Shown: piece by piece, positions 1 through 64,000 of the stretch
Layout of the letters: every line of letters begins with the position of its first letter
Position numbering within the stretch: the stretch's first letter is position 1
Program-made: the position numbers and the translations under genes
NCBI GenBank assembly: GCA_963845185.1
Contig: CAWJRG010000010.1
Coordinates: 64,001 to 128,000 of the forward strand
DNA from: an uncultured bacterium
GTDB lineage: Bacteria; Oederibacteriota; PGYV01; CAWJRG01
DNA: 64,000 nucleotides
Direction of reading: 5' to 3'
The notes under the pieces: model-generated
Told to the model about the DNA's origin: nothing
What the model saw: the letters and a program-made list of their open reading frames with translations, nothing else
Database searches by the model: none

Positions 1-365
1 TGTGGAGCCCAGTTTGACGCGCTCGGATAACTTCCGACCGGGCCGTTAAATTCATCGCTCCAGTACAGGCTGTAACCTGGCGGGACACCGGGCGGCGTGA
101 ACGTCGCGGTCAATGTTGCCTGTGCATTAGCTGTCTGCTGGGCGTTAGCTGTCAACTGTGCCTGCGCTGTTGCTGTCGCCTGCGCTGACGGCCCGGCTGT
201 CTGAAGAAAAACAACAGTTAATGTTGCCTGCGCCTGGGCTGTTGCTGTCATATTGGGCGTAGGTGTCTGTGTCGCTATAGGTGTGGCAGGTGAGAATTTT
301 TTCGAACAAGTGGCAGCTATAAAAAATGCGATAAGAATAAAAACAGGGATTAAAATTTTTTTCAT
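1..365 (-). CDS. Secreted or lipid-anchored protein with Thr/Ala/Gln-rich stalk and the start of a probable GH16 glycoside hydrolase domain (runs off the window edge)
   Basis: Not in the ORF track. Manual translation from ATG 365 (GAGGTG RBS): MKKILIPVFILIAFFIAATCSKK...TATAQAQATLT...GYSLYWSDEFNG. WSDEF is the typical N-terminal motif of GH16 laminarinase-like domains. Confidence 0.75.
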   Translation of the reverse strand, partial: MKKILIPVFILIAFFIAATCSKKFSPATPIATQTPTPNMTATAQAQATLTVVFLQTAGPSAQATATAQAQLTANAQQTANAQATLTATFTPPGVPPGYSLYWSDEFNGPVGSYPSASNWAP

Positions 366-403
366 ATACACCTCTCGAATCCGTAAATTTATTACTGTAT
401 ATT

Positions 404-432
404 AGTATATCCCCTGTATATAACCTTGTCAA
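404..432 (-). promoter_or_regulatory. Sigma70-type promoter, copy 1 of a conserved promoter cassette
   Basis: Minus strand TTGACA-aggttatatacagggga-TATACT, 17-bp spacer. Confidence 0.75.
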
Positions 433-640
433 TGATGTGTTAAGTTTAAAAAATATACAACAGGCTGGCTGGCAGCCACGGGCGGCATAAGCAACCGGTT
501 TCATTTTGGGAAAGCCTTCATTTTCAGGCAGATAATAAAACAGAAAAATCAAAAATAAACGATATTTTATGATATAATTGCAGCAAATAGATAAAACATT
601 TTTTGCTGGCATTCCACGCATTGAATACCGAGGTGAAAAA

Positions 641-886
641 ATGGCATTTGAAATAGGCCACACGGTTGACCTGAATAATGATTTTTATAAAAAATATTTT
701 GATGATGATGAAGTAATCGGCATAAGCGTAAGGCGTTGGAAAGAATTATTTGAAAAGTATGGAGTAATAGTAAAAGACGCTGTTTATAATGACCATTTAA
801 AAGAAGATATTGTAAAAATACATTTCGCGCAATATCCGACTACTGATTATACATTTCCGGTGAAGTATTTAAGAAAAGTGGAATAA
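641..886 (+). CDS. Small hypothetical protein (81 aa)
   Basis: Inside ORF 578..886. GAGGTG RBS before ATG 641 (MAFEIGHTVDL...). No family recognised. Confidence 0.6.
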   Translation: MAFEIGHTVDLNNDFYKKYFDDDEVIGISVRRWKELFEKYGVIVKDAVYNDHLKEDIVKIHFAQYPTTDYTFPVKYLRKVE

Positions 887-932
887 ATACAACTGACTTG
901 AGTTGTAACGGACAGTTTAGGGTGGCTTACGG

Positions 933-1610
933 TTACCAGACAAAAGGAATAATTCTGAAACGTACTTTCCTGCAATATTCCGTGTATCCCAGCAAATCTC
1001 TTTTTAGAAGCTTTTCCTCGTCAAAAAGCCTCCATACAAGTGCAGGCAGCATAAAGATAATGACCAGCAACCCGCACCACGAACCAAGCGCAATCGGCAT
1101 GCCGATAAGATACATAAGCGAACCGGCGTACATCGGATGCCGTATCACAGCATATGGCCCGGTTGATATTAGTTTTTGATCAGGCGCCACTTCAATAATG
1201 CCAAGTGCGTATGTATTTTCCTTCAATGCAAAAAATACGGCAAGCCAGCCGAGCGAGACAAGCAAGTCCCCTGCGATTGACAGATAGTCAGGCACAAATG
1301 ACCAGTGAAAGCGGTGATCAAGTGCAGGCACAACCAGCAACGCTGCAAACCCTATTGATATGATGGACATTGCAATTTTTTCGCCCAACCCTTTTTCCAG
1401 AGCGGGCCCTGCCGACATGCGCCGTTCCAGGAGTTTTGGGTCTTCCAGCAAAAGATACACGATTATAGCCAGCCCTGCCCCGCCGAACACAGCCAAAAAA
1501 TCCCACGCCTGCCAGTAAATAAGCGTCCATGCCGGAAGCAATATCAGCGCTCCCATGCCGGAAATAACCGCCAGCAGGCTTGCTAATGCCTTTAATTTTA
1601 AGTTTTTCAT
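933..1610 (-). CDS. Isoprenylcysteine carboxylmethyltransferase (ICMT/PEMT) family membrane protein
   Basis: Multiple TM segments, LISTGPYAVIRHPMY and EEKLL...Y motifs, AGGAG RBS. Confidence 0.9.
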   Translation of the reverse strand: MKNLKLKALASLLAVISGMGALILLPAWTLIYWQAWDFLAVFGGAGLAIIVYLLLEDPKLLERRMSAGPALEKGLGEKIAMSIISIGFAALLVVPALDHRFHWSFVPDYLSIAGDLLVSLGWLAVFFALKENTYALGIIEVAPDQKLISTGPYAVIRHPMYAGSLMYLIGMPIALGSWCGLLVIIFMLPALVWRLFDEEKLLKRDLLGYTEYCRKVRFRIIPFVW

Positions 1611-1721
1611 AATAGGATCTCCTTTGGATCCGGCAGCCCTGCTGTAGCCAAGGCAGCCGCCGGGTAGTTTATTTCATTAAACCCGCGGTTGATAAAGGCC
1701 ATTGATAATTTCTTTCGGTTA

Positions 1722-1750
1722 ATTATATCCCCTGTTTACAGCCTTGTCAA
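1722..1750 (-). promoter_or_regulatory. Consensus sigma70 promoter, copy 2 of the conserved cassette
   Basis: Minus strand TTGACA-aggctgtaaacagggga-TATAAT, 17-bp spacer. Confidence 0.85.
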
Positions 1751-1799
1751 TGTGGCCGCACTTACCAACAATTCAAAATTGAAAATTTATTTATTAATC

Positions 1800-3212
1800 T
1801 TACTGCGACGACCAAACGTCGCTTAGCACATTCGATCCTGAGTCCTGCCCGCCTATTACCCACATCATATTGTTATATACCACGCTGGTATGTCCGGATC
1901 TCGCGGAAAAACCAGGGTTTGCCGTCGCCTTCGTCCATGTTATGCCGTCGCTTGAATACCATATGTCATTATAATAATAGGTCCAGTTAGTCCCGCCTAT
2001 CACCCACATTTTATTATCATATACCAAGCTGGTATGCCCGCCCCTTACACTGAAAGCCGCTGCCGCTGTCGCCTGCGTCCAGTTTGCTCCGTCACTTGAA
2101 TACCATACGTCATTGTAATAAGCGCTTCCTGCCCCTGCTATTACCCACATTAAATTGTTATATGCCAGGCAGGTATGTTCCACTCTTGCGTTAAATGGTG
2201 CTGCCGTTGTCGCCTGCGCCCAGTTTGCTCCGTCACTTGAATACCAGACATCATTCAGGTAGCCATTACCGCTGCCGTTCCATCCATACCCTCCTATTAC
2301 CCACATTAAATTATTATATACCGCGCCGGAATGGCCAAACCTTGCGCTGAATACTGTTGTGCCTGTTGCCTGCGTCCACGAAGCTCCGTCACCCGAATAC
2401 CATATGTCGTTTTGCCAGTTAGCGCCTTCGGCTCCGGCTATGACCCATACCAGGTTGTTGTAAACCACTCCGGCAAACCCTGATCTTGCGTTGAAAGCTG
2501 CCGTGCCTGTCACCTGCGTCCATGTGACTCCATCGCCTGAATTCCATACGTCTTTTTTCACGCTGGTTCCGTCATACCCTGATATTACCCACATAAGGTT
2601 ATTAAATACTACGCTTGCAAACGAATCCCTCGCGCCGAATGCTGTTGCGCCTGTTGCCTGCGCCCATATGGAACCCGTCACAATGGTGTTTGTAATAGTC
2701 GGAGTTACTGTTGGTGTAACTGTTATTCTGTCTGTCGCTGAATCTGTAACTGTAGCCGTCCAGTACACAGTGTCTGTTGCAGTTACTATCTGGGTTGCCG
2801 TATATGTATCCGGAATTATTTCTGTTTCCGTTATTGTGGGCGAGTCCTCATTTGTCGGTGTTGAAGTCGGCGTGATTGTCTCTGTATCTAAAGGCGTTTC
2901 TGTCACCGTGTCTTCCGGTGTATTTATTGCCGTATCTACCGGCGTATTTGTTTCAGTGGGAATTTCCGTGTTTGTTCCTGTTTCCATTACAGCCAATGTT
3001 GGTGTTGCTGATAAATAAGAAATTGTAATCGTGGGCGTAATTGAATTTGTATCCGTGGTTGTAACTGCCGGTATTGCTGTTTTGGTAAAAGTTGGCTGTA
3101 TTGTGCTGGTTGGCTGCACTGGTGAAACAGGCCCCATCGGGCTTGATTTCCTTTTCGAGCATGCGTAAAATAATGTCAGGATAATTAAAAGTGCTGTTAA
3201 AATTTTTTTCAT
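1800..3212 (-). CDS. Lipoprotein with Thr/Pro-rich stalk and C-terminal kelch-like six-bladed beta-propeller
   Basis: Signal peptide ending FYAC, about 150-aa T/P/E-rich linker, six ~50-aa repeats (WxQAT..FSARxGH..VYNNLMWVIGG..NDVWYSSDG). Confidence 0.85.
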   Translation of the reverse strand: MKKILTALLIILTLFYACSKRKSSPMGPVSPVQPTSTIQPTFTKTAIPAVTTTDTNSITPTITISYLSATPTLAVMETGTNTEIPTETNTPVDTAINTPEDTVTETPLDTETITPTSTPTNEDSPTITETEIIPDTYTATQIVTATDTVYWTATVTDSATDRITVTPTVTPTITNTIVTGSIWAQATGATAFGARDSFASVVFNNLMWVISGYDGTSVKKDVWNSGDGVTWTQVTGTAAFNARSGFAGVVYNNLVWVIAGAEGANWQNDIWYSGDGASWTQATGTTVFSARFGHSGAVYNNLMWVIGGYGWNGSGNGYLNDVWYSSDGANWAQATTAAPFNARVEHTCLAYNNLMWVIAGAGSAYYNDVWYSSDGANWTQATAAAAFSVRGGHTSLVYDNKMWVIGGTNWTYYYNDIWYSSDGITWTKATANPGFSARSGHTSVVYNNMMWVIGGQDSGSNVLSDVWSSQ

Positions 3213-3433
3213 TGGAGTCTCCATCGATAGCGTTTATTTTATTGATTTGATATTGTAAGGGCAATTCACGGTTTGCTCTTGTTTTCAATTGCTAATTTAT
3301 TATATCTTTTCATAAATAATTGTTTTTCTCATTACTATAACCGTGCTCAGTGGCCTTATAGTGCTTTTTTTAACCGCTACCACGCATTTTGTGTTCCCTA
3401 TTGCATTTTATATAAAAGTAAATTTGCATGGTA

Positions 3434-3694
3434 TTATGAAATATTTCGGCCGAATTCCACTTTCGCCCTTAATGAATCTGCTTCCTCTTTTATTTGTTTC
3501 TTAATGCGCTTAACAATACTTTCCAGTCTCGGCCCCGTAGGCACTGTTCCCGTAAGTTCCGTATGTGCCTCTACGGCTTTTCCCAGTCGATTGTCATAAG
3601 CATCATCCTCATCTGTCTTTGCTGTTACAGGCATTGCTACTGCTGCTGCCTCTGCCTGGAACTTTGCCTTTATCATTGTCTTTGCTTTTTTCAT
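3434..3694 (-). CDS. Hypothetical protein (86 aa)
   Basis: AGAGG RBS before ATG, co-oriented with the rpoZ cluster. Confidence 0.7.
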   Translation of the reverse strand: MKKAKTMIKAKFQAEAAAVAMPVTAKTDEDDAYDNRLGKAVEAHTELTGTVPTGPRLESIVKRIKKQIKEEADSLRAKVEFGRNIS

Positions 3695-3710
3695 TGTTAA
3701 CCTCTTTTTT

Positions 3711-3732
3711 CTCCCCGCGTTGGCCGCGGGAG
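3711..3732. terminator. GC-rich hairpin (terminator or processing/stability element)
   Basis: ctccccgcg-ttggc-cgcgggag with T-rich flanks, directly upstream of the RBS of 3434..3694. Confidence 0.4.
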
Positions 3733-3770
3733 AAAGTTTTTAGGAGCCGTGATTCCCTGCCCTGTTTTGA

Positions 3771-3890
3771 TTATTTTTTATTATCTAACTTTGCGGGTTT
3801 TATTGAAGACTTCCTCCGCGCAAGCCTTCTTTTCTTCTGGTTGTTCTTCACTATTGCTCTCATTTTTCGTTTTGAAATCATGCTGCCCAT
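3771..3890 (-). CDS. 39-aa Lys/Arg-rich microprotein, weakly reminiscent of bS22/AURKAIP1-type basic proteins
   Basis: Manual translation MGSMISKRKMRAIVKNNQKKRRLARRKSSIKPAKLDNKK, with AAGGCGGTGA RBS. Confidence 0.6.
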   Translation of the reverse strand: MGSMISKRKMRAIVKNNQKKRRLARRKSSIKPAKLDNKK

Positions 3891-3933
3891 AATATCACCG
3901 CCTTTTATTTTTACGCTCTTTAAATTTTTATTG

Positions 3934-4023
3934 TTATTTACCCCTCATTAATTGTTTTCTATGCTGTTTCCTGCGTTTTTTAAATTCTATTTTTTCTTTT
4001 TTCCATTCATTTTTATTTTTCAT
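3934..4023 (-). CDS. 29-aa Lys/Arg-rich microprotein
   Basis: Manual translation MKNKNEWKKEKIEFKKRRKQHRKQLMRGK, with GAGGT RBS 5 nt upstream. Confidence 0.55.
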   Translation of the reverse strand: MKNKNEWKKEKIEFKKRRKQHRKQLMRGK

Positions 4024-4082
4024 TTTTTACCTCGTTTTCCCTTTGGTTTTTTGCTTCACGTAAACGTTTCAATGCCGGAATA

Positions 4083-4310
4083 TCAGTCTGCTACGTTTAT
4101 TTTTTTAATGTCAAACTCCGGGTATTTAAGCTTGCCTTCCAAAAATTCTTTTGCGGCAAGATTGGTTGGCTTCAGTTTCCTGTCTTCGTCCTCGGTTTCT
4201 TCCGGGTTTTCCCTTATGTATTTTGCCCTGCTCGAGACCGCCAGCACGGCTGCGTATTTGTTCGGAATTTTTTTCTCGATATCGCTTCTTGTAAATTCAC
4301 TTTTTTTCAT
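4083..4310 (-). CDS. rpoZ: DNA-directed RNA polymerase subunit omega
   Basis: KIPNKYAAVLAVSSRAK...KPTNLAAKEFLEGKL matches the omega signature (NxYxLVxxxxxRA, KPxxxAxxE). GGAGG RBS. Confidence 0.85.
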   Translation of the reverse strand: MKKSEFTRSDIEKKIPNKYAAVLAVSSRAKYIRENPEETEDEDRKLKPTNLAAKEFLEGKLKYPEFDIKKINVAD

Positions 4311-4403
4311 TTACTTGCCTCCAGTATTGTGTTGTTATTTTATTTTTTACGCGCCGCAATGTCTTCAGGGCACGCAGCTCCGTTTCGCAATTTTATGTTC
4401 CGG

Positions 4404-4580
4404 CTATTCGGCTGTAAGTTTTTTATGCTCCGGCGCTTTAGCTTTAATTATGTATCCGGTTCTTTTATAATTGCATTTGGGGCATACATATTTAGTCGGA
4501 TAAAAAACCGTCATAATGCTTCCGCAATTCGGGCACGTTGCCTTGTCAAAAAAATTATTAAACTTATTGAATTTATTCAT
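4404..4580 (-). CDS. 58-aa zinc-ribbon protein
   Basis: CPNC-x13-CPKC, AAGGAGG RBS before ATG 4580. Confidence 0.75.
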   Translation of the reverse strand: MNKFNKFNNFFDKATCPNCGSIMTVFYPTKYVCPKCNYKRTGYIIKAKAPEHKKLTAE

Positions 4581-5049
4581 TTCTTCCTCCTTTTTTATGC
4601 TAACATACGCCTTTGCTATCCTGCTTTCCTCTGATTTTTTACCTGCTGTAAATAGAATTCGGGCATGCAATCAAAAATAATGGCTCTACGGGGAGGTATA
4701 GGAATCCTTTTAGGGAGGATACAAATCCTTAACGCACAATTTGTCCGAATTCCGCGTCTACACCGGCTTACATCCGCTTGCCCGATTCTTGTTCCCTTGT
4801 CTTACAGTCCAGCCGGTCATTTTAGCACAAAATCTGCCGCTTTTTTCTTTTTCAGAATAACCGGAATTATGATATTAATTTTACACCACAAACAGCATTT
4901 ATGATACATCTTTATTCCCCTTTTAATGGATTATTATCGGCATAGATAACAGGAAGTTAAAACGGATGGGCAATATGGCGTGGAATTATGGAATTTACTT
5001 TACAAAAATACAGCGCATTTTGTTGGCTCTTATTAATTGATAATTTGTT

Positions 5050-5871
5050 TCAATTCCCTTGAATTTCCTTAATTTCTTTATATGCCTGCTTGAGCCCGAG
5101 TTTCCCGGCCTTGTTTAAATCTTCAACCGCTCCTTTCTTGTCGCCCAGGTTCGCCTTGACTTCTCCGCGTGTGCAATAAGCCATTGCAAACTTCAGTCTA
5201 AGTTCTATTGCCTTGTCACAGTCCTTGATTGCACCGGCATAGTCGCCTAATTTATTCTTGATGTCCCCGCGGTTGTTATAATACATCGCTTTCTGGGAAT
5301 CAAGTTCTATTGCCTTGTTAAAATCTTCGAGCGCGCCTTCATAGTTTTTTAAATCATATCTGGCGGTCCCGCGGTTGGAATAAGCGTCCACATCATTCGG
5401 GTCAAACTCCAGCGCCTTGCTGTAATCCTTGATTGCGCCCGCATCGTCATTTAAGCCGTTTTTAGCGCTGCCCCGGCCCAGGTAAGCGTCCGCGTCCTTG
5501 GGGCTGATGGATATTGCTTTATTATAATCCGCAATTGCGCCTTTGTAGTTGCCCAGGCCCTTTTTGGCGAGCGCGCGGTTAATAAAAGCATTCTCATTAT
5601 ACGGGTCAAACTCCAGCGTCTTGTTATAATCCCTGATTGCCCCTGCATGGTCTCCTGATTTGTCTTTTGCAACCCCGCGGTTGTAATAAATCCTGGCGGA
5701 CCTCGGGTTAAGCTCTATTGCCTTGTTGTAATCCCTGATTGCGCCCTTATAATCGCCTGATTTATACTTGGCATTTCCTGCATCAAAATACTTTTTTGTT
5801 TCATTATTATCGGAATGGGCCAAAATACTAAAACAAAACATAAAGATTATTACAGGTAAAAGTTTTTTCAT
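5050..5871 (-). CDS. Secreted tetratricopeptide-repeat protein
   Basis: Signal peptide MKKLLPVIIF..., seven 34-aa repeats (YxNRGxAK..LGDYxGAIxDYxKAIELDP), GGAG RBS. Confidence 0.92.
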   Translation of the reverse strand: MKKLLPVIIFMFCFSILAHSDNNETKKYFDAGNAKYKSGDYKGAIRDYNKAIELNPRSARIYYNRGVAKDKSGDHAGAIRDYNKTLEFDPYNENAFINRALAKKGLGNYKGAIADYNKAISISPKDADAYLGRGSAKNGLNDDAGAIKDYSKALEFDPNDVDAYSNRGTARYDLKNYEGALEDFNKAIELDSQKAMYYNNRGDIKNKLGDYAGAIKDCDKAIELRLKFAMAYCTRGEVKANLGDKKGAVEDLNKAGKLGLKQAYKEIKEIQGN

Positions 5872-5949
5872 TACTAACTCCGTTTTTATCTGGCACTCAG
5901 CATTTGGCATTCAGAGTTTCCAAATCCCGAATGCTGAATCTTACCGGCA

Positions 5950-7251
5950 TCACGCAAAGATATAATACAGGATAAAAGCCGCCGCAAGGATATAGATGAG
6001 AAGTGGGACTTCTTTGTATTTGCCTGTTATTAATTTTACTACCGGATATGTAATGACGCCGAAAGCAATTCCGTGGGCAATATTGAATGTCAATGGCGTT
6101 ATGATGAGTGTCATGCACGCCGGCAATGTCTCGGATAGATCCTCCAAATTTAATTTTAAAATATTTTTCAGCATTAAAAACCCAATCATTATAAGGGCAG
6201 GTGCCGCTACCGGGTAAAGCGTGTAATACTTTGACAGGCTTACGCCGGTGCCGACGGACTTTATCAGCGGGTACAGGAACATCGCTGCCAGGAAAAGAAG
6301 GCCGGTTACTGCGTTCGAAAGCCCGGACTTGCCTCTGGTTGACACGCCTCCGGCATTGCTTTCTATGTAGCCGGAAATATTCGACGTGCCCAGGCACGCG
6401 CCAATTGGCGTCCCTATGGCTTCGATAATCAGTACTTTTAATGCACCGGGGTTTTTTGCGTTTACTGCAGAGCCGAGCGTGTCGAAAATATTCATGTAAA
6501 GCAGTATGACCAGGCCAAAAGCAAAATTTAGCAGGTTTAAATGGGTAAAATCAAACTGCATGAACACGGGTTTTATGGATGGCGGCGCGCTTACAATGCC
6601 TGTGAATTTTGCCACGCCTGCAATAGACGCAACCACAAGGGCAATAAGGGTGCCGATTACAATTGATCCTTTAATGTTTCTTAAAAACAGGGCTATTATC
6701 GCCACAAGCCCGGCCAGGGACACAAGCACCTCAGGCGATTTCAAGTCGCCAAGCTGTACAATGGTTAAGGAGTCCGGAACGATTATACCCGACCATTTCA
6801 ATCCCAGCATCGTAATAAAAATCCCTGTACCTGCTACCATGGCGTATCTCAGGGATAAAGGCACGGATTTTGCAACGTAATCCCTGAGTTTAAACGCGGT
6901 CAGGCCGAGAAAAACCAGGCCCTCTATCATGACAAGTGTAATGGCGTGCTGCCATTTCCAGTTCATGGATACGACTATGGTAAATACAAAAATAAGATTC
7001 TCTCCCATAAGCGGCGCGGCTGTTATGGGGAAATTCGCGATAAGCCCCATTAAAATGCACATAAGGCCCGCACCAATGCAGGTTGCGGTCATCACGGCGG
7101 AAAAACTCATGCCTGCCTGCCTTAAGACTGCCGGTTCCATGAAAATAATGTAGGACATTGCCAGGAAAGTGTAGGCGCCTGCGGTGATTTCGTTTTTGAC
7201 TGACGTGTTTTTCTCGTTGAGCCTGAAAAAATCAATAAGGAATTTATTCAT
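5950..7251 (-). CDS. NCS2/AzgA-family purine permease
   Basis: EITAGxxTFLAMSYII, APLMGEN, YIESNAG and PLTFNIAHGIAFG motifs, polytopic membrane protein. Confidence 0.92.
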   Translation of the reverse strand: MNKFLIDFFRLNEKNTSVKNEITAGAYTFLAMSYIIFMEPAVLRQAGMSFSAVMTATCIGAGLMCILMGLIANFPITAAPLMGENLIFVFTIVVSMNWKWQHAITLVMIEGLVFLGLTAFKLRDYVAKSVPLSLRYAMVAGTGIFITMLGLKWSGIIVPDSLTIVQLGDLKSPEVLVSLAGLVAIIALFLRNIKGSIVIGTLIALVVASIAGVAKFTGIVSAPPSIKPVFMQFDFTHLNLLNFAFGLVILLYMNIFDTLGSAVNAKNPGALKVLIIEAIGTPIGACLGTSNISGYIESNAGGVSTRGKSGLSNAVTGLLFLAAMFLYPLIKSVGTGVSLSKYYTLYPVAAPALIMIGFLMLKNILKLNLEDLSETLPACMTLIITPLTFNIAHGIAFGVITYPVVKLITGKYKEVPLLIYILAAAFILYYIFA

Positions 7252-7258
7252 GATATAC

Positions 7259-7469
7259 CTCCCTTAGATTTCGTTTACTTTGTCAAGCCGTCAACAGGCG
7301 ATGACAAAGTATTACGAAATCTTGTACCCGCTCCAGTCCGGACCGCAAGGTCCGGACAAGCGGTGCTTAACATCATGTTTTATTATTTATACTCCATGCT
7401 TTGCATGGACTTGTCGGAGTAATGATTTTGCTTCGCTGTTAACGCTCTCAAAATCAAACTCTGCCAAGC
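7259..7469. repeat. Modular stem-loop repeat, copy 1 (modules A+B+D), abutting the SD of the NCS2 permease gene
   Basis: A 7266-7322 (gatttcgtttactttgtcaagccgtcaacaggcgatgacaaagtattacgaaatc), B 7325-7366, D 7390-7469. Homologous to loci at 11.5, 17.7, 37.7, 41.0 and 58.5 kb. Confidence 0.85.
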
Positions 7470-7620
7470 TGCTCAGGTACAAAGGTCCCCAGGCCGAGAG
7501 TAAATAGTAAGATGGACTAGTTCCCATGAGTTATTTAATTTGAAATTGCCCCGAAGTACTGCTGTTTAACCGCGTCACTAAAATAGCAATCTAAAATGGA
7601 TTTCTACTTAATGCTGTTAA

Positions 7621-8367
7621 TTAGTGGTAATAAACCGTAAGTTTAGGATTTGTCGAGACTGAATAATTGTGATAGAAAGTTGCCCAGTTGGTTCCATATA
7701 ATTCGTTCTGTGCAACCAAAATAATACCAGAGTTCGTGAAAGAATTTGTTATCCACGAATTGACCATCGAGGCATTTAATGTAAAGGTTATTGTGTCTCC
7801 GCTGGCCAGGGCCGGGCCGGCATATACGGTATCGCTTTCAGGCGATGAAAAACTAAAATCCCCTCCGGGTGTCGACCATGTGCCGGAACTGTTATTTGTC
7901 CATGAAGCAGACCCTGCTTGGTAGGCAAGGCAAATCGTGCCTTCAGCCCATCCGTTTGTCAGCGGATAAGCGGTTATTGTTGCACCATTCCCGACTATCT
8001 GGTAAACGGTCAAGGTTAAATATGCCCTGGTCACAGTCACGTTTGTCGGGACAATTGCCGATAAATCAAATCCCATCAGCGTCCTCATCGACTGGTAGCC
8101 GGTAATGTTATCAACACCCATATAAATATACTGGCATCCGCCGGTAGTAAGGCTTGGGTCACCTGAAGAAATATATTCTGCGAGGTTGCCTGCATATGTA
8201 CTGTAAGGGGATATCCCGTCCTGAAAAAAAAGCACAGTATCGCCTGGGGCGCCTGCAGGTCCCGTAGAGCCTGCATTTCCGGTAGAATTGTTTGAGTTGA
8301 CACAGGAAATCATACATGCGGCAGAAACTGCTGAAAGGAGCAACAAGACTAAAAGATTTTTTTTCAT
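7621..8367 (-). CDS. Lipoprotein with DNRLRE-type beta-sandwich domain
   Basis: Lipoprotein signal, short G-X-Y stretch, FQDG..Y, RTLMGFDLS..VTRAYLTL and PKLTVYY motifs. Confidence 0.75.
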   Translation of the reverse strand: MKKNLLVLLLLSAVSAACMISCVNSNNSTGNAGSTGPAGAPGDTVLFFQDGISPYSTYAGNLAEYISSGDPSLTTGGCQYIYMGVDNITGYQSMRTLMGFDLSAIVPTNVTVTRAYLTLTVYQIVGNGATITAYPLTNGWAEGTICLAYQAGSASWTNNSSGTWSTPGGDFSFSSPESDTVYAGPALASGDTITFTLNASMVNSWITNSFTNSGIILVAQNELYGTNWATFYHNYSVSTNPKLTVYYH

Positions 8368-8400
8368 ATCGGCCTCCTCATCATAATAATCCCCGGCTAA

Positions 8401-10030
8401 CAGACTGTGTCATAAGTCTCCGTCCACAGCTGATTGCCGTAGGTAAATTAAAAAATCTACAAAATATCCTGTTTTATACAAAAAACCTGCGTGGCCCGAT
8501 GTTTCTTGCTATCCAAGCTGCGCAATCAACTCCCTGACACCTACAATGCTTATCATTCGAGCCATATTGAAACAACTTGTGAACAACGCCATCTCAGCTC
8601 TTGCTCCTTCAAGCCCTCGCAGCAGAAACCCGCTTACTCCAAGATTTCTTTTAATATGTCCGAACGGCAACTCTGCTTTCTCTTTTCTCAACTTGAAAAT
8701 ATCCTGCGATTCTTTTGTTTTATATTTTTCTTCAAGCAATATTTTTAGTTCTTCGTTTTTTAGCCTCTTTATCATTCTGCCCTTCGGAGACCGGGTGCAT
8801 ACTCCAAAGTTTTTACATTCTATACAAGCCTTTTCTTCAGTAGACCTATATACTTCAAGATTCTTTTTTTTATCAAAACTATGCCATGTCAATATCTGTC
8901 CTTCGGGACAAGTGTAGGTATCTTTCTCTGAATCGTATTGGAATTTATTTTTCCCAAACGGCCCGATGTCTTTTTTCTCTACCTGTTCCTGAGAAGGTAC
9001 TATTACATTTATGTCTTTGTCGTGTATCTTTTTCATTTCTTCTATGCTGGCATATCCGGCATCCCCACACGCATTTTTGCATTTGTTTTCAACTGTTTTC
9101 GCCGCTTCTTCAATCTGACTCCCGAATTGCTTGCGGTCATTGCTTTCGTTTACTACGTCGCTATGCACTATCAGTCCGTGTCTTTCATCTACCACTATCT
9201 GCCCGTTATATCCCGCATGCGTTCCCTGACGCCCTTTTACTTTCACGCATTCCTTGTCTGTCGTATTTATCGACTTTTTCCCCTCGTTCCTTATTTCTTC
9301 CATTACCTCTTTTATCTTTGCTTTTAATTTCTCTTTGCCTCTTAATTTTTCCTTCATCTTTACCAGTGATTCAGCGCCGCTTTCTTCCTCGTCTATCTTT
9401 TCGCTCTCCTTTATTATCGCTTCTATGTTTTCTTCTATCTTCTTTATCCTTTTTTCACACCGCTCCATTGTCCATGTGTTATTTATCGACGCGTTCGCCC
9501 TTATCTTGCTCCCGTCTACAAATAGCGTGTTTCCTTCTATCAATCCCAGTTTCATACACATCTTTGCGCTTTGTTTCATCACGTTTTTCAACATTTCCCG
9601 GTTGTCTTTTCGAAACCTTGCTATTGTTTTATGATCCGGCTTCAATCCTCCCAGCAGCCACATAAAAGACACATTATGATGCGTCGCTCTTTCCAGTTTT
9701 CTCGAACTTCGTGTCCCGTATGAATATCCGTATACCAGCAATTTTATCATAGCCTCAGGGTCGTATTCCGAATTTCCCATTTGCGTTTCATCTATTACTA
9801 TCCCAAGTTCTTCCATTTTCAACGCCTTTACGAACGCGTCGTACGCCCTTACAGGATCATCTTCCCCTACATATTCTTCTATGCTCTGCGGAAACATTGT
9901 CAACTGACTTCGGTCTCCATATCGGTATGCCATTTTTGTCTCCTTTTCTGATGTGTTTTCTGGAGACATTATACCATTTTTTATCTGTCAAATATCGTTT
10001 CAGACTACAAAAACATTATGACACAGTCTG
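8401..10030 (-). mobile_element. IS1182-family insertion sequence
   Basis: Perfect 15-bp terminal inverted repeats CAGACTGTGTCATAA (8401-8415) and TTATGACACAGTCTG (10016-10030), apparent TAA target duplication, single intact transposase. Confidence 0.93.
8509..9933 (-). CDS. IS1182-family DDE transposase
   Basis: YDPxxMIKLLVYGY..SSRKLE, PDHKTIARFR, VDGSKIRANAS, GDAGY, YTCPEG..C..C..C and AELPFGHIK motifs. AAGGAG RBS before ATG 9933. Confidence 0.95.
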   Translation of the reverse strand: MAYRYGDRSQLTMFPQSIEEYVGEDDPVRAYDAFVKALKMEELGIVIDETQMGNSEYDPEAMIKLLVYGYSYGTRSSRKLERATHHNVSFMWLLGGLKPDHKTIARFRKDNREMLKNVMKQSAKMCMKLGLIEGNTLFVDGSKIRANASINNTWTMERCEKRIKKIEENIEAIIKESEKIDEEESGAESLVKMKEKLRGKEKLKAKIKEVMEEIRNEGKKSINTTDKECVKVKGRQGTHAGYNGQIVVDERHGLIVHSDVVNESNDRKQFGSQIEEAAKTVENKCKNACGDAGYASIEEMKKIHDKDINVIVPSQEQVEKKDIGPFGKNKFQYDSEKDTYTCPEGQILTWHSFDKKKNLEVYRSTEEKACIECKNFGVCTRSPKGRMIKRLKNEELKILLEEKYKTKESQDIFKLRKEKAELPFGHIKRNLGVSGFLLRGLEGARAEMALFTSCFNMARMISIVGVRELIAQLG

Positions 10031-10050
10031 TAAAGCCGTGGTATACATAT

Positions 10051-10079
10051 ATTATATTATTTAAAAATTTATAAATCAA
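10051..10079 (-). promoter_or_regulatory. Host sigma70-type promoter now reading into the IS
   Basis: Minus strand TTGATT-N17-TATAAT just outside the IS end. Confidence 0.55.
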
Positions 10080-10130
10080 TAGGTTTTTTGCCTTTTTATG
10101 CGGCAAACCCTATAAAACCTATTTACTAAC

Positions 10131-10160
10131 ATATCGTTTGTTTTGTCAAACCGTCGCAAA
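10131..10160. repeat. Truncated module A of the stem-loop repeat family
   Basis: atatcgtttgttttgtcaaaccgtc matches the left arms at 11532 and 17680. Confidence 0.65.
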
Positions 10161-10161
10161 T

Positions 10162-10518
10162 TCACAGCGTTTTTATCCATTTCTTGATTTCTTTAATATC
10201 GTGTGAAGCAAAATAATTTGCTCCGCGGTTGGCTGCCACATCCGAAGCGAACCTGTCTATATATTGTTTTTGTTCCCAAACCGCCAGGCAATATTTACTT
10301 CCGCAGGTATTTGCTATTAATTCGGCAAGTTCATACTTGTCAAAAACCGGTATAATGCCTTTTTTTTGCCGTATGTCCAATATTGCCGTGTCCATATGTT
10401 TTTCATCCAGCACTTTTTTTACGAACAAAATATAGGATTTAAATAATTCTTTTTCATATTCAACGTTGCATTTGAATAATACATATCCCTTGCATACTCT
10501 GTAAGTTACATTTTCCAC
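10162..10518 (-). CDS. Hypothetical protein (possibly STAS/SpoIIAA-like fold)
   Basis: 118-aa ORF, GTG start after GAGGGG. ILDIR...F..DVAANRG...F...EIKKWI resembles STAS/SEC14-like small proteins. Confidence 0.65.
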   Translation of the reverse strand: MENVTYRVCKGYVLFKCNVEYEKELFKSYILFVKKVLDEKHMDTAILDIRQKKGIIPVFDKYELAELIANTCGSKYCLAVWEQKQYIDRFASDVAANRGANYFASHDIKEIKKWIKTL

Positions 10519-10649
10519 AACCCCTCACCTTTCTTCATTTTCCATTCTCTATTTGGCATTCATTGCCCATTCTGTATCCGGAATTCGGAATTCGTTATTC
10601 AAAAAATTAAATCTGGAATACTGAGTTTCAAATCCAGAATCCTAAAGAA

Positions 10650-10814
10650 CTATATCCCGTATTTCTTTTTAATGTCTTTTTCCGCTTCGAGCCAGTCTGA
10701 CAGGGCATCGCCGGGCTTTTTATTTGCGATTCTTTTCTTGAAATTTTCCCCTGCGAGCTTGCGGATTTCTTCCTGAAATGCCTCTAAGTTCGGTTTCTTT
10801 TTTTCTTGTGCCAT
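10650..10814 (-). CDS. DUF2934-like small protein (54 aa), paralog 2
   Basis: Not in the ORF track. Manual translation MAQEKKKPNLEAFQEEIRKLAGENFKKRIANKKPGDALSDWLEAEKDIKKKYGI. Confidence 0.8.
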   Translation of the reverse strand: MAQEKKKPNLEAFQEEIRKLAGENFKKRIANKKPGDALSDWLEAEKDIKKKYGI

Positions 10815-10832
10815 TATTCTTCGACCATCCTT

Positions 10833-11213
10833 TCAATGAGAGTTTTTTTTAAATATTTCCTCGACTTTCTCGATAAGCTTTTCAGGCGAAAACGGCTTTA
10901 TTACGTACAAGTCTGCTCCTGATTTAATTCCTATTTCAATGTCCATTGCCATGCCCTTTACGGTCAGTAGTATTACTGGTATTGCAGAAGTAGCTTTGTT
11001 CTTTTTCAGCTGTCTGCAGGCTTCGATGCCATCCATTTCCGGCATCATCACGTCCAGGATGACCATATCAGGTTTTGTCTTTTCCACCTCTGATATTGCC
11101 TGCCTGCCGTTTGCCGCTGTATAAATCTGATACTTGTCCGATAGAATATCCGATAACGTCGAAAGAATGATTGGCTCGTCGTCGGCAATTACGATTTTCT
11201 TTTTATCCGCCAT
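10833..11213 (-). CDS. Single-domain response regulator (REC)
   Basis: IADDE, ILDVMMPEMDG (phospho-acceptor Asp), LLT and KPF motifs. Confidence 0.95.
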   Translation of the reverse strand: MADKKKIVIADDEPIILSTLSDILSDKYQIYTAANGRQAISEVEKTKPDMVILDVMMPEMDGIEACRQLKKNKATSAIPVILLTVKGMAMDIEIGIKSGADLYVIKPFSPEKLIEKVEEIFKKNSH

Positions 11214-11226
11214 TTTTATTTTCTCC

Positions 11227-11403
11227 TTATAAGCTGTATTTCCTTTTTATTTCTTTCTCTGCTTCGAGCCAGTCGGATAAAGCGTCACCCGGTTCGTTGC
11301 CGACAGTTCTTCTGTCATAAATTTTCTGTGCGCGTTTGCGGATTTCGTCCCAGAGTGGTTCAAGAGACGGTTTCTGTTGCGGTTCCTTTGCTTCTTTTAC
11401 CAT
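11227..11403 (-). CDS. DUF2934-like small protein, paralog 1
   Basis: EIRKRAQKIYDRR...GDALSDWLEAEKEI matches the DUF2934 pattern. Start at 11403 or 11409. Confidence 0.8.
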   Translation of the reverse strand: MVKEAKEPQQKPSLEPLWDEIRKRAQKIYDRRTVGNEPGDALSDWLEAEKEIKRKYSL

Positions 11404-11522
11404 TGGCATTCTCCATTTATCCTTACCTTGTACCGGTCTCTTCGCGCCGGTACAGAACAATAAGCTTGGACGATAATAATTTATGTTTTTCTCTCCATAT
11501 TTGCAATCAGTGAGCTTAAGAA

Positions 11523-11691
11523 CCTCCCTTGATATCGTTTGTTTTGTCGAGCCGTCATTATGGCAGTCGAATAGTCCGGTGGACTATTTGACGGGTAGTT
11601 TCCATAAGCTATCATATAAAAGCTACCCAGCAAAACATTACAATATCATGTATCTCAAGTCCGAAGCCACCAGGCTGAAGACAAGCGGTAT
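11523..11691. repeat. Modular stem-loop repeat: module A with module C nested inside, plus module B
   Basis: A arms gatatcgtttgttttg...caaaacattacaatatc interrupted by C (11565-11628, near-identical to 58513-58576). B ends gacaagcggta. Confidence 0.85.
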
Positions 11692-11809
11692 TTATATATA
11701 ATATACATTAAAAGTGAAATTTTTTCAAGTTTTTTTTGTTACACCTTAGGATATACAATAAATTCCCCTATTTTTCTTTATTAAACGGGGTTGAAACCAA
11801 TAGACAGGG

Positions 11810-12802
11810 CTATTTCTTGATTGTAATTATGTGGGCTGCGATAAATAATAAAATCCCTATAAAAAGGAATATATAATAATTTTGTTCGTAATTTTCTATG
11901 GATTTTGTTTTTGTATCGTTTTTTGTCATATTGCTTATGTCTGCCTTAATGTTTTGGAAGGCGTTCGGGTCAATCGCGCTGTAATATTTCCCGCCTGTTA
12001 TTCCCGCTATTTGCTTCAGTTCGGAGTCGTCCATTTTTGTGATAACCACCTGCCCGTTGTATGTTTTATAATACACCCTCCCAAATGCATCCTGACCGTC
12101 CGGCATGGGACCGCCCTGTTCTGTGCCTGCGCCGACCGCGTAAATAGGTATGCCTTCTTTCTGCGCCAGTCGTGCCGCGTCTATCGGCGATATGCCGGAT
12201 AGATTTTCGCCGTCTGTAATAAGAAGCAATACCCGTGATTTCGCGCCTTTATCTATGAGGCGCTGCACGCCTTCTTTTATCGCGTCGCCTATAGCTGTCC
12301 CCTCCTTTGGAAGCATGCCCGGATAAATATTATCAAGTATTAAATCAACTGTTTCGTAATCCAGCGTGAGCGGGCACTGCACAAAAGTGTCTTGCTCAAA
12401 CGCGATTATCCCTATCCTGTCCCCGTCTAAAAGGTTTAAAAAACCCTTAAGCCCCTGCCTGACAATTTCCATCCTGTTTGGCTTCAGGTCCACAGCGAAC
12501 ATGCTCTCGGAAGTGTCGAGGAGCACCATTATATCAATGCCTTTGACTTGCTCGTCGCTCTTTATTGGCGCGCCGTATGGCCTGGCCAGCGCAATGACAA
12601 AAAAAATAAAAGCGACAAAGTAGCATAAATATTTGATTATTGCCCTTGTCCACGAAACGGAAAAAAGAAGTTTTCCCTTTGTCTTGGCGTCCATGAACCT
12701 GTCGTAATTGGCAAGGATTTTATATGCCTTGTAAAAAAAGTACGCGAACAAAGGTACGACAGCTATGAGTAACTTTAATAAATTTTCATTCCCGAAATTC
12801 AC
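11810..12802 (-). CDS. batB: VWA-domain membrane protein, BatB-like
   Basis: ALARP, MIDAS DTSESM, PLTLD, GTAIGDA and LITDGE motifs, N- and C-terminal TM segments. Confidence 0.85.
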   Translation of the reverse strand: MNFGNENLLKLLIAVVPLFAYFFYKAYKILANYDRFMDAKTKGKLLFSVSWTRAIIKYLCYFVAFIFFVIALARPYGAPIKSDEQVKGIDIMVLLDTSESMFAVDLKPNRMEIVRQGLKGFLNLLDGDRIGIIAFEQDTFVQCPLTLDYETVDLILDNIYPGMLPKEGTAIGDAIKEGVQRLIDKGAKSRVLLLITDGENLSGISPIDAARLAQKEGIPIYAVGAGTEQGGPMPDGQDAFGRVYYKTYNGQVVITKMDDSELKQIAGITGGKYYSAIDPNAFQNIKADISNMTKNDTKTKSIENYEQNYYIFLFIGILLFIAAHIITIKK

Positions 12803-13806
12803 GCAATCACCCTCGTATACTTAAAAACCTCCAGAAGTAACGCCAGCGCAAGCAGGATGAAACCCAGCCATAAAAAATATTCAAAATTGTCGATGTATTT
12901 GTTGTATGTCTTTACTTTTATGTCCTGCTTCTGGAGTTTCCCGATGGCGTAGTAAATATCGGCCAAAGCCTTTTCATTAGTAGCCCTGAAGTATTGCCCG
13001 CCTGTTATATCCGCAATTGCTTTTAAGGTCTTTTCATCCGGTTCTTCCCATCTCAGGGGCATGCCGAACTGGTTCACAAGCTGGCCGCGCCTTCCAAAAT
13101 TATCGGTTCCTATCATGGGCGCGCCTCCTTTTTGCCCTATGCCTATGGTGTATATCTTGATATTCTTGTACCCTGCGACTCTCGCCGCTTCCAAAGGCGC
13201 TATCCCCCTGTTATTCACGCCGTCCGTAGCCAAAATTATAACTTTTGAGCCTTTTGAATTTTCCAGACGGTTGACAGAAGTAATTATCGCGTCACCCATT
13301 GCCGTTCCGTCAATGCTTACCGTATGTAAATCCAGCTGGCTTATAAAACTCTTTACTATTTCATAATCCGCCGTCAAAGGGCACTGCGTAAAACTGCTTC
13401 CGGCAAATACTACAAGCCCTACCCTGTCTGTTTTAAGCCCTTCCACGAATTTTTCCGCCACTGCTTTCGCCGCTTCTACCCTGCTTGGCTTCAGGTCCTG
13501 CGCCTGCATGCTTCCTGAAAAGTCGAGCGCCAGTATAATATCAATGCCTTTTATGTTTTCCAGCGACTCTTTTTGTATTTGCTGCGGCCTCAAAACCGCG
13601 GTTATCAGCAGTATCAGGCCAATAATTTTAAGGGCATCAGGCAGGAAAATAAGGAAATTTCCAGCTCTGCTTTTTAATTTATTCAGGGAAATCATGTTTG
13701 AAAAAGCCAGCTTTTTAAACTTGAAATCCCTCAACACCGTAAATACCAGATAGGCAACAACAGCGATTACAAGGTAAGGCAGAAGTTTCTCATTGGCGAA
13801 TCTCAT
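12799..13806 (-). CDS. batA: VWA-domain membrane protein, BatA-like
   Basis: GIDIILALDFSGSM, DRVGLVVF, GTAMGDA, TDGVNNRG and GGQYFRAT motifs. Confidence 0.88.
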   Translation of the reverse strand: MRFANEKLLPYLVIAVVAYLVFTVLRDFKFKKLAFSNMISLNKLKSRAGNFLIFLPDALKIIGLILLITAVLRPQQIQKESLENIKGIDIILALDFSGSMQAQDLKPSRVEAAKAVAEKFVEGLKTDRVGLVVFAGSSFTQCPLTADYEIVKSFISQLDLHTVSIDGTAMGDAIITSVNRLENSKGSKVIILATDGVNNRGIAPLEAARVAGYKNIKIYTIGIGQKGGAPMIGTDNFGRRGQLVNQFGMPLRWEEPDEKTLKAIADITGGQYFRATNEKALADIYYAIGKLQKQDIKVKTYNKYIDNFEYFLWLGFILLALALLLEVFKYTRVIA

Positions 13807-14690
13807 CTTTCAGACCTCCGCCTTTCCCTCATCTTAAAAAAGGTTATAAGGTTATTGATGAAAGGCTCCCCGCAGTTCAATGTTATTGCGTCGATTCCCA
13901 TGGACTTGAATGTTTTGAAAAGGCTGTCGTCTGCCCTTTTTGAATCCTTTTTGAATTTTTCCATTGATTTTTTGTCCGACGTGTCAACCCAGGAAGTGGT
14001 ATTTGTTTCCGGGTCGTAAAATGGGAAGTAACCCATGTCTGGGATTTCCGCATCGCGCCTGTCGCGAAGCACGACCGCGATGACGTCGTTGTGGTATTTC
14101 AATACCTTGAGAGCATTCTGGAAATTTTTGCTGTCGTAAAAATCCGATATCACGAATACCGTGCTGCGTTTTTTCAATATATGGCTCAGGTAAACCAGGG
14201 CATTGCCTATGTCGGTTTTATTGTCCTTTTGTTTGTGATAAAGCACTTCCCTTATTATCCTTAAAACGTGCTTTTTGCCTTTTTTGGCGGCAACGTATTT
14301 TTCTACGCCTGTCGAAAACCCCAGAAATCCAACCCGGTCGTTGTTCATATGTGCGGCAAATCCGAGCGCTGCCACGAATTCGAACATGAGTTCCCTTTTC
14401 AAATATTCGCTCGACCCAAAATCGAGCGAGCCGCTCATGTCAGCCGCGAACATAACCTGCAATTCGCGCTCCTCGATAAATGTTTTTACGTAGGGTATAT
14501 TAGTGCGTGCGGTAACGTTCCAGTCAATGGTCCTCACGTCGTCGCCCTCTGCGTACTCCCGCACCTCGGTAAATTCGATGCCGCGCCCCTTAAAAGAAGA
14601 CAAATATTCTCCCTGGAGCACGGTGTCCACAAGGTGCCGCGTGGTTATTTCGATTCTTTTGATTTTTTTCAGGATGTCTTTTGATATCAT
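13803..14690 (-). CDS. DUF58 domain protein
   Basis: GIEFTEVREYAEGDDVRTIDWNVTAR and FVISDF motifs, next to a MoxR gene. Confidence 0.93.
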   Translation of the reverse strand: MISKDILKKIKRIEITTRHLVDTVLQGEYLSSFKGRGIEFTEVREYAEGDDVRTIDWNVTARTNIPYVKTFIEERELQVMFAADMSGSLDFGSSEYLKRELMFEFVAALGFAAHMNNDRVGFLGFSTGVEKYVAAKKGKKHVLRIIREVLYHKQKDNKTDIGNALVYLSHILKKRSTVFVISDFYDSKNFQNALKVLKYHNDVIAVVLRDRRDAEIPDMGYFPFYDPETNTTSWVDTSDKKSMEKFKKDSKRADDSLFKTFKSMGIDAITLNCGEPFINNLITFFKMRERRRSER

Positions 14691-14800
14691 GGTTTTGTTT
14701 TATGCAGCCGCCTGACTGCCCCGTAAAGCAAAACAAAAATCGTATTGGGTATTATTAGGCAACTCCCGCGGCTGGACTTATTTCCTTTCATCCCGCCGGA

Positions 14801-15784
14801 TCACGGGACTTTTACCTTGTTGACAATCTGCTTTATGACATCGTCGGTTGTTATTTCCTCTGCCTCTGCCTCGTAAGACAGGATTATCCTGTGCCTTAAG
14901 ACGTCGAATATGACTTCCTTTACGTCGTCCGGCGACGCGTAGCCGTTGCCGTTGATGAAAGCATTTGCCTTGGCGGCAAGGATGAGGTTTATCGACGCCC
15001 TCGGCGAGCACCCGTATTCTATTATGTGTCCGAGATCCAGCCTGTAGTCCTGCGGTTTTCTTGTTGCAAACACTATGTCAATCACGTATTGTTTTATTTC
15101 CTTGTCCACGTATATCGAATCTACTATTTTTCTCATGTCAAGGATGTCTTTTGGTTTCAGGATTACGTCGACCGGTATTTCCTCGCCTGTGGTCATCCTG
15201 TTTACTATTTCCAGTTCCTCGACTTTGTCAGGATAATCAATTACTGTCTTCATTAAAAACCTGTCCACCTGCGCCTCGGGCAGTGCATACGTGCCTTCGG
15301 TCTCTATGGGGTTTTGTGTGGCTAGCACTATAAACGGCTCTTCGAGCTTGAATGTTTTTTCTGCTATGGTCACCTGCTTTTCCTGCATGGCTTCCAGCAG
15401 GGCAGACTGCACCTTTGCCGGTGCCCTGTTTATCTCGTCGGCAAGTATTATATTTGCGAATATTGGCCCGAGCGATATGCTGAAATCGCCTGTCCTCGCG
15501 TTGTAGATCCTTGTGCCTGTCAGGTCTGCGGGCAATAAGTCGGGCGTAAATTGTATGCGCGAAAATTTAGCCTGTATTGTCTGCGCAAGGGTTTTCACGC
15601 CCAGGGTTTTTGCAAGCCCGGGCACGCCTTCCAGCAAAACATGCCCCCTGCACAGCAGTCCCATTACAAGCGCGCGAAGCATGCCTTTCTGCCCTACTAT
15701 TACTTTTTCCACTTCATTAAAAACTTCGCTTAGCTTTTCTGATTTTTCTTTGTCTTTCTCCGACAGTTTTACGTTCTTGCTCAT
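14801..15784 (-). CDS. moxR: MoxR-family AAA+ ATPase
   Basis: GVPGLAKT, RIQFTPDLLPAD, DEINRAPAKVQSALLEAM and ATQNPIE motifs. Confidence 0.96.
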   Translation of the reverse strand: MSKNVKLSEKDKEKSEKLSEVFNEVEKVIVGQKGMLRALVMGLLCRGHVLLEGVPGLAKTLGVKTLAQTIQAKFSRIQFTPDLLPADLTGTRIYNARTGDFSISLGPIFANIILADEINRAPAKVQSALLEAMQEKQVTIAEKTFKLEEPFIVLATQNPIETEGTYALPEAQVDRFLMKTVIDYPDKVEELEIVNRMTTGEEIPVDVILKPKDILDMRKIVDSIYVDKEIKQYVIDIVFATRKPQDYRLDLGHIIEYGCSPRASINLILAAKANAFINGNGYASPDDVKEVIFDVLRHRIILSYEAEAEEITTDDVIKQIVNKVKVP

Positions 15785-15899
15785 TTTTTACCTCCGCCAG
15801 TCATAGTATATAAATTGAATTATTTTCCGTTTTATTTTTCACATTTGCGTTATTGTTTAAAAATGCGGTGTGTAGAAACATTGCTTTTATGCCTATATT

Positions 15900-16634
15900 T
15901 TAGTTTTCTATAACTACTATCATCCCCTGCTTGGCATACTTTGAAAGTTCCATGATTTCGATGTTTTTAAGCCTTATGCAGCCTGTCGTCGCGTCGTGCC
16001 CAAGCGCTTTTTCGTCGTTTGTGCCGTGTATGCCTATGGACGATCCTGGCGCGCCGCAGTTTTTTCTGTCTTTTTTTGCTTTTTCGTAATTTTTTTTGTC
16101 GTCTGCGTTTGGGTAATTTATCCTCATAAATACAGGGCCGTAGGCATTCATGCCAAGGTCGTCTTTTGTGCCCCATTTTTTATGCCCGTCAACTGCGCGC
16201 ATCAGGACCTTGTTCATTTTTTCAAGGCTTGCTTTTCCCTCAACATATTCCTTGTAAAGCATGTCGTAAAGCTTCTTTTTTGTTGCGTATTTTTTCGATT
16301 TTTTATCAGCGCTGTTGAGCTCGTCTTTCATGTTTTTCAGGTTCTCCGGCTCTTCGTACTGCCATATCTGCGTTATTTTATAAACTCCCTCGGGCGTCCT
16401 GTTGTCGTTTTCGCATATCTTTTTCCCGTTTTCCATCCCTGTCGCTATCTTGCATTCCATTATATCATCCAAATCGCCGTTAATAAGGTAAAGCTTTTTT
16501 TCACCTTTTTTTATATAGATAATATATTTGTCTTTATTGTTCTCAAAGTATTTTTTCAAAAAAGAAAAATTTTTCGCGTTTATAACCGCAGTCAAAAAAA
16601 CAGCGCAAAGTATCACGCCAAAGATTCTTTTCAT
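15900..16634 (-). CDS. L,D-transpeptidase (YkuD family)
   Basis: Signal peptide, DNRTPEGVY, INYPN and IGIHGT...TTGCIRL catalytic motif. Confidence 0.9.
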   Translation of the reverse strand: MKRIFGVILCAVFLTAVINAKNFSFLKKYFENNKDKYIIYIKKGEKKLYLINGDLDDIMECKIATGMENGKKICENDNRTPEGVYKITQIWQYEEPENLKNMKDELNSADKKSKKYATKKKLYDMLYKEYVEGKASLEKMNKVLMRAVDGHKKWGTKDDLGMNAYGPVFMRINYPNADDKKNYEKAKKDRKNCGAPGSSIGIHGTNDEKALGHDATTGCIRLKNIEIMELSKYAKQGMIVVIEN

Positions 16635-16635
16635 T

Positions 16636-17664
16636 TTAATCAAGCACCTCGATTTTCAAATCAGGCCTTTTGATGATTTCAAATTTCACGCCTGCTTCCC
16701 TGAATAAATCCTCGTACGTTTTGTCGGGATAGTAGCTGCTTGTGACAAACCTCTTTATCTTCGCGTTGACTGCCATCTTTGCGCATATTATACAAGGTGA
16801 ATGTGTGCAATAAATAGTCGCGCCATCGGTGCTGGTCCCGTGCAAAGCTGCCTGTATTATGGCGTTTTGCTCCGCATGTACCGCCCTGCATATTTCATGC
16901 CTTGTACCCGAAGCTATTCCTTCCTGATCGCGCAGGCAGCCCAGATCAATGCAGTCTTTTACGCCTGACGCAGCCCCGTTGTACCCCGAACTTATCAAAT
17001 GGTTGTTTTTCACTATTACAGCTCCCACGTGGTGTCTAAGGCACGTAGACCTTTCTGCAACCAAACATGCCATTTTCATAAAATATTCATCCCAGCTCGG
17101 CCTTGTGTATGGTTTATAATTTAATTCCTTCAATATTGCCTCGATTTTTCCGAAAAGCTCCACGGGCGTGCCGTTGTTTTCTATTTTATAATCTGCCTTT
17201 TCAAGGCAATTTGCGAGTTGTTGCGCCTTGTCGTCTGCAGAATTTTCTTTTTCTTCCTTTTTCTTGAATTCCTCAAGTGTTTCGCCGTCGCCTGGCCTTC
17301 CTCTTTTTTTCGCGCGCTCAAAACGTGTTTTTATGTCTGCCGTAACTCCTATCAGCTTAAAACTTTTCAGGTTCGCGCGCAGTTCCTCGATTTCATAAGG
17401 GTTCCTGATGCTGTCAATCGCGGCCTGGGGCGAATTTTTTATTTTGGTGACCGTCCTTTTAGCCAGCACCTGCGGGCCCTCCTTTTCCCTAAGTTCGTTG
17501 CCTATTGCTATCAGGTTGTCGCGCGTTGGGTCCAGCCCTCTTTTTTTCGCCTCGCCTCTTATGATGTCGGAAAGCGAAAAAGCGATAAATTTCTGCTTTT
17601 CAACAAGGTATTTTATTGCCTCGCCTTTTCCTGATGCGTTTGGTCCTGTGAATCCTAAAAACAT
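16636..17664 (-). CDS. Fusion of a P-loop nucleotide-kinase-like domain and a dCMP deaminase
   Basis: N-terminal GPNASGKG and [10 protein letters not shown]-terminal [24 protein letters not shown] and PCIIC. Confidence 0.92.
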
Positions 17665-17671
17665 GTTTAGT

Positions 17672-17777
17672 CTCCTTAGATATCGTTTGTTTTGTCAAGC
17701 TTACTGACGCAGACAAAACATTACGCGATCTTATACCCGCTCGAGTCTGAGGCCATCAGGCCGAAGACAAGCGGTAT
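17672..17777. repeat. Modular stem-loop repeat (A+B) abutting the SD of the kinase-dCMP deaminase gene
   Basis: ctccttagatatcgtttgttttgtcaagc...gacaaaacattacg...tacccgctcgagtc...gacaagcggtat; fills nearly the whole intergenic gap. Confidence 0.88.
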
Positions 17778-17787
17778 TAGTAAAAAT

Positions 17788-18594
17788 TTATTTTTTTAAT
17801 ACTTTATTTATTATCGTCAGCCCGCCGAAAATCACGGTTGCGGTCACCACTATTGTGGCTCCTGACGCAAGATTAAAAGCATATGAAAAAATAAATCCTG
17901 TTATTGTAGAAATTATACTTATTATAACCGATAAAACAAGCAATTTTTTAAAATCATTTGTTAACAAAAGCGCCGAGGAAACCGGTATTATAAGGAATGC
18001 AACCGCAAGTATTATGCCCACTATCTTAATGGACGCCACTATTGTCACGGAAATAAGCGTCAACAGCATAAAATATATGAAATCCGTGTTAATCCCCGCT
18101 ATTCTTGCGCCTTCCTCGTCAAAAGAAAAAAACAAAAGTTCCTTGAAAAAGACATAAATTGTCGCGAGCACTACAACGCTTATGATAATTATCGTTATGA
18201 CATCACTTTCGCTCACCGCCAGTATGTCGCCGAACAAATAGCCGAATATGTCGGCGTTGTAGTTTTTGTTAAATCCGACAAATATAACTCCAAGCGCCAT
18301 GGTAAACGCGAAAAATATTCCTATAAGTGCGTCTTCTGATGTCCTTGTGGCTTTTTTCGATATGCCGATAAGCATCGCGACGATCCAAGCGAAAACAATG
18401 GCGGCTAACGAAGTATTCATGCCGAGCAAAAGTCCCAGGGCAATACCGCCGAATGCGGAATGCGCTATGCCGTCGCCTATAAATGACATTTTCTTCAGTA
18501 CAACGTAAACGCCTATAACGGCAAGCAGGGACCCGGAAACTATGCCTGCAACAAGCGCTCTCTGCACAAAACCGTAGTGAAATATATCAATCAT
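17788..18594 (-). CDS. znuB: Zn/Mn ABC transporter permease
   Basis: GDGIAHSAFGG, YLFGDILAV and SFDEE motifs. Confidence 0.9.
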   Translation of the reverse strand: MIDIFHYGFVQRALVAGIVSGSLLAVIGVYVVLKKMSFIGDGIAHSAFGGIALGLLLGMNTSLAAIVFAWIVAMLIGISKKATRTSEDALIGIFFAFTMALGVIFVGFNKNYNADIFGYLFGDILAVSESDVITIIIISVVVLATIYVFFKELLFFSFDEEGARIAGINTDFIYFMLLTLISVTIVASIKIVGIILAVAFLIIPVSSALLLTNDFKKLLVLSVIISIISTITGFIFSYAFNLASGATIVVTATVIFGGLTIINKVLKK

Positions 18595-18632
18595 GTAAAA
18601 CACCTGTCTTGCTTTTAAAATCCAAAATATTT

Positions 18633-19418
18633 TTACTCATGACTGTGCTCCTCAAAGCCATGGCTCCTTTTAATGTCAAAAACATACTTTGGGTCAATCC
18701 CGCATACCTCGCATGTTTTCGCGTCCGACAGCACCCCCTCAGGTTCGCCGTGCACATGTATTTTTCTGTTAACGCATGACACCTTGTTTATCTCCCTTGC
18801 AATCATGTTTATGTCGTGTGAAACAATTATGATGGTAAGGTTCAGGCCGATTTTTAAATCATTGAGCAGCTTGTAAAAAGCTTCCTGGTTTTTGAAATCC
18901 ACGCCTGTCGTGGGCTCGTCAAGTATCAAAAGTTCCGGGTTGTTGACAAGGCTGCGTGCGATGAAAACCCTTTGTTTCTGCCCTCCCGAAAGCGCGCCTA
19001 TATGTGTAGCAGCGTAACTGGCCATATCTGTCTTTTCAAGGGCTTCCATTGCTTTTTGTCTGTGCTCTTTTGTCGTCTTTTTGCCGGGACCCATTGAGGC
19101 GTAAAGCCCCATCATCACGGTATCAATCACGCTGACCGGAAAACTCGTGTTAATAAATGTCTCCTGCCTAACATAACCTATCTTATGCCTGTCTTCTTTG
19201 GAAAAATTCCACGGCGTTTTCCCGAAAACAAGTACCTCTCCTTTTGTCGGTTTTAACACTCCGGCTATTAATTTCAGCAGGGTTGTTTTCCCGCCGCCGT
19301 TCGGGCCTATTATCCCGAGAAAATCATTTTTCTCTATCTCGAAATTTACATCCTCTATTACGTCCTTGCCGTTGTATCCGGCAGAGACATTCCTGAATAT
19401 TATTATTTTTTCGTTCAC
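18633..19418 (-). CDS. znuC: Zn/Mn ABC transporter ATPase
   Basis: GPNGGGKT, LSGGQKQR, LDEPT and VSHD motifs, His-rich tail. Confidence 0.9.
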   Translation of the reverse strand: MNEKIIIFRNVSAGYNGKDVIEDVNFEIEKNDFLGIIGPNGGGKTTLLKLIAGVLKPTKGEVLVFGKTPWNFSKEDRHKIGYVRQETFINTSFPVSVIDTVMMGLYASMGPGKKTTKEHRQKAMEALEKTDMASYAATHIGALSGGQKQRVFIARSLVNNPELLILDEPTTGVDFKNQEAFYKLLNDLKIGLNLTIIIVSHDINMIAREINKVSCVNRKIHVHGEPEGVLSDAKTCEVCGIDPKYVFDIKRSHGFEEHSHE

Positions 19419-20281
19419 TTCATAGCTTCCTTCATGGCATCCAGATTTTTTTTCATAAATTCAACATAGGTTTCGTCCGTATTCCCGACCGGATCCAGTA
19501 CCAGGACCGACACACCCGCTTCTTTCGCGATTATATCCGCTGCTTTTCTCGGCAGCTGCGGCTCGGCAAAAATTGTCTTTATTTTGTATTTTTTTATCTG
19601 GCTTATTATATTTTCCAGCTCCTTGGGCGTCGGTTCCTTGCCCGGCGTTTCCTCGATAACGCCCACTTCTTTTAACCCGTATCTTTTTTCAAAATATGCC
19701 CATGCCGGATGGAAAGAAACAATATTTTTAATACCAAATTTCGACACTTCTCCCCTTATGTATTTATCAAGCGCGTCAAGCTGCATGTCCAAAAGTGCGT
19801 ATCTCGCGTAAAACGGGTCCTGTTTAAACGCTGGCACAGCAATTGCATCGTATATTTTTGCCGCTATATCTTTTACAAGGATAGGGTCGAGCCATATATG
19901 GGGATTTCCTGCCTCATGGTGCTTTTCATGTTCCTCTCCCTGTTCCTGCATAAGCTTGACGCCGTCAGTGCAGCGTATGATTTTAAGTTTTTTGTTCCCG
20001 GCAGCCCGGAGCATTTTCTCGTCCCAGAACTCCATACCTGCGCCTACCTCGATAAAAATATCCGCGTCTGCCAGTTCCTTTACCTGTGAAGGCTTTGGCT
20101 CGAATGTATGCTCGCTGGCGCCTGGCGGCACCATTACTGTTATATCCGCTTTATCGCCCGTTATCGCTTTTGTTATATTGTAAAGCGGTATTATGCTTAC
20201 GACAATTTTCAGCTTTTTTTCCGCTGCAAAAATATTGCATGCTATGTACGCTACCGCCAATAACAGAATTAACTTTTTCAT
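19415..20281 (-). CDS. znuA: Zn/Mn ABC transporter substrate-binding protein
   Basis: SEHTFEP, short His-rich loop, NPHIWLDP, FHPAWAYF and LDP motifs. Confidence 0.9.
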   Translation of the reverse strand: MKKLILLLAVAYIACNIFAAEKKLKIVVSIIPLYNITKAITGDKADITVMVPPGASEHTFEPKPSQVKELADADIFIEVGAGMEFWDEKMLRAAGNKKLKIIRCTDGVKLMQEQGEEHEKHHEAGNPHIWLDPILVKDIAAKIYDAIAVPAFKQDPFYARYALLDMQLDALDKYIRGEVSKFGIKNIVSFHPAWAYFEKRYGLKEVGVIEETPGKEPTPKELENIISQIKKYKIKTIFAEPQLPRKAADIIAKEAGVSVLVLDPVGNTDETYVEFMKKNLDAMKEAMK

Positions 20282-20284
20282 CGT

Positions 20285-21151
20285 TCACCGCCTTGATTTT
20301 AACGCGTATTTTAAAACAATACTGCCTATGGGCAAGCCGAGGTCATCGGCAATTACTTCACATTTAACTTTCAGCAGGAAAAATATCGGCCTTTTTTCCT
20401 CACGTAAAAGCTCGTAATTTCCCTGCCCTTTGCTTATTATTACGTCTGCGTTTTTATAAAACTCCAGGAACTGCCTGGTTCCTTTTCCCGGCATAATCCC
20501 GGGCATGTCAGAGCCTGACGATATTATTGCAGCACATTTGTTCAAGCCCGAAAAATTCGCGTCTGCCAGCATTGCATCGTTGATTATCGGCTTTTCTTTG
20601 ACGGCATATACGATACTGCATTTGTTATGGGCTTTTATTTCCTCGATTAAAACCCTGTCAAAAACTGTCTCGCCAGCGTTGTCGCTAAGGTATAAAATAC
20701 TTTTTGCTTTTTTAATTTCGCGCTTGAATTCAACAGCGTCAAACACCCCTGATTTCGCAAAAAAAGCCTCATTAAGCTCTTTTCTAATATCAAAATGCCC
20801 GTTCACGCCGAAATCAATTATATTGCCTGCAATCGCTGCCCTGACTGCAGCCAGCAGCCTGTCTTTTGACTTTTCAACCCTCATTTTTACATCCGGATAA
20901 AGCTTTAGGGCAAGTGCGTTGTACTCTTTTTTCAGGTTTTTATACGGGTCTTTCTGTCCGGATATTTTTTTTACTATGTCCTGCACCCTCTTGCCCATGA
21001 CAGGCGGCGGCACATCCATGTCGTGTGCTATCATGCTGCGCGCAACTTCAACAAGAATTCTCTTATGCAAATCCTTTTTCTTTGTCGCTATCCTGCCTGC
21101 TTTCAGCGCTTGCGCTATAAAACACGGCATGCAGTCAACAGCTGTTTTCAT
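20285..21151 (-). CDS. DUF89/ARMT1-like damage-control phosphatase
   Basis: N-terminal DCMPC, AIAGNIIDFG, DNAGETVFD, PIINDA, SKGQGNYE and KC motifs. Confidence 0.93.
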   Translation of the reverse strand: MKTAVDCMPCFIAQALKAGRIATKKKDLHKRILVEVARSMIAHDMDVPPPVMGKRVQDIVKKISGQKDPYKNLKKEYNALALKLYPDVKMRVEKSKDRLLAAVRAAIAGNIIDFGVNGHFDIRKELNEAFFAKSGVFDAVEFKREIKKAKSILYLSDNAGETVFDRVLIEEIKAHNKCSIVYAVKEKPIINDAMLADANFSGLNKCAAIISSGSDMPGIMPGKGTRQFLEFYKNADVIISKGQGNYELLREEKRPIFFLLKVKCEVIADDLGLPIGSIVLKYALKSRR

Positions 21152-22077
21152 AATTGTTTACCAATGAATTTATAAAATTCCTTATCCCCAAAAACTTCTT
21201 TGATGATTTTTCCGTCATCAAGTAAATTTTTTAAATATTTTTCAATTTCTTTATCAGAAATATTTAATGCCTGCCCAAAATCTTCCGCTGTCATTGGCCT
21301 GCGCTGTAAAGCATCAAGCATCGCGTCCTCAATATTATCAATTGTCTTCAGTTGACCTCCCTTATAACTTCCTATTACTTCGGCTTTTGGTCCGAGCAAA
21401 GCCCTGAGTGTTTCCAGTTTTGCGCTGTCCACAGGTTCCGCGGCCTCTTCCGCACGCGAGCGCACAACCGTATTTAGCTGAATCTTTTTTATTTGCGGAA
21501 TGCCGTCAATTACTTTTTTTATTTCAAGCATTTCCTTTTCATTGTCGTTAAATCCCTTTACCACCATTATTTCAAGCCAGATTTCCCCTTTATATTCCGC
21601 CGCGAATTCTTTCAGGCCCTTTATTACTTTTTCAGCCGTTATGCTTTTATGCGGCCTGTTTATCCTGATAAAAGTTTCTTTTGTCACCGCGTCAAGCGAA
21701 GGCAACACCATATCCGCGCCCATCAAATCCTTTCTCACTTTCTTGTCATAAAGCAACACCCCGTTTGTAATAACCGCTATTTTTTTATTCGTGATTTTCC
21801 TTATTTCAGCTATTACCTCGCCAAGATTCAGTGCAAGTGTCGGCTCGCCCGAGCCTGATATCGTCACATAGTCAGTATTACCGCCCTTGTTGAAAAACTC
21901 TTTTATTTCAGCGATTACATCCGCAGTCTTGACAAACAACGTGCGCTCACTGACAAGCTTAAAACTTTTCCCAAGTTCGCAGTACACGCAGTTTAAATTG
22001 CAGGACTTGCCAGCAAGTAAATCTATTCCCAGTGACAAACCAAGCCTGCGTGACGGAACCGGTCCGAAAATATACAT
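21148..22077 (-). CDS. Radical SAM protein (TYW1-like bacterial subfamily) with a putative C-terminal winged HTH
   Basis: FGPVPSRRLGLSLG, CNLNCVYC, SGSGEPTL and ITNG motifs. Confidence 0.92.
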   Translation of the reverse strand: MYIFGPVPSRRLGLSLGIDLLAGKSCNLNCVYCELGKSFKLVSERTLFVKTADVIAEIKEFFNKGGNTDYVTISGSGEPTLALNLGEVIAEIRKITNKKIAVITNGVLLYDKKVRKDLMGADMVLPSLDAVTKETFIRINRPHKSITAEKVIKGLKEFAAEYKGEIWLEIMVVKGFNDNEKEMLEIKKVIDGIPQIKKIQLNTVVRSRAEEAAEPVDSAKLETLRALLGPKAEVIGSYKGGQLKTIDNIEDAMLDALQRRPMTAEDFGQALNISDKEIEKYLKNLLDDGKIIKEVFGDKEFYKFIGKQL

Positions 22078-22144
22078 TCTATTTTTCTCCTTATATTAAG
22101 GTCGGCAATAAATTATAAACGATTGACATTTGATTTGGAATTTC

Positions 22145-22453
22145 TTATTTTTTATATTTGACTTTCTCTTTTACCGTTTTTACGCTTCTTTCCATGGAAG
22201 TTATTATATCCTTCCTGTCGTCGATTTTAATCGTTGTTATAACCCTTTTCACGTCATCGGCAAACATAGCTTCATGCATTTGTCTGGAAACGTCAAAAAG
22301 CATTGCTACATCGGCTTCCACGACCGTACACATTGGGCATACTTCGTATTTTAACCCCATATTATCAAGGATTTTTATGGCACTTGCCTGGTATTTGCTT
22401 ACACCTGCTGTTTTCGTGCCCAAAGGCAACATGTTGATTTCCATAAGAGCCAT
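22145..22453 (-). CDS. MTH1187/YkoF-family thiamine-binding protein
   Basis: PLGT..GVSKY, PMCTVVE and RVITTIKIDDRKD motifs. GGAGG RBS before ATG 22453. Confidence 0.88.
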   Translation of the reverse strand: MALMEINMLPLGTKTAGVSKYQASAIKILDNMGLKYEVCPMCTVVEADVAMLFDVSRQMHEAMFADDVKRVITTIKIDDRKDIITSMERSVKTVKEKVKYKK

Positions 22454-22454
22454 T

Positions 22455-22625
22455 TTATTCCTCCTTTCCCACCGCATTTTCAATACCGGGTATTTTGCCC
22501 TTAAAGCAAACCGGTATTGACGGGCATCCTTTTCTGTCAAAGGTTTTGCAGTATTTGTATGTAACCTCTCCGCCCAGCACCGGGCAGCGTATGCTCAATT
22601 CATCGTATTTCGAATACGAATCCAT
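22455..22625 (-). CDS. 56-aa four-cysteine microprotein
   Basis: Not in the ORF track. MDSYSKYDELSIRCPVLGGEVTYKYCKTFDRKGCPSIPVCFKGKIPGIENAVGKEE, AAGGCGGT RBS, stop 1 nt before the next ATG. Confidence 0.75.
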   Translation of the reverse strand: MDSYSKYDELSIRCPVLGGEVTYKYCKTFDRKGCPSIPVCFKGKIPGIENAVGKEE

Positions 22626-22711
22626 TATATTACCGCCTTTTTATGTAAATTTATGATAAATTATATAGGTATATTAAAAAATTGTCAAATAATGAAATTT
22701 TTATCAGAGGC

Positions 22712-22855
22712 ACTTTCATTCAACCACGGGATTGCTGTAGTTGAATGAAAGTAGACTAAAATCAAACATCCAACCTTATTGAGAGGTTTTAAAGCCCTCT
22801 CCTTAAAAAACGACGAAGTTGGGAGGACTACAGTACCACGGCTTTAGCAGTGGAT
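22712..22855. repeat. Cluster of three intergenic hairpins ending in the palindrome TACCACGGCTTTAGCAGTGGAT
   Basis: actttcattcaac...gttgaatgaaagt (22712-22752), ccaac..gagagg..cctctc..gttgg, and 22834-22855, which matches the reconstructed IS1182 target site. Confidence 0.65.
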
Positions 22856-22868
22856 ATCCATAATTAGC

Positions 22869-22896
22869 TTGAAAATTTTCGTCTTTACTTTATAAT
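22869..22896 (+). promoter_or_regulatory. Probable serS promoter
   Basis: TTGAAA-N16-TATAAT, about 47 nt upstream of the ATG. Confidence 0.6.
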
Positions 22897-22943
22897 AAAC
22901 ACTCACGAGATTAAAATCATAAACACATCATTTAGGAGAAAAT

Positions 22944-24221
22944 ATGCACGATATCAAGGTATTGAGGGAAACTCCCGATAAAATTAAAGAAGGCATTTCC
23001 AAAAAAGGTGTAAACACCAAAATAGTGGACGAGGCCCTCGAAATAGATGGAAAAAGGCGCGTAGTACTTCAGGAAGTGGAGAAACTAAAAGCAGAAAACA
23101 ACAAGGTTTCGGGCGACATAGCAAAAATGAAAAGAGAAGGCAAAGATACAGCCGGCATAATTGCTTCAATGAAAAAAGTGACGGATAAAATAAAAGAACT
23201 GGATGAGGAACTGGCAAAAATAGAGGAAGAGTTTAATAAAAAGATGGTCTGGATACCGAATATTCCCCATAGTGACGTCCCTGTTGGAAAAGACGAGACA
23301 TCAAACGTAATAGTCTCTCAATGGGGTGAAAAAGCCAATTTCGGCTTTAAACCCAAACCACACTGGGAAATAGCCGAATACCTCGATATTCTCGACTCCG
23401 CGCGCGCGGCAAAAATAACAGGTGCCAGATTCACTCTCTATAAGGGAGCAGGCGCTTTGCTTGAACGCGCGCTTATCAATTTTATGCTCGATGTCCATAC
23501 AAGGGAGCACAATTATACCGAAATAATTCCCCCGATACTCGTCAACAGGGATTCCATGCTCGGCACTGCACAGCTTCCTAAGCTTGAGCCTGATATGTTC
23601 AAAGTCGTAGAGCCTGATTATTTTTTAATTCCGACTGCCGAGGTTCCGGTCACAAGCATACACAAGGATGAAATATTAAAGGAAAAAGACCTGCCAGTAT
23701 ATTACACGGCCTATACCCCGTGTTTCAGGAAGGAAGCAGGCTCTTACGGCAAGGATATGAAAGGCATAGTAAGGATGCACCAGTTTAATAAAGTCGAACT
23801 GGTAAAACTCGTACATCCCGATGCTTCTTATAACGAACTGGAGAAACTTCTCAAGGATGCATGTGTTATCCCGCAAAGGCTCGGCCTCCATTATAGGGTT
23901 GCGGCTCTTTCAACAGGCGACCTGAGCTTTGCGTCCGCAAAAACTTATGATATAGAAATATGGCATCCGGGCGGTGAAAGGTACTGGGAGGTGTCCTCCT
24001 GCTCCAACTTTGAGGATTTCCAGGCGCGGCGCTTAAAAATCAGGTTTAAGGACAGGGAAAACAAGGTGAGGTTTGTGCATACTTTAAATGGCTCAGGCCT
24101 TGCGACTTCACGACTGCTTCCCGCAATACTTGAAGTATATCAGACCGAAAATATGGAAGTTATTATCCCTGAAGTTCTCAGGCCTTACATGGCCGGAATT
24201 GACAAAATCAAGAAAAAATAG
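22944..24221 (+). CDS. serS: Serine--tRNA ligase
   Basis: N-terminal coiled coil, LIPTAEVP, FRKEAG, HQFNKVE, EVSSCSN and HTLNGSGLA motifs. Confidence 0.98.
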   Translation: MHDIKVLRETPDKIKEGISKKGVNTKIVDEALEIDGKRRVVLQEVEKLKAENNKVSGDIAKMKREGKDTAGIIASMKKVTDKIKELDEELAKIEEEFNKKMVWIPNIPHSDVPVGKDETSNVIVSQWGEKANFGFKPKPHWEIAEYLDILDSARAAKITGARFTLYKGAGALLERALINFMLDVHTREHNYTEIIPPILVNRDSMLGTAQLPKLEPDMFKVVEPDYFLIPTAEVPVTSIHKDEILKEKDLPVYYTAYTPCFRKEAGSYGKDMKGIVRMHQFNKVELVKLVHPDASYNELEKLLKDACVIPQRLGLHYRVAALSTGDLSFASAKTYDIEIWHPGGERYWEVSSCSNFEDFQARRLKIRFKDRENKVRFVHTLNGSGLATSRLLPAILEVYQTENMEVIIPEVLRPYMAGIDKIKKK

Positions 24222-24270
24222 TATTATTCCATCTCAGGTTATTGGACTAAAATATAAGCAGGAGGTTCCA

Positions 24271-24498
24271 ATGGAAGAAAATAAGCCGGTAGAAAACCAG
24301 CCAAAAGCCGCTGCAGGCAAAAACAAAAACGGCCTTTATGTCATAGGCATTGCCATAGCTATTCTTGTGCTGGGATACTACATACTTACAAAGGTAAACG
24401 CAGACGCGTCAAACTGGGCAGGGGCCGTGTCGCCTATCCTTATAATAGGCGGGTATATACTTGTCGCTGTCGGCATCCTGATAGGCTGGGACGAATAA
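24271..24498 (+). CDS. Small two-TM membrane protein, DUF3098-like
   Basis: GGAGG RBS before ATG 24271, two hydrophobic helices with LGYYIL...SPILIIGGY. Confidence 0.75.
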   Translation: MEENKPVENQPKAAAGKNKNGLYVIGIAIAILVLGYYILTKVNADASNWAGAVSPILIIGGYILVAVGILIGWDE

Positions 24499-24581
24499 AG
24501 CATTTCTGATTTCAAATTTCAGATTGCAGATTTTAAACTTTAAATCTAAAATTTAAAAATATGAATTTTGAAATTATTTAA

Positions 24582-24668
24582 GGAGGGCTAGTCCTAATTG
24601 GTAAGGCGTCTGACTTGAAATCAGATGGGCGCAAGCCCTTGGGGGTTCGAGTCCCTCGCCCTCCGCCA
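24582..24668 (+). tRNA. tRNA-Ser(UGA)
   Basis: Acceptor GGAGGGC/GCCCTCC, anticodon arm TCTGA-CTTGAAA-TCAGA, long variable arm, GGTTCGAGTCC, G73 and encoded CCA. Confidence 0.96.
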
Positions 24669-24717
24669 AGATTACCAATAATACCGTTGATGTAAAATTT
24701 GTTCATTGTGATCCGAT

Positions 24718-24852
24718 AGCGGAAAGGACTCGAAGCGAGTGAGCGCCGAGCGATTAGCGAGGAATAGCCGATTAGGCGTCAGCGAACGAGGGGGTCGACG
24801 AGCGAAACGCTGGAGCGTTTCGTAAGGTGACCGAGTCCCTCGCCCTCCGCCA
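24718..24852 (+). repeat. tRNA-linked structured repeat ending in a 21-bp copy of the tRNA-Ser(UGA) 3' end
   Basis: CGAGTCCCTCGCCCTCCGCCA at 24648-24668 and 24832-24852; GGACTCG near 24726 can pair with the repeated CGAGTCC. Confidence 0.8.
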
Positions 24853-25021
24853 TGATTTTCAGCTTCGCTGAAAATCCGAGAACCGAGAATAGATAATTGA
24901 AAATAGAACAAGGTAGCAACGGCTTAATCTAATTATAAATAAATGCACACAGTCGATTCTCAATTTTCAATTTTCAGATTTTATTATCCCATAGTATAGT
25001 TTTTTAACATATTTTCCTCGC

Positions 25022-25236
25022 GGAGAGATGGCCGAGTGGACGATGGCAGCTGCCTGCCAAGCAGTTGATCCGGATAACTGGTTCGAGGGCTTCGGCCTGC
25101 GGCCGAAGACAAGGCTCACGCCGAGCGATTAGCGAGGAAAAGCAAAGCGTATAATCATTGCCGCTTTGCGCAAGTGAGCCGAGGCGAGACTACGCAGCAC
25201 GCTTCCAGCGGGCGGAGTAGTCGAATCCCCATCGCC
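25022..25236 (+). pseudogene. Disrupted copy of tRNA-Ser(GCU), anticodon changed to GCC, with a ~130-nt structured insertion at the T-loop
   Basis: 25022-25089 is nearly identical to the 5' part of 25296-25387. TCGAATCCC resumes at 25221 and the acceptor 3' strand is degenerate. Confidence 0.82.
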
Positions 25237-25295
25237 AAGGGCGATGAAATGCAACTTTGAAATAATAAAGAGCGTTATAATATTTATCTTCCTGC

Positions 25296-25387
25296 GGAGA
25301 GATGGCCGAGTGGACGATGGCAGCTGCCTGCTAAGCAGTTGATCTGGGCAACCGGGTCCGAGGGTTCGAATCCCTCTCTCTCCGCCA
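25296..25387 (+). tRNA. tRNA-Ser(GCU)
   Basis: Acceptor GGAGAGA/TCTCTCC, anticodon arm GCTGC-CTGCTAA-GCAGT, long variable arm, GAGGGTTCGAATCCCTC, GCCA end. Confidence 0.96.
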
Positions 25388-25427
25388 TTTTATTATATAA
25401 AAATGGATTCGCCCTCCGCCACAATAA

Positions 25428-26795
25428 TTACCTCTTTGTCATCTCCGCCATCAATTCCACATGATAAGTTTGCGCGAACTGGTCAAGCGGGATAATTTCA
25501 TTTAATTTATATACCCCTTTCAACGATGAAAGATCCCTGGCATAGCTTGCTGGATTGCAGGATATATATATAAGTTTTCCTGCCGGTTTTTTACTGAGCG
25601 CGTTTACTACTCTTTGGTTCATGCCCGAACGCGGCGGATCAACAACGACAGCGTCGAATTTTTCGTCTTCCAGTAATTTTTCAGCCGCGTCCTCAACCCT
25701 TGAGTTTACTATTGATATATTTCTTATATTATTATGTTTGGCTATATCGTACAGGATTGCCGTACTTGTCTTTTCCGCCTCTACTATAGTTACTTCCCTG
25801 AATTTGCCTGCAGACGGCAGGGTCAGCGCGCCAACCCCTCCGTACAGGTCAAGTACCGACGATCCGCTTCCTGCTTTTTTGAAAACAAACGCAACCATTT
25901 TCTCCAGCATGCCCGCGTTCACCTGGAAAAAAGTCTGCGCCTCTAGCTTGAAATTAACGCCTGCCGCGCTTTCGATAAGATACGGTTTGCCAAAAATCAC
26001 CTTTTCCCTTTCTCCGTAAACATTGCTTGTGTCTTCAAGGTTAAAATTTGCAACTATGCCGTATATACCATCGCACTGCGCCTTTATCCTTTCCGCAGCC
26101 GTTTCAATAAATGATTTCACTTCTTTTCCTGCAACAACAAAAGTTACAAGCGCTTTCCCTTGAGTATTTACCCGCATCGTAACATGCCGCAGATAACCCC
26201 TGCGCTTATCCTGATTGTATATAGTAAGTCCTTTTGTATTTTCGTTCAAAACTTTACGGGTTATCTCGGCTATTTCGTTTATGCGCGGGTGCATGAGCAG
26301 GCATTTGTCAACGCCTGCTATTTCATGGCTACGCGCCTTAAAAAAACCGAGTTCCACTCCTCTTTGTGTCAGGACAGGCCTGTACTCTGCCCGGTTCCGG
26401 TAATTCAAAGGGATTTCGTACGATACAGGCGCAAGTATCGGGGGGTTTTTTATGCCGCCTGTTTTTTCTATCATTTCACGCATTATCCGTACTTTATGTT
26501 CGAGCTGGTATTTGTAAGGCATATTCATCCAGTCACACCCGCCGCAGATTCCAAAATATGGGCATGCCGGTTTTGAATAATACGGTGATTGTTTGATGAT
26601 GCTTTTTACCCGTGCCTTTGCTATGTCGTTTTTAGACTCTATTACCACGGCATTGACAATACTGCCCAGCAACACATAAGGTATATAAATGGAATACCCT
26701 TCAAAGTATGCTATTCCATCCCCGCCGTAAGCCAGCGAGGAAATCTCAAGTTCCAGTTCTTCTCCTATTTCAAGTTTATTTATATTGCGTTTCAC
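25428..26795 (-). CDS. rlmD: 23S rRNA (uracil-C5)-methyltransferase, TRAM domain
   Basis: CPYFGICGGC Fe-S motif, YRNR, FFQVN, DLYGGVG, VDPPRSG, YISCNP and HVE motifs. Confidence 0.93.
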   Translation of the reverse strand: MKRNINKLEIGEELELEISSLAYGGDGIAYFEGYSIYIPYVLLGSIVNAVVIESKNDIAKARVKSIIKQSPYYSKPACPYFGICGGCDWMNMPYKYQLEHKVRIMREMIEKTGGIKNPPILAPVSYEIPLNYRNRAEYRPVLTQRGVELGFFKARSHEIAGVDKCLLMHPRINEIAEITRKVLNENTKGLTIYNQDKRRGYLRHVTMRVNTQGKALVTFVVAGKEVKSFIETAAERIKAQCDGIYGIVANFNLEDTSNVYGEREKVIFGKPYLIESAAGVNFKLEAQTFFQVNAGMLEKMVAFVFKKAGSGSSVLDLYGGVGALTLPSAGKFREVTIVEAEKTSTAILYDIAKHNNIRNISIVNSRVEDAAEKLLEDEKFDAVVVDPPRSGMNQRVVNALSKKPAGKLIYISCNPASYARDLSSLKGVYKLNEIIPLDQFAQTYHVELMAEMTKR

Positions 26796-28168
26796 GCCGG
26801 TTCCCCTGATTTTTCTTTGCGCCTTCCCGTGAGTGAAGTAAAAATTCCAACGATACAGAGCATGGCAAAAACCGTCAATGATATCTTTATGCTGGTCATG
26901 AACTGTGGATAAACCTCATGCGTGACATTTATTTTGCCGACAAGCGTTGACAGCACGAACATGGTTATTCCCATGCTGAGCATCTGTCCAAAAAGCCTCA
27001 CAGTACCTATCGTAGATGAGGCAACGCCGTAGTATTTCCGATCGACCGACCCCATTATGGCGCTTGTATTAGGCGATATGAATACAGCCAGCCCGAATCC
27101 CAGGAAAGCCAGCACCGCAATTATGGCCCAAAGCTTGGTTTCAGCCGTAACAAAAAGCATTATAATAAGAGATGCAGCTGTTAAAGCCATGCCAATGGAT
27201 GCCACCATACGCGCGTCTTTTTTATCAGATATTCTCCCGGCTATTGGTGAAAAAAACGCCATGAAAACCGGTTGGCTAAGCAGTATCATACCTGCCTGCC
27301 TCGGCTCCATTCCTTTTATGTACTGTAAATATAATGAAGCGAGGAACCCTACTGCGAAAGTCGCACTGTAATTTATCAACGACGACAGGCTTGAAAAAGC
27401 AAATATCTTGTTTTTCAAAAGCAGGTTGACATCAAAAACCGGCTGTTTTATGCATCCCTCCAAAATAAGGAAAGCAATAAATGAAGCCAGCCCGGCTAGC
27501 ATAATAAATATCCCGAACCTCTCGTGCATCTTTGTAGATCCGAACATCAATAATCCTATGGATACCGCATAAAGCGCTGAGCCAAGCAAATCAAACTTCT
27601 CGCCTTTTGCCTCGTGCCACTCACCCCTAAGAAAGATAAACGTGAGAATTATGATTACTATTCCCAGTACGACGTTCAGCCAAAAAATACTTCTCCATCC
27701 CCATGCCTGCGTCATTATGCCTCCAAGAAACGGGCCCAAAGACAGGCCAGTGTAAACAGACGCTGAGTTTATCCCTATTGCTTTTCCCCTTTCCTCAGGC
27801 GGGAATGCGGACGTAAGTATTGCCAGTGAAGTCCCGAATATCATTGACCCGCTGAGTCCCTGGAACAGGCGGAAAGCTATAAGCTCATGCCCCGTATGCG
27901 CGGCAGCACAGAGGAATGAGGAAACGGTAAAGAGTATCATGCCTGTTATAAATATAAGCTTCCTGCCGTATATATCCGAAAGCCTGCCGAATGGAACCAG
28001 GAAAACGGCAGCAGCAAGTATGTACGCTGTCGCCACCCATCCAAGCATTACCACGTCCATAGACATCTCCCTGCCTATGCTAGGCAATGCCAGGTTTGTT
28101 GACGAGGAAATAAAAGGCGTCAGAAATGCTGATAAACCGAATGTTAAAAGCAGCATTTTTTTGTTCAT
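26792..28168 (-). CDS. MFS transporter (14-TM DHA2-like)
   Basis: GRLSDIYGRK, FPPEERGKAIG, LGPFLGG and WGWRSIFWLN motifs. Confidence 0.93.
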   Translation of the reverse strand: MNKKMLLLTFGLSAFLTPFISSSTNLALPSIGREMSMDVVMLGWVATAYILAAAVFLVPFGRLSDIYGRKLIFITGMILFTVSSFLCAAAHTGHELIAFRLFQGLSGSMIFGTSLAILTSAFPPEERGKAIGINSASVYTGLSLGPFLGGIMTQAWGWRSIFWLNVVLGIVIIILTFIFLRGEWHEAKGEKFDLLGSALYAVSIGLLMFGSTKMHERFGIFIMLAGLASFIAFLILEGCIKQPVFDVNLLLKNKIFAFSSLSSLINYSATFAVGFLASLYLQYIKGMEPRQAGMILLSQPVFMAFFSPIAGRISDKKDARMVASIGMALTAASLIIMLFVTAETKLWAIIAVLAFLGFGLAVFISPNTSAIMGSVDRKYYGVASSTIGTVRLFGQMLSMGITMFVLSTLVGKINVTHEVYPQFMTSIKISLTVFAMLCIVGIFTSLTGRRKEKSGEPA

Positions 28169-28239
28169 GTTTTTTCCTTTTAAAAGTATTGGTTATCTAA
28201 TATTTCCATCATTGCCTGTAAAAAAATTTCAATTAATTA

Positions 28240-29160
28240 TTAATGCCAGTTTGGATAAGTATCATCTGCTGATGGATCATTTGTAATTTTTACCGGGTCT
28301 GTGCCGTCGGCATTCATTACATAAATCTGAAAATTTCCGTTGCGATTGCTGCTAAATGCTATTTTTTTTCCGTCAGGAGACCATGAAGGGCTGTAGTCAT
28401 CTGCCGGATTCTTTGTGAGATTTACCGGATTTGTGCCGTCAGCATTCATTACATAGATTTCATAATTGCCATCACAATTGCTTGTGAATGCTATTTTGCT
28501 GCCGTCCGGAGAAAATGAAGGAAATACATCATTTGTTGTATTGTCTGTAAGATTTACTTGGCCTGATCCGTCAGCATTCATTAAATAGATTTCATAATTG
28601 CCATTGCGATTGCTGCTAAATGCTATTTTGCTGCCGTCCGAAGACCACGAAGGTCCGTAGTTGAATTTTTTGAGTGTTTTTGTTAGCCTTTTAAGGTTTC
28701 TTCCATCTGTATCCATAACATATATTTCAGAATTGCCGTCACGGTCGCTTGTAAATGCTATTTTGCTTCCGTCAGGGGAAAAACAAGGAAATCCGTCATC
28801 AGTTGTATTGTTTGTAAGATTTGCTTGATTTGTCCCATTAACATTCATAACGTAAATTTCCCGATTGCCGTCACGATCACTCATGAATGCAATTTTGCTT
28901 CCGTCAGGAGAAAATGTCGGGTGTGTGTTCGCTGATGAATTCTTTGTTAGTCTTACCACATTCGTACCGTTAATATTCATAACATAAATTTCATTATTGC
29001 CGTTTAGATTGCTCGTGAATGCAATTTTGTTAATTTGTACATGTGCAATTGATGTTTTTATTTTATTACAACAGCAAAAAGAAAAAATAATAATAGTTAG
29101 AGCAGCGATTCCTGTTAAAATTGTTTTTTGCAGATTTGTTACCGGCATTTTAATCGCCAA
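28240..29160 (-). CDS. TolB-like PD40-repeat beta-propeller lipoprotein, paralog 2
   Basis: About six repeats of PSWSPDGSKIAFxSNRDGNxEIYVMNADG, Cys after a hydrophobic leader. Confidence 0.9.
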   Translation of the reverse strand: MAIKMPVTNLQKTILTGIAALTIIIFSFCCCNKIKTSIAHVQINKIAFTSNLNGNNEIYVMNINGTNVVRLTKNSSANTHPTFSPDGSKIAFMSDRDGNREIYVMNVNGTNQANLTNNTTDDGFPCFSPDGSKIAFTSDRDGNSEIYVMDTDGRNLKRLTKTLKKFNYGPSWSSDGSKIAFSSNRNGNYEIYLMNADGSGQVNLTDNTTNDVFPSFSPDGSKIAFTSNCDGNYEIYVMNADGTNPVNLTKNPADDYSPSWSPDGKKIAFSSNRNGNFQIYVMNADGTDPVKITNDPSADDTYPNWH

Positions 29161-29172
29161 TTTGATTAGTCC

Positions 29173-30096
29173 TTAATGCCAATTGGGATATGCGTCATGT
29201 GCTGCCGGATTTTTTGTAAGATTTACCGGATTTGTTCCATCGGCATTCATAACATAGATCTGATAATTGCCATCTCGCTTGCTCATGAACGCTATTTTGC
29301 TGCCATCAGGAGACCATGAAGGATATGTATCAGCTGCCGGATTCTTGGTAAGATTTACCGGATTTGTTCCATCGGCATTTATCACATAGATTTCATCATT
29401 TCCGTCCCGATTGCTTGTGAAAGCTATTTTAATTCCATCAGGAGAGCATGAAGGCGCAAAGTCAAATGCCGGGTTATCTGTTAACCTCACCGGCTGATTT
29501 ATGCCGTCAACATTCATTGAGTATATCTCTTGATTGCCGTCACGGCCGCTGCTAAATGCCATTTTTTTCCCATCGGGGAACCATGAAGGATTGCAGTTAT
29601 TTGCAGGATTGTATGAAATATTTATTTGATTTGTGCCATCTGTATTCATTATATAAATTTCAAAATTGAACTTATTATCACGGGTACTTTCAAATGCTAT
29701 CTTGCTGCCGTCCGGAGACCACGAAGGAAATGTGTCATCTGCCGGATTGTCGGTAAGGCGTACTGTATTTGTTCCGTCAAAATTCATGACATATATGTCA
29801 GTATTGCCGTCGCGATTGCTTGCAAATGCTATTTTGCTCCCGTCAGGAGAAATTGAAGGATACGTATCAGAATAAGTAGCAGGCGTGTGTTTTGTAAGAT
29901 TTACCTGATTTGTACCATCAGCATTCATGACAAATATGTCGGCATTGCCGTCACGGTTGCTTGTAAATGCTATTTTATTGATTTGTACATTTGATACTGG
30001 TTTTTTTATTTTATTACAACTATAAAAAAAAGGTGGGATAATGGTAAACAAAAAAATTCCTATGAGAGTTGTTCTTGGTAATTTCGATTTCAGCAT
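29173..30096 (-). CDS. TolB-like PD40-repeat beta-propeller lipoprotein, paralog 1
   Basis: Same repeat, leader ending FYSC, same YPNWH C-terminus as its neighbour. Confidence 0.9.
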   Translation of the reverse strand: MLKSKLPRTTLIGIFLFTIIPPFFYSCNKIKKPVSNVQINKIAFTSNRDGNADIFVMNADGTNQVNLTKHTPATYSDTYPSISPDGSKIAFASNRDGNTDIYVMNFDGTNTVRLTDNPADDTFPSWSPDGSKIAFESTRDNKFNFEIYIMNTDGTNQINISYNPANNCNPSWFPDGKKMAFSSGRDGNQEIYSMNVDGINQPVRLTDNPAFDFAPSCSPDGIKIAFTSNRDGNDEIYVINADGTNPVNLTKNPAADTYPSWSPDGSKIAFMSKRDGNYQIYVMNADGTNPVNLTKNPAAHDAYPNWH

Positions 30097-30323
30097 TTTA
30101 GCCCCGAAAAGTCACAAATATCAGATCATATAATGCTTGTCACAAACTCTGCAATACTTGAATGTAAATTTTATGTTTCTTGTTTGAAAGCTTTGAAACA
30201 GAAATATTCCAGAGAAACGATATCAATAACTGAAATTGAGTTTGATATATGGCTGTTGTTGAGAAAATCAAGTCAAAAAAGTAATTGAATGATATTCTGA
30301 TAAATTAAAACCTAATTTGCCGC

Positions 30324-30596
30324 TTATTCAGGAGTACAATTATCCCTTGTTATGGTTCCACTCGGGCATCCGGATGCGTAACATCCTCCATCACAATAAT
30401 AAGCGTGCCCTGAAGTGCAGCATACGCTAACATCTGGGCACCATAGCGGATAAGCTGAGTTCGTGCAATGCTGCGTTGCCGTGGTCTTTGTACAACCCGT
30501 TAAACTGCCCAGAGCAATCAAAGCAAAAAGGCTTAATACTGCTGTAGTTGTTCGTATAATTCTTTTTAAACTATCTTTCATGTTTGTTTTTCTCAT
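30324..30596 (-). CDS. Small cysteine-rich lipoprotein
   Basis: Lipobox LTGC followed by eight further Cys in about 45 aa. Confidence 0.75.
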   Translation of the reverse strand: MRKTNMKDSLKRIIRTTTAVLSLFALIALGSLTGCTKTTATQHCTNSAYPLWCPDVSVCCTSGHAYYCDGGCYASGCPSGTITRDNCTPE

Positions 30597-30994
30597 TTTT
30601 TCACCTGATCTTTAATGATTTTATGAATTGTCTAATTTTCACCAATTCAAATTTTTTCGATTTTATCAGCAAAACGTTTCGGAGTTAAATATTACTTCCA
30701 GTAGTTTGCCTTGAATTTATAATTATATTTTCACCTCCTTCTTTCTTGCAGATTTTAGATTCTCTTTGCGCTCTGCCTGATGACTCTTTCAATCTCGTTT
30801 GACCCGTCACAACCCACGCCTGACTGCGATACTCTTATGATACCAAGTAACCCTATACTGCAAGGTAGTTTTTAAAATTTCTTTAAACTTTCTCCAAAAG
30901 ATCCATAATAAATCGTTATCTGATTTAATTATGTATATATTGTAAATGATATTCTAGCATTTGTCAAGTATTTTATTAATTATTTTAAATCTAC

Positions 30995-31585
30995 CTAAAA
31001 TACTATAATTAGCTTTGTAAGTAAGCCAGTAGTAAATAATTTTATTTTTTCTCTTTTTTCTTCCGCCATTTTTTTTAGCTTTATCATGCTTCTTTCCATG
31101 TCTGGTCCAAAATATGAATCCAGCCCAAAAGAAATAAGTTTTGAAATGGGGTTCATGCCAACGTTTCCCGAAACTTTCCAGACCATCAGGGTTCCCAGAT
31201 CAGACGGTTTTAGTTCTATAATACCATCAAGCTGAAAAGTGCTGTCCTGGATTTTGGCGGAGTATTTTATCATTTTGTTTTTTTCGCTTTCTATTATATT
31301 CATTATGCCGCCGCCCATTGATTTCGCCTGCCAAATGGATTTTGCACCTTTGCCGTCCTTGCTCCCGCTGTTTTTATATTTTAAGGTTGAATCTTTTTCC
31401 GTAGTCCATGCCGACCACTTTTCCCAGTTATCCAGGTTATTGACATATTGGAATATTATCCCTGATTTGGCATTTATAAAAAGGCTCCTCTGCACAGACC
31501 AGTCAGACGGTATGGCAAAAGAAAGTAAAACAACAACCGCAAGTATTGCAAGAAAGGCTATGACAAAATCCATTGGTTTGTTCAT
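30995..31585 (-). CDS. SRPBCC/polyketide cyclase family protein
   Basis: N-terminal TM, VQRSLFINA, WEKWSAW and GPDMERS motifs. Confidence 0.85.
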   Translation of the reverse strand: MNKPMDFVIAFLAILAVVVLLSFAIPSDWSVQRSLFINAKSGIIFQYVNNLDNWEKWSAWTTEKDSTLKYKNSGSKDGKGAKSIWQAKSMGGGIMNIIESEKNKMIKYSAKIQDSTFQLDGIIELKPSDLGTLMVWKVSGNVGMNPISKLISFGLDSYFGPDMERSMIKLKKMAEEKREKIKLFTTGLLTKLIIVF

Positions 31586-31649
31586 TTTTATACCCTCATT
31601 TTTTATTTTAATTGCTCACAATGTAAGTATACTGAAAAAAATCCCAAAA

Positions 31650-32435
31650 TCAAGTTTTTTTGCTTTTAATCTTCCTACCCTTGCTCTTTTCCCATAATTC
31701 CAGCATTTCTTTCTCTCTAATATCCTTATACAAATATTTTTCTATTTTCTTGAACCTTTTTATAAATTTGTCGCTTGTTTTTTGCAAAGCATTCTCCGGG
31801 TTTATCCTGCAAAAGTAAGCAAGGGAAACAAGCGCAAAGAATAAATCCCCTATTTCCTCCTGGATATGCATTTTTTTGCCATGCTTCAGCGCATCTTTGA
31901 CTTCACATAGCTCTTCCCCGACTTTTCTCAATATCTGCGCCTCTGTCCTCCATTTAAATCCTGTGCTCTGCGCCTTGCTTACAAGCCGCCTTGCGCGCAA
32001 AAGCGCCGGCAGCGCAGCCGGCACGCCATCAATGACAGAATCTCTTTTTTTTGTTTCTTTCTTGTGTTTTTCCCAGAAATCCCTGACCTGCCAGTCCTTT
32101 GATAGGCCTTTTTTATCGCCGAATACATGCGGGTGCCTTGTTATAAGCTTGCTGTTTATGCCTCGCAGGACATCATCAATTGAAAAATAATTCCTTTCGT
32201 TTGCTATCTGCGCGTGAAAAACCACCTGTAGTAATATATCGCCTAGCTCTTCCTTTAAATTTTTTTTGTCTTTTTTGTTTATCGCCTCTATTGCCTCGTA
32301 TGTTTCTTCCAGGAGATACGACATAATGCTTTCATGCGTCTGTTTTCTGTCCCACGGGCAGCCTTTTTTTCCTCTCAATTTTTTCATTATATCGACAAGC
32401 TTTGAAAATTCCTCTTGTTTAATATTATTTTCCAA
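31650..32435 (-). CDS. mazG: Nucleoside triphosphate pyrophosphohydrolase
   Basis: GCPWDRKQTH, EETYE, EELGDILLQ and RHPHVF motifs, second EEIGD domain. Confidence 0.95.
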   Translation of the reverse strand: MENNIKQEEFSKLVDIMKKLRGKKGCPWDRKQTHESIMSYLLEETYEAIEAINKKDKKNLKEELGDILLQVVFHAQIANERNYFSIDDVLRGINSKLITRHPHVFGDKKGLSKDWQVRDFWEKHKKETKKRDSVIDGVPAALPALLRARRLVSKAQSTGFKWRTEAQILRKVGEELCEVKDALKHGKKMHIQEEIGDLFFALVSLAYFCRINPENALQKTSDKFIKRFKKIEKYLYKDIREKEMLELWEKSKGRKIKSKKT

Positions 32436-34614
32436 TTTTTATCTCCCCAGGCGTATAGGTTACATTCAAAATTGCTGTAAAAACCAGTATTATGATATTG
32501 AATATAATTGTTCCTGTCACTCCCAATACCGGTAAAAGAAAAACTCCAAACAAGAGCCCTGCAATCGCCCCGCCTGTCAAATCCATGCTGTAAAGCATAC
32601 TTATCTCGGTATTATCTATTGCCAGGTTAAAAGTAAGCCCGGCGACCAAACCTGCCATAATTATCAAAAGTACCAATACTCCGTTTCCCGCATTGCCTGT
32701 TGCGGAGCAAACAGCAAAATACACGGCCGAAAGCAGATTTAATATGATAGCCGCGATCGCCACGGTTCTTATTTTAATCTTTTCAAACCTGTAGCCTGCA
32801 GCGCCGCCTATTATACAGCCCAGCATAAAAAACGCGAATATCATGCCTATGTATTTATAAATATAGCCGTAAAAACTCTGGAATATAAAAATAAGAAGGA
32901 GCTCGATAATCATCGCGCTTGCTCCGATTGCAGTCATCGAAAAATACGGTACCGGGTTATCGGTTATTTGTTTAAGCCTAAAAGTATTTGCAATGGCAAA
33001 AGCCAAGATAAAAAGTATCACTGCCATTTTCAGCGGGTTGTTTCCCCGTCGAAACATCAGGACATCGTTCCTTAAAAATGCAAAATACGCCTCGGGTTTC
33101 AATATGCTGTTGCTTATGCCATGCTGTTTTTTTATTATATTCATTAAAGCCGCTTGTTTTTCATTATTCAGCCTGTCTTCAATGTACCTCCTGTTCAAAA
33201 CAGGGACATCAACGCCTTCTTTTTTCATGTTCGCGAGCATTTGCCCAGCTGAAATCCTAATCTCGTCATTCGAGCATATAAATATTATATTATCACCCGG
33301 CACCAGAAATATATTTTTAAAAACTTTTATTGCGGCATTATAAACCGCAGATAGCGTCGATGCGAGCGCAGGGTTTAAGTAGTTTTCCGCAGCCGCCATA
33401 TAAAAAATCACTTCACCGCCCTTGCCAAGCCTGGAATTTAAGCCATTAAAAAACTCTGATGTATAATACCTGTTTGAGTATATTGTGCTCGGCAGGCTAA
33501 GATTAAGGATTATGGTATCGTATTTTTCAGGCGGGTTTAGTTTTAAAAAATAAACAGGGTCGCCGAAAATATTTTTTATTTTTTTACCGGTTTTGATCCC
33601 GCTTTCAAATTGTGTTTGCATGGCTTCGCCAGCGTATTCGTCAGCCTCAATATTTGTTATTTGTTCTACGCTCTTATACCTGGACAGCTCGCTTAGCATG
33701 CCGGCAAATCCCGCGTTTACGTTCAGTACGCTGCTGTTCTTGTCATGCGTAAGGCACGCCCAGCCAGTTATTTCGGAATATTTTACATCCGGTACCATGT
33801 ATGTAATCATACCGTTTTCAAACACATAATAGACATTGTTTCTTTTACATATTGTGAGCTTTGTTGTGGGGTATTCCTTATTATATATTACTTCATATTT
33901 TGCAAACCCTGCGTTCAGGCTGGCGATATCGGTCTTTTCCATAAAACCCGCAACTATGAAACCAAGGTAAAAAAGCAGGCCTATTACAACAACCGGTATG
34001 ATTATCCTGCCTTCGTTTCCCTTTTCCTTGAATAATATATATATGGAAACGATATCCAGCACGCCCAGCCAGTAAATAACCTGAAAATTCCCCCATCTTT
34101 CGGACAGGAATAAGGTAAATATAATGCCGGCGATCATGGCGCCTAATGCCTCGATTATATACATGAACTTAGCCTGTTTTTTGATGTTTTCCCTGCGCAA
34201 TATCTCGCCTGCTGTCGAAAAAGTTAGGGTCAGTATCATGCCTGCAGGTGATGCCGTGGCTATTATTATAAGTATCGCGCTCCAAATATTTAAAAGCATT
34301 TCAGGCTGTATGCCAAGCAGCAGTTTTATATACCTGATTAAAATCACAACCGCCGGTATTAAAAACGCCGATATCACCGGCATTATTGCCAGGGCAATCT
34401 TTAAAAATGAAAGGTTTTTTTTTCTGAAAAACCCGGAGAATATAAAGCTTCCGCCAAAGGCGCCTGCAAAAAGCCATATCGCGAGTATTGCGCCAAGTAT
34501 AAGTTCGTTTGCGTAAACCTGGCTTATTATTTCCCTGTAAAAAACCACCTGGGACAATAGGGCTGCCAAGCCGTTTAAAAAAATTATAATTATGATTTTA
34601 TAAAATATGTTCAT
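32425..34614 (-). CDS. Membrane protein with central spermidine-synthase-like domain
   Basis: N- and C-terminal TM bundles (EALGAMIAG, DLTGGAIAG) around YDTIILNL.P...NRYYTSEFF...LGKGG. Confidence 0.8.
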   Translation of the reverse strand: MNIFYKIIIIIFLNGLAALLSQVVFYREIISQVYANELILGAILAIWLFAGAFGGSFIFSGFFRKKNLSFLKIALAIMPVISAFLIPAVVILIRYIKLLLGIQPEMLLNIWSAILIIIATASPAGMILTLTFSTAGEILRRENIKKQAKFMYIIEALGAMIAGIIFTLFLSERWGNFQVIYWLGVLDIVSIYILFKEKGNEGRIIIPVVVIGLLFYLGFIVAGFMEKTDIASLNAGFAKYEVIYNKEYPTTKLTICKRNNVYYVFENGMITYMVPDVKYSEITGWACLTHDKNSSVLNVNAGFAGMLSELSRYKSVEQITNIEADEYAGEAMQTQFESGIKTGKKIKNIFGDPVYFLKLNPPEKYDTIILNLSLPSTIYSNRYYTSEFFNGLNSRLGKGGEVIFYMAAAENYLNPALASTLSAVYNAAIKVFKNIFLVPGDNIIFICSNDEIRISAGQMLANMKKEGVDVPVLNRRYIEDRLNNEKQAALMNIIKKQHGISNSILKPEAYFAFLRNDVLMFRRGNNPLKMAVILFILAFAIANTFRLKQITDNPVPYFSMTAIGASAMIIELLLIFIFQSFYGYIYKYIGMIFAFFMLGCIIGGAAGYRFEKIKIRTVAIAAIILNLLSAVYFAVCSATGNAGNGVLVLLIIMAGLVAGLTFNLAIDNTEISMLYSMDLTGGAIAGLLFGVFLLPVLGVTGTIIFNIIILVFTAILNVTYTPGEIKIGK

Positions 34615-34647
34615 GTATTCCCTCGTTTAGATGCAGAGTGATATAAT

Positions 34648-35094
34648 TCATGTTCTAACTGAAGTTGGGGGATTTCTATCCGGATAGAAAATTTTCTTGT
34701 TTATAAACTTTTTATATGCCCTGTAAAAGAAAAAATACCCAAATGGCCTTATGTTATTTGCGAACTGGTCCGGTATCATGTGGGCAAGGTATGCTATCGT
34801 GAATACTATGGCAAACGTGTAATTATTCAGGAAAAAAGCGGCAATCCACGCGATAATAATAAATTCATAACAGTGAAAAATCAGGTATAATTTAACAAAA
34901 TCGCCCTTATAGGATTTTATAAACAGGTCTTTAAAATCAAACTTTTTTTCTTCTCTGATGTAATCAAATACATGATCAAAGTCAATAAGCACGCCCAAAG
35001 CAAGGCTCATCAGGAAATAAAGCCATGAATGGGTAAAAAAAAGGATTCCCCCGCTTACGGGCAGTGCAATTGCCATGTGATGCTCAAGTTTCAT
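34648..35094 (-). CDS. Putative membrane metal-dependent hydrolase (YdjM-like)
   Basis: H...DFDH...FH..E...H..PD metal-ligand pattern within TM helices. Confidence 0.7.
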   Translation of the reverse strand: MKLEHHMAIALPVSGGILFFTHSWLYFLMSLALGVLIDFDHVFDYIREEKKFDFKDLFIKSYKGDFVKLYLIFHCYEFIIIAWIAAFFLNNYTFAIVFTIAYLAHMIPDQFANNIRPFGYFFFYRAYKKFINKKIFYPDRNPPTSVRT

Positions 35095-35103
35095 TTGCTT
35101 TTT

Positions 35104-36486
35104 CTATTTAAGCTTTTTTATCAATACCGCAGCTTGTGCCAGCTGGTTTTTGACTGATTTTGGGGAAGTCGAGCCTGATGTGGCTTTTGCATTCAGCGAC
35201 ACCGCAGGTTCCATGACTCCATATATGTCTTTTTCAAAAAGTTTTGAGAATTTTTTGAATTCATACAGGAACATGTCTGAAAACTGCCTTTTCCCGACCA
35301 GGCAAAAAGAAACTATATTCCCTGTTATTTCATGAGCCTGCCTGAAAGGCACGCCTTTTTTTACAAGGTAATCTGCTATGTCAACTGCGTACATAAAGGA
35401 ATCCTTTGCCTGCAGCATCATTTTTTCCTTTTTTAATTTTATATTTGCCAGCAATTTGCTAAAAATGTGCAGCGAGCTTTTTATTTCGTTTATACTTTTG
35501 AAAAGCAAGGGTTTGTCTTCCTGCATGTCTTTATTGTAGGCAAGCGGAAGTGCCTTTAGCATGGTCAGTGCAGCTATAAGGTTGCCGTAAAAAACGCCTG
35601 TCTTGCCCCTGATGAGCTCGGCTATATCCGGATTTTTCTTATGCGGCATTATAGAAGAGCCTGTGGCAAAAGCATCGTCAATTTCGATAAACCCGAACTC
35701 GCTTGAGTTGAAAATGATTATCTCCTCGCAAAAACGGGACAGGTGCATTGCTGCCAGGGACGCGAAATACAGGAAGTCAAGCAGGAAATCCCTGTCCGAA
35801 ACCGCGTCCATGCTGTTTTTTGAAATTTTTGCAAAGCCAAGCAGCCTTGCCGTATATTCCCTGTCGAGTTTATAGTTTACACCCGCGAGCGCGCCAGAAC
35901 CCAGCGGCATCGAGTCCGTCATTTTTTCCGTGAATTCGAGCATCTCATAATCCCTGGCGAACATAAAAAAATAGCTCATCAGCCACTGCGCAGCTGATAC
36001 AACCTGCGCATGCTGCATATGCGTGTAAGACGGCATCCAGATGCTCACGTTCTTCTTTGCCAATGCAACTATTGCAGATAAAACTTCCTTCAGGTTATTT
36101 TTTACAGCCTTTATTTCTTCTTTCAGATAAAGGCGAGTATCAGTCGCAACAAGGTCGTTCCTGCTCCTTGCCGTATGTATTTTTTTGCCAGTGTCTTTGG
36201 CAACCTTCACAAGCTCGCCTTCAACCGCTGAATGCACGTCCTCATATTTTGAAAAATCGATTTTTTTCTCGCTTTTCAGCACCTTTTTGAGTCCTGCGCT
36301 TATAATCGCCAGTTCTTTCGCACTTATGATCCCTGCTTTCGCCAGCGTCTTCGCATGCGCCATGCCTGTAAGTACGTCGTATTTAAAAAGGCACCTATCA
36401 AATGAAATGGAAGCGTTAAAAGCTTCCGCGTCTTTATCCATCTCTTTTTTAAACCTTCCTTGCCAGACTTTTTTGTCTTTAGGCAT
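35104..36486 (-). CDS. argH: Argininosuccinate lyase
   Basis: WQGRF, HTARSRND, TGSSIMPHKKNPD and PLAYNKDMQEDK motifs. Confidence 0.97.
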   Translation of the reverse strand: MPKDKKVWQGRFKKEMDKDAEAFNASISFDRCLFKYDVLTGMAHAKTLAKAGIISAKELAIISAGLKKVLKSEKKIDFSKYEDVHSAVEGELVKVAKDTGKKIHTARSRNDLVATDTRLYLKEEIKAVKNNLKEVLSAIVALAKKNVSIWMPSYTHMQHAQVVSAAQWLMSYFFMFARDYEMLEFTEKMTDSMPLGSGALAGVNYKLDREYTARLLGFAKISKNSMDAVSDRDFLLDFLYFASLAAMHLSRFCEEIIIFNSSEFGFIEIDDAFATGSSIMPHKKNPDIAELIRGKTGVFYGNLIAALTMLKALPLAYNKDMQEDKPLLFKSINEIKSSLHIFSKLLANIKLKKEKMMLQAKDSFMYAVDIADYLVKKGVPFRQAHEITGNIVSFCLVGKRQFSDMFLYEFKKFSKLFEKDIYGVMEPAVSLNAKATSGSTSPKSVKNQLAQAAVLIKKLK

Positions 36487-36496
36487 ATTGCACCGC

Positions 36497-37711
36497 CTAT
36501 TTTTTCTTTTTATTTTTTACCTGATTGTAAATTTTCATTTGCAGGCCGAAGAGATTGATGAAGCCCTCTGCGTCCTTTTGCGAATAAACCTTGTCATTTT
36601 CAAAAGTCGCGTAATCCTGGCTGTACATGGAAAAAGGCGAGCTTTTCCCCGCCGGGAAAACATTGCCCTTAAAAAGTTTCAGCTTTACATCGCCTGTAAC
36701 CATCTCCTGCGTCTTGTCGATAAAAGCCGACAGCGCCTCGCGCAAAGGCGAGTACCACATGCCGTTATAAATCAGTTCGCCGAATTTTAACGCGACCTGC
36801 TGTTTGTAGTGCCTTGTCTCGCGGTCAAGTACTATTTCCTCAAGCTCCCTGTGTGCCGTATACAATAAAGTGCCTCCCGGCGTCTCATAAACCCCGCGGG
36901 ACTTTATACCCACGAGCCTGTTTTCAACCATATCGGCATAACCTATGGCGTGCAAAGCCCCTGTTTTATTCAGCGCTGCCATTAAATCAATCGGTTTTAA
37001 TTTTTTGCCGTTTACTGCGAAAGGTATCCCTTCCTTAAAGCTTATTGTCACATATTCCTCGGTATCCGGCGCCTTTTTTATTGTGTTTATCTTGCTTAAG
37101 ATATCCTCGGGCGGCTCATTTGCCGGATCCTCGAGTATCCCGCCCTCATGAGAAATGTGCAAAAGATTATCGTCTTCCGAATAAGGCTTTTCTTTAGTGA
37201 CAGACACTTCAATATTATGCGCCTTCGCGTACTCTATTTCCTCTGTCCTGGATTTTATGTCCCACTCCCTCCATGGAGCGATAATTTTCAGGTCAGGCGC
37301 CAGCGCTTTATACGTTAATTCAAACCTAACCTGGTCATTGCCCTTGCCCGTAGCGCCATGGCAAACGGCGTCTGCTTTTTCTTTCCTAGCTATATCGACC
37401 TGCGCTTTTGCGATTAATGGCCTTGCTATGGACGTGCCCATAAGGTACTTGTCCTCATAAACGGCACCGGACTTTATCATCGGGTAAATGAAGTCCGTGA
37501 TAAATTCCTGCTTTACATCGGCTACGTACGCCTTGTCAGCGCCGCTTTTTAAAGCTTTTTCCTGCACTTTGTCAAAATCACCGGCCTGGCCAACGTCAAC
37601 CGCGCAGGCAATAACCTTGCATTTATAATTCTCCTTGAGCCACGGCACTATGACCGAGGTGTCAAGCCCGCCTGAATAGGCGAGAACAACCTTTTTTATG
37701 TTTTTATCCAT
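36497..37711 (-). CDS. argG: Argininosuccinate synthase
   Basis: [24 protein letters not shown] and [16 protein letters not shown] motifs. Confidence 0.98.
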
Positions 37712-37718
37712 TTTTGTT

Positions 37719-37825
37719 CTCCTTAGAGTCCGTTGATTTTGCCGAGCGTCAACAGCGAAGGCAAAATTTTACGGAATCTTATACCCGCTCAAGTCCGAGG
37801 CCTTCAGGCCGAGGACAAGTGGTAC
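37719..37825. repeat. Modular stem-loop repeat (A+B) abutting the argG SD, inside the arg operon
   Basis: ctccttagagtccgttgattttgccgagcgtcaacagcgaaggcaaaattttacggaatc followed by tacccgctcaagtcc...ggacaagtggtac. Confidence 0.88.
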
Positions 37826-37898
37826 TATGTTATCATTTATTATTCAATCCAAAATTCTTACACTTCGCACTCATCACTTAACACTTAACACGCATATA

Positions 37899-38837
37899 TC
37901 ATCTGTTCATTAGCAATGCCAAAATTCCCTTTTGCGCATGCAGCCTGTTTTCCGCCTGATCAAAAACAACGGAATTCGGCCCATCCATGACTTCATCTGT
38001 GATTTCCTCGCCCCTGTGTGCAGGCAGGCAATGCATTATTATGCAGTCATGTTTTGCTTTTTTGATAAGAGACATATTTACCTGGTATTTTTCAAATTCC
38101 TTTTTCCTAGCTGTTGCTTCCCCTTCCATGCCCATACTTGCCCAGACATCAGTATATATAACATCTGCGTCTTTCACTGCCTCTTCGGCATTGTCGGTAA
38201 TTATTAATTTTACCTTGTTCTGTCCGGCTATTGCTTTTGCTTTTTCAACAACACTTTTATCCGGCATGTATTTTGCCGGAGACCCGACCATTAGGTTCAT
38301 TTCCATTTTTGGCGCGGCAAAAAGCCATGAATTGCACACGTTGTTGCCGTCGCCGACATACGCCACGGTCAAACCCTGTAAAATTTTCTTCTTGTCTTTT
38401 ATAGTCATAAGGTCTGATATTATCTGGCACGGATGCGAAAAATCCGTAAGCCCGTTAATAACCGGTACTGTGGCGTTTTCAGCCAGCGTTACGACTTCCT
38501 TATGCTCAAATGTCCTTATCATTATGCCATCCACATACCTAGACAGCACCTTTGCCGTATCTGATATTGTCTCTCCCCTGCCGAGTTGTAATTCGCCCGC
38601 GCCCATATAAAGCGCCGCGCCTCCAAGCTGGAACATGGCTATTTCAAAAGAAACCCTTGTACGTGTCGATGGTTTCCTAAAAATCATGGCAAGCGCCTTG
38701 CCGAGCAGCGGTACAAAAAGTTCCTTTTTCTTGTGTTTTGCCCTTATCATGTCCGCGACGTTCAAAATAAGCTCTATTTCCTCTTTTGTCAGGTCCTCTA
38801 TTGAAATTATATCCTTCTTGCTGAGTTTCGTAATCAT
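37899..38837 (-). CDS. argF: Ornithine carbamoyltransferase
   Basis: PSTRTR, HPCQ, DVWASMG and HCLP motifs. GGAGG RBS before ATG 38837. Confidence 0.97.
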   Translation of the reverse strand: MITKLSKKDIISIEDLTKEEIELILNVADMIRAKHKKKELFVPLLGKALAMIFRKPSTRTRVSFEIAMFQLGGAALYMGAGELQLGRGETISDTAKVLSRYVDGIMIRTFEHKEVVTLAENATVPVINGLTDFSHPCQIISDLMTIKDKKKILQGLTVAYVGDGNNVCNSWLFAAPKMEMNLMVGSPAKYMPDKSVVEKAKAIAGQNKVKLIITDNAEEAVKDADVIYTDVWASMGMEGEATARKKEFEKYQVNMSLIKKAKHDCIIMHCLPAHRGEEITDEVMDGPNSVVFDQAENRLHAQKGILALLMNR

Positions 38838-38911
38838 CTTAAAATCCTCCATTCGGTATTCGGCATTTGTTATTTCAATCCAAATCCAAAATTTAAATTT
38901 TTTTTATTCCG

Positions 38912-40078
38912 CTATTTCAATATTTCCGCAAGTATTCTTACGGCTTTTATAATGTCTTCCTTTTTTAAGACAAGAGGCGGCACAATCCTTATCAGGTTGG
39001 GTTTAGGGCTATTTAAAAGAAGGCCCTTTTTTAGAGCTTCTTTTACAACCCCATCGGCTGTGCCTTTCAGTTCTATGCCTATAAGAAAACCTTTGCCCCT
39101 TATTTCTTTTATTTTATCCGATTTTATCTTTTTCAACTCGTTAATAAAATATTTCCCTTTTTCTTCCACACTTTTGAGGAATCCGGCATTAGAAATTTTT
39201 TTAATCACTACATTTCCGGCTGCACATGCCACTGGGTTTCCTCCTAAAGTCGTGCCGTGGTCTCCTAGTGAAAAAATATCCTCGAATTTTTTTGATACAA
39301 TTACAGCAGAAAGCGGGAACCCGCCGCCCAGCCCCTTGCCTATTGTCATAATATCGGGTGTAACTCCAAATCCCTGATAAGCAAAAAGACTGCCCGTCCT
39401 GCCTAATCCGGTCTGTATTTCGTCAAAAATCAGAATTACTTTTTTGTCAACGCATAGTTTGCGCAATTGTTTTAAGAATGTCTTATCTGCTACATATACC
39501 CCGCCTTCGGCCTGTATAGGCTCTATAAGCACAGCAACGGTTTTGGAATCGATTTTCTTTTTTGCGTCTTTGATGTTGTTAAATTCAGCATAAACAAACC
39601 CCGGTGATAACGGCTTTAGGAATTTATGAAATTTTTCCTGAGCCGTGGCAGTCAGGGCTGCTATGGTCCTGCCGTGAAAAGAGTTATAAAATGTAATTAT
39701 TTTATACGCGCCTTTTTTATTCAGTATTCCCCACTTCCTCGCGAGTTTTATTGCCACCTCGTTTGCCTCAGCGCCTGAATTGACGTAATAAACCTGGGTT
39801 CCGAAGGTTTTCTTAACCAGTTGCTTTGTCAGCCCTGTTTGGTGTTCATTATAAAACAAGCGCGAAATATGGATATATTTATCCACCTGTTTTTTTACCG
39901 CCTTATTGATATCAGGGTCGTTATAGCCCAGGACATTGACCGCTACCCCGGCAAGCAAATCAATATATTGTTTGCCATTGCTGTCCGCAAGAATTGCGCC
40001 TTTGCCTTTTTCCGGTTTCATGTCGTAAACTTTTACTGTATTATCCAGTCCTTTTTGCATTTTTTCTTCCTCTTTCAT
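38912..40078 (-). CDS. argD: Acetylornithine aminotransferase
   Basis: NSGAEANE, SFHGRT, DEIQTGLGRTG, GKGLGGG and HGTTLGGNP motifs; arg operon context. Confidence 0.93.
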   Translation of the reverse strand: MKEEEKMQKGLDNTVKVYDMKPEKGKGAILADSNGKQYIDLLAGVAVNVLGYNDPDINKAVKKQVDKYIHISRLFYNEHQTGLTKQLVKKTFGTQVYYVNSGAEANEVAIKLARKWGILNKKGAYKIITFYNSFHGRTIAALTATAQEKFHKFLKPLSPGFVYAEFNNIKDAKKKIDSKTVAVLIEPIQAEGGVYVADKTFLKQLRKLCVDKKVILIFDEIQTGLGRTGSLFAYQGFGVTPDIMTIGKGLGGGFPLSAVIVSKKFEDIFSLGDHGTTLGGNPVACAAGNVVIKKISNAGFLKSVEEKGKYFINELKKIKSDKIKEIRGKGFLIGIELKGTADGVVKEALKKGLLLNSPKPNLIRIVPPLVLKKEDIIKAVRILAEILK

Positions 40079-40112
40079 TTTCAGTTTTTCGTGCGTACAT
40101 CTAATCTTGTAT

Positions 40113-40961
40113 TTACTTTATTATTTCCGTACCTATGCCTTCCTTTGTAAATATTTCAAGCAGTAAAGAATGTTCTATCCTTCCGTTTATGATATGCACT
40201 TTTTTTACTCCTGCCTCCACAGCCTTCTTGGCCGATAAAATTTTCGGCAGCATCCCTCCTGTAATCTGTCCTGATTTTATGTGCTTGCTTATGTCTTTTA
40301 TTTTTATTGTTTGCACGTATTTGCCTTTTATCTTTACGCCGTCTGTGTCTGTCACGTAAATTAATTTATCCGCTTTTACGGCTATAGCAACTTCAGCAGC
40401 AGCCGTATCAGCATTAATATTGTAGCCGTTGCCTTGCTCATCGACGCCTATAGGCGCGATAACCGGTACAAAATTCTTGCTGTCAAGCGTCTCCAGAATT
40501 TCCGTGTTCACCTTCTTGACTTCTCCGACAAATCCAATATCTATTTTCCCGTACTTTTTCTTTTGAGCAAGCAGCAGGTTCCCGTCTTTGCCCGACATGC
40601 CTATTGCCTTAAGCCCGTGCGAATTTATGTTCTTCACTATTTCCTTGTTTACCTTGCCCGTCAATACCATTTCAACTATTTCCAGCGTTTCCTTGTCGGT
40701 CACCCTGTGACCATGGACGAAAACCGGCTTCTTGCCGAGTTTTTCTATGAGCTTATTTATATCGTCGCCTCCGCCGTGCACTATTATAAGCTTTACACCG
40801 ACGTATTTTAAAAGGGCTATATCTCCAACAAACGGCTCTTTGAATTTATTATCCGTCATCGCGCTGCCGCCATACTTAATCACAAAAGTAGCACCGGTGA
40901 AGTTCTTTATGTACGGCAAAGCCTCTATAAGTACCCTTGCCTTTTGTATATATTGTTCCAT
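40113..40961 (-). CDS. argB: Acetylglutamate kinase
   Basis: EALPYI, IKYGG, VHGGG, NINAD and GGMLPK motifs. Confidence 0.97.
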   Translation of the reverse strand: MEQYIQKARVLIEALPYIKNFTGATFVIKYGGSAMTDNKFKEPFVGDIALLKYVGVKLIIVHGGGDDINKLIEKLGKKPVFVHGHRVTDKETLEIVEMVLTGKVNKEIVKNINSHGLKAIGMSGKDGNLLLAQKKKYGKIDIGFVGEVKKVNTEILETLDSKNFVPVIAPIGVDEQGNGYNINADTAAAEVAIAVKADKLIYVTDTDGVKIKGKYVQTIKIKDISKHIKSGQITGGMLPKILSAKKAVEAGVKKVHIINGRIEHSLLLEIFTKEGIGTEIIK

Positions 40962-40967
40962 GTCATT

Positions 40968-41031
40968 CTCCCTAGCTGTCGTTTGTTTTGTCAAGCTTAC
41001 TGCGCAAGTTAAAACTACTCCGAAGCGGTAT
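40968..41031. repeat. Internally deleted modular repeat (left arm of A fused to the end of B) abutting the argB SD
   Basis: ctccctagctgtcgtttgttttgtcaagcttactgcgc...aagcggtat, compared with 17672-17777. Confidence 0.75.
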
Positions 41032-41299
41032 TAAAACTGTTGTAAAAATATTATATCGGTTTAAACAGCCTAATCTTTAGCAGTTGCTACGGCTGCTCTT
41101 TCAATATTCAAATGGCTTTTCCAATAAAAAGTCATATTTCGTAGGCCAAAACCTCCGGATTTAAAAGAAAAAGTGAATAAAGTATATCATAATTTAGTCT
41201 TATTTTTCAATATTATTCACACATTATTCGTTTTTAATTGAAAATTTAGTATTTCCCATTTCAAATAATTAGGTCATTGTAAAGTAACCTAAAAATTCC

Positions 41300-41328
41300 T
41301 TGACTTAAAATTTCATTAATGATATTAT
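41300..41328 (+). promoter_or_regulatory. Probable promoter of the 6S RNA-rny operon
   Basis: TTGACT-N17-TATTAT. Confidence 0.55.
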
Positions 41329-41376
41329 CCAAACGGATGAATGTTATTAGATATTAAAGCACAGGAAAAAACTAAA

Positions 41377-41557
41377 AAATCCCTGCTGTGCCCGTGTAGA
41401 AGCAAACGTTTTGGCCCAACACTTTTTTGAACGGGAGCTGGGCTTATATGTGGTGTGCATGCCTCATAACGAGGAAGCCTAAAACATATAACAAGGCACC
41501 CACCTGTTTGGAAAGGGCCCAAAATAATGCTTCCCACGGCACTTGGCGGGGTTATTT
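41377..41557 (+). ncRNA. ssrS: 6S RNA
   Basis: About 180-nt rod: CCCTGCTGTGCCCGTG pairs with CACGGCACTTGGCGGGG, TTTTGGCCC with GGGCCCAAAA, central bubble with CCAACAC and CACCCACCTG. Located upstream of rny, a known 6S context. Confidence 0.85.
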
Positions 41558-41560
41558 CTA

Positions 41561-41748
41561 TAATGGACGGAGAGAGATAACTTGATAAAAATGACAATAT
41601 TATATATAAAAAATCTAAACTATCCGGATTTAACAGTGGGGAGGCCCATATATTTTCATCCAGCCTCGAAACCTGGAAACACCGCTGTTAAAAATATGAT
41701 ATATTGTCATTTCAATTCTCTATTATCCTAACCTCTCCCCTCTGTTAG
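41561..41748 (+). ncRNA. Second rod-shaped structured RNA or rny leader (6S-like architecture)
   Basis: Nested inverted repeats 41589-41600/41701-41712, 41629-41639/41682-41692, 41641-41645/41663-41667 and an outer GA-rich/CT-rich stem. Confidence 0.45.
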
Positions 41749-41778
41749 TAGAATTAAAATTTACCAGAGGAGGCTACC

Positions 41779-43335
41779 ATGCTTTCAATTATTATCACCG
41801 CGTTAATAGCCGTGGCAGCAGGCATTGCTATAGGTTTCTTTTTGAGGAAAATTATCTCCGAGTCAAGGATTGCCAGCGCCAAGGTTTACGCAACCCAGAT
41901 TGTGGAAAACGCAAAAAAAGAAGCCCAGGCATTTAAAAAAGAAGCCGAACTTGAGGCAAGGGATAAGACTTTAAAAGCCCAGGCTGATTTTGAGGCAAAG
42001 ACTAGAGAGGAGCGGGCTGAGCTTGCCAACCTTGAAAAACGCCTGCGACAGAGGGAAGATAACCTTGAAAAGAAAGTCGAAGTGCTTGACAAAAAAGAAA
42101 AGGATATTAATGTAAAGGAAAAAGAGCTTATTGAGTCTGACAAAAAAATCAAGAAACAGGACGAAGAGTTAAACCGCCTCATTGCCGAGCAGAGGCAGAA
42201 ACTCGAAAAAATCTCGGGCCTTTCCGCGGAAGCGGCAAAAGCCGAGCTTGTAAACTCAATGATCAACGACGCCCGCCAGGAATCCCTTCTAACAATCAAA
42301 AAAATTGAGGATGAAACCAAGGAAAACGCCGACAAAAAAGCACGCGAAATTATCACTACCGCCATACAGCGCGTGGCAGCCGATCATTCGTCGGAAGTTA
42401 CTGTTTCCGTCGTTGCCCTGCCGAACGATGAAATGAAAGGCAGAATTATCGGCCGTGAAGGCAGAAACATCAAAACTCTTGAAACTCTCACCGGTGTGGA
42501 CTTCATAATCGACGATACTCCTGAAGCTGTAACCGTATCCGCTTTTGACCCCATCAGGCGCGAAATAGCCAGGCTCTCGCTTGAAAAATTGATAGCGGAC
42601 GGCAGGATACATCCCGGCAGGATTGAGGAAGTCGTGCAAAAAACCCAATCAGAAATGGATATTAAAATAAAAGAACTCGGCGACCAGGCCGCAATGGATT
42701 CAGGCATAGCCAACATACACCCTGAGCTGATAAAACTTTTGGGAAAACTTCATTACAGGACAAGCTACGGCCAGAATGTCTTGAAGCATTCCCTTGAAGT
42801 CTCGTTTTTAGCGTCTATAATGGCCTCGGAACTCGGGATAGACCCTGCGATAGCAAAAAGGGCCGGGCTCCTACACGATATAGGCAAGGCAATAGACCAC
42901 GAAGTCGAAGGCACCCACGTGCAGCTCGGCATAGATGCGGCTAAAAAATACGGCGAGTCGGATAAGGTGCTGCATGCCATAGAGGCGCACCACGGAGATA
43001 AACAGGCTACTACTATCGAAGCCGTACTTGTGCAGGCAGCAGATGCGATATCCGCAGCAAGGCCCGGCGCGCGACGCGAGACAATCGAAAATTATATAAA
43101 ACGCCTTGAAAAACTTGAAGGCATAGCGTCCTCTTTCGAAGGCGTACAGAAAACCTTTGCCATACAGGCCGGCCGGGAAATCAGGATACTTGTTATACCC
43201 GAATCAATTGACGACATTAAAGCTTTCCAGCTTTCAAAGGATATAGCCAAAAAAATTGAGGCCGAGCTTGAATACCCCGGCCAAATAAAAGTAACTGTTA
43301 TAAGGGAAGTACGTTCCGTCGAATACGCAAAATAA
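41779..43335 (+). CDS. rny: Ribonuclease Y
   Basis: N-terminal TM, coiled coil, KH domain ([13 protein letters not shown]), HD domain (GLLHDIGK), [12 protein letters not shown]. Confidence 0.98.
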
Positions 43336-43375
43336 ATTGGTTTTAATTTTTATTTTCAGGTTTTCGAGGTAAAAA

Positions 43376-44176
43376 ATGTTGAACGTTTTATTCATAGGCG
43401 ACATAATTGCCAGGCCAGGAAGAAAAGCTGTCAAATCCATCCTTTCGGAGTTATTGACAAAAAAAGAAATTGATTTTGTCATAGCAAACGGCGAAAATGC
43501 CGCCGGCGGCAACGGAATAACAAAAGAAACTTTCGACGAGCTTATAGCCTGCAATATCGACGTAATAACCGGCGGCAATCATATATGGGATAAAAAAGAG
43601 GTCTTTTCCTTTATTCAGGACGAACCCCGGCTTATAAGGCCGGCTAATTATCCCGCCAATAACCCGGGCAGCGGTTATGGCATATATGGCGTGAAACGGC
43701 CCGGAAAAAAAATAAAAATCGGCGTAATAAACGTCGTAGGCAGGGTTTTCATGCCTCCGGCTGATGACCCTTTCAGGGCAGCCGAAAATCTGGCTGCAGA
43801 AATAAAAAAACAAACAAATGTAATTTTTATCGATATGCATGCCGAGGCAACCTCGGAAAAGCAGGCTATGGGTTTTTATCTGGACGGCAGGGTTACCGCG
43901 GTAATAGGCACGCACACACATGTCCAGACATCCGACGAAAGGATTTTGCAGGGCGGTACCGGTTATATAACAGACGCCGGTATGACCGGGCCTTTTGATT
44001 CGGTTATAGGAATGAAAAAGGAAATAATACTAAAAAGATTTTTGAGCCTTATGCCGGAAAGGTTCGAGCCTGCCGAGGACGATATACGCATGAATGCCGT
44101 ATTGTTTTCAGTCGATGAATCTTCCGGCAAGACACTAAAAGTGGAAAGACTAGACCTCAAATATGAAGACCGATAA
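43376..44176 (+). CDS. ymdB: YmdB-like metallophosphoesterase (TIGR00282)
   Basis: IGDI, NGENAAGG, GNHIWD, RPANYP, DMHAEATSEK and GTHTHVQT motifs; directly downstream of rny. Confidence 0.94.
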   Translation: MLNVLFIGDIIARPGRKAVKSILSELLTKKEIDFVIANGENAAGGNGITKETFDELIACNIDVITGGNHIWDKKEVFSFIQDEPRLIRPANYPANNPGSGYGIYGVKRPGKKIKIGVINVVGRVFMPPADDPFRAAENLAAEIKKQTNVIFIDMHAEATSEKQAMGFYLDGRVTAVIGTHTHVQTSDERILQGGTGYITDAGMTGPFDSVIGMKKEIILKRFLSLMPERFEPAEDDIRMNAVLFSVDESSGKTLKVERLDLKYEDR

Positions 44177-46466
44177 GGCTGCTTATCTTTTATTATCTAT
44201 CGCACTTTTTTTTACGGGATTTTTTGTTTATTTAAAAACCCTTTGCCCCACCGTGTATTTCGGGGACTCCGGCGAACTTATTGCCATGATACACACACTC
44301 GGCTTTCCACATCCTACCGGCTTCCCTCTTTATATACTGCTGGGTAAACTATTTTCCTTTGCCCCTTTGGCAAATATTGGTTTCAGGATTAACTTATTAT
44401 CCGCTGTTTTCGGTGCTTTAACTCCCTGCTTTATTTTCCTCTGTCTTTTAATCCTCGCCAAGGACGAGGCTGAACTGCCTTTAAAAATATTACCCGCGTT
44501 TGTCGCGTCCCTAATTTTTATATTCGCTTATACACCATGGTCGCAGGCTGCCGCGGCAAGAATATACACGTTAAACGGCTTTTTCTGTTGCCTGTCCTTT
44601 TTCTTATTTTTGTATTATCTCGAAATAAAAGACGACTTCAGGTTTCTTTGCCTCCTGGCTCTTGCGACCGGACTGGGTTTTGGACTTCATTTAAGCTTCA
44701 TTTTGCAGTCTGCTGTGCTGTGGGCTTACCTGCTTATAAAAAAATTCCAGGAGGTAAAAAAACATGCGGCATGGCTGGTGTTTTTTTTCGCAACGGGTTT
44801 GTCTGTTTATCTTTACCTTACTATCCGTGGCTCCTCCGACATAATGCTGCAGTGGCAGCGTTTGAGCTCATTTAAGGATTTCTTCGACTACATCACCCAA
44901 AAAAATTATAAAAGAAAAATGTTTACCCGCAACAGCGCGGCTTATTCTACATACTTTTCTTATCTCAAAACCGTTATTCTCAGGGAATTCTCTGTCCTGG
45001 GTTTTGCAGTTTTTATAGCCGGAATCATTATTGCGGCAGTAAAAAAATTCAAATATACCTTCCTTTTCGTCTTGCTTTATCTGTTAAATATAATCCTGCT
45101 GGCTGTTTATGGGGAATACGCAGACATGAAGCTTGCTTTCAGGTATTTTATCCCGTCTTATCTTGTGGCTGTCTTTTTCATTTTTATCGCCCTGTCTTTT
45201 TTTAATCACGCGGCTAAAAATAAAATTACGTCGCTATCCGCGATTGCAGCCCTGGCGCTGTTAACAATAGTTTTAATGATTAAAGCAAACTATTATTGCA
45301 ACGATAAGTCTTTTGATTACATCGCTTATTATTATCCATATAACATTTTAAAAAGTACGGGCGAGAAAGCGTATCTTTTTACAAACGGCGACAATCAAAT
45401 TTACCCCTTTGCTTACATAAGATTCGTCGAAGAAAGGGCTAAAGACCTCGTCATATTCGACTATTCCAATACTATTTTTAAGGATGATACGGTATTGCGT
45501 AAAGAAACCAGAAGCGATAATACTAACGATAATGTGCTTGCCTGTTTTAACAAAAAATTTGAGCCTGTTTTTCTGACCACAATGGCTCCTGCACCGGCTT
45601 TTTTTCAGGCATCGTCAGGCCTTGTTTATAAAGCCTCTCAAAAGGAACTGCCTGATATTTTATATCCATGGCAGCTCTTTTCACTGAAAGGCATAATTTG
45701 GGATAAAGTATTCAACGAATTCGAGGAAAGAGAAGTTGTTGGAAACTACCTGTTTAGGCTTGGCTGGTATTATAAAGCTCTTGGTAAACAGGCTGTGTAC
45801 TCTTACCTGCTGGAAAAAGCAATTGAAGTGGCTTATGATTCTTTGCCGGTTATAGGCAACGTGGCAGTTTCTTATGTGGAAGATAAGGATTTTAGCGCCG
45901 GTAAAGCCCTTTTCGAGAAAGCCCTGCTGTTATCCCCTGAAAATGAAATTATACTTTTTAACCTGGCCGGACTGCATGCTTCCATGGGCGATTTCAGCAC
46001 CGCTGCCGATTATTATAACAGGGTCGTTGAAATTGACCCTGCCAATTCTCAGGCAAAAGAATATCTGTTAAAGGCTGTACAAATGATCCATCAACTGCAG
46101 TCCCAGCAGGCAGTTACAGAATATTCAAATAAAAACTTTAGCGAAGGTGTAGCCCTGTTAAACGCAAAAAAGTACCTGGCAGCCATAGGTTCCTTCGAAC
46201 GCGACATAACGCAGAATCCCAAACTGGCCAGGTCTTACTTCAATATAGGCCTTTGCTATTCCTATCTTAAGCAGATAAACAAAGCCGTCCCCTATTACGA
46301 AAAAGCCCTTTTGATTGAACCAAAAAATATAAATACACTTAACAATTTGGGTTTATGCTACGGAATGTTAAAACAAAACAAAAAAGCAAAAGAGTTTTTT
46401 ACTGAGTCCCTGGAAATTGACCCCAACCAGCCGAGGATAAAGGATATACTTTCCAAAATAAAATAA
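44163..46466 (+). CDS. DUF2723/TMEM260-like GT-C membrane glycosyltransferase with C-terminal TPRs
   Basis: PTVYFGDSGEL...GFPHPTGFPLY, RINLLSA, YLYLTIR and GDNQIYP motifs, many TMs, TPR repeats. Confidence 0.85.
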   Translation: MKTDKAAYLLLSIALFFTGFFVYLKTLCPTVYFGDSGELIAMIHTLGFPHPTGFPLYILLGKLFSFAPLANIGFRINLLSAVFGALTPCFIFLCLLILAKDEAELPLKILPAFVASLIFIFAYTPWSQAAAARIYTLNGFFCCLSFFLFLYYLEIKDDFRFLCLLALATGLGFGLHLSFILQSAVLWAYLLIKKFQEVKKHAAWLVFFFATGLSVYLYLTIRGSSDIMLQWQRLSSFKDFFDYITQKNYKRKMFTRNSAAYSTYFSYLKTVILREFSVLGFAVFIAGIIIAAVKKFKYTFLFVLLYLLNIILLAVYGEYADMKLAFRYFIPSYLVAVFFIFIALSFFNHAAKNKITSLSAIAALALLTIVLMIKANYYCNDKSFDYIAYYYPYNILKSTGEKAYLFTNGDNQIYPFAYIRFVEERAKDLVIFDYSNTIFKDDTVLRKETRSDNTNDNVLACFNKKFEPVFLTTMAPAPAFFQASSGLVYKASQKELPDILYPWQLFSLKGIIWDKVFNEFEEREVVGNYLFRLGWYYKALGKQAVYSYLLEKAIEVAYDSLPVIGNVAVSYVEDKDFSAGKALFEKALLLSPENEIILFNLAGLHASMGDFSTAADYYNRVVEIDPANSQAKEYLLKAVQMIHQLQSQQAVTEYSNKNFSEGVALLNAKKYLAAIGSFERDITQNPKLARSYFNIGLCYSYLKQINKAVPYYEKALLIEPKNINTLNNLGLCYGMLKQNKKAKEFFTESLEIDPNQPRIKDILSKIK

Positions 46467-46552
46467 ATTTCCCGTCTTGCGCAAAATCAGTATTATTTCC
46501 GGCTTCTAAACCAGCCATTCGATGTTGGCATGGTTAGAATCTGCATTGCCTA

Positions 46553-48157
46553 TTATTCTAAAGAACCTATTTCTTCAATTTCTTCCTGATGTATTTTTTC
46601 TTCTTCGCTTGCTAAGAAAATCTTACTTTTTCCTGGTAGTAATAATGCAACAGGTATAGTTATAAGCATAATAATTCCTCCAATTATAAAAGCGTCTTGA
46701 AACGATAAAACAGAGGCCGCCAACGAAATATTTTTTACAGCCAGATATTTTGATATTAATGCTGACTGTGAGTAAGAAAATCCAAGATTATGAATATGAT
46801 AGGCAAAATTCCTTACGCCGCTATTAAATATTGGCGTCCCGCTTCCAAATAGATCACCGACAACTGAAAGATGATAGTGAGACCTATTTGAGAGAACCGT
46901 GCCAAAAATGGCAATTCCGATTGTTCCGCCCACCTGTTGAATTATGCTGTTCATCGAAGAAGCCATGCTGATTTTGTCTTTAGGCACCGAATTCATTATC
47001 GCGGTCATAATAGGTGCCAGAATTAGCACTACTCCAAAACTTCTGATGATTGTCGGTTGTATAAGTCCCCACTGGCTTGTATTTATATCAACACAGCTGT
47101 ATTCAAACATAAAATACGCGGTGATTAGCAGGCCGCATACCGACATAAATCTGGATGAGAATTTATCCCCAAGGCTGTACAAAGCTGGAACGAATACCGC
47201 CATCGCCAGTGAACCTGGAAGTAATAACAGGCCGCTTTGCATGGCACTGAATCCCATCTCCTGCTGGACAAAAAGCGGTATTAAAAACATTCCACCATAA
47301 AGCCCTACAGAACGGGCTGCGGTTATTATTAAACATGATGAAAACACGGGTATTTTAAACAGCTTCAAATCCATTATTTGATAATCTATGTTTGTTTCAA
47401 CCAGTATAAATCCAATAAAACTTATTATTGCGGTTATTGCGCAGGAAATAATAAATGTAGATGTCCATCCTGTTTTTTCACCTTTTGATAGTCCCAATAA
47501 TATTGATACTAGGAATAATGAAAGAAACAAAAAACCCCAAATATCAAACAGCCTCTTTATAATCGTTTGTGGCTCATCATTTTTAAGAAGTTCTATAGCC
47601 GCCACAAACACAATGATTCCAATTGGCAAATTGACAAGAAAAATGGAACGCCAGCCAAAGACATTTGTAAGATAACCGCCTAATGTCGGACCTGAAGCCG
47701 GGCCTAATAATGCTCCCATTCCGTAAATTCCCATTGCTTTTCCGCGTTCTTTTACCGGAAAAGCATCGGTTATCATTGCAAGCCCTATTGGAATTAATGC
47801 TCCACCACCAAGCGCCTGGATAACGCGCGATAGTATTAATGCTGGCAAATTCCATGATATACTGCAAAGTAATGATCCGACTGTAAATAATAAGAGAGCA
47901 ATAAGGTAGACGTTTTTATATCCCATTCTGTCTTTTAGCCATGCGGTTAGTGGCATTAATACCGCAAAAGCAAGCATATAACCGGTAATTACCCATTCTA
48001 TATCATCTACACCCGAGCCAAAATCAGCCATTATTGCCGGTATGGATACATTTACAACGCTGCTGTCAATTGCAGCCATTAGTGTGCCTACCATAACAAT
48101 TCCAACAACATTCCACTTATAATTTTGTGAATGCTGTTCTTGTTTAATCCTTTGCAT
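46553..48157 (-). CDS. DHA2-family (EmrB/QacA) efflux permease
   Basis: IDSSVVNVSIP, WVITGYML, GPTLGGYL and WRSIFLVNLPIG motifs. Confidence 0.93.
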   Translation of the reverse strand: MQRIKQEQHSQNYKWNVVGIVMVGTLMAAIDSSVVNVSIPAIMADFGSGVDDIEWVITGYMLAFAVLMPLTAWLKDRMGYKNVYLIALLLFTVGSLLCSISWNLPALILSRVIQALGGGALIPIGLAMITDAFPVKERGKAMGIYGMGALLGPASGPTLGGYLTNVFGWRSIFLVNLPIGIIVFVAAIELLKNDEPQTIIKRLFDIWGFLFLSLFLVSILLGLSKGEKTGWTSTFIISCAITAIISFIGFILVETNIDYQIMDLKLFKIPVFSSCLIITAARSVGLYGGMFLIPLFVQQEMGFSAMQSGLLLLPGSLAMAVFVPALYSLGDKFSSRFMSVCGLLITAYFMFEYSCVDINTSQWGLIQPTIIRSFGVVLILAPIMTAIMNSVPKDKISMASSMNSIIQQVGGTIGIAIFGTVLSNRSHYHLSVVGDLFGSGTPIFNSGVRNFAYHIHNLGFSYSQSALISKYLAVKNISLAASVLSFQDAFIIGGIIMLITIPVALLLPGKSKIFLASEEEKIHQEEIEEIGSLE

Positions 48158-48181
48158 TTAATTCACCAGCAATTTTTGTGA

Positions 48182-49021
48182 TTATCTAACTTTTATTTTT
48201 ATTTTGGCTGATTGCCCCACTCGAAGTACGTGTCCTGTAGATGAAATAAGCTCAATTTTTATCGGTATGCGCTGCTCAACTTTAATGAAATTTCCAGAAG
48301 CATTATCTGAAGGGATAATAGCAAAAACAGATGCCGTTGCATTACGAACATCTATAACTTTGCCTTCTAAGACTCCTCCATCATCCATAAACACCTTTAC
48401 TGGCTGACCGATTTTTATAATTGGAATTGATTTTTCATTTACATTTGCAGAAATCCATGCGTTCTCTATGTCGGCGAGTGTTGCAATGACTTGATTTGTT
48501 TCAACCACATTACCAACTTCTGCTGTCTTTTGTATTATTATTCCATCAACAAGACTTTTGATATATGTCCTGTCAAGTGCAATCTGTGCAAGTTTAAAAT
48601 CCATTTCAGCGGTTACAGCATCGGAAAACAATCTATCAAATTGCTGTTTACTAATTCCCTGCGCTGCAAGTAAAGCTTTTGCTCTTTTCAAATCTGTTGC
48701 TGTAAGTTTGGCTTTTGTTTTTGCTTTCTCATACTGTGCCTGCGCTATGCCGTGGTCAAGTTCTACAAGAATTGAATCTTTTGCTATTTTATCGCCTTCT
48801 TTAAATTTAACTGCAATTATTTGTCCGTTTGCGCCAAGATTTGCTACACGAACAATATTTGAGTCAACTCGTGCATCCTCAGTTGAAATATATGGCATAA
48901 TGTTGAGAAACCAAAAAATGAAACCAGCCCCAAATAAAATGATTATAATTGTAATCGAGATTACAGCATTTCGTGTTTCCCACCAATTTTTTCGTTTATT
49001 TACGTTTTCTTTTCTTTCCAT
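48182..49021 (-). CDS. HlyD/EmrA-family membrane fusion protein
   Basis: ISTEDARV, WISANVNE and IPSDNASGNFIKVEQRIPIKI motifs. Confidence 0.93.
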   Translation of the reverse strand: MERKENVNKRKNWWETRNAVISITIIIILFGAGFIFWFLNIMPYISTEDARVDSNIVRVANLGANGQIIAVKFKEGDKIAKDSILVELDHGIAQAQYEKAKTKAKLTATDLKRAKALLAAQGISKQQFDRLFSDAVTAEMDFKLAQIALDRTYIKSLVDGIIIQKTAEVGNVVETNQVIATLADIENAWISANVNEKSIPIIKIGQPVKVFMDDGGVLEGKVIDVRNATASVFAIIPSDNASGNFIKVEQRIPIKIELISSTGHVLRVGQSAKIKIKVR

Positions 49022-49183
49022 TTTTGTTCTCCTTTTTTAGACGTTTCCCAGTATATTTCCACAACGATTCCCACAACAATATTTCTAATTGCAAATAAAT
49101 CTCGCTTATTATTATCGCGATTGTTTTTTGAAACGCGTATTTTTTCATAAGGCTTTTAACTGATTTTGTTTATCTAATGTATT

Positions 49184-49639
49184 TCAAATAATTTCATTAA
49201 TAATTTTCTTTAATTTTTCAAAAGAAATTAAGATGTTTTTCAATTCATCAATATTGGTTTTACTTATAACAGCTGACAAAATCTCATTTCTCAGCTCTTT
49301 TCCGCGCTTATATGAATGTAATAAAGATATTTTAACTTTTCTTCTGTTATTTAATATAATTTCTTTTGAGACAATTCCCATTTTTACAAGACTATCAACT
49401 ATTTTTGAGACTGTGCCTTTTGACAGCTCAACTTTTTTACCAAGTTCGCCTAATGACAATGTTCCGCTTCGGTTTAATTCCATCAGTACAACAAGCTGAG
49501 GAGGCCTTAACCCAAATTTCTCCGCTTTTCTAAATATCAATAATTGAAATCTATTTTGCAAATAATGCAGGGTAGTATGTATTTTGAACATGTAATGATT
49601 TACATCATCCTCAGCCAGCACTTCCCTATTCTTCTTCAT
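49184..49639 (-). CDS. MarR-family transcriptional regulator
   Basis: GLRPPQ..VL..L, LSKGTVSKIVDSL..G and NRR.V.ISL motifs. Confidence 0.9.
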   Translation of the reverse strand: MKKNREVLAEDDVNHYMFKIHTTLHYLQNRFQLLIFRKAEKFGLRPPQLVVLMELNRSGTLSLGELGKKVELSKGTVSKIVDSLVKMGIVSKEIILNNRRKVKISLLHSYKRGKELRNEILSAVISKTNIDELKNILISFEKLKKIINEII

Positions 49640-49665
49640 TTTTCACCTCTAATTATGTAGTCTTT

Positions 49666-49721
49666 TGTTTCTATTCAAACTGTTTCAATAGAAACATATC
49701 ATATGATTTAATCAATGTCAA
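49666..49721 (-). promoter_or_regulatory. Probable MarR operator palindrome overlapping the marR-emrAB promoter
   Basis: TGTTTCTATTCAAAC-T-GTTTCAATAGAAACA (49666-49696). Minus-strand TTGACA at 49716-49721 with -10 TATGTT at 17-bp spacing, overlapping the palindrome. Confidence 0.7.
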
Positions 49722-50029
49722 GTTGAAATTTCAAAATAATGCGTGTACTCATATTTATATAAATACAGGGGCAGAGTTATTTTATCCCTGCCCCTTTTTC
49801 GTGCCTTAATACGCTCTTAAAACCCAAAATTCAATCGTAAATGAAAACATTTGGGGCAAGAGGCCTTTTTGTTTGCCAACCTGCCCCTTTTCGCCTGTAG
49901 AAACAAATCAGATTTGGAATGGTTTTTTAAGGGTAAATCTGATAATCCTTGAAGTGGTTCTGTTGTTTGACGTTAGAGAATGGCTGGCATTAGTATTACA
50001 TACAAATTGCCAATATTATAATCCTATCA

Positions 50030-50611
50030 CTACATATTTATCAGCTTTATAAAACCTTTCCTTATCATCATTACGGCAATTGCAGCCAGTAACAACGCCA
50101 TAATCCTTGACAGAGCGCCGGCGCCGGCTTTGCCCATTATTTTTATTACCCCGCCTGAAAAAGAAAAAATAAGCGCTGCAAACGAGACATTCAGGATTAC
50201 TGATATTATTGTTGCCGGCACTCCGTATTGGTCGACAATAATAAGGCATGTAGTAAGCACTGCCGGGCCCACTATAAGCGGGGTTCCAAGTGGTACTGCT
50301 CCAAGCTCTTCAGGCGCAATGCCTTTTTGTTTTCCCGGCTGGATAAGGTCCATAATCGCGATGCAGAACAATATGGCACCTCCCGCCACCATAAAATCAC
50401 CTACTGTTATACCGAGTATCGAAAACAGCCATTTTCCTACAAGTATAAAAACGAGAGCCAGCGATATTGCGGTCCATAAAGACTGGAATATTGCTTTTCT
50501 TCTTTCTTTCGCGCTCAATTTGTTCGTTAGGGAAATAAAAAGCGGCAGCACGCCTATGGCATCCACTGCCACAAAAACCGGTATAAAAGCCAGTAATATA
50601 TTTTTTATCAT
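50030..50611 (-). CDS. MarC-family membrane protein
   Basis: VAVDAIG, FMVAGGAIL, VPLGTPLIVGP and RIMALLLAAIAV motifs. Confidence 0.93.
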   Translation of the reverse strand: MIKNILLAFIPVFVAVDAIGVLPLFISLTNKLSAKERRKAIFQSLWTAISLALVFILVGKWLFSILGITVGDFMVAGGAILFCIAIMDLIQPGKQKGIAPEELGAVPLGTPLIVGPAVLTTCLIIVDQYGVPATIISVILNVSFAALIFSFSGGVIKIMGKAGAGALSRIMALLLAAIAVMMIRKGFIKLINM

Positions 50612-50661
50612 GTAAATTTCCTCCTATACAATTTTTTATATTATCTTTTTGCTTTTCTTAA

Positions 50662-52983
50662 TTATTTTTCGCCTATATATTCCATGCTGTCAACATATAT
50701 ATACGCATCGCTTGCTTCTTTATCCTTTGCCTCTGCAACTACAAGTTTAACACTGTGCCGTCCAGCCGCAAGCTTTTCTTTACGGTACAACTGGGCACGG
50801 TAAATTGTTTTTGCGTGGTATGTGCCAATTGTCCCCTGTTTGACATTATCAATATAAATATCTGCCTTGCCGCAGTTTGGGCCAATCCTTCCGGTAATAA
50901 TTACACCTGTGCCGTTGAATGCAAATTCCATTGTTGCGCCTGCTGCATTGCTCTTGTGCACGCCGCGGCAAAAATCCATCCAGTTCCCATCCTCGTTTTC
51001 CCATGTTCCGGTATATTTAATACTGCTATCTTTATCATCGTATTTGACTGCCACAACAGGCGTAGATTCGTCAATCTTTTCTATTTTTAAATCCTTAAAG
51101 CAAACTCCTGTGTAATTGCAGCCCAAAGCAGCCTGGCCCGAACCATACGTTGAATCCATTGTTTGCGCGACCTGCGTTCCGTCAATATATGCCGTAATTG
51201 TGTTTTCATTCATAGCTACGCTAATCTTGTGCCATTTATCCGGCGCAAACACCGGTATTGTTCCCGAAGCAAAATCAAATATTTCTCCAAATAGGCATTT
51301 CCTGAAAACCCATCCGCCTCCTGACGAAAGCTTTATCTGGTAACCTGATGGCCCTGTGTCCGAATCCCTGTCGTGCAGGACTCCCCTGCCTGATATCAAT
51401 GCCTCACCATTATTGCCCAAAAGCACGTCAACACTTGCTTTATAATTTACCCATCTCTGGTCGCCTATCAAAGTATAAGGGTCTCGCTTTGACTGCTTTC
51501 CCCACCATTCTATTGGAGGCACAGTTATTGCCTGTTGCAGGCATGTGTTGCCGTTTACATCAACTGTTTCAAACGCACCAGCCTGGTCATAAAAATATTT
51601 CGGCGGTTTGTCCTGCTCATAATAGGAAAAATCATCTGCGTAAGGAAGGTTTAAAGCTTTGTCATCTGGAATTTTATATCCTGCGCCGCCTTTTTTCTGG
51701 CCAATTGTTGTTGTCAGCGAATATATGGCCTGCGGCTGTGCTGCTATTGTGAATTTTCCTTTTGCAGGCACAATGTCTTTTATTTTTATAAACTGTTCTT
51801 TTCCCGTTGTCCTCCAGACGTGCAAAACTCCCTGCGACAACTTAGCGCCGATATTAAAAACATAATCTCTTGCGCTGCTGCTGTTATTTATTATGATGAC
51901 ACTGTAATCATTTGTATCAGGGCTGCGCAGCGTAAGGTAATACTCATTTTCCGAGGCAGAGCCGCAGCCACTGTCCAAAAATCTCCAGCCCGGTTTTGCG
52001 AACTGCGTAAAATGGGCTGTCATCCAGAGCGACGGGTGCACAGTATAATGCCCCGACCATGGCGTATTCGCTGTCAATATGCCCTTGCAATTGTATTTTA
52101 TGCTGTCATACACGCAGTCAAGCCCTGGCTGAAAAAGCAACCTTGTCATTTTCCCGTCAACATACTGTTTTGCGTTATTCACGGCTACAAGCATCAGGCG
52201 TTTCCATATCCCGCGCATCGGCGTGTCTGCCTCATCATTATATAGAGGCAGGCCGCTTGACTGTGCCGCAGCCGTGCTGTCAGTCGTATAATGGCAGTTT
52301 ATTGCTTTCAAGGATTTCTTCAATCCCTCGTCATTTTCCAGCATGTCCGCAATGTCCCAATTCAGTCCGTCCCTTGCCACAAGGCTTACATAAGAATACC
52401 CGCCTGAGTCAAGTGCCGGCCTTAATATATTCACGGCCCAGTCCCTGTCAAACGCACCTTCGTTCTCATCAGGGCTCAAGTAATCAAGAGGCGTCTTGTT
52501 TTGCGCCATTGCGCTTAAATAGCCGAGATAATACTTTTTCTTTGCGTCTTCGGAAAGCGATGCCCAAAAAGGCATTCCCCACCGCCCAGCCGCAAACTTT
52601 ATTTCCAGATTGCGGCTTTTTGCCTGGCTGCAAATCCAAAAATTAACTCCTCTTGCAACAGGCACTTCGTCTTCAGAGCGCTGGGTGCATGGCTCAGTGC
52701 CGCTTGAAGTGTTCGAGTCAGAACCTATTTCATTTTTTACTATGGTGAAGCCTGCCCCGAAATCCGGCTTAAATAAAAGGTCCAGTATTTCCTGCTGCTG
52801 TTTTTTTGGATAGTCCCGAAGGAGTTTTGACGTGCCGCTGCTGTTTACCATGCCTATGCCTTCGAAAACGCGGCCGCCAGAATTCCCGTCAATATTCACG
52901 GTTGTCGTAGCACCAAGGCCTGGAATTAAAAACATTGCCAGCGCTGATATTGTGATAAACCCCTTTAATATTTTATTTTCCAC
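50662..52983 (-). CDS. Secreted GH59 (galactosylceramidase-like) glycoside hydrolase with C-terminal jelly-roll domains
   Basis: FEGIG...GTSKLLRDYP..Q.EILD.LF, EIGSDSN...GTEP, ANTPWSGHY and HFTQFAKPGW motifs. Confidence 0.85.
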   Translation of the reverse strand: MENKILKGFITISALAMFLIPGLGATTTVNIDGNSGGRVFEGIGMVNSSGTSKLLRDYPKKQQQEILDLLFKPDFGAGFTIVKNEIGSDSNTSSGTEPCTQRSEDEVPVARGVNFWICSQAKSRNLEIKFAAGRWGMPFWASLSEDAKKKYYLGYLSAMAQNKTPLDYLSPDENEGAFDRDWAVNILRPALDSGGYSYVSLVARDGLNWDIADMLENDEGLKKSLKAINCHYTTDSTAAAQSSGLPLYNDEADTPMRGIWKRLMLVAVNNAKQYVDGKMTRLLFQPGLDCVYDSIKYNCKGILTANTPWSGHYTVHPSLWMTAHFTQFAKPGWRFLDSGCGSASENEYYLTLRSPDTNDYSVIIINNSSSARDYVFNIGAKLSQGVLHVWRTTGKEQFIKIKDIVPAKGKFTIAAQPQAIYSLTTTIGQKKGGAGYKIPDDKALNLPYADDFSYYEQDKPPKYFYDQAGAFETVDVNGNTCLQQAITVPPIEWWGKQSKRDPYTLIGDQRWVNYKASVDVLLGNNGEALISGRGVLHDRDSDTGPSGYQIKLSSGGGWVFRKCLFGEIFDFASGTIPVFAPDKWHKISVAMNENTITAYIDGTQVAQTMDSTYGSGQAALGCNYTGVCFKDLKIEKIDESTPVVAVKYDDKDSSIKYTGTWENEDGNWMDFCRGVHKSNAAGATMEFAFNGTGVIITGRIGPNCGKADIYIDNVKQGTIGTYHAKTIYRAQLYRKEKLAAGRHSVKLVVAEAKDKEASDAYIYVDSMEYIGEK

Positions 52984-53028
52984 ACAAATTCCTTTCCTGT
53001 TTCGTATTATATGTAATCTGCTGTATTA

Positions 53029-53703
53029 TTAATGAAATTTTTCTATTATAATAGGCTCTGATGGATTTGAATTGTCTATTGCGATATCCGCAAGACTCAC
53101 GGGATTAACCCTGTCCAGGTATATCTTCTGCCCGGGTATGTATCTTTTCATATATCTTCCCCTTACCTTATCCGCATCCCCAAAAAGTTGCAGGTCCCTT
53201 TTCACTGCGCGATCGAGCACGGTGGAAAAATCAACATCCAGCCAGATTTTATAGTCCCAGAAACCCTGCAGTTCCAGCCGCATAAGGAAAACACCATCAA
53301 AAATTAGGATACAATTTTCAGGAGCAATTTTGAATTTTTCATGAATTACTTTTTCGATTTTGAAATCATAAACAGCCGTTATGTATTTATTGCCTCCTCC
53401 CGGTCCCAGCGGTTTGAGTAATTTATTTATAATAGCGTCATAGTTAAAAGATTTCAGATAGTACCCTTCGGGCGAATCTTTTCCCATTTCATACCTGGTT
53501 TTTGCCGGATTGTGGAAACCGTCAATCGACGCCCGTATCACGTTTTTGTTTTTGCTTTGTATGCATTGTCCTAATTCTTCAGCAAACATGGTTTTGCCTG
53601 CGCAATCTACGCCGTCAACGGCAACTCTTATAACATGATTGCTTTGAATTTTTATTATTCTGCTGGAAATTTCTTCCAGCATCTCAAATCTTTTCATAAT
53701 CAT
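53029..53703 (-). CDS. Uridine kinase-like P-loop protein
   Basis: VAVDGVDCAGKT, ASIDGFHNP, IFDGVFL and RYIPGQ.IY motifs. Confidence 0.85.
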   Translation of the reverse strand: MIMKRFEMLEEISSRIIKIQSNHVIRVAVDGVDCAGKTMFAEELGQCIQSKNKNVIRASIDGFHNPAKTRYEMGKDSPEGYYLKSFNYDAIINKLLKPLGPGGGNKYITAVYDFKIEKVIHEKFKIAPENCILIFDGVFLMRLELQGFWDYKIWLDVDFSTVLDRAVKRDLQLFGDADKVRGRYMKRYIPGQKIYLDRVNPVSLADIAIDNSNPSEPIIIEKFH

Positions 53704-53857
53704 CTCCTTTGGATTTTATTATATGTAAATATAATATGCCGTCAATACAAACTTGGGATTTAGGGTTGCCTGCCAGGGGTTCTCCCCTCAACAAAGGGGA
53801 AACTAAGTGGTTTGCGGTGCGGGTAAGGGGGGGTATTTTAACCAGTATGGTATATTT

Positions 53858-56800
53858 TTAATGGATTATGAATATTATGCCTGTCAATAATATATTGGAA
53901 TTTAATTTGATTACGTAATAATACACTCCCGGCGATACCAGGCCTCCGTATGAATTCCTGCCGTTCCAGTACACATTTGGCGTTTGTCCCGTCAATGAAA
54001 TTACCAGCTCGCCTGATATTGTGTAAATCTGTATGTCTGCGCCTATTGGCAGGTTGATGATTTTCAACTCCCTTCCTGCTGCTTTATTGAGATTAAACGG
54101 GTTGGGGTAAACAATAATATCGCCGTTTGCGTAAGGCGTGGGGGTTATTGTTATTGTAGGCGATATTGTTGAAGTGGGTGTTATGCTTGGCGTGGGTGTT
54201 TGTGTCAGAGTAATTGTATCGGTCGGTGAAATTGTGTAAGTCGGTGTCCCTGTAAATGTTTCTGTTATGGTTAATGTTGCTGTATCAGTATCCGTAATTG
54301 TAAAGGTCGGCGTTATGGTATAAGTCGCTGTGTTTGTACTTGTCGTTGTAAACGTAGGCGTTGATGTGCTTGTATTTGTTTCTGTCGCCGTAGGTGTGGC
54401 GGTTTTAGTTATGGTTTCCGTTGGCGTAGCCGTTGCCGATGAAGTCGGCGTAGGGCTTGCGCATGCGCCGAATTCTTCGATTCTGTTATTCCAATCATCT
54501 GCAACATATACGTTTCCGCTGCTGTCCACTGCTATTCCTTCAGGAGAACTAAACTGCCCGTTGCCGTTTCCAGTACTACCCCACTGGGTAATATATGTTC
54601 CTGTACTGCTGAATTCCTGGATTCTGCTATTTCCCCAGTCTACAACATAGACGTTTCCAGTGCTATCTACTGCCACTCCAGAAGGCCCATTAAACTGACC
54701 GGGGCTGTTTCCATAACTGCCCCATTGTGTTATATAAGTGCCTGTACTGCTGAATTCCTGCATCCTATTATTCAAATGGTCTGAAACGTAAACATTCCCG
54801 CTGCTATCTACTGCTATTCCTCCAGGCCCATTAAACTGCCCGTTGCCGCTTCCTAAATTTCCCCATTGTGTAATATATGCGCCTGCGCTATTGAATTCCT
54901 GGATCCTGTTATTACCCGTGTCTGCCACATACACGTTCCCGCTGCTGTCTACTGCTATTCCATAAGGTTGATTAAACTGCCCGTTACTGCAAGACGGACA
55001 TATTCCTAAACTACCCCATTGCGTTATATATGTGCCTGTACTGCTAAATTCTTGGATTCTGTCAGTGCCAGTATCTGCAACATAAACATCCCCACTGCTG
55101 TTTACTGCTATTCCTGAAGGACCAGAAAACTGGCCATTGCCGCTTCCGGCACCACCCCATTTGGTTATATATGTGCCCGTACTGCTAAATTCTTGGATTC
55201 TGTAATTAGAAGTATCCGTTACATACACATTCCCGCTGCTGTTTACTGCTATTCCATAAAGACCTTGAAACTGCCCATTGCCGGTTCCATTACTGCCCCA
55301 TGCAGTAATAAAACAAGACGTAGGCCCGGATGTTAAGGTGGCAGTATATGTCGGCGTAATCGTGAACGTGTTTGTAGGCGACACTGCAGGCGTTGGCGTC
55401 AAAGTCGGCGTCTCTGTTGGCGTATTAGTGCTTATTTCAGTTGCCGTGGCACTCAGCACGGTGCATGTGACGCTCGCTGTAGGTGTGCTTGTTCCGGTTG
55501 ACGTAGCAATAAGCACGGTGCACGTGGCACTCGTAGTCACCGTCGGGCTTGTGCACGCGCCGAATTCTTCTATTCTGTCATTACCCTCGTCGACAACATA
55601 AACGTCCCCGCTGCTGTCTACTGCTACTGCTTCAGGAAAAGAAAATTGCCCGTTGCCGGTTCCGGTACTACCCCATTGTGTTATATATGTGCCTGTGCTG
55701 CTGAATTCCTGTATCCTGTTATTGCCGTATTCCGAAACATACACGTTTCCGCTGCTGTCTACTGCTATTCCCCAGGGATAATTAAACTGCCCGGGATTGC
55801 TTCCGGTACTACCCCATTGTGTTATATATGTGCCTGTACTGCTGAATTCCTGGATTCTGTTATTATCAGTATCGGGAACATACACGTCCCCGCTGCTGTT
55901 TACTGCTATTCCCCATGGATTCCAAAACTGCCCGTTGCCGTTTCCAAAATTGCCCCATTGCGTTATGTATGTGCCTGTACTATTAAATTCTTCGATTCTG
56001 CTATTGCCTTGGTCCACGACATACACGTTTCCGCTGCTGTCTATTGCCACTCCATGAGGAGCATTTAACTGCCCGTTGCCAGCTCCATAACTTCCCCATT
56101 GTGCTATATACGTGCCTGTGCTGCTGAATTCCTGTATCCTGTTGCTCCATACGTCTGTAACATACACGTTTCCGCTGCTGTCCACTGCTATTCCTTGAGG
56201 ATTTAAAAACTGCCCATTACCGCTTCCATTACTTCCCCATTGCGTGATATATGCGCCTGTACTGCTGAATTCCTGGATTCTGTTATTATACAAATCTACA
56301 ACATACACATTTCCGCTGTTATCTATTGCTATTCCATAAGGATCATCAAACTGCCCGTTGCCTGCGGTTGCTCCACAACATCCATAACTGCCCCATTGCG
56401 TTATATAACACGGCGTTGGCCCTGAAACCAGAGTGGCAGTATATGTCGGTGTAATCGTTGATGTGTTTGTAGGCGACAGGAAAGGCGTCGGCGTGCTTGT
56501 AGGCGTGAGACATAATACCATGATCCACGGTCCCATTGAGGTTATTGGGCAAGTTATGGAACTATCGGGCGACGATTCAACATTATAAGAATCACCGAAT
56601 TCAACTGGGCACGGTGCGACAGGCGCAGCGGCTCCCGGTCCTCCCCCGCTTTTATCACCGTAATTTATTGTTATCTGTCCTGTATTCGCCGCAAGATTAC
56701 TCACCTCTACTATTATATCCTGTCCGCTTACGTTTTCGCTTATAATTGAACCGCTGTTCACAACAACCGTAAAATATCCGGGGTCGGTTGGCACAATGCT

Positions 56801-58495
56801 TGGCGGGCTCCATCCGGCGCGAAGGGTTATTTTCAGCGTTCCGTACCCTGGCGAACTCGCCCATGTTGTCGGCCCTGAAGTATAAGTAAACACAAGCGTA
56901 TTGCCCGTGCTTCCCGAATAAACAAATGTTGGATTTACAACAGCGCTCCCCTCGCCTGTACATACTGTGATAGTTTGGGTTGGGGTGCAGGTAAAAGTCA
57001 ATGTTGCAGTACTGGAAAAAGTGGGTGTTATTGTCGGAATTTGCATTATCACAGATCCGCATGTTACAGGGGTGGCGGTTATTAACCCAAAAATCGCGTC
57101 TATCCCGCTTGCCTGCTCGTAAAAACTCACGGTTCCCGTTCCGATACAGTTATATACCCATGTGAATTGCAGGCCTGTTCCCGGCATTATAGCTGCGCTT
57201 GCAGGATTTGGCCCGCTCGCCAGGGACACGCTTGACGCATCACCCTCGGCAATGGCTGAAGCCTGCACATTGCTTGCCGTATTGCCGCCGATATTGCTTA
57301 CACTTATTATAACGGTTATGTTTTGCCCCACGCTTACAGGGCTTGCCAATGATGTGCAATTTATTACCAGGTTCGCCATAGGCGGTTGTATCGTCACAAC
57401 ATTGCTCGAGCATAAAGTCGAAACATTTGCCCCGCTGTTCGCGTCAGTTCCCTGCGCACCCCCGCTGAAAGTTTTATTACCCATCCCTGTCGCTGTATAT
57501 ATCCATGTAAAAGCAGTTGCCGAACCGCCGAATATGGCTGCGGAAGCAGGCGATGGCCCGGCAACTATGACCACGTTTCCGGTTCCTGATAAATTGAAGG
57601 GGAAAGGCATCACGATGATTGCGGCAGCCTGCCCGATATTTGTCACGGTCATTATCACGGTTATCATCCCGTTGATACTTACAGGGTCAGGCATCGCGTC
57701 AATCCCGCAAATCAAAGAAGCAGGATACTGGATTGTAACCATATTGCTTGTCGGTGTATTGCCCGTTATTGTCATCCCGCTGTTCGCGTCCGTTCCTGAT
57801 GCGCTTGCCGTGCAAATTATATTCCCTGCGCCGCCAGCCGAATAAGTCCATGTAAAATATGCCACGGTTGAGCCTGTTATTGTCTGGCACGAAGGGCTTG
57901 AAATTAATACTGCATTGCCTATACCCGTTATAGCAGGGTTTGAAGCGCACACGTTATTTGCGTTTGTCTGGCCCGTATTTGTTACGGTCATTATCAATGT
58001 TATATACTGCCCGATGCTGGCCATGGAAGGCATCGCGGATAAACCTGCAGCCAGGCTCGCAGGGGTTTGTGCAGTTACTGTTGCTGTCGCAGGCTGGGAG
58101 CAAACAGTGCTGCAATCCAAAACCGATATATAAATACTTCCGGCACAGGTCGCGGTATAAACCCATGAAAATGTCCCGCTGTTCCCTGCTGTTATTGTCA
58201 AGCTGGCAGGAGAAGGGGACGTTAACATAATTGTGCAGCCGGTGCCGCTCACGATGGGTGGATTGGGCGTTACGGAATCCGCATCCTGGTCTCCGGTATT
58301 TGTTACGGTATTTATTAAGGTAAAATCCTGCCCCAAAGAAACCACGGAAGGCACTGCGCTTACGTCTGATTGCAGGACAGGCAGGGCAAAGGCGGGAGAA
58401 TATATGAAAACAGGCAGAAAAAAAATAATAAAATGCAATAATTTTTTTATTCTTATCCCCTGTAATTTTTTGGAATTTAAGGCGTACCCGAACAT
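53858..58495 (-). CDS. Large secreted surface protein: Ig-like repeats, two NHL six-bladed beta-propellers, Thr/Pro linkers, FlgD/T9SS-like C-terminal domain
   Basis: Four repeats like VSxGQxITVIMTVTNxG...FTWxYxA, two sets of six ~47-aa WGSxGxGNGQFxxPxGIAVDSSGNVYVxDxxNNRIQEF repeats, C-terminal VYPNP...IYTISGELV...WNGRN...GVY. Confidence 0.9.
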   Translation of the reverse strand: MFGYALNSKKLQGIRIKKLLHFIIFFLPVFIYSPAFALPVLQSDVSAVPSVVSLGQDFTLINTVTNTGDQDADSVTPNPPIVSGTGCTIMLTSPSPASLTITAGNSGTFSWVYTATCAGSIYISVLDCSTVCSQPATATVTAQTPASLAAGLSAMPSMASIGQYITLIMTVTNTGQTNANNVCASNPAITGIGNAVLISSPSCQTITGSTVAYFTWTYSAGGAGNIICTASASGTDANSGMTITGNTPTSNMVTIQYPASLICGIDAMPDPVSINGMITVIMTVTNIGQAAAIIVMPFPFNLSGTGNVVIVAGPSPASAAIFGGSATAFTWIYTATGMGNKTFSGGAQGTDANSGANVSTLCSSNVVTIQPPMANLVINCTSLASPVSVGQNITVIISVSNIGGNTASNVQASAIAEGDASSVSLASGPNPASAAIMPGTGLQFTWVYNCIGTGTVSFYEQASGIDAIFGLITATPVTCGSVIMQIPTITPTFSSTATLTFTCTPTQTITVCTGEGSAVVNPTFVYSGSTGNTLVFTYTSGPTTWASSPGYGTLKITLRAGWSPPSIVPTDPGYFTVVVNSGSIISENVSGQDIIVEVSNLAANTGQITINYGDKSGGGPGAAAPVAPCPVEFGDSYNVESSPDSSITCPITSMGPWIMVLCLTPTSTPTPFLSPTNTSTITPTYTATLVSGPTPCYITQWGSYGCCGATAGNGQFDDPYGIAIDNSGNVYVVDLYNNRIQEFSSTGAYITQWGSNGSGNGQFLNPQGIAVDSSGNVYVTDVWSNRIQEFSSTGTYIAQWGSYGAGNGQLNAPHGVAIDSSGNVYVVDQGNSRIEEFNSTGTYITQWGNFGNGNGQFWNPWGIAVNSSGDVYVPDTDNNRIQEFSSTGTYITQWGSTGSNPGQFNYPWGIAVDSSGNVYVSEYGNNRIQEFSSTGTYITQWGSTGTGNGQFSFPEAVAVDSSGDVYVVDEGNDRIEEFGACTSPTVTTSATCTVLIATSTGTSTPTASVTCTVLSATATEISTNTPTETPTLTPTPAVSPTNTFTITPTYTATLTSGPTSCFITAWGSNGTGNGQFQGLYGIAVNSSGNVYVTDTSNYRIQEFSSTGTYITKWGGAGSGNGQFSGPSGIAVNSSGDVYVADTGTDRIQEFSSTGTYITQWGSLGICPSCSNGQFNQPYGIAVDSSGNVYVADTGNNRIQEFNSAGAYITQWGNLGSGNGQFNGPGGIAVDSSGNVYVSDHLNNRMQEFSSTGTYITQWGSYGNSPGQFNGPSGVAVDSTGNVYVVDWGNSRIQEFSSTGTYITQWGSTGNGNGQFSSPEGIAVDSSGNVYVADDWNNRIEEFGACASPTPTSSATATPTETITKTATPTATETNTSTSTPTFTTTSTNTATYTITPTFTITDTDTATLTITETFTGTPTYTISPTDTITLTQTPTPSITPTSTISPTITITPTPYANGDIIVYPNPFNLNKAAGRELKIINLPIGADIQIYTISGELVISLTGQTPNVYWNGRNSYGGLVSPGVYYYVIKLNSNILLTGIIFIIH

Positions 58496-58504
58496 TCCTT
58501 TTAA

Positions 58505-58738
58505 CCTCCCTTAGTCAAATAGTCCTGTGGACTATTTGACGGGTAGTCTCCATAAGTCATTTAGTAAAAACTACCCTGAGTTTACTTTGCCAAGACGTCA
58601 ACAGGCAATAAAAAGCATTCATTACTCCATGCTTCGCATGGACTTGACAGAGTAATGATTTTGCTTCGCTGTTGACGCTTGCAAAATCAAACTCTGTCAA
58701 GCCGCTCCAGTCCCGAGCCTGCGAGGGACAAGAGGTGT
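58505..58738. repeat. Modular stem-loop repeat (C+A+D+B) in the 5' UTR of the NHL surface protein, abutting its SD
   Basis: C 58513-58576, degenerate A about 58580-58620, D 58623-58702 (nearly identical to 7390-7469), B 58701-58738. Confidence 0.88.
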
Positions 58739-58810
58739 TAGCCCGTTTATCTTATTGGCTCTTGCACCCATTCCGTTCCGAAGGGCAAGCGGCATTAATC
58801 TTATATCTTA

Positions 58811-58839
58811 AGTATATCCCCTGTTTGCGGCTTTGTCAA
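58811..58839 (-). promoter_or_regulatory. Sigma70-type promoter, copy 3 of the conserved cassette
   Basis: Minus strand TTGACA-aagccgcaaacagggga-TATACT, 17-bp spacer. Confidence 0.75.
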
Positions 58840-59357
58840 TTGCGGCTGCACGCGCCTCAAATTGAAACCTCCATGTGCCAGTCGTTTCCCATGTACCAGT
58901 CCCCTGAGCCAATCACTTTGTTCCGGACAGGATCCGGTATAGAAAAGGCAATTCCGGTACATGGCCTTAAACCCGATTATTATGAATGGTTTGGCGTACC
59001 ATGAACCCGAACAACAGTGAATGGTTTCCTATACGGTTTTTAACTCAAATCCGGCTATTTTCCCTTTATCCTGAGCTTGTCGGAGGGCAAAATGTGGATA
59101 ATATGGGATTTCCATAAAACTCACCCCCTAAATAAGAGGGCTGGGGTTTGAACTTCCTCATGACAGCGTCCGTAAACCCCAAAATATCCGCAATTTATGC
59201 ACTGTGCATAAATTTTTTTCCGCGTCGACCTCCCAACCGACCGATTTTACCTATAATCGGTAAATTTGCTCCTGTGCTGGCTTTCCAATTCCCGGAAACG
59301 GAAGTTTCATGTAAAAACGCCCAAATCCCCTTTATTGCCTTTGTTAAATGGGTTATT

Positions 59358-59385
59358 GTAGAGACACGCCATGGCGTGTCTCTAC
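59358..59385. repeat. GTAG-type REP-like perfect palindrome
   Basis: GTAGAGACACGCCATGGCGTGTCTCTAC, directly after the stop codon of 59387..59599. Confidence 0.8.
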
Positions 59386-59386
59386 C

Positions 59387-59599
59387 TTATTTCTCATTTT
59401 GTTTTTCCAGTTCCTTCAGCAGCGATACTCTCGAATAAGCCGCCACCAGAAAAGGCACCAGGTAATTGCAGAATATCCTGAACAAATCTGTTTTTGTAAA
59501 AGACAGGCTGAAGATATGGCTCCCCTGGTTAATAAGGCTTAATATGCTCCCTACCACAAGCGCTGTCAAAAGCGGCTTTGTGAAGCTCCCCGCCTTCAT
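59387..59599 (-). CDS. NrtS-like small membrane protein
   Basis: TALVVGSILSLINQG...NYLVPFLV..YS pattern; overlaps the upstream stop (ATGA). Confidence 0.75.
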   Translation of the reverse strand: MKAGSFTKPLLTALVVGSILSLINQGSHIFSLSFTKTDLFRIFCNYLVPFLVAAYSRVSLLKELEKQNEK

Positions 59600-60999
59600 C
59601 GCTGCACTAAATTTTTCCCAAACTTAAGCAGTTCCTGTACTCTTTTATCAGTCGGCGCCTCGGAATATATTCGCAAAAGCGGCTCTGTGCCCGAGAACCT
59701 GAACAGCAGCCACTCGTTGCCGCCGAGTATGCATTTTATACCGTCAAGCAGATTTACTTTTATTATTTTTTTTCCGAGTATGCTGCCTTTTTTCCTGATG
59801 GCAGCAACCTTTGCCATTATTTTTTTTCTGTCTTTTTCCTTAAACCCGGTGTCAATTCTGTCGTATTTGTAAGTGCCGTATGTTGCGTCAATGTTATCCA
59901 TTATATCCGTTATTTTTTTGCCTTCCTTCACTATAAATTCCACAAACAGCAGGTTGCTTAATATCCCGTCGCGTTCCGGCACATAATATCCGAAGCCTAT
60001 GCCGCCGCTTTCCTCTCCGCCTATTGTATTTTTGTCTTTTATCAGGAAATCCGCGATATTCTTAAACCCGACAGGCGTTTCCACGACCTTCAGCCCGTTT
60101 ATTTTTGCTATTTTATCCAGCAGGAAAGTGCCTGATATGGTCCTTGCAAAAGTCGGCTTCATATTCTTGTTCCTGATATGGTGCAGCAGGTGGAAAACAA
60201 GCACCTTGTGCGGCGTTATGTATTCTCCATCGTTGTCTATTGCTGCCATCCTGTCCCCGTCGCCGTCTATCGCGATGCCAACATCCGCCTTTTCTTCTTT
60301 TACGATGCTGATAAGGTCAAGCAGGTTTTTCTTTATCGGCTCCGGGTTGATTTTTCCGAATAAAGGATCCCTATAGTTGTGGATTACGTAAAGGTTTTCA
60401 TAATACCCCAGAATTTCTTCCATATAGCCTTTACCCGACCCGTACATGTTGTCAAGTACGATTTTAATACCGCTCTTTCGTATTGCATTTATATCTACAA
60501 ACTTCCTTATCAATTCTATATATTCCTTGTCGAGATTTATTTTTTTTATTTTGCCGTTCGCCTGCTTTATTTTCCGTTTGTCTGACAGAAGTTTTTCTAT
60601 TCTACCGGATTCTTGCGAAGATATTCCTGCGCCGTATTTATTCTTGATTTTGAATCCGTTGTAAACATACGGGTTATGGCTTGATGTTATCATGATGCCG
60701 CTGTTAAGCTTTAATCTTTTTACGCCGAACGATACAATCGGCGTGGGCACTGCTTTATCAAAAAGCTGGATATAAAAACCATAGTTTTTCAGCCTTTCTG
60801 CAACAAACTCCGCGTATTTTTCCGATAAGAACCTGAAATCATATCCAACTGCGATTTTCGGCTTTTTATCCGTTTTTAAAACATACTTTGCGTACGCATC
60901 CGTCACTTTTGCCAGGTTCGCGAAGGTAAATTCCTCGCCTATTTTTGCGCGCCATCCGTCTGTGCCGAACTTTATCGGGTTTCCCGGCATATTATGCAT
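59596..60999 (-). CDS. Phosphoglucomutase/phosphomannomutase family protein
   Basis: FGTDGWR, ITSSHNP, DGDGDR, GGEESGG and RFSGTEPLLRIY motifs. Confidence 0.95.
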   Translation of the reverse strand: MHNMPGNPIKFGTDGWRAKIGEEFTFANLAKVTDAYAKYVLKTDKKPKIAVGYDFRFLSEKYAEFVAERLKNYGFYIQLFDKAVPTPIVSFGVKRLKLNSGIMITSSHNPYVYNGFKIKNKYGAGISSQESGRIEKLLSDKRKIKQANGKIKKINLDKEYIELIRKFVDINAIRKSGIKIVLDNMYGSGKGYMEEILGYYENLYVIHNYRDPLFGKINPEPIKKNLLDLISIVKEEKADVGIAIDGDGDRMAAIDNDGEYITPHKVLVFHLLHHIRNKNMKPTFARTISGTFLLDKIAKINGLKVVETPVGFKNIADFLIKDKNTIGGEESGGIGFGYYVPERDGILSNLLFVEFIVKEGKKITDIMDNIDATYGTYKYDRIDTGFKEKDRKKIMAKVAAIRKKGSILGKKIIKVNLLDGIKCILGGNEWLLFRFSGTEPLLRIYSEAPTDKRVQELLKFGKNLVQR

Positions 61000-61000
61000 A

Positions 61001-62065
61001 TTATATCGCCTCGAATCTGCTGTAATTGGTGATTTTCGTGTAATCCCCTACAACCGAATTGTGCAGGACGACATTTGCCTGTATTTCGCAGTTATTGCCT
61101 ATTATGCAGTTCTTTATGGTCACGTTTTCGCCTATTTTCACGCTGTCCCATATTATGCTTCTTTCGATGCAGCAGTTTTTGCCTACTTCGCAGTGGTTGC
61201 CGATTATGGTCAGCGGGCTGAAAGTACCCCTTTCTATCCTGCAAAAATCCCCTATTATTATCGGTCCCCTGAAAAACGTGCCGATTGAAATATTTGTCTT
61301 TTTGCCGACCCTGACATTCCATCTTAAAATTCTTGTTGGAATTGACGGCAGCAGTTTTGACCGCTGCTCGAGCACATCAAAATTCGCCTGCATGTATTTT
61401 TCCAGTGTACCTATATCCAGCCAGTAAGAGTCGGACTTGTAAGCCATTACTTTTTCATTGTTTTTCAGTATTTCGGGAAAAACCCCGCGTTCGAGCGAAT
61501 AATTTTTGCCCTGCGGTATATATACAAGTATTTTCCTGTTAAAAACGTATATTCCGGCGTTTATCCACCTTGTCTTTACTTCGGCCCAGTTTGGTTTTTC
61601 AAGGAATTTGCTTATCCTGTTTCCGTGGTCGGTTTCCACAAGCCCGTATGATGTCGGGTCATCAACCTCGTTCAGGTATATTGTGGCCATGGCGCTGTTC
61701 TTCCTGTGGACTTCCATCATTTTTTTCAGGTTCACGTCCGTCAGGATGTCCCCGTTCATTACTATAAAATCGCCGGCAAGCAGCATCTCGGCATTTTTGA
61801 CAGCCCCACCGGTTCCTAGGGGCTGGTCCTCTATTACATACCTTATATTCATTCCGTACTTTTTCCCCGTTCCTATAATGTGCTTTATCCTGTCCGGTAA
61901 ATAGCAGACGCTTAATATGACCTCCTTTACTTTGTACTTTTTAAGCAGCTTAAGCTGGTACTCAAAAAAGTGCTTATTGGCAATCGGTACCATGCTTTTT
62001 AATGAATTCATCGTTAAAGGCCTCAGCCTTGTTCCTTCGCCTCCCAGTAATATCAATGCTTTCAT
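61001..62065 (-). CDS. NDP-sugar pyrophosphorylase (mannose-1-phosphate guanylyltransferase-like) with left-handed beta-helix tail
   Basis: LGGEGTRLRPLT, PLGTGGA, NGD, FLEKP and YWLDIGT motifs, hexapeptide repeats. GGAGG RBS before ATG 62065. Confidence 0.9.
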   Translation of the reverse strand: MKALILLGGEGTRLRPLTMNSLKSMVPIANKHFFEYQLKLLKKYKVKEVILSVCYLPDRIKHIIGTGKKYGMNIRYVIEDQPLGTGGAVKNAEMLLAGDFIVMNGDILTDVNLKKMMEVHRKNSAMATIYLNEVDDPTSYGLVETDHGNRISKFLEKPNWAEVKTRWINAGIYVFNRKILVYIPQGKNYSLERGVFPEILKNNEKVMAYKSDSYWLDIGTLEKYMQANFDVLEQRSKLLPSIPTRILRWNVRVGKKTNISIGTFFRGPIIIGDFCRIERGTFSPLTIIGNHCEVGKNCCIERSIIWDSVKIGENVTIKNCIIGNNCEIQANVVLHNSVVGDYTKITNYSRFEAI

Positions 62066-62097
62066 CTTTGCCTCCATTTTTGTAACAGCCTTTTAAT

Positions 62098-62155
62098 GTA
62101 GAGACGTAGCGTTGCTGCGTCTCGTTTTTAAGACGTTCCGCCGGAACGTCTCTAC
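62098..62155. repeat. REP doublet (GTAG...CTAC, two hairpins)
   Basis: GTAGAGACGTAGC-gtt-GCTGCGTCTC...AGACGTTCC-gcc-GGAACGTCTCTAC; its CTA end supplies the TAG stop of the epimerase gene. Confidence 0.8.
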
Positions 62156-63072
62156 TTTAATTTTAAAAAATATTCGTAAGTTTTTCTTATGCCTTCTTCA
62201 AGCTTTACCTTTGGTTTCCATCCGAGCATTCTTGTTGCCTTTTTGGCGTCAAGGTAATTCGCCAATAAATCACCTTCTCTGAAAGGCCCGGGTACAGCAG
62301 CCTCATCATAACCTGTAACCTTTTGTATCGCTTTGTAAAGCTGGTTTACGTCTGTTTTAACGCCTGTACCTATGTTAAAAGCTTCGTTGTCGCCTTTTGT
62401 CAAAGCTATGACATTTGCAGCTGCTACATCCCCTGCAAAAACATAATCCCTAATGCATTTTCCTCCGCCGAATATCATCGGCTTTTCGTTTTTCATTATC
62501 TTTTTTATGAATATGGCCACAACTCCCGCTTCGCCGTGCGGTATCTGCCTGGGGCCGTATACATTGCTGTATCTTAATATCGTGTACTTTAACCCGAACT
62601 GCGCGGTATAAAACTTGACATAATGCTCCCCTGCAACCTTGCTGATACCGTATGGGTTTTCCGGTTGAAGCGGGTTGTTTTCATGCGCGGGAAGTTTTAC
62701 GCTGCCGCCATATACCGTGCCTCCGCTTGAAATGAATATAAACTTTTTAATTTTATTTTCTCTTGCCGCCTCAAGCAGGTTTAAAGTTCCGTTTATGTTG
62801 TTTTCCGCGTCCCATACCGGGTTTTTTACTGAGTCAGGCACGCTTATCTGCGCCGCATGGTGGTTGATGACGTCTATTTTTTCTTTTTTTATTATATCCC
62901 TTATTTTTTTGTCGCGAATGTCTATTTTGTAAAACCGCGCGGCCTTGTTTATATTCTTTTTATTTCCCATAACAAGATTGTCAACTATTATAACCCTGTG
63001 CCCTGCTTCAATAAATGCGTCTGCGACATTTGAGCCTATAAATCCGGCCCCGCCTGTTACTAATATATTCAT
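62152..63072 (-). CDS. galE: NAD-dependent epimerase, UDP-glucose 4-epimerase-like
   Basis: VTGGAGFIGS, HHAAQISV, SSGG, YGISK, RYSNVYGPRQ and RDYV motifs. Confidence 0.88.
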   Translation of the reverse strand: MNILVTGGAGFIGSNVADAFIEAGHRVIIVDNLVMGNKKNINKAARFYKIDIRDKKIRDIIKKEKIDVINHHAAQISVPDSVKNPVWDAENNINGTLNLLEAARENKIKKFIFISSGGTVYGGSVKLPAHENNPLQPENPYGISKVAGEHYVKFYTAQFGLKYTILRYSNVYGPRQIPHGEAGVVAIFIKKIMKNEKPMIFGGGKCIRDYVFAGDVAAANVIALTKGDNEAFNIGTGVKTDVNQLYKAIQKVTGYDEAAVPGPFREGDLLANYLDAKKATRMLGWKPKVKLEEGIRKTYEYFLKLK

Positions 63073-63084
63073 GTTAACCTCCAG

Positions 63085-64000
63085 TTAATAAGCAGTAGTA
63101 TGATGAAATACATCAAGCACTGTCTTGATGATAATTTTCATATCAAACCATAACGTCCAGTTTTCAATATAATATAAGTCATATTTTACCCGTTCTTCAA
63201 GTGAAGTATCTCCGCGCAGCCCATTTACTGCTGCCCATCCACTCATGCCTGCCTTAACCTTGTGCCTTTCCATGTAGCGCGGTATTATTTCCTTAAATTT
63301 GTTGACAAAATGCGGCCTTTCCGGCCTCGGCCCAACTATGCTCATTTCTCCTATCAGTACGTTTATCAACTGAGGCAGCTCGTCAATGCTTGTCTTCCTT
63401 AGAAACGCTCCGATTCTTGTCCTTCTCGGGTCGTCTGCCTTTGCCCATATAGGCCCTGTCTTTTCTTCCGCATCAATCTTCATTGTCCTGAATTTCCATA
63501 CTAGAAAAATCCTGTTGTTTCTGCTTACCCTTTCCTGCCTGAAAAACACAGGCCCGGTCGAAGTCAGCTTGATTATTATTGCTATAACAAGAAAAAACAC
63601 CGAAAGTATTAATAGCCCAAGAGTTGAAAAAACAATATCGCAAAACCTTTTAATGAACCTGTTTGTCATTCTGTCAAGCGGGAGTTCTTTTATTGCAAAT
63701 ACAGGTATGCCGTGAAGTTCGTCGTAGTCTATGTTTTTGGTAACAATGCTCAATACATCCGAGGCTATCATGAACTTCACGCCTTCATTTTCAATTATTA
63801 TGTCCGCTATCTCCTGCCTGTTGTAATTGGTGAGACCTATAAATACCTCATCCACTTTTTCTTTTGTTATTATTTTCCCGGTATCTTTTATTTTACCTAA
63901 AACACGCACGTCGCCTATTTTTTTCCCTGATTTTTGCTTATTGTCAACAAGCCCAACCACCTTGTAACCCGAGCCCGGCGACCTTTTTATGCGGTCAATC
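63085..64000 (-). CDS. Undecaprenyl-phosphate glucose phosphotransferase (WcaJ-like), 5' end outside the window
   Basis: KRFCDI, GPVFFRQER, KFRTM, DELPQLINVLIGEMSIVGPRPERP and YDLYYIENW motifs. Confidence 0.93.
   Translation of the reverse strand, partial: IDRIKRSPGSGYKVVGLVDNKQKSGKKIGDVRVLGKIKDTGKIITKEKVDEVFIGLTNYNRQEIADIIIENEGVKFMIASDVLSIVTKNIDYDELHGIPVFAIKELPLDRMTNRFIKRFCDIVFSTLGLLILSVFFLVIAIIIKLTSTGPVFFRQERVSRNNRIFLVWKFRTMKIDAEEKTGPIWAKADDPRRTRIGAFLRKTSIDELPQLINVLIGEMSIVGPRPERPHFVNKFKEIIPRYMERHKVKAGMSGWAAVNGLRGDTSLEERVKYDLYYIENWTLWFDMKIIIKTVLDVFHHTTAY

Follow-up and report, generated by a model that had tools for sequence, protein, structure and literature searches.

A two-hairpin repeat family positioned directly upstream of the Shine-Dalgarno sequences of unrelated genes in one bacterial genome

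Small dispersed repeats are usually viewed as junk that lands randomly between genes or after terminators. In the window analysed here, the whole stretch of 64,000 nucleotides (window positions 1-64,000) that forms segment 64,001-128,000 of contig CAWJRG010000010.1 (GCA_963845185.1), repeats sharing hairpin modules instead stop at the Shine-Dalgarno (SD) sequences of several genes. What kind of element is this, and does it seek out the SD or bring it along? A sequence-only reading had claimed seven repeat loci, and all seven were found at their coordinates, each on the minus strand. Five SD junctions that it quoted are present in the sequence, and the genes that follow them were confirmed by Pfam:

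7258..7470, minus strand: composite copy (match of covariance model R1 at C10:71267-71366, E 5.6e-20), consisting of module D (about 7391-7470), an AT-rich 5' extension (7367-7390) and a canonical A+B unit (7267-7366); its 3' end is TAAGGGAGG (7266-7258), followed by ATG 7251 of the Xan_ur_permease gene (Pfam).
10131..10160, minus strand: partial copy, 3' arm of hairpin B only (TTTGACAAAACAAACGATAT), without an SD.
11523..11691, minus strand: A+B unit whose hairpin B holds a nested module C at its apex (module model).
17672..17777, minus strand: canonical A+B unit (17679-17777, R1 match) and TAAGGAG (17678-17672), then ATG 17664 of a gene fusing AAA_17 and dCMP_cyt_deam (kinase/dCMP-deaminase, Pfam).
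37719..37825, minus strand: canonical A+B unit (37726-37825, R1 match) and TAAGGAG (37725-37719), then ATG 37711 of argG (Pfam ArgG).
40968..41031, minus strand: truncated hairpin A with an intact 3' half of hairpin B, ending in AGGGAG (40973-40968), then ATG 40961 of argB (AA_kinase, Pfam).
58505..58738, minus strand: composite of hairpin A, module D, part of hairpin B and module C (module models), ending in TAAGGGAGG (58513-58505), then ATG 58495 of the gene for a 1545-aa NHL-repeat protein (Pfam).

Copy 11523..11691 ends in AAGGGAGG (11530-11523) with no usable start codon after it; an ATG 24 nt further on opens just 5 codons. An IS1182-like insertion sequence (8388-10042) is found about 90 nt away from the partial copy 10131..10160. 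Two copies had been described as internal to operons, and the co-oriented flanking genes are indeed there: 37719..37825 separates argG from the ArgF-like OTCace gene upstream (37899-38852), and 17672..17777 separates the kinase-deaminase gene from an ABC-3 permease gene upstream (17788-18603). Predicted folds reach -56 kcal/mol (z -7.2) for 7258..7470, whose module D was assigned by the module D model, -42.8 kcal/mol (z -5.1) for 17672..17777 and -37.8 kcal/mol (z -2.8) for 37719..37825.

The unit common to the copies is about 100 nt long and consists of hairpin A, conserved in sequence with the consensus RYACCGCTTGTC ... GACTTGAGCGGGTR, followed by hairpin B, which keeps its shape while compensating substitutions alter its stems; the 3' terminus reads ...ATC(T)AA(G). 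Covariation of the stems, noted earlier between window copies, proved real. Across 60 aligned canonical copies, 94.1% of cells pair versus 85.0% in shuffles, and 166 cells carry double changes versus 57.9, a value that 0 of 500 shuffles reached; with slid pairing partners, 32-43% remain paired. An alignment of 37 units from relatives, itself fitted to the model, shows double changes in 23 of 28 pairs and 94.2% pairing against 71.4% in shuffles (0/500 as high). A U.G pair conserved in 58 of 60 copies in the genome, and seen as 18 U.G and 11 C-G in relatives, favours folding of the sense strand. Of the two motifs earlier read as persistent loops, GACAAGCGGTA is no loop but corresponds, reverse-complemented, to the 5' arm of hairpin A; GTCAACA does belong to the apical part of hairpin B, as its reverse complement.

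A scan with covariance model R1 bore the family out across the 3.5-Mb genome. It returned at least 148 matches (window copies at E = 1e-19 to 1e-22, far beyond chance), a lower bound because 150 of about 2039 first-look candidates were scored. BLAST gave 146 clusters, with copies on 7 of 11 contigs, and the composite loci number 175 and cover 19,975 nt. Besides single units, the genome contains a 7-unit tandem array, nested modules C (61 matches) and D (14 matches), and truncated copies. Their placement relative to start codons is non-random and mostly sense, the pattern suspected from the window. A same-strand start lies within 25 nt downstream of 109 of the 175 composites; 88 of 133 hairpin B 3' ends are followed at 3-35 nt by a start codon opening at least 60 codons; and for 62 of 105 complete 3' ends a predicted start on the same strand comes after 10-18 nt (mode 15), a spacing found at 1164 of 19,146 random intergenic positions. 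Only 14 of 164 scorable composites oppose the local majority strand, much like genes (201/2488), so orientation tracks the gene and not the replication strand; six of those 14 lie at most 22 nt before a minority-strand gene. The genes downstream are functionally unrelated, as had been proposed: this holds for the five in the window, and among 40 sampled at random, 32 carry Pfam families, every one different (for example ATP synthase, NuoB, GcvH, PhoU, GH5, GH2, a solute-binding protein and a PyrB-like protein).

Within one order, whose relatives are labelled candidate division FCPU426, the repeat occurs in 11 of 24 genomes; in the other orders of the phylum it occurs in 0 of 75. Several families of the order conserve its RNA-like fold. 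One relative, G014, has 17-18 units, including one 3-unit array. The sister family differs in placement: its units lie antisense between genes and beside terminators, and 0 of 26 have an SD. A -10-like box ends 3-10 nt upstream of 15 of these 26 units, in eight of them as TATTAT or TATCAT exactly 3 nt upstream, and a hairpin of -10 kcal/mol or stronger follows within 55 nt in 22 of 26. By these signals the units look like free-standing small-RNA genes, with the qualification that the A-run/T-run geometry is a better match to a terminator of the gene on the opposite strand, where TATAAT can be read as well. The ancestral form seems to have been such a free-standing small structured RNA unit, still present in the sister family.

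Comparison with catalogued families and movers narrowed the options. At the gathering threshold, Rfam matched just 6S RNA and two tRNAs in the whole window and nothing at the repeats; with E up to 1, four genome copies and five loci of relatives gave chance-level microRNA and sRNA matches, none at family threshold. The earlier argument against a metabolite riboswitch is upheld, and we reject that class because the copies number at least 148, occur in tandem, nested and truncated forms, and precede genes of many functions. A MITE was rejected for want of target-site duplications and terminal inverted repeats. Scanning k = 2-5 at all offsets in 82 complete copies against permuted partners revealed no duplication (at best 12 matches, for k=2; longer k at most 6/82), and the consensus ends, RYACCGCTTGTC... 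and ...AAACGnnATC(T)AAG, are not reverse complements; the inverted repeats of the unit are internal, in two separate hairpins. Y1_Tnp (PF01797), which the search did detect in 6 of 14 reference genomes as positive controls, has no match in this genome (99.4% complete), nor does TnpB (PF07282). The missing Y1 HUH transposase does not fit a REP/RAYT system or an IS200/IS605 PATE; across the order Y1 occurs in 15 of 24 genomes, including families without the repeat, and its presence does not track the repeat. IS110 was discarded as the mover, its copies lying in other palindromes and its ends being unrelated to the repeat. An integron attC array does not fit copies dispersed over so many contigs and between core genes such as argF/argG; further copies precede genes for an ATP synthase alpha/beta-family subunit and a NuoB-like subunit. 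The genome also holds six identical copies of a group II intron that homes to SD-ATGA sites and recognises GGAGG-n5/6-ATGA. As a mover of the repeat this intron is improbable, since it inserts after ATGA and not before the SD.

We give about even odds (roughly 0.5) to the reading that the repeat is a mobile, non-autonomous structured element which inserts in a set orientation immediately 5' of GGAG and is retained as an mRNA leader. The unit would have been amplified in this genome, most likely as a non-autonomous mobile element, by insertion in a single orientation directly 5' of the GGAG core of the SD, so that the host gene keeps its promoter, SD, spacer and start codon unaltered. Transcribed within the 5' leader or intercistronic RNA, it would fold on itself into two closed hairpins while the SD stays single-stranded; a self-contained fold with a free SD would make it a tolerated passenger. 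Predicted SD accessibility agrees between element genes (0.499, n=98) and other SD genes (0.484, n=150; p=0.76), and in minimum-energy folds the SD is unpaired in two of three window leaders and paired in the 17655-17778 leader. The unit probably provides the mRNA with a stable structure at the 5' end or between cistrons, and the conserved hairpin A may serve as a recognition site for a copying machinery or a trans-acting factor. No filled/empty site pair was found among the compared genomes, which included none of the same genus, and a metagenome scan yielded nothing closer than 73% ArgG identity. Because neither an empty site nor an enzyme was found, we infer mobility, and insertion itself, from the pattern of the copies. 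A fold conserved across families is also what is expected of a functional RNA with a host role, which counts against a mobile element.

Whether the SD is the target or part of the cargo had been left open, and the data lean towards targeting, with real evidence on the other side. If the unit were a portable ribosome-binding cassette like Neisseria REP2, including an SD that replaces the native one, dozens of genes would share a leader and an SD type. Information content, which drops at -3 and +9, is indeed high through +8 and so covers the SD. TAAGGAG stands before 29.4% of 109 element genes against 3.1% of 2653 others, AAGGGAG before 18.3% against 1.5%, each enriched about tenfold, and GGAG before 101/109 against 1312/2653. 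The tail also follows the outer-stem sub-family (TAAGGAG with 11 of 13 CGGACTC stems, AAGGGAGG with 6 of 11 CGAAATC stems), and REP2 and the Borrelia IR, as described, offer a precedent, with promoter, RBS and ATG directly upstream of ORFs (PMC3184786). Yet GGAG or GAGG follows 60 of 64 gene-adjacent 3' ends and only 8 of 31 others; 23 of 31 well-conserved gene-less copies have neither after (T)AA(G), and tandem junctions read ATCAAG|TACC, retaining AAG alone. The heptamer enrichment could equally arise where the element's own TAA/AAG end joins a target GGAG. No REP2-type internal promoter and ATG is present, since the copies cease to resemble one another at +8 or +9, short of the start codon; a -10-like box (at least 5/6) lies 3-10 nt upstream in only 29 of 157 copies (17/157 in a shifted window, 253/3000 at random sites), and nothing promoter-like was found in front of the argG copy. 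An element-free orthologous argG site reads AAGGAGagaacaaaATG where this genome has TAAGGAGaacaaaaATG, with similar SD and spacer. On these sequences we lean towards insertion next to a pre-existing SD rather than SD carriage, and regard the cassette as unlikely.

An equally doubtful proposal is a post-transcriptional regulon, in which hairpin A would be bound by a protein or RNA that acts in trans to control how about 100 leader mRNAs are translated or degraded, while free-standing units and tandem arrays might titrate it as small RNAs, by analogy with CsrA/CsrB. The near-invariant sequence of hairpin A beside covarying hairpin B stems speaks for it, as do the arrays of seven units here and three in G014 and the sister-family units with the look of independent transcription units. 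Hairpin B, moreover, ends 0-3 nt from the SD, and a factor bound that near would block the 30S subunit, as at translational operators. No candidate factor was found, however, and the downstream genes lack a common function; copies that are truncated, nested or without a gene are a common trait of selfish repeats, the sister family shows no leader copies for decoys to compete with, and spread to new genes would still require a copying mechanism. A small structured RNA gene of this one order may have become mobile and now land at the RBS itself, possibly recognised through the GGAG core, so that about 100 unrelated mRNAs came to share one leader recognisable by protein or RNA, with free units and arrays as decoys; this, too, we hold to be improbable. 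Far less credible still is spread through RNA, with the small RNA reverse-transcribed, for example by the group II intron RT, and its cDNA integrated at ribosome-binding regions. Strictly oriented insertion with neither terminal inverted repeats nor target-site duplications, an ancestral form resembling a small-RNA gene, an RT found in just 2 of the 24 genomes from the order, with six identical intron copies in the very genome of the burst, and the intron's own recognition of GGAGG-n5/6-ATGA would all suit it. But this is a coincidence in one genome, the intron enters after the start codon, G014 has its units and no RT, copies carry no poly-A or other cDNA hallmark, and they start at no fixed distance from a promoter.

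What sets the family apart is that most copies lie in one orientation, a fixed few bases from the starts of about 100 unrelated genes. Landing against ribosome-binding sites is unusual, and few loosely similar cases have been described. If target choice explains the placement, the space between a gene's promoter and its RBS would be a new safe landing site. Should the unit act on mRNA, it would show how many genes of one genome can come to share a leader at once, perhaps with common control, and the insulating leader parts of synthetic biology would have a counterpart in nature. Were it true that an RNA gene became a mobile unit aimed at the RBS, with decoys, this would add a new target-site class for a bacterial mobile element together with a ready-made genome-wide translational regulon.

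Several known systems share individual traits with the repeat. The MIRU of Mycobacterium tuberculosis are oriented repeats of 40-100 bp, intercistronic in operons and in register with translation signals; they are tandem direct repeats with small overlapping ORFs, not two-hairpin units at an SD. The TAACTGA heptamers of marine Beggiatoaceae (169 sets) are likewise mostly 'forward' and a few nucleotides from start codons, but these 7-nt tandem repeats have no structure and overlap the RBS or take its place, most of the genes lacking an SD, whereas here a folded 100-nt unit stops at a canonical SD. IS200/IS605 PATEs and REP/RAYT elements (REPIN) resemble it in being non-autonomous, with hairpins at their ends or internally, without target-site duplication, and strand- and orientation-specific in their insertion beside a short target; they differ in their Y1 HUH transposase, missing here, and the unit is far longer than a REP. 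For BOX and ERIC, we know of no description of a fixed SD junction or of strict sense orientation before start codons, and ERIC, unlike the repeat here, has terminal inverted repeats. Both ERIC/IRU of enterobacteria (De Gregorio 2005, cited in PMC2229807) and BOX of Streptococcus pneumoniae (PMC3049150) are modular or hairpin-forming intergenic repeats of about 100 or more copies, co-transcribed with their neighbours and with orientation-dependent effects on mRNA stability. The closest described kinds, by description and only loosely comparable, are Neisseria REP2 (CREN) and the IR-A/IR-B of Borrelia plasmids: Delihas 2011 (PMC3184786) describes them as intergenic repeats, dispersed and 120-180 bp long, that have no terminal inverted repeats, form two internal stem-loops and lie directly 5' of ORFs with an RBS at the 3' end, and how they spread is likewise never explained. 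Our unit shares with REP2/CREN its position on the 5' side of ORFs, the RBS at its 3' end, two internal stem-loops and the lack of terminal inverted repeats. According to that description, REP2 and IR carry a promoter and ATG, and REP2 has 23-26 copies; here similarity ends at the SD, a -10-like box accompanies a minority of copies, and there are at least 148 copies, with a covariation-supported fold across several families, free-standing copies and modules nested in hairpin tips.

A single unit of about 100 nt is common to all seven window loci, which read on the minus strand, and consists of two hairpins. Hairpin A runs from RYACCGCTTGTC through a variable GC-rich tip to GACTTGAGCGGGTR, and a short linker (AAGAT) leads into hairpin B, which comprises an outer stem of about 7 bp, a conserved internal loop (GTAAT / AAAC) and an inner stem (nnTTTGyC / GrCAAAnn) topped by a small apical hairpin. 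The unit closes with ...ATC, followed by (T)AAGGAG or AAGGGAGG. At five loci the gap from this Shine-Dalgarno (SD) sequence to the start codon is 5-9 nt, and Pfam confirms the downstream genes that the sequence-only reading had named there. Locus 11523 has an SD-like end and no usable start, and of locus 10131-10160 nothing but the hairpin B 3' arm is left. About 90 nt from this remnant lies an insertion sequence, about 1.65 kb long and present some 15-17 times in the genome:

Window 8388-10042, minus strand: IS1182-like insertion sequence (ORF 8509-9969; DUF772 and DDE_Tnp_1_6)

A 6S RNA gene (window 41377-41556, plus strand; Rfam, 111 bits) lies on the opposite strand, about 350 nt away from the argB leader with its repeat.

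Three window loci bear extra modules, named C (about 63 nt) and D (about 80 nt). The window positions of module C are:

About 11560-11625: module C
About 58514-58576: module C

Genome-wide, module C has 61 hits and forms two small hairpins, and module D has 14 hits. Most module C copies sit inside the tip of the main unit's hairpin A or B. TTGyC always precedes module C, and TTTGAC is its end; a few terminal copies directly adjoin TAAGGGAGG themselves. In its behaviour module C resembles a second element that targets hairpin tips. Some units end in another recurrent tail, AGTTTTCAATTTTCAAT..., instead of the SD (for example C1:208374, C5:32928, C5:35396, C9:656516, C9:671570 and C9:676678, contigs of this genome being labelled C1 to C11), and a further group ends in GGGATGGAGCGTATTAAGAAA...; these tails are further modules of the repeat mosaic.

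The family holds genome-wide. BLAST of the seven loci against their own genome (3.50 Mb, 11 contigs) yields 146 clusters, and nhmmer profiles hit hairpin A 119 times, hairpin B 133 times and the whole unit 178 times, 70 of these at full length. The best 60 of the 70 full-length units (10 left out) were aligned, with a mean column identity of 75%, and a covariance model of the unit (R1) built from this alignment with the SD excluded has at least 148 matches, a lower bound because only 150 first-look candidates were scored. When all hits are merged, 175 composite loci totalling 19,975 nt are obtained. Core genes flank the copies, which are spread over 7 of the 11 contigs, and an integron array is rejected on this ground. 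One locus is a tandem array flanked by a 166-aa and a 1100-aa ORF, whose last unit continues into a divergent variant of hairpin B:

C9:916538-917152, minus strand: tandem array of seven units, 100-nt period, junction ATCAAG/TACC

Structurally, RNAalifold predicts two hairpins with compensating changes in 13 of 23 pairs. Across the 60 aligned copies, a 28-pair structure is paired in 94.1% of cells, compared to 85.0% in shuffles, and contains 166 double-change cells against 57.9, a value reached by 0 of 500 shuffles; when the partners are slid by 1-3 columns, paired cells fall to 32-43%. Two hairpin A pairs of that structure (columns 6/40 and 7/39) find poor support and probably form an internal loop. 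Among relatives (37 units, nine genomes), double changes occur at 23 of the 28 pairs, and all 7 pairs of the hairpin B outer stem vary, with three or four pair types each. Here 94.2% of cells are paired against 71.4% in shuffles (0 of 500 as high), in an alignment that leans towards structure because it was fitted to the model. The stem covariation claimed from the window copies is backed by these shuffle tests, both within the genome and across relatives. A U.G pair persists in 58 of the 60 copies and appears in relatives as U.G (18) or C-G (11); on the other strand it would be a C.A mismatch, and it is therefore the sense strand that folds. The predicted folds of the window leaders match the drawn structure (z-scores between -2.8 and -7.2). 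They leave the SD unpaired in two of three window leaders, and in the leader at 17655-17778 it is paired with a downstream segment in both the minimum-energy and the centroid structure.

Since the genome carries no annotation, two independent gene proxies were used. A start codon (ATG, GTG or TTG, opening at least 60 codons) lies 3-35 nt past 88 of 133 hairpin-B 3' ends. A codon-usage gene caller (2762 genes, 88% coding) predicts a same-strand start 10-18 nt (mode 15) downstream of 62 of 105 complete 3' ends, compared to 6.1% of random intergenic positions (1164/19146), so that the non-random placement at start codons seen in the window extends to the whole genome. A same-strand start follows within 25 nt in 109 of the 175 composites. 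Among the 99 gene-adjacent composites whose upstream gene runs in the same direction, 30 have the stop of that gene within 30 nt of the element. Strand bias is extreme in this genome: about 92% of predicted genes lie on the local majority strand. Composites run against that strand in 14 of 164 scorable cases, like genes (201/2488), and 6 of these 14 lie at most 22 nt before a minority-strand gene; the orientation of the unit follows the gene, not the local majority strand. This bias changes direction near 700-800 kb of C9 and near 700-850 kb of C10, where the replication origin and terminus probably lie.

A rival explanation would read the family as a regulon with decoys. In a random sample of 40 of the 109 downstream genes, window genes excluded, 32 have Pfam families, no two alike, which bears out the view that the downstream genes are unrelated. 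For signal peptides the difference is only small (39/109 versus 791/2653 other genes).

The sequence-only reading had left two options, namely a mobile element that targets the SD motif and a leader cassette with an RBS of its own. Information content remains high as far as +8 and has been lost at +9; on the upstream side it has been lost by -3, past a stretch rich in A. A REP2-like RBS cassette, carrying its own SD, would account for the frequency of TAAGGAG (29.4%) and AAGGGAG (18.3%) among the 109 element genes, compared to 3.1% and 1.5% of 2653 others, and the form of the SD tail tracks the sub-family. The enrichment is, however, also the expected product of an element end TAA or AAG joined to a target GGAG. 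GGAG or GAGG comes next at 60 of 64 gene-adjacent ends, compared to 8 of the 31 remaining ends, and several of these 8 in fact precede broken or short genes. Only TAA or AAG is left at gene-less copies and at tandem junctions, related genomes show TAA after the stem without any SD, and the nearest element-free argG site (a MAG, 74% ArgG identity) reads TAAaaataagaaaaaatttcAAGGAGagaacaaaATG, with the same SD as after the window unit and a similar spacer. We favour landing at an existing SD, at about 60:40; carriage is the somewhat less probable option and keeps the heptamer enrichment as its evidence.

No filled/empty pair was found among the genomes compared, none of which is of the same genus or family. 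A metagenome scan with ArgG returned nothing above about 73% identity, R1 matches none of the four nearest argG loci, and short contigs from one DNA dataset (share 0.09) show no joints and no empty site for window 36000-41600, a stretch for which no RNA dataset was among those listed. That the element keeps the SD open is not supported, as predicted accessibility equals that of controls (0.499 in 98 element genes, 0.484 in 150 other SD genes; p = 0.76). Only a weak promoter signal is present within or directly upstream of the unit.

A known RNA family is rejected, as Rfam has no family for the unit at the gathering threshold or at E up to 1. A MITE is rejected for want of a TSD and terminal inverted repeats, and a REP or PATE because Y1 and TnpB are absent from the genome. 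Of the enzymes that the sequence-only reading had proposed to look for beside the modules, Y1 is thus absent, and IS110 is present as seven genes, with no R1 match near any IS110 locus. Across the order, the presence of Y1 (15/24 genomes), IS110 (5/24) and RT (2/24) does not track the unit. The Y1_Tnp-domain proteins of these 15 genomes are long (320-376 aa), a typical IS200 TnpA being much shorter. Four IS110-family copies are identical:

C1:322287-323574: IS110-family element
C5:335571-336901: IS110-family element
C9:329611-330917: IS110-family element
C10:445091-446421: IS110-family element

At least three of these are inserted in an unrelated short palindrome, CCCTCTCCC ... GGGAGAGG, which suggests a second REP-like family serving as IS110 target.

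The sole exception to this lack of tracking is the coincidence of RT and the repeat burst in the window's genome, beside which RNA-mediated spread stands as a rival explanation. The six identical RT genes are part of a group II intron (Rfam group-II-D1D4-6 and Intron_gpII; RT ORF):

C9:699923-701880, plus strand: group II intron copy
C9:811158-813108, minus strand: group II intron copy
C9:845001-846949, minus strand: group II intron copy
C10:383306-385246, minus strand: group II intron copy
C10:831364-833311, plus strand: group II intron copy
C11:61512-63462, minus strand: group II intron copy

All six are inserted directly after GGAGG-n5/6-ATGA, past the start codon of an SD-bearing gene. The intron ends in ...AAAGGAGGTTATAAAAGATGTCTACTCAC/AAAAAA and thus supplies an SD of its own and an ATG that is in frame with the MKK... 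lipoprotein-like ORF it interrupts. Only one copy is near a unit, the leader of the interrupted gene being a repeat unit.

R1 matches occur in 11 of 24 genomes of the order and in 0 of 75 genomes of the phylum's other orders.

R1 matches per genome of the order
This genome: 148 (lower bound)
G014: 17-18
G023: 6
G001: 4
G003: 3
G019: 3
Other positive genomes: 1-2

Two of the three full units in G001 have TAATGGAGG or TAAGGAGG as their end, with ATG next, as in the window's genome. The exact hairpin A signature was found at 11 loci in a search of genome contigs, six in MAGs of candidate division FCPU426, the title given to relatives from this order, and five in two MAGs whose title is just 'uncultured bacterium' or 'bacterium'; viral contigs gave 0 matches. 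An initial pattern scan of genome contigs gave one match, in a Pirellulaceae genome, estimated at about chance level. The nearest ArgG relatives are labelled 'uncultured Spirochaetia' or FCPU426.

The units of a sister family of the same order (f10) adopt a different arrangement, with SD contact in 0 of 26. A strong hairpin follows within 55 nt in 22 of 26, usually after an A-run, and a -10-like box ends 3-10 nt upstream in 15 of 26; in 8 of these 15 the box is TATTAT or TATCAT and stops precisely 3 nt short of the unit's first base. Both long ORFs beside a unit usually run on the opposite strand, one ending 53-72 nt after it and the other starting 85-130 nt before it, and one locus holds three tandem units between opposite-strand genes. 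Judged from sequence, we lean towards free-standing small-RNA genes that would share a bidirectional terminator, because subsets share extended upstream similarity and a box at fixed distance. These units may instead be repeats inserted antisense directly after the terminator of the neighbouring gene, since the A-run gives a better T-run on the opposite strand, where TATAAT is also readable.

For the window family, we postulate that a non-autonomous, oriented mobile unit would land directly 5' of GGAG and then be carried in the mRNA leader. Both hairpins would close on themselves, and the promoter, SD and start codon would all be left intact at the landing site. The unchanged predicted SD accessibility fits such a harmless passenger. 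This is the best-supported reading, and we infer mobility, transcription and function of the unit alike. Precedent for roles in stabilising or processing mRNA is provided by 5' stem-loops, REP and ERIC, and a similar role of the hairpins would be plausible.

The family is real and striking. It is apparently undescribed so far: the literature searches turned up no account of it, and none of the matches listed for FCPU426 deals with repeats. The terms ribosome binding, Shine, RBS, UTR and start codon are absent from a 2024 MITE review (PMC10969869). The unit belongs, as a variant, to a type of repeat that is known yet rare, of which Neisseria REP2/CREN and Borrelia IR-A/IR-B, as presented in a review (PMC3184786), are the closest described; these have no TIR, form two stem-loops directly upstream of ORFs and carry the RBS. 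Beggiatoaceae TAACTGA heptamer repeats (PMC4679880) are a second analogue in placement, but are unstructured. Compared to REP2 and IR as that review describes them, the window family has no promoter and ATG, reaches a copy number about six times higher, conserves its fold across an order, and includes free-standing copies and nested extra modules.

Follow-up and report, generated by a model that had tools for sequence, protein, structure and literature searches.

A tRNA-Ser(GCU) duplicate split in its T-loop by a tRNA-adjoining, GA-rich structured element found across several bacterial phyla

The window analysed here, a 64,000-nt stretch of a contig from an uncultured bacterium, contains two intact tRNA-Ser genes, tRNA-Ser(UGA) and tRNA-Ser(GCU), and between them a further tRNA-Ser-like sequence at 25022–25248 that is interrupted by a block of hairpins. 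The features of this locus are as follows:

24582–24668, + strand: intact tRNA-Ser(UGA) (ARAGORN; 50.1 bits with the Rfam tRNA model)
24723–24852, + strand: standard element copy 3' of tRNA-Ser(UGA) (nhmmer and covariance-model matches), with 5' arm 24723–24732, 21-mer 24744–24764, hairpin P2b 24767–24777, P3 24793–24832 and, at 24832–24852, an exact 21-nt repeat of the tRNA-Ser(UGA) 3' end (C56 to CCA)
24854–24876, + strand: AT-rich hairpin, of a kind that also trails element-free tRNA genes of the genome (listing of the trailers of all tRNAs)
24995–25000, + strand: −10-like box TATAGT, ending 21 nt 5' of the pseudo-tRNA start (promoter scan)
25022–25089, + strand: pseudo-tRNA-Ser 5' part, comprising acceptor 5' strand, D arm, GCC anticodon arm, variable arm and T-stem 5' strand
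25090–25108, + strand: extra hairpin CTTCGGCC-TGC-GGCCGAAG (fold), overlapped by a 13-mer at 25101–25113 that is common to a repeat adjoining Shine-Dalgarno (SD) sites
25109–25222, + strand: element core within the pseudo-tRNA-Ser (covariance-model match of 75.2 bits; covariation), with helices P2 25113–25119/25174–25180, P2a 25121–25137, P2b 25142–25169 and P3 25188–25222
25221–25237, + strand: decayed tRNA 3' end, comprising T-loop 3' half, T-stem 3' strand and degenerate acceptor strand
25230–25246, + strand: hairpin CATCGCC-AAG-GGCGATG (fold)
25296–25387, + strand: intact tRNA-Ser(GCU) (ARAGORN; 57.6 bits with the Rfam tRNA model)
25405–25450, + strand: two short core-less pieces resembling tRNA-Ser 3' ends, GGATTCGCCCTCCGCCA at 25405–25421 and CATCTCCGCCA at 25440–25450

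At 25022–25248, the first 68 nt duplicate the 5' part of tRNA-Ser(GCU); a structured insert of 131 nt follows, placed in the T-loop between positions 55 and 56, and a decayed tRNA 3' end comes last. When 25022–25089 was aligned with the first 69 nt of the intact gene, 62/69 columns were identical, and the differences were found in the anticodon (CTGCCAA versus CTGCTAA) and the variable arm (five changes and one gap), in whose stem substitutions on the two strands leave the pairing intact. The leader of the pseudo-tRNA also resembles that of the real gene. The hairpins start after GAGGG (25085–25089) and tRNA sequence, TCGAATCCCC, picks up again at 25221. Only TCGAATCCC is left of the direct tRNA 3'-end repeat in this copy, the acceptor 3' strand has degenerated, the T-stem is short of two pairs and CCA is missing. 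The insert has a predicted folding energy of −71.9 kcal/mol (z = −3.58), and 0/200 shuffles were as stable; its minimum-energy fold reproduces the core helices, including P2a, a tandem G.A hairpin that lies within the 21-mer. The original prediction had described a tRNA-Ser duplicate split at the T-loop by a structured insert, and all of its sequence statements were reproduced. These include the occurrence of the 21-mer CGCCGAGCGATTAGCGAGGAA at 25119–25139 and again at 24744–24764, and the likeness of the insert's start to the SD-adjoining repeat, as the 13-mer GGCCGAAGACAAG (25101–25113) has seven occurrences in the genome and the remaining six all lie within copies of that repeat.

tRNA-Ser(UGA) and its element are joined on contigs from other samples (one of 287 nt in X1 and one of 214 nt in X2), and the AT-rich hairpin at 24854–24876, to which the trailers of tRNA-Gly(ccc), tRNA-Arg(ccg) and tRNA-Val(tac) are homologous, is probably a native tRNA trailer and terminator. 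The pieces at 25405–25450 are possibly, judging from their letters, remnants of lost element copies.

ARAGORN called no tRNA at 25022–25248, whether its intron option was on or off, and in the Rfam RF00005 cloverleaf test the pseudo-tRNA-Ser scored 18.4 bits, below the 29-bit gathering threshold. Along with the degenerate acceptor 3' strand, these results uphold the earlier view that this is not a working tRNA. A pseudo-tRNA-Ser with a T-loop element also lies 5' of tRNA-Ser(GCU) in two other genomes of the same taxonomic order (G078 and G093); both orthologues have hairpins similar to that at 25090–25108, and further inserts in the D arm and anticodon loop occur among them. The pseudo-tRNA form is atypical for the family and, since the orthologues carry these further inserts, the copy at 25022–25248 may be decaying rather than working. 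It had also been suggested that a functional Ser-tRNA(GCC) would misread Gly codons. Because the GCC anticodon is an incidental single substitution in a pseudogene (GCT is retained in G093, and the anticodon loop carries an insert in G078), and a regular tRNA-Gly(GCC) gene is present elsewhere in the genome, this scenario falls.

Using nhmmer and a covariance model, we found 17 copies of a ~115-nt GA-rich three-way-junction element in the Goldbacteria-like source genome. All of them (17/17) share a strand with a tRNA or tmRNA gene that is 21–200 nt away, placing the insert, as had been proposed, in a real tRNA-linked structured family. At up to three mismatches the 21-mer has nine occurrences in the genome versus none for its reversed control, which is beyond chance. 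In its usual form, the element lies ~10–200 nt 3' of an intact gene for a tRNA or tmRNA and is oriented like it, its 5' end being an inverted copy, and its 3' end a direct copy, of the last 21 nt (C56–A76) of the neighbouring gene. The inverted copy is mostly 8–10 nt long, with a few reaching ~20 nt, and pairs with the direct copy to form helix P1, which resembles an extended T-stem and closes a three-way junction with arms P2 (hairpins P2a and P2b) and P3. The tRNA identity starts at C56 in 39/48 non-redundant pairs of gene and copy, typically spans 21 nt and reaches the tRNA 3' end in 27/38 pairs, the remaining 11 being tandem units. By eye, the tRNA 5' part is present in 4/17 copies in the source genome. 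The notion of a tRNA-targeting structured element that leaves a duplicated 5' half thus stood as far as the element is concerned, but not for the 5' half, as the norm is a duplicate of the 3' end.

The fold is supported by covariation. Across 83 copies, 68.0% of cells were paired versus 55.2% in shuffles, and the covariation score was 0.275 versus 0.102 in shuffles, a value matched by 0/500 of them; slid controls scored 0.035–0.068. In P2, G.A/A.G positions interchange with Watson-Crick pairs, and the tandem-G.A hairpin CCGAGCGAnnAGCGAGG is near-invariant (the conserved hairpin is also given as CCGAGCGAAUAGCGAGG). In 72/78 copies the better fold is that of the sense strand, not the antisense; a test of strand by G.U versus A.C counts gave 45 versus 77 in alignment A3, in which out-of-register columns distort the counts. 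A −10-like box lies just 5' of 18/71 copies (7/13 in the source genome) versus 3/71 in a far interval and a shuffle mean of 10.2; the enrichment is modest. No Rfam family matched the element copies (Rfam 15, at E ≤ 10 and at E ≤ 0.1).

The element is present in 26/99 genomes of the source phylum and, in the phylum to which an Omnitrophota-titled genome belongs, in 42/121 genomes sampled. At 28 same-phylum loci, 27/32 matches adjoin a tRNA on the same strand. An exact 25-nt motif was found at 69 loci in MAGs titled Omnitrophota (27), Planctomycetes (16), Deltaproteobacteria (8), FCPU426 (3), Firestonebacteria (2) and Nitrospira, Treponema, Spirochaetales, Endomicrobiales and Cyanobacteria (1 each), with eight lacking a taxon in the title; MAGs titled Planctomycetia are also among those with the motif. 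The 68 matches at these loci comprise 46 downstream of a tRNA on the same strand, five upstream on the same strand, two on the opposite strand and 15 without a tRNA call. When 11 loci lacking a tRNA call, from the same-phylum and motif sets, were inspected, eight were found to follow tRNA/tmRNA 3' ends, or remnants of them, that ARAGORN had missed, and in the other three the upstream sequence was too short to tell. MAG titles may be wrong: the Cyanobacteria-titled locus (L165) almost matches L197 and a locus of the Goldbacteria phylum (L113) letter for letter. A viral contig collection, described as holding 2.9 million contigs, contained no exact motif match, and model R1 had no match in the SerRS neighbourhoods of relatives (11 loci, L027–L037). 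The core is almost unchanged from phylum to phylum, which favours an actual molecular partner or activity over junk.

Presence and absence of the element could be compared at a tRNA-Glu site that is element-filled in G030, whereas in its congeners G028 and G029 tRNA-Glu runs directly into the same downstream sequence. Between filled and empty sites the difference is ~164 nt, in which there is no open reading frame; gain or loss involves a whole block whose exact boundaries are the 21-nt direct repeat. As precise loss between the 21-nt repeats would also give an empty site, gain is indistinguishable from loss here. The G030 tRNA-Glu spacer has no other match in G030, G028 or G029. Between the Arg(TCT) copy of G028 and the Glu(TTC) copy of G030, 94/95 core positions are identical, compared with 87–91% identity in the flanking DNA, but since the core is strongly conserved this identity is unusable as a clock; the Arg(TCT) locus of G030 (genus g33) is at contig ends. 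A MITE or other non-autonomous DNA transposon was rejected, as the arms vary from copy to copy, following the local tRNA, rather than being constant inverted repeats, and the direct repeat tracks the encoded tRNA end (18–21 nt) rather than a fixed target-site duplication. tRNA-primed or TPRT-like, circle-integration and ribozyme reverse-splicing models were each dropped since every one of them leaves at least one of three features unexplained: the target-specific 5' arm, the unique spacer or the missing reverse transcriptase.

Several other explanations for the locus and its family have to be weighed. In archaea, tRNA introns occur at non-canonical sites including the T-loop, and split and permuted tRNA genes exist; such introns are spliced at bulge-helix-bulge motifs by the archaeal or eukaryal endonuclease to give working tRNAs. 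Like them, the pseudo-tRNA-Ser resembles a tRNA gene whose T-loop carries an insert. Its D, anticodon and variable arms are intact, variable-arm pairing is kept, and in silico removal of the insert led ARAGORN to call tRNA-Gly(gcc) in 7/90 boundary combinations. The host is bacterial, however, and the interrupted gene lacks an acceptor stem; bacteria are not known to splice inserts out of T-loops, the orthologues have their extra D-arm and anticodon-loop inserts, and the tRNA 5' part is wholly missing from most family members. That splicing yields a serine-charged tRNA reading Gly codons is therefore extremely unlikely. We regard a simple decayed tandem duplication or an assembly artefact as scarcely credible too. 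In its favour, none of the contigs from four independent runs (out of 20 candidate samples, in which the share of sampled words present never exceeds 0.13) bridges 25022–25248, but the same arrangement in G078 and G093 speaks against misassembly, and with 17 copies in the source genome and hundreds elsewhere, the 21-mer and the insert are both widespread, contrary to a simple decayed duplication in which they would be found nowhere else. The duplicated tRNA ends could instead be attachment-site scars, the attL/attR of decayed tyrosine-integrase islands or prophages in the T-loop. Direct repeats of tRNA/tmRNA 3' ends from the T-loop, reportedly set out by Williams in 2002, are said to be the classic mark of such integrations, and the element shares this repeat and also adjoins tmRNA, another site of integrations. 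It differs from integrating islands and phages in being a small structured core with an inverted repeat copy always at its start and neither integrase nor cargo between the direct repeats, which are merely ~130–170 nt apart. The content is likewise small and constant at filled versus empty sites, the core is conserved across phyla and backed by covariation, and the viral contigs gave no exact match, making such scars a very improbable origin.

A retro-element, in which the direct copy was reverse-transcribed from a mature tRNA (through priming or template switching, SINE or strong-stop style) and the element spread via RNA, would account for the copies that end at the mature tRNA 3' end in 27/38 pairs and for three cases with CCA in the copy and none in the gene (Arg(TCT) of the source genome, L166 and L189). 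An original gene end that now forms the distal copy would explain these CCA cases equally well, and five CCA-less genes (L168, L155, L148, L176 and L184) have CCA-less copies. In addition, 20/26 carrier genomes are without an RVT_1 match, among them G078 (14 copies, 95% complete), G090 (11 copies, 99%) and G089 (8 copies, 96%), although past or external reverse transcriptases may have acted, and with reverse transcriptase in 6/26 carriers versus 26/73 non-carriers the enzyme is no commoner where the element is found. We consider this origin quite unlikely. A different kind of alternative concerns function. If the element were a cis-acting folding switch, its 5' arm would pair either with the 3' half of the upstream tRNA, blocking its folding, or with the element's own copy (P1), and the conserved core, perhaps as a sensor, would determine whether the tRNA matures. 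The identical partner sequences make both pairings unavoidable in co-transcribed copies with 9–25-nt spacers, and the core is under strong constraint, but many copies lie past terminator-like hairpins or are second units of tandem arrays, and no ligand or partner is known; we regard the switch as unlikely. We would give equally little weight to its elaboration as a device for regulating tRNA production or controlling its quality, in which the 5' arm competes with acceptor and T-arm pairing for the tRNA 3' half and the deeply conserved GA-rich junction, on binding a protein or small molecule, settles whether the arm is parked on the decoy P1 or blocks tRNA/tmRNA maturation. If the switch reading were true, it would mean riboswitch-like control of individual tRNAs across several phyla and would provide a testable function for the tRNA-linked repeats (TLRs) of E. 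coli.

The best explanation overall, which we consider probable, is that 25022–25248 is a non-functional duplicate of tRNA-Ser(GCU), preceded by a promoter-like box, whose T-loop holds a copy of a widespread RNA element of the TLR kind. How such an element might work is a more tentative matter, and we would put the following joint proposal at somewhat below an even chance. A sense-strand small RNA would be made from the element, started either at its own −10 box or by transcription running on from the tRNA; the tRNA 3'-end machinery would set the end of this RNA, guided by the tRNA-identical 3' end and by the terminator of the tRNA itself; and the near-invariant tandem-G.A hairpin CCGAGCGAnnAGCGAGG would serve as the docking site for a conserved partner. 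None of the sequencing runs listed as containing 24400–25500 is an RNA run. In the overall explanation, spread is at the DNA level and needs no resident reverse transcriptase. Since several copies sit 3' of a strong terminator-like hairpin, co-transcription with the tRNA is not general. Against the proposal, formation of P1 is predicted to leave the acceptor-strand tail single-stranded, and why exonucleases should spare such a tail is not evident.

By architecture, the E. coli TLRs are the closest known relatives of the element. Excerpts of PMC8144298 describe them in E. coli K-12 as RtT/RttR behind tyrT-tyrV and RrA/RrB/RrF behind 5S rRNA, and trace them to Egan & Landy 1978 and Rudd 1999. 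According to the same excerpts, they follow tRNA/rRNA genes directly and share their orientation, end with a sequence identical to the last 18–19 nt of the upstream gene, and often form tandem arrays of which the last unit is partial; their function is given as unknown, with the repeated 3' end suggested by the authors as a processing signal, and conservation is reported for RrA/B/F alone, within Enterobacteriales. rttR is also mentioned in a passage of a bioRxiv mobilome preprint. Like the TLRs, the element adjoins tRNA genes in the same orientation (17/17 matches in the source genome, and 27/32 and 51/68 in other genomes) and has a 3' end identical to the end of the upstream gene, its own copy being 21 nt from C56. 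The copy at 25022–25248 differs in lying upstream of an intact tRNA and inside a pseudo-tRNA, and the family differs in being spread over several phyla rather than, as those excerpts have it for RrA/B/F, within Enterobacteriales.

The tyrT TLR units run from GGGGAAGGAT through a GA-rich core to AATCCTTCCCCCACCACCA, and show an inverted 5' arm (GGGGAAGGAT versus ATCCTTCCCC). Homology between the cores was undetected, as model R2 scored 9.9–10.5 bits on four tyrT units through the arms and GAAGC only. Since the Rfam library, which is expected to contain the RtT family (presumably RF00391), gave no match, no RtT homology of the element was detected by this route either. Full-text literature searches returned no report of such elements outside E. 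coli.

These data reveal that the TLR architecture, a folded GA-rich core between an inverted and a direct copy of a tRNA tail, also occurs in a separate family that is absent from Rfam and that record titles place in Goldbacteria, Omnitrophota, Planctomycetes and other phyla. The E. coli TLRs have been known since 1978, to date without a function, and the family offers many natural variants for studying that function and the wrapping of a core in copies of its neighbour's end. On the practical side, the pseudo-tRNAs made by the element and its direct repeats break assemblies and mislead both tRNA annotation and the calling of att sites.

The sequence at window positions 25022–25248 was as the original prediction had described it, with a copy of the 5′ part of tRNA-Ser, a GCC anticodon, a hairpin insert and a degenerate 3′ acceptor strand. 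Positions 25022–25089 matched the 5′ part of the intact tRNA-Ser(GCU) (25296–25387) in 62 of 69 aligned columns. The anticodon differs by T to C (GCU to GCC) and the variable arm by five substitutions and a gap; the stem of this arm, altered on both sides, still pairs. The T-stem 5′ strand GAGGG is followed by 131 nt of hairpins (predicted fold −71.9 kcal/mol, z = −3.58), and TCGAATCCCC resumes at 25221; the acceptor 3′ strand has been lost, as have two pairs of the T-stem. The pseudo-tRNA-Ser and tRNA-Ser(GCU) have similar leaders, and a −10-like box (TATAGT) ends 21 nt short of the pseudo-tRNA-Ser start. ARAGORN made no tRNA call at the pseudo-tRNA-Ser with its intron option on or off, and its score with the Rfam tRNA model was 18.4 bits, the threshold being 29. 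When the insert was deleted in silico, 90 combinations of boundaries were run and ARAGORN called a tRNA-Gly(gcc) in seven, which shows only that the 5′ two-thirds of the pseudo-tRNA-Ser are intact. The two tRNA-Ser genes are immediately preceded by that for seryl-tRNA synthetase (22944–24221), and the window also holds a 6S RNA gene (41377–41556, 111.4 bits).

The original prediction had proposed looking for the 21-mer at 25119–25139, in the P2a region of the insert, beside other tRNAs. Allowing up to three mismatches, it occurred nine times in the 3.5-Mb genome, versus none for the reversed control. Iterated nhmmer and a covariance model of the element (R1) recovered an identical set of 17 copies, all of them on the same strand as, and 21–200 nt from, a tRNA or tmRNA gene (46 tRNA genes plus the tmRNA). 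The insert is thus a member of a family rather than a scar; the idea of a structured, tRNA-linked insert stood, while the scar reading and the significance given to the GCC anticodon did not.

Copies of the element in the host genome by neighbouring gene, all on the strand of that gene.
tmRNA: two copies, in tandem
tRNA-Tyr: two copies
tRNA-Asn, -Asp, -Met, -Leu(CAG), -Arg(ACG), -Arg(UCU) and -Ser(UGA): one copy each
tRNA-Ser(GGA): copies before and behind the gene
tRNA-Gly(UCC): copies before and behind the gene
tRNA-His: copy before the gene
tRNA-Ser(GCU): copy before the gene, the pseudo-tRNA-Ser insert

By eye, 13 of the 17 copies were standard, lying behind an intact tRNA, and four, at Ser(GCU), Ser(GGA), Gly(UCC) and His, had a tRNA 5′ part before the insert. 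Two additional truncated remnants lie behind tRNA-Met (C10:848772) and tRNA-Arg(CCU).

A standard copy ends in an exact duplicate of the neighbouring tRNA's 3′ portion, starting in the T-loop. Among 48 non-redundant tRNA–element pairs, identity began at C56 in 39, at position 55 in four, at 57 in one and at 58 in four. Of 38 pairs, 27 lost identity at the tRNA end and had unrelated sequence beyond, and 11 continued into a repeat of the spacer, making a tandem unit. The 5′ end is the reverse complement of the copy's own tRNA end, usually as an arm of 7–10 nt (T-loop 3′ half plus T-stem 3′ strand). In a few copies (own-genome Asn, locus L181 and Arg of phylum genome G028) this arm reaches 17–20 nt, which we read as probable full-length inverted copies, decayed. 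Arms matched their own partners, with a longest helix of median 8 bp versus 5 bp against the arms of other copies, and when paired they form P1, which closes a three-way junction.

Parts of the three-way junction.
Order: P1, linker AAGCGA, P2, linker CGAGGNGA, P3
P2: carries hairpin P2a (CCGAGCG-AnnA-GCGAGG, tandem G.A) and a variable hairpin, P2b
P3: adjoins P1; its internal loop is rich in purines

In an alignment of 83 copies from several phyla, fitted to the model and to that extent favouring the structure, 68.0% of cells were paired versus 55.2% in shuffles, both-sided changes occurred in 26 of 31 pairs, and the covariation score was 0.275 versus 0.102 in shuffles (reached by 0 of 500) and 0.035–0.068 in slid controls. 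A MAFFT alignment of the 17 own-genome copies gave 0.280 versus 0.139 (slid controls 0.07–0.11). At the P2 positions where G.A or A.G is the majority (50 and 48 sequences), about 30 sequences have Watson-Crick pairs instead. The sense strand was the more stable in 72 of 78 copies (means −49.9 versus −44.5 kcal/mol), a supportive result, the copies being related.

Covariation, sense-strand tandem G.A pairs and the strict co-orientation with tRNAs point to the element being made as a sense-strand RNA. Many copies from other phyla have spacers of only 9–25 nt and would be transcribed together with their tRNA; other copies have a terminator-like hairpin between tRNA and element. A −10-like box lies just upstream of 18 of 71 copies, including 7 of 13 in the own genome, versus 3 of 71 in a far window and a mean of 10.2 in composition-matched shuffles. 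Since the tRNA-end copy is usually followed by an AT-rich hairpin of a type that also trails element-free tRNA genes, the 3′ end of the element RNA may be defined as in a tRNA transcript. This agrees with the processing-signal role that has been proposed for the repeated 3′ end of the E. coli tRNA-linked repeats (TLRs; PMC8144298). A second tRNA-trailing repeat family, an AT-rich hairpin (tgattttNNNN...aaaatc), occurs at window 24854–24930 and behind Gly(ccc), Arg(ccg), Val(tac) and Tyr; the hairpins at tRNA-Gly(ccc), at tRNA-Arg(ccg) and downstream of the element at Ser(UGA) are followed by ccgagaaNcgagaatagataa. An equivalent family, with ggcagagcaactgaaaacagaaaaatga, occurs in genus g33.

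TLRs number 22 copies at ten loci, each ends in 18–19 nt identical to the 3′ end of the upstream tRNA or rRNA, and no function is known for them (PMC8144298). The element resembles them in location, in the direct repeat and in arrays with a partial last unit, and we saw an inverted 5′ arm and a GA-rich core in the tyrT TLR units as well. A broader covariance model (R2) gave four tyrT units just 9.9–10.5 bits, through the arms and GAAGC, and the Rfam library gave no match to element copies. The element and TLRs are of the same kind, with no core homology detected by R2 or the Rfam library. Rfam 15 had no matching family in the window or at 12 diverse loci, and the feature is a new, cross-phylum form of the tRNA-linked-repeat kind.

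The host is Goldbacteria-like; its seryl-tRNA synthetase is 70–73% identical to those of MAGs titled Goldiibacteriota or FCPU426. Within this phylum R1 found the element in 26 of 99 genomes (20 of 60 among those at least 90% complete), at 1–17 copies per carrier, and at 28 fetched loci 27 of 32 matches lay on the same strand beside a tRNA. The motif GCGCCGAGCGANNAGCGAGGAAAAG had exact matches at 69 loci of a species-representative genome collection and none in a viral contig collection.

Loci with the exact motif, by MAG title; titles may be wrong, since the sequence of the 'Cyanobacteria' locus is nearly that of L113, a locus from the Goldbacteria phylum.
Omnitrophota: 27
Planctomycetes: 16
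Deltaproteobacteria: 8
FCPU426: 3
Firestonebacteria: 2
Nitrospira, Treponema, Spirochaetales, Endomicrobiales and Cyanobacteria: 1 each
No taxon in title: 8

Among 68 matches in these loci, 46 were downstream of a tRNA and five upstream on the same strand, two were on the opposite strand and 15 had no tRNA call. Eleven loci without a call, taken from the Goldbacteria-phylum loci and the motif loci, were inspected. Eight follow the 3′ end or a remnant of a tRNA or tmRNA that ARAGORN had missed, for example a tmRNA end, an interrupted tRNA-Asn and tRNAs truncated at the edge of the locus; in the other three the upstream sequence was too short to judge. R2 found five copies in a complete 1.4-Mb Omnitrophota-titled chromosome, 13, 4, 1 and 1 in four more genomes, and matches in 42 of 121 sampled genomes of that chromosome's phylum.

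The pseudo-tRNA form is atypical for the element. A pseudo-tRNA-Ser with the element also precedes tRNA-Ser(GCU) in phylum genomes G078, where two stand in tandem and both the D arm and the anticodon loop hold additional inserts, and G093, which has a D-arm insert and retains the GCT anticodon; across these orthologs (L108, L112) as many as three loops, among the D arm, the anticodon loop and the T-loop, are occupied by structured inserts. The shared arrangement, together with the GCT of G093, argues that the arrangement is old and the GCC anticodon incidental. The insert is also composite, since the 13-mer GGCCGAAGACAAG of its extra 5′ hairpin (25101–25113) recurs at six other genome sites, in a Shine-Dalgarno-adjacent repeat. 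The presence of GGCCGAAGACAAG with a GGCC-loop-GGCC hairpin in both repeat families suggests module exchange between them. On a contig of a run from another sample (X1), the tRNA-Ser(GCU) 3′ end is followed by 39 other letters and then an element copy, so a related organism has a standard downstream copy there, like G078. Upstream of tRNA-Gly(UCC), a pseudo-tRNA-Gly(UCC) (G000:C1:95629–95890, minus strand) carries a D-loop insert of about 90 nt and the element in its T-loop. At L113, L197 and L143, tRNA-Asn-like 3′ halves missed by ARAGORN lie upstream of the element; well over 100 nt of conserved sequence replaces the normal anticodon loop, after which GTAACCAC resumes, and these are possibly tRNA-Asn genes with an anticodon-loop intron.

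In G030, of genus g33, the order behind tRNA-Glu(UUC) is a 61-nt spacer containing a perfect terminator-like hairpin, the element, a 21-nt tRNA-end copy and then a sequence that in G028 and G029, also of g33, immediately follows tRNA-Glu. The polymorphism is thus a block of about 164 nt with the 21-nt direct repeat as its exact boundary. Recombination between the repeats, removing the block precisely, would leave the same empty site, and gain and loss both fit. The spacer had no other occurrence in the three genomes. The G030 Glu and G028 Arg(UCU) cores are identical at 94 of 95 positions, with unrelated spacers (36/65), whereas flanks of orthologous loci are 87–91% identical. The core is thus under stronger constraint than its surroundings, which fits its near-invariance across phyla and makes core identity unusable for dating transfers. 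At the Glu site the 5′ arm still looks Arg-like, with one compensating change, a hint that arms adapt after a move.

Tandem arrays and units consisting only of the 5′ part are common (L171, L151, L140, L202, L174, L188), and the same truncated unit occurs without a full unit in front (L163) and with one (L151). At tRNA genes without an encoded CCA, copies had CCA at three and lacked it at five, a pattern compatible both with an origin from RNA and with a distal copy that was originally the end of the gene. Of 26 carrier genomes, 20 gave no RVT_1 match, among them the carriers of 14, 11 and 8 copies, so a resident reverse transcriptase is dispensable for spread; it was not enriched among carriers (6 of 26 versus 26 of 73 non-carriers). 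No mechanism considered accounted at once for the target-specific inverted arm, the unique spacer and the direct repeat. The host genome itself has six reverse-transcriptase matches (C9:700695, C9:811636, C9:845477, C10:383780, C10:832145 and C11:62007), all at 142.1 bits in open frames of 472–566 aa, which look like copies of a single mobile retroelement, probably a group II intron.
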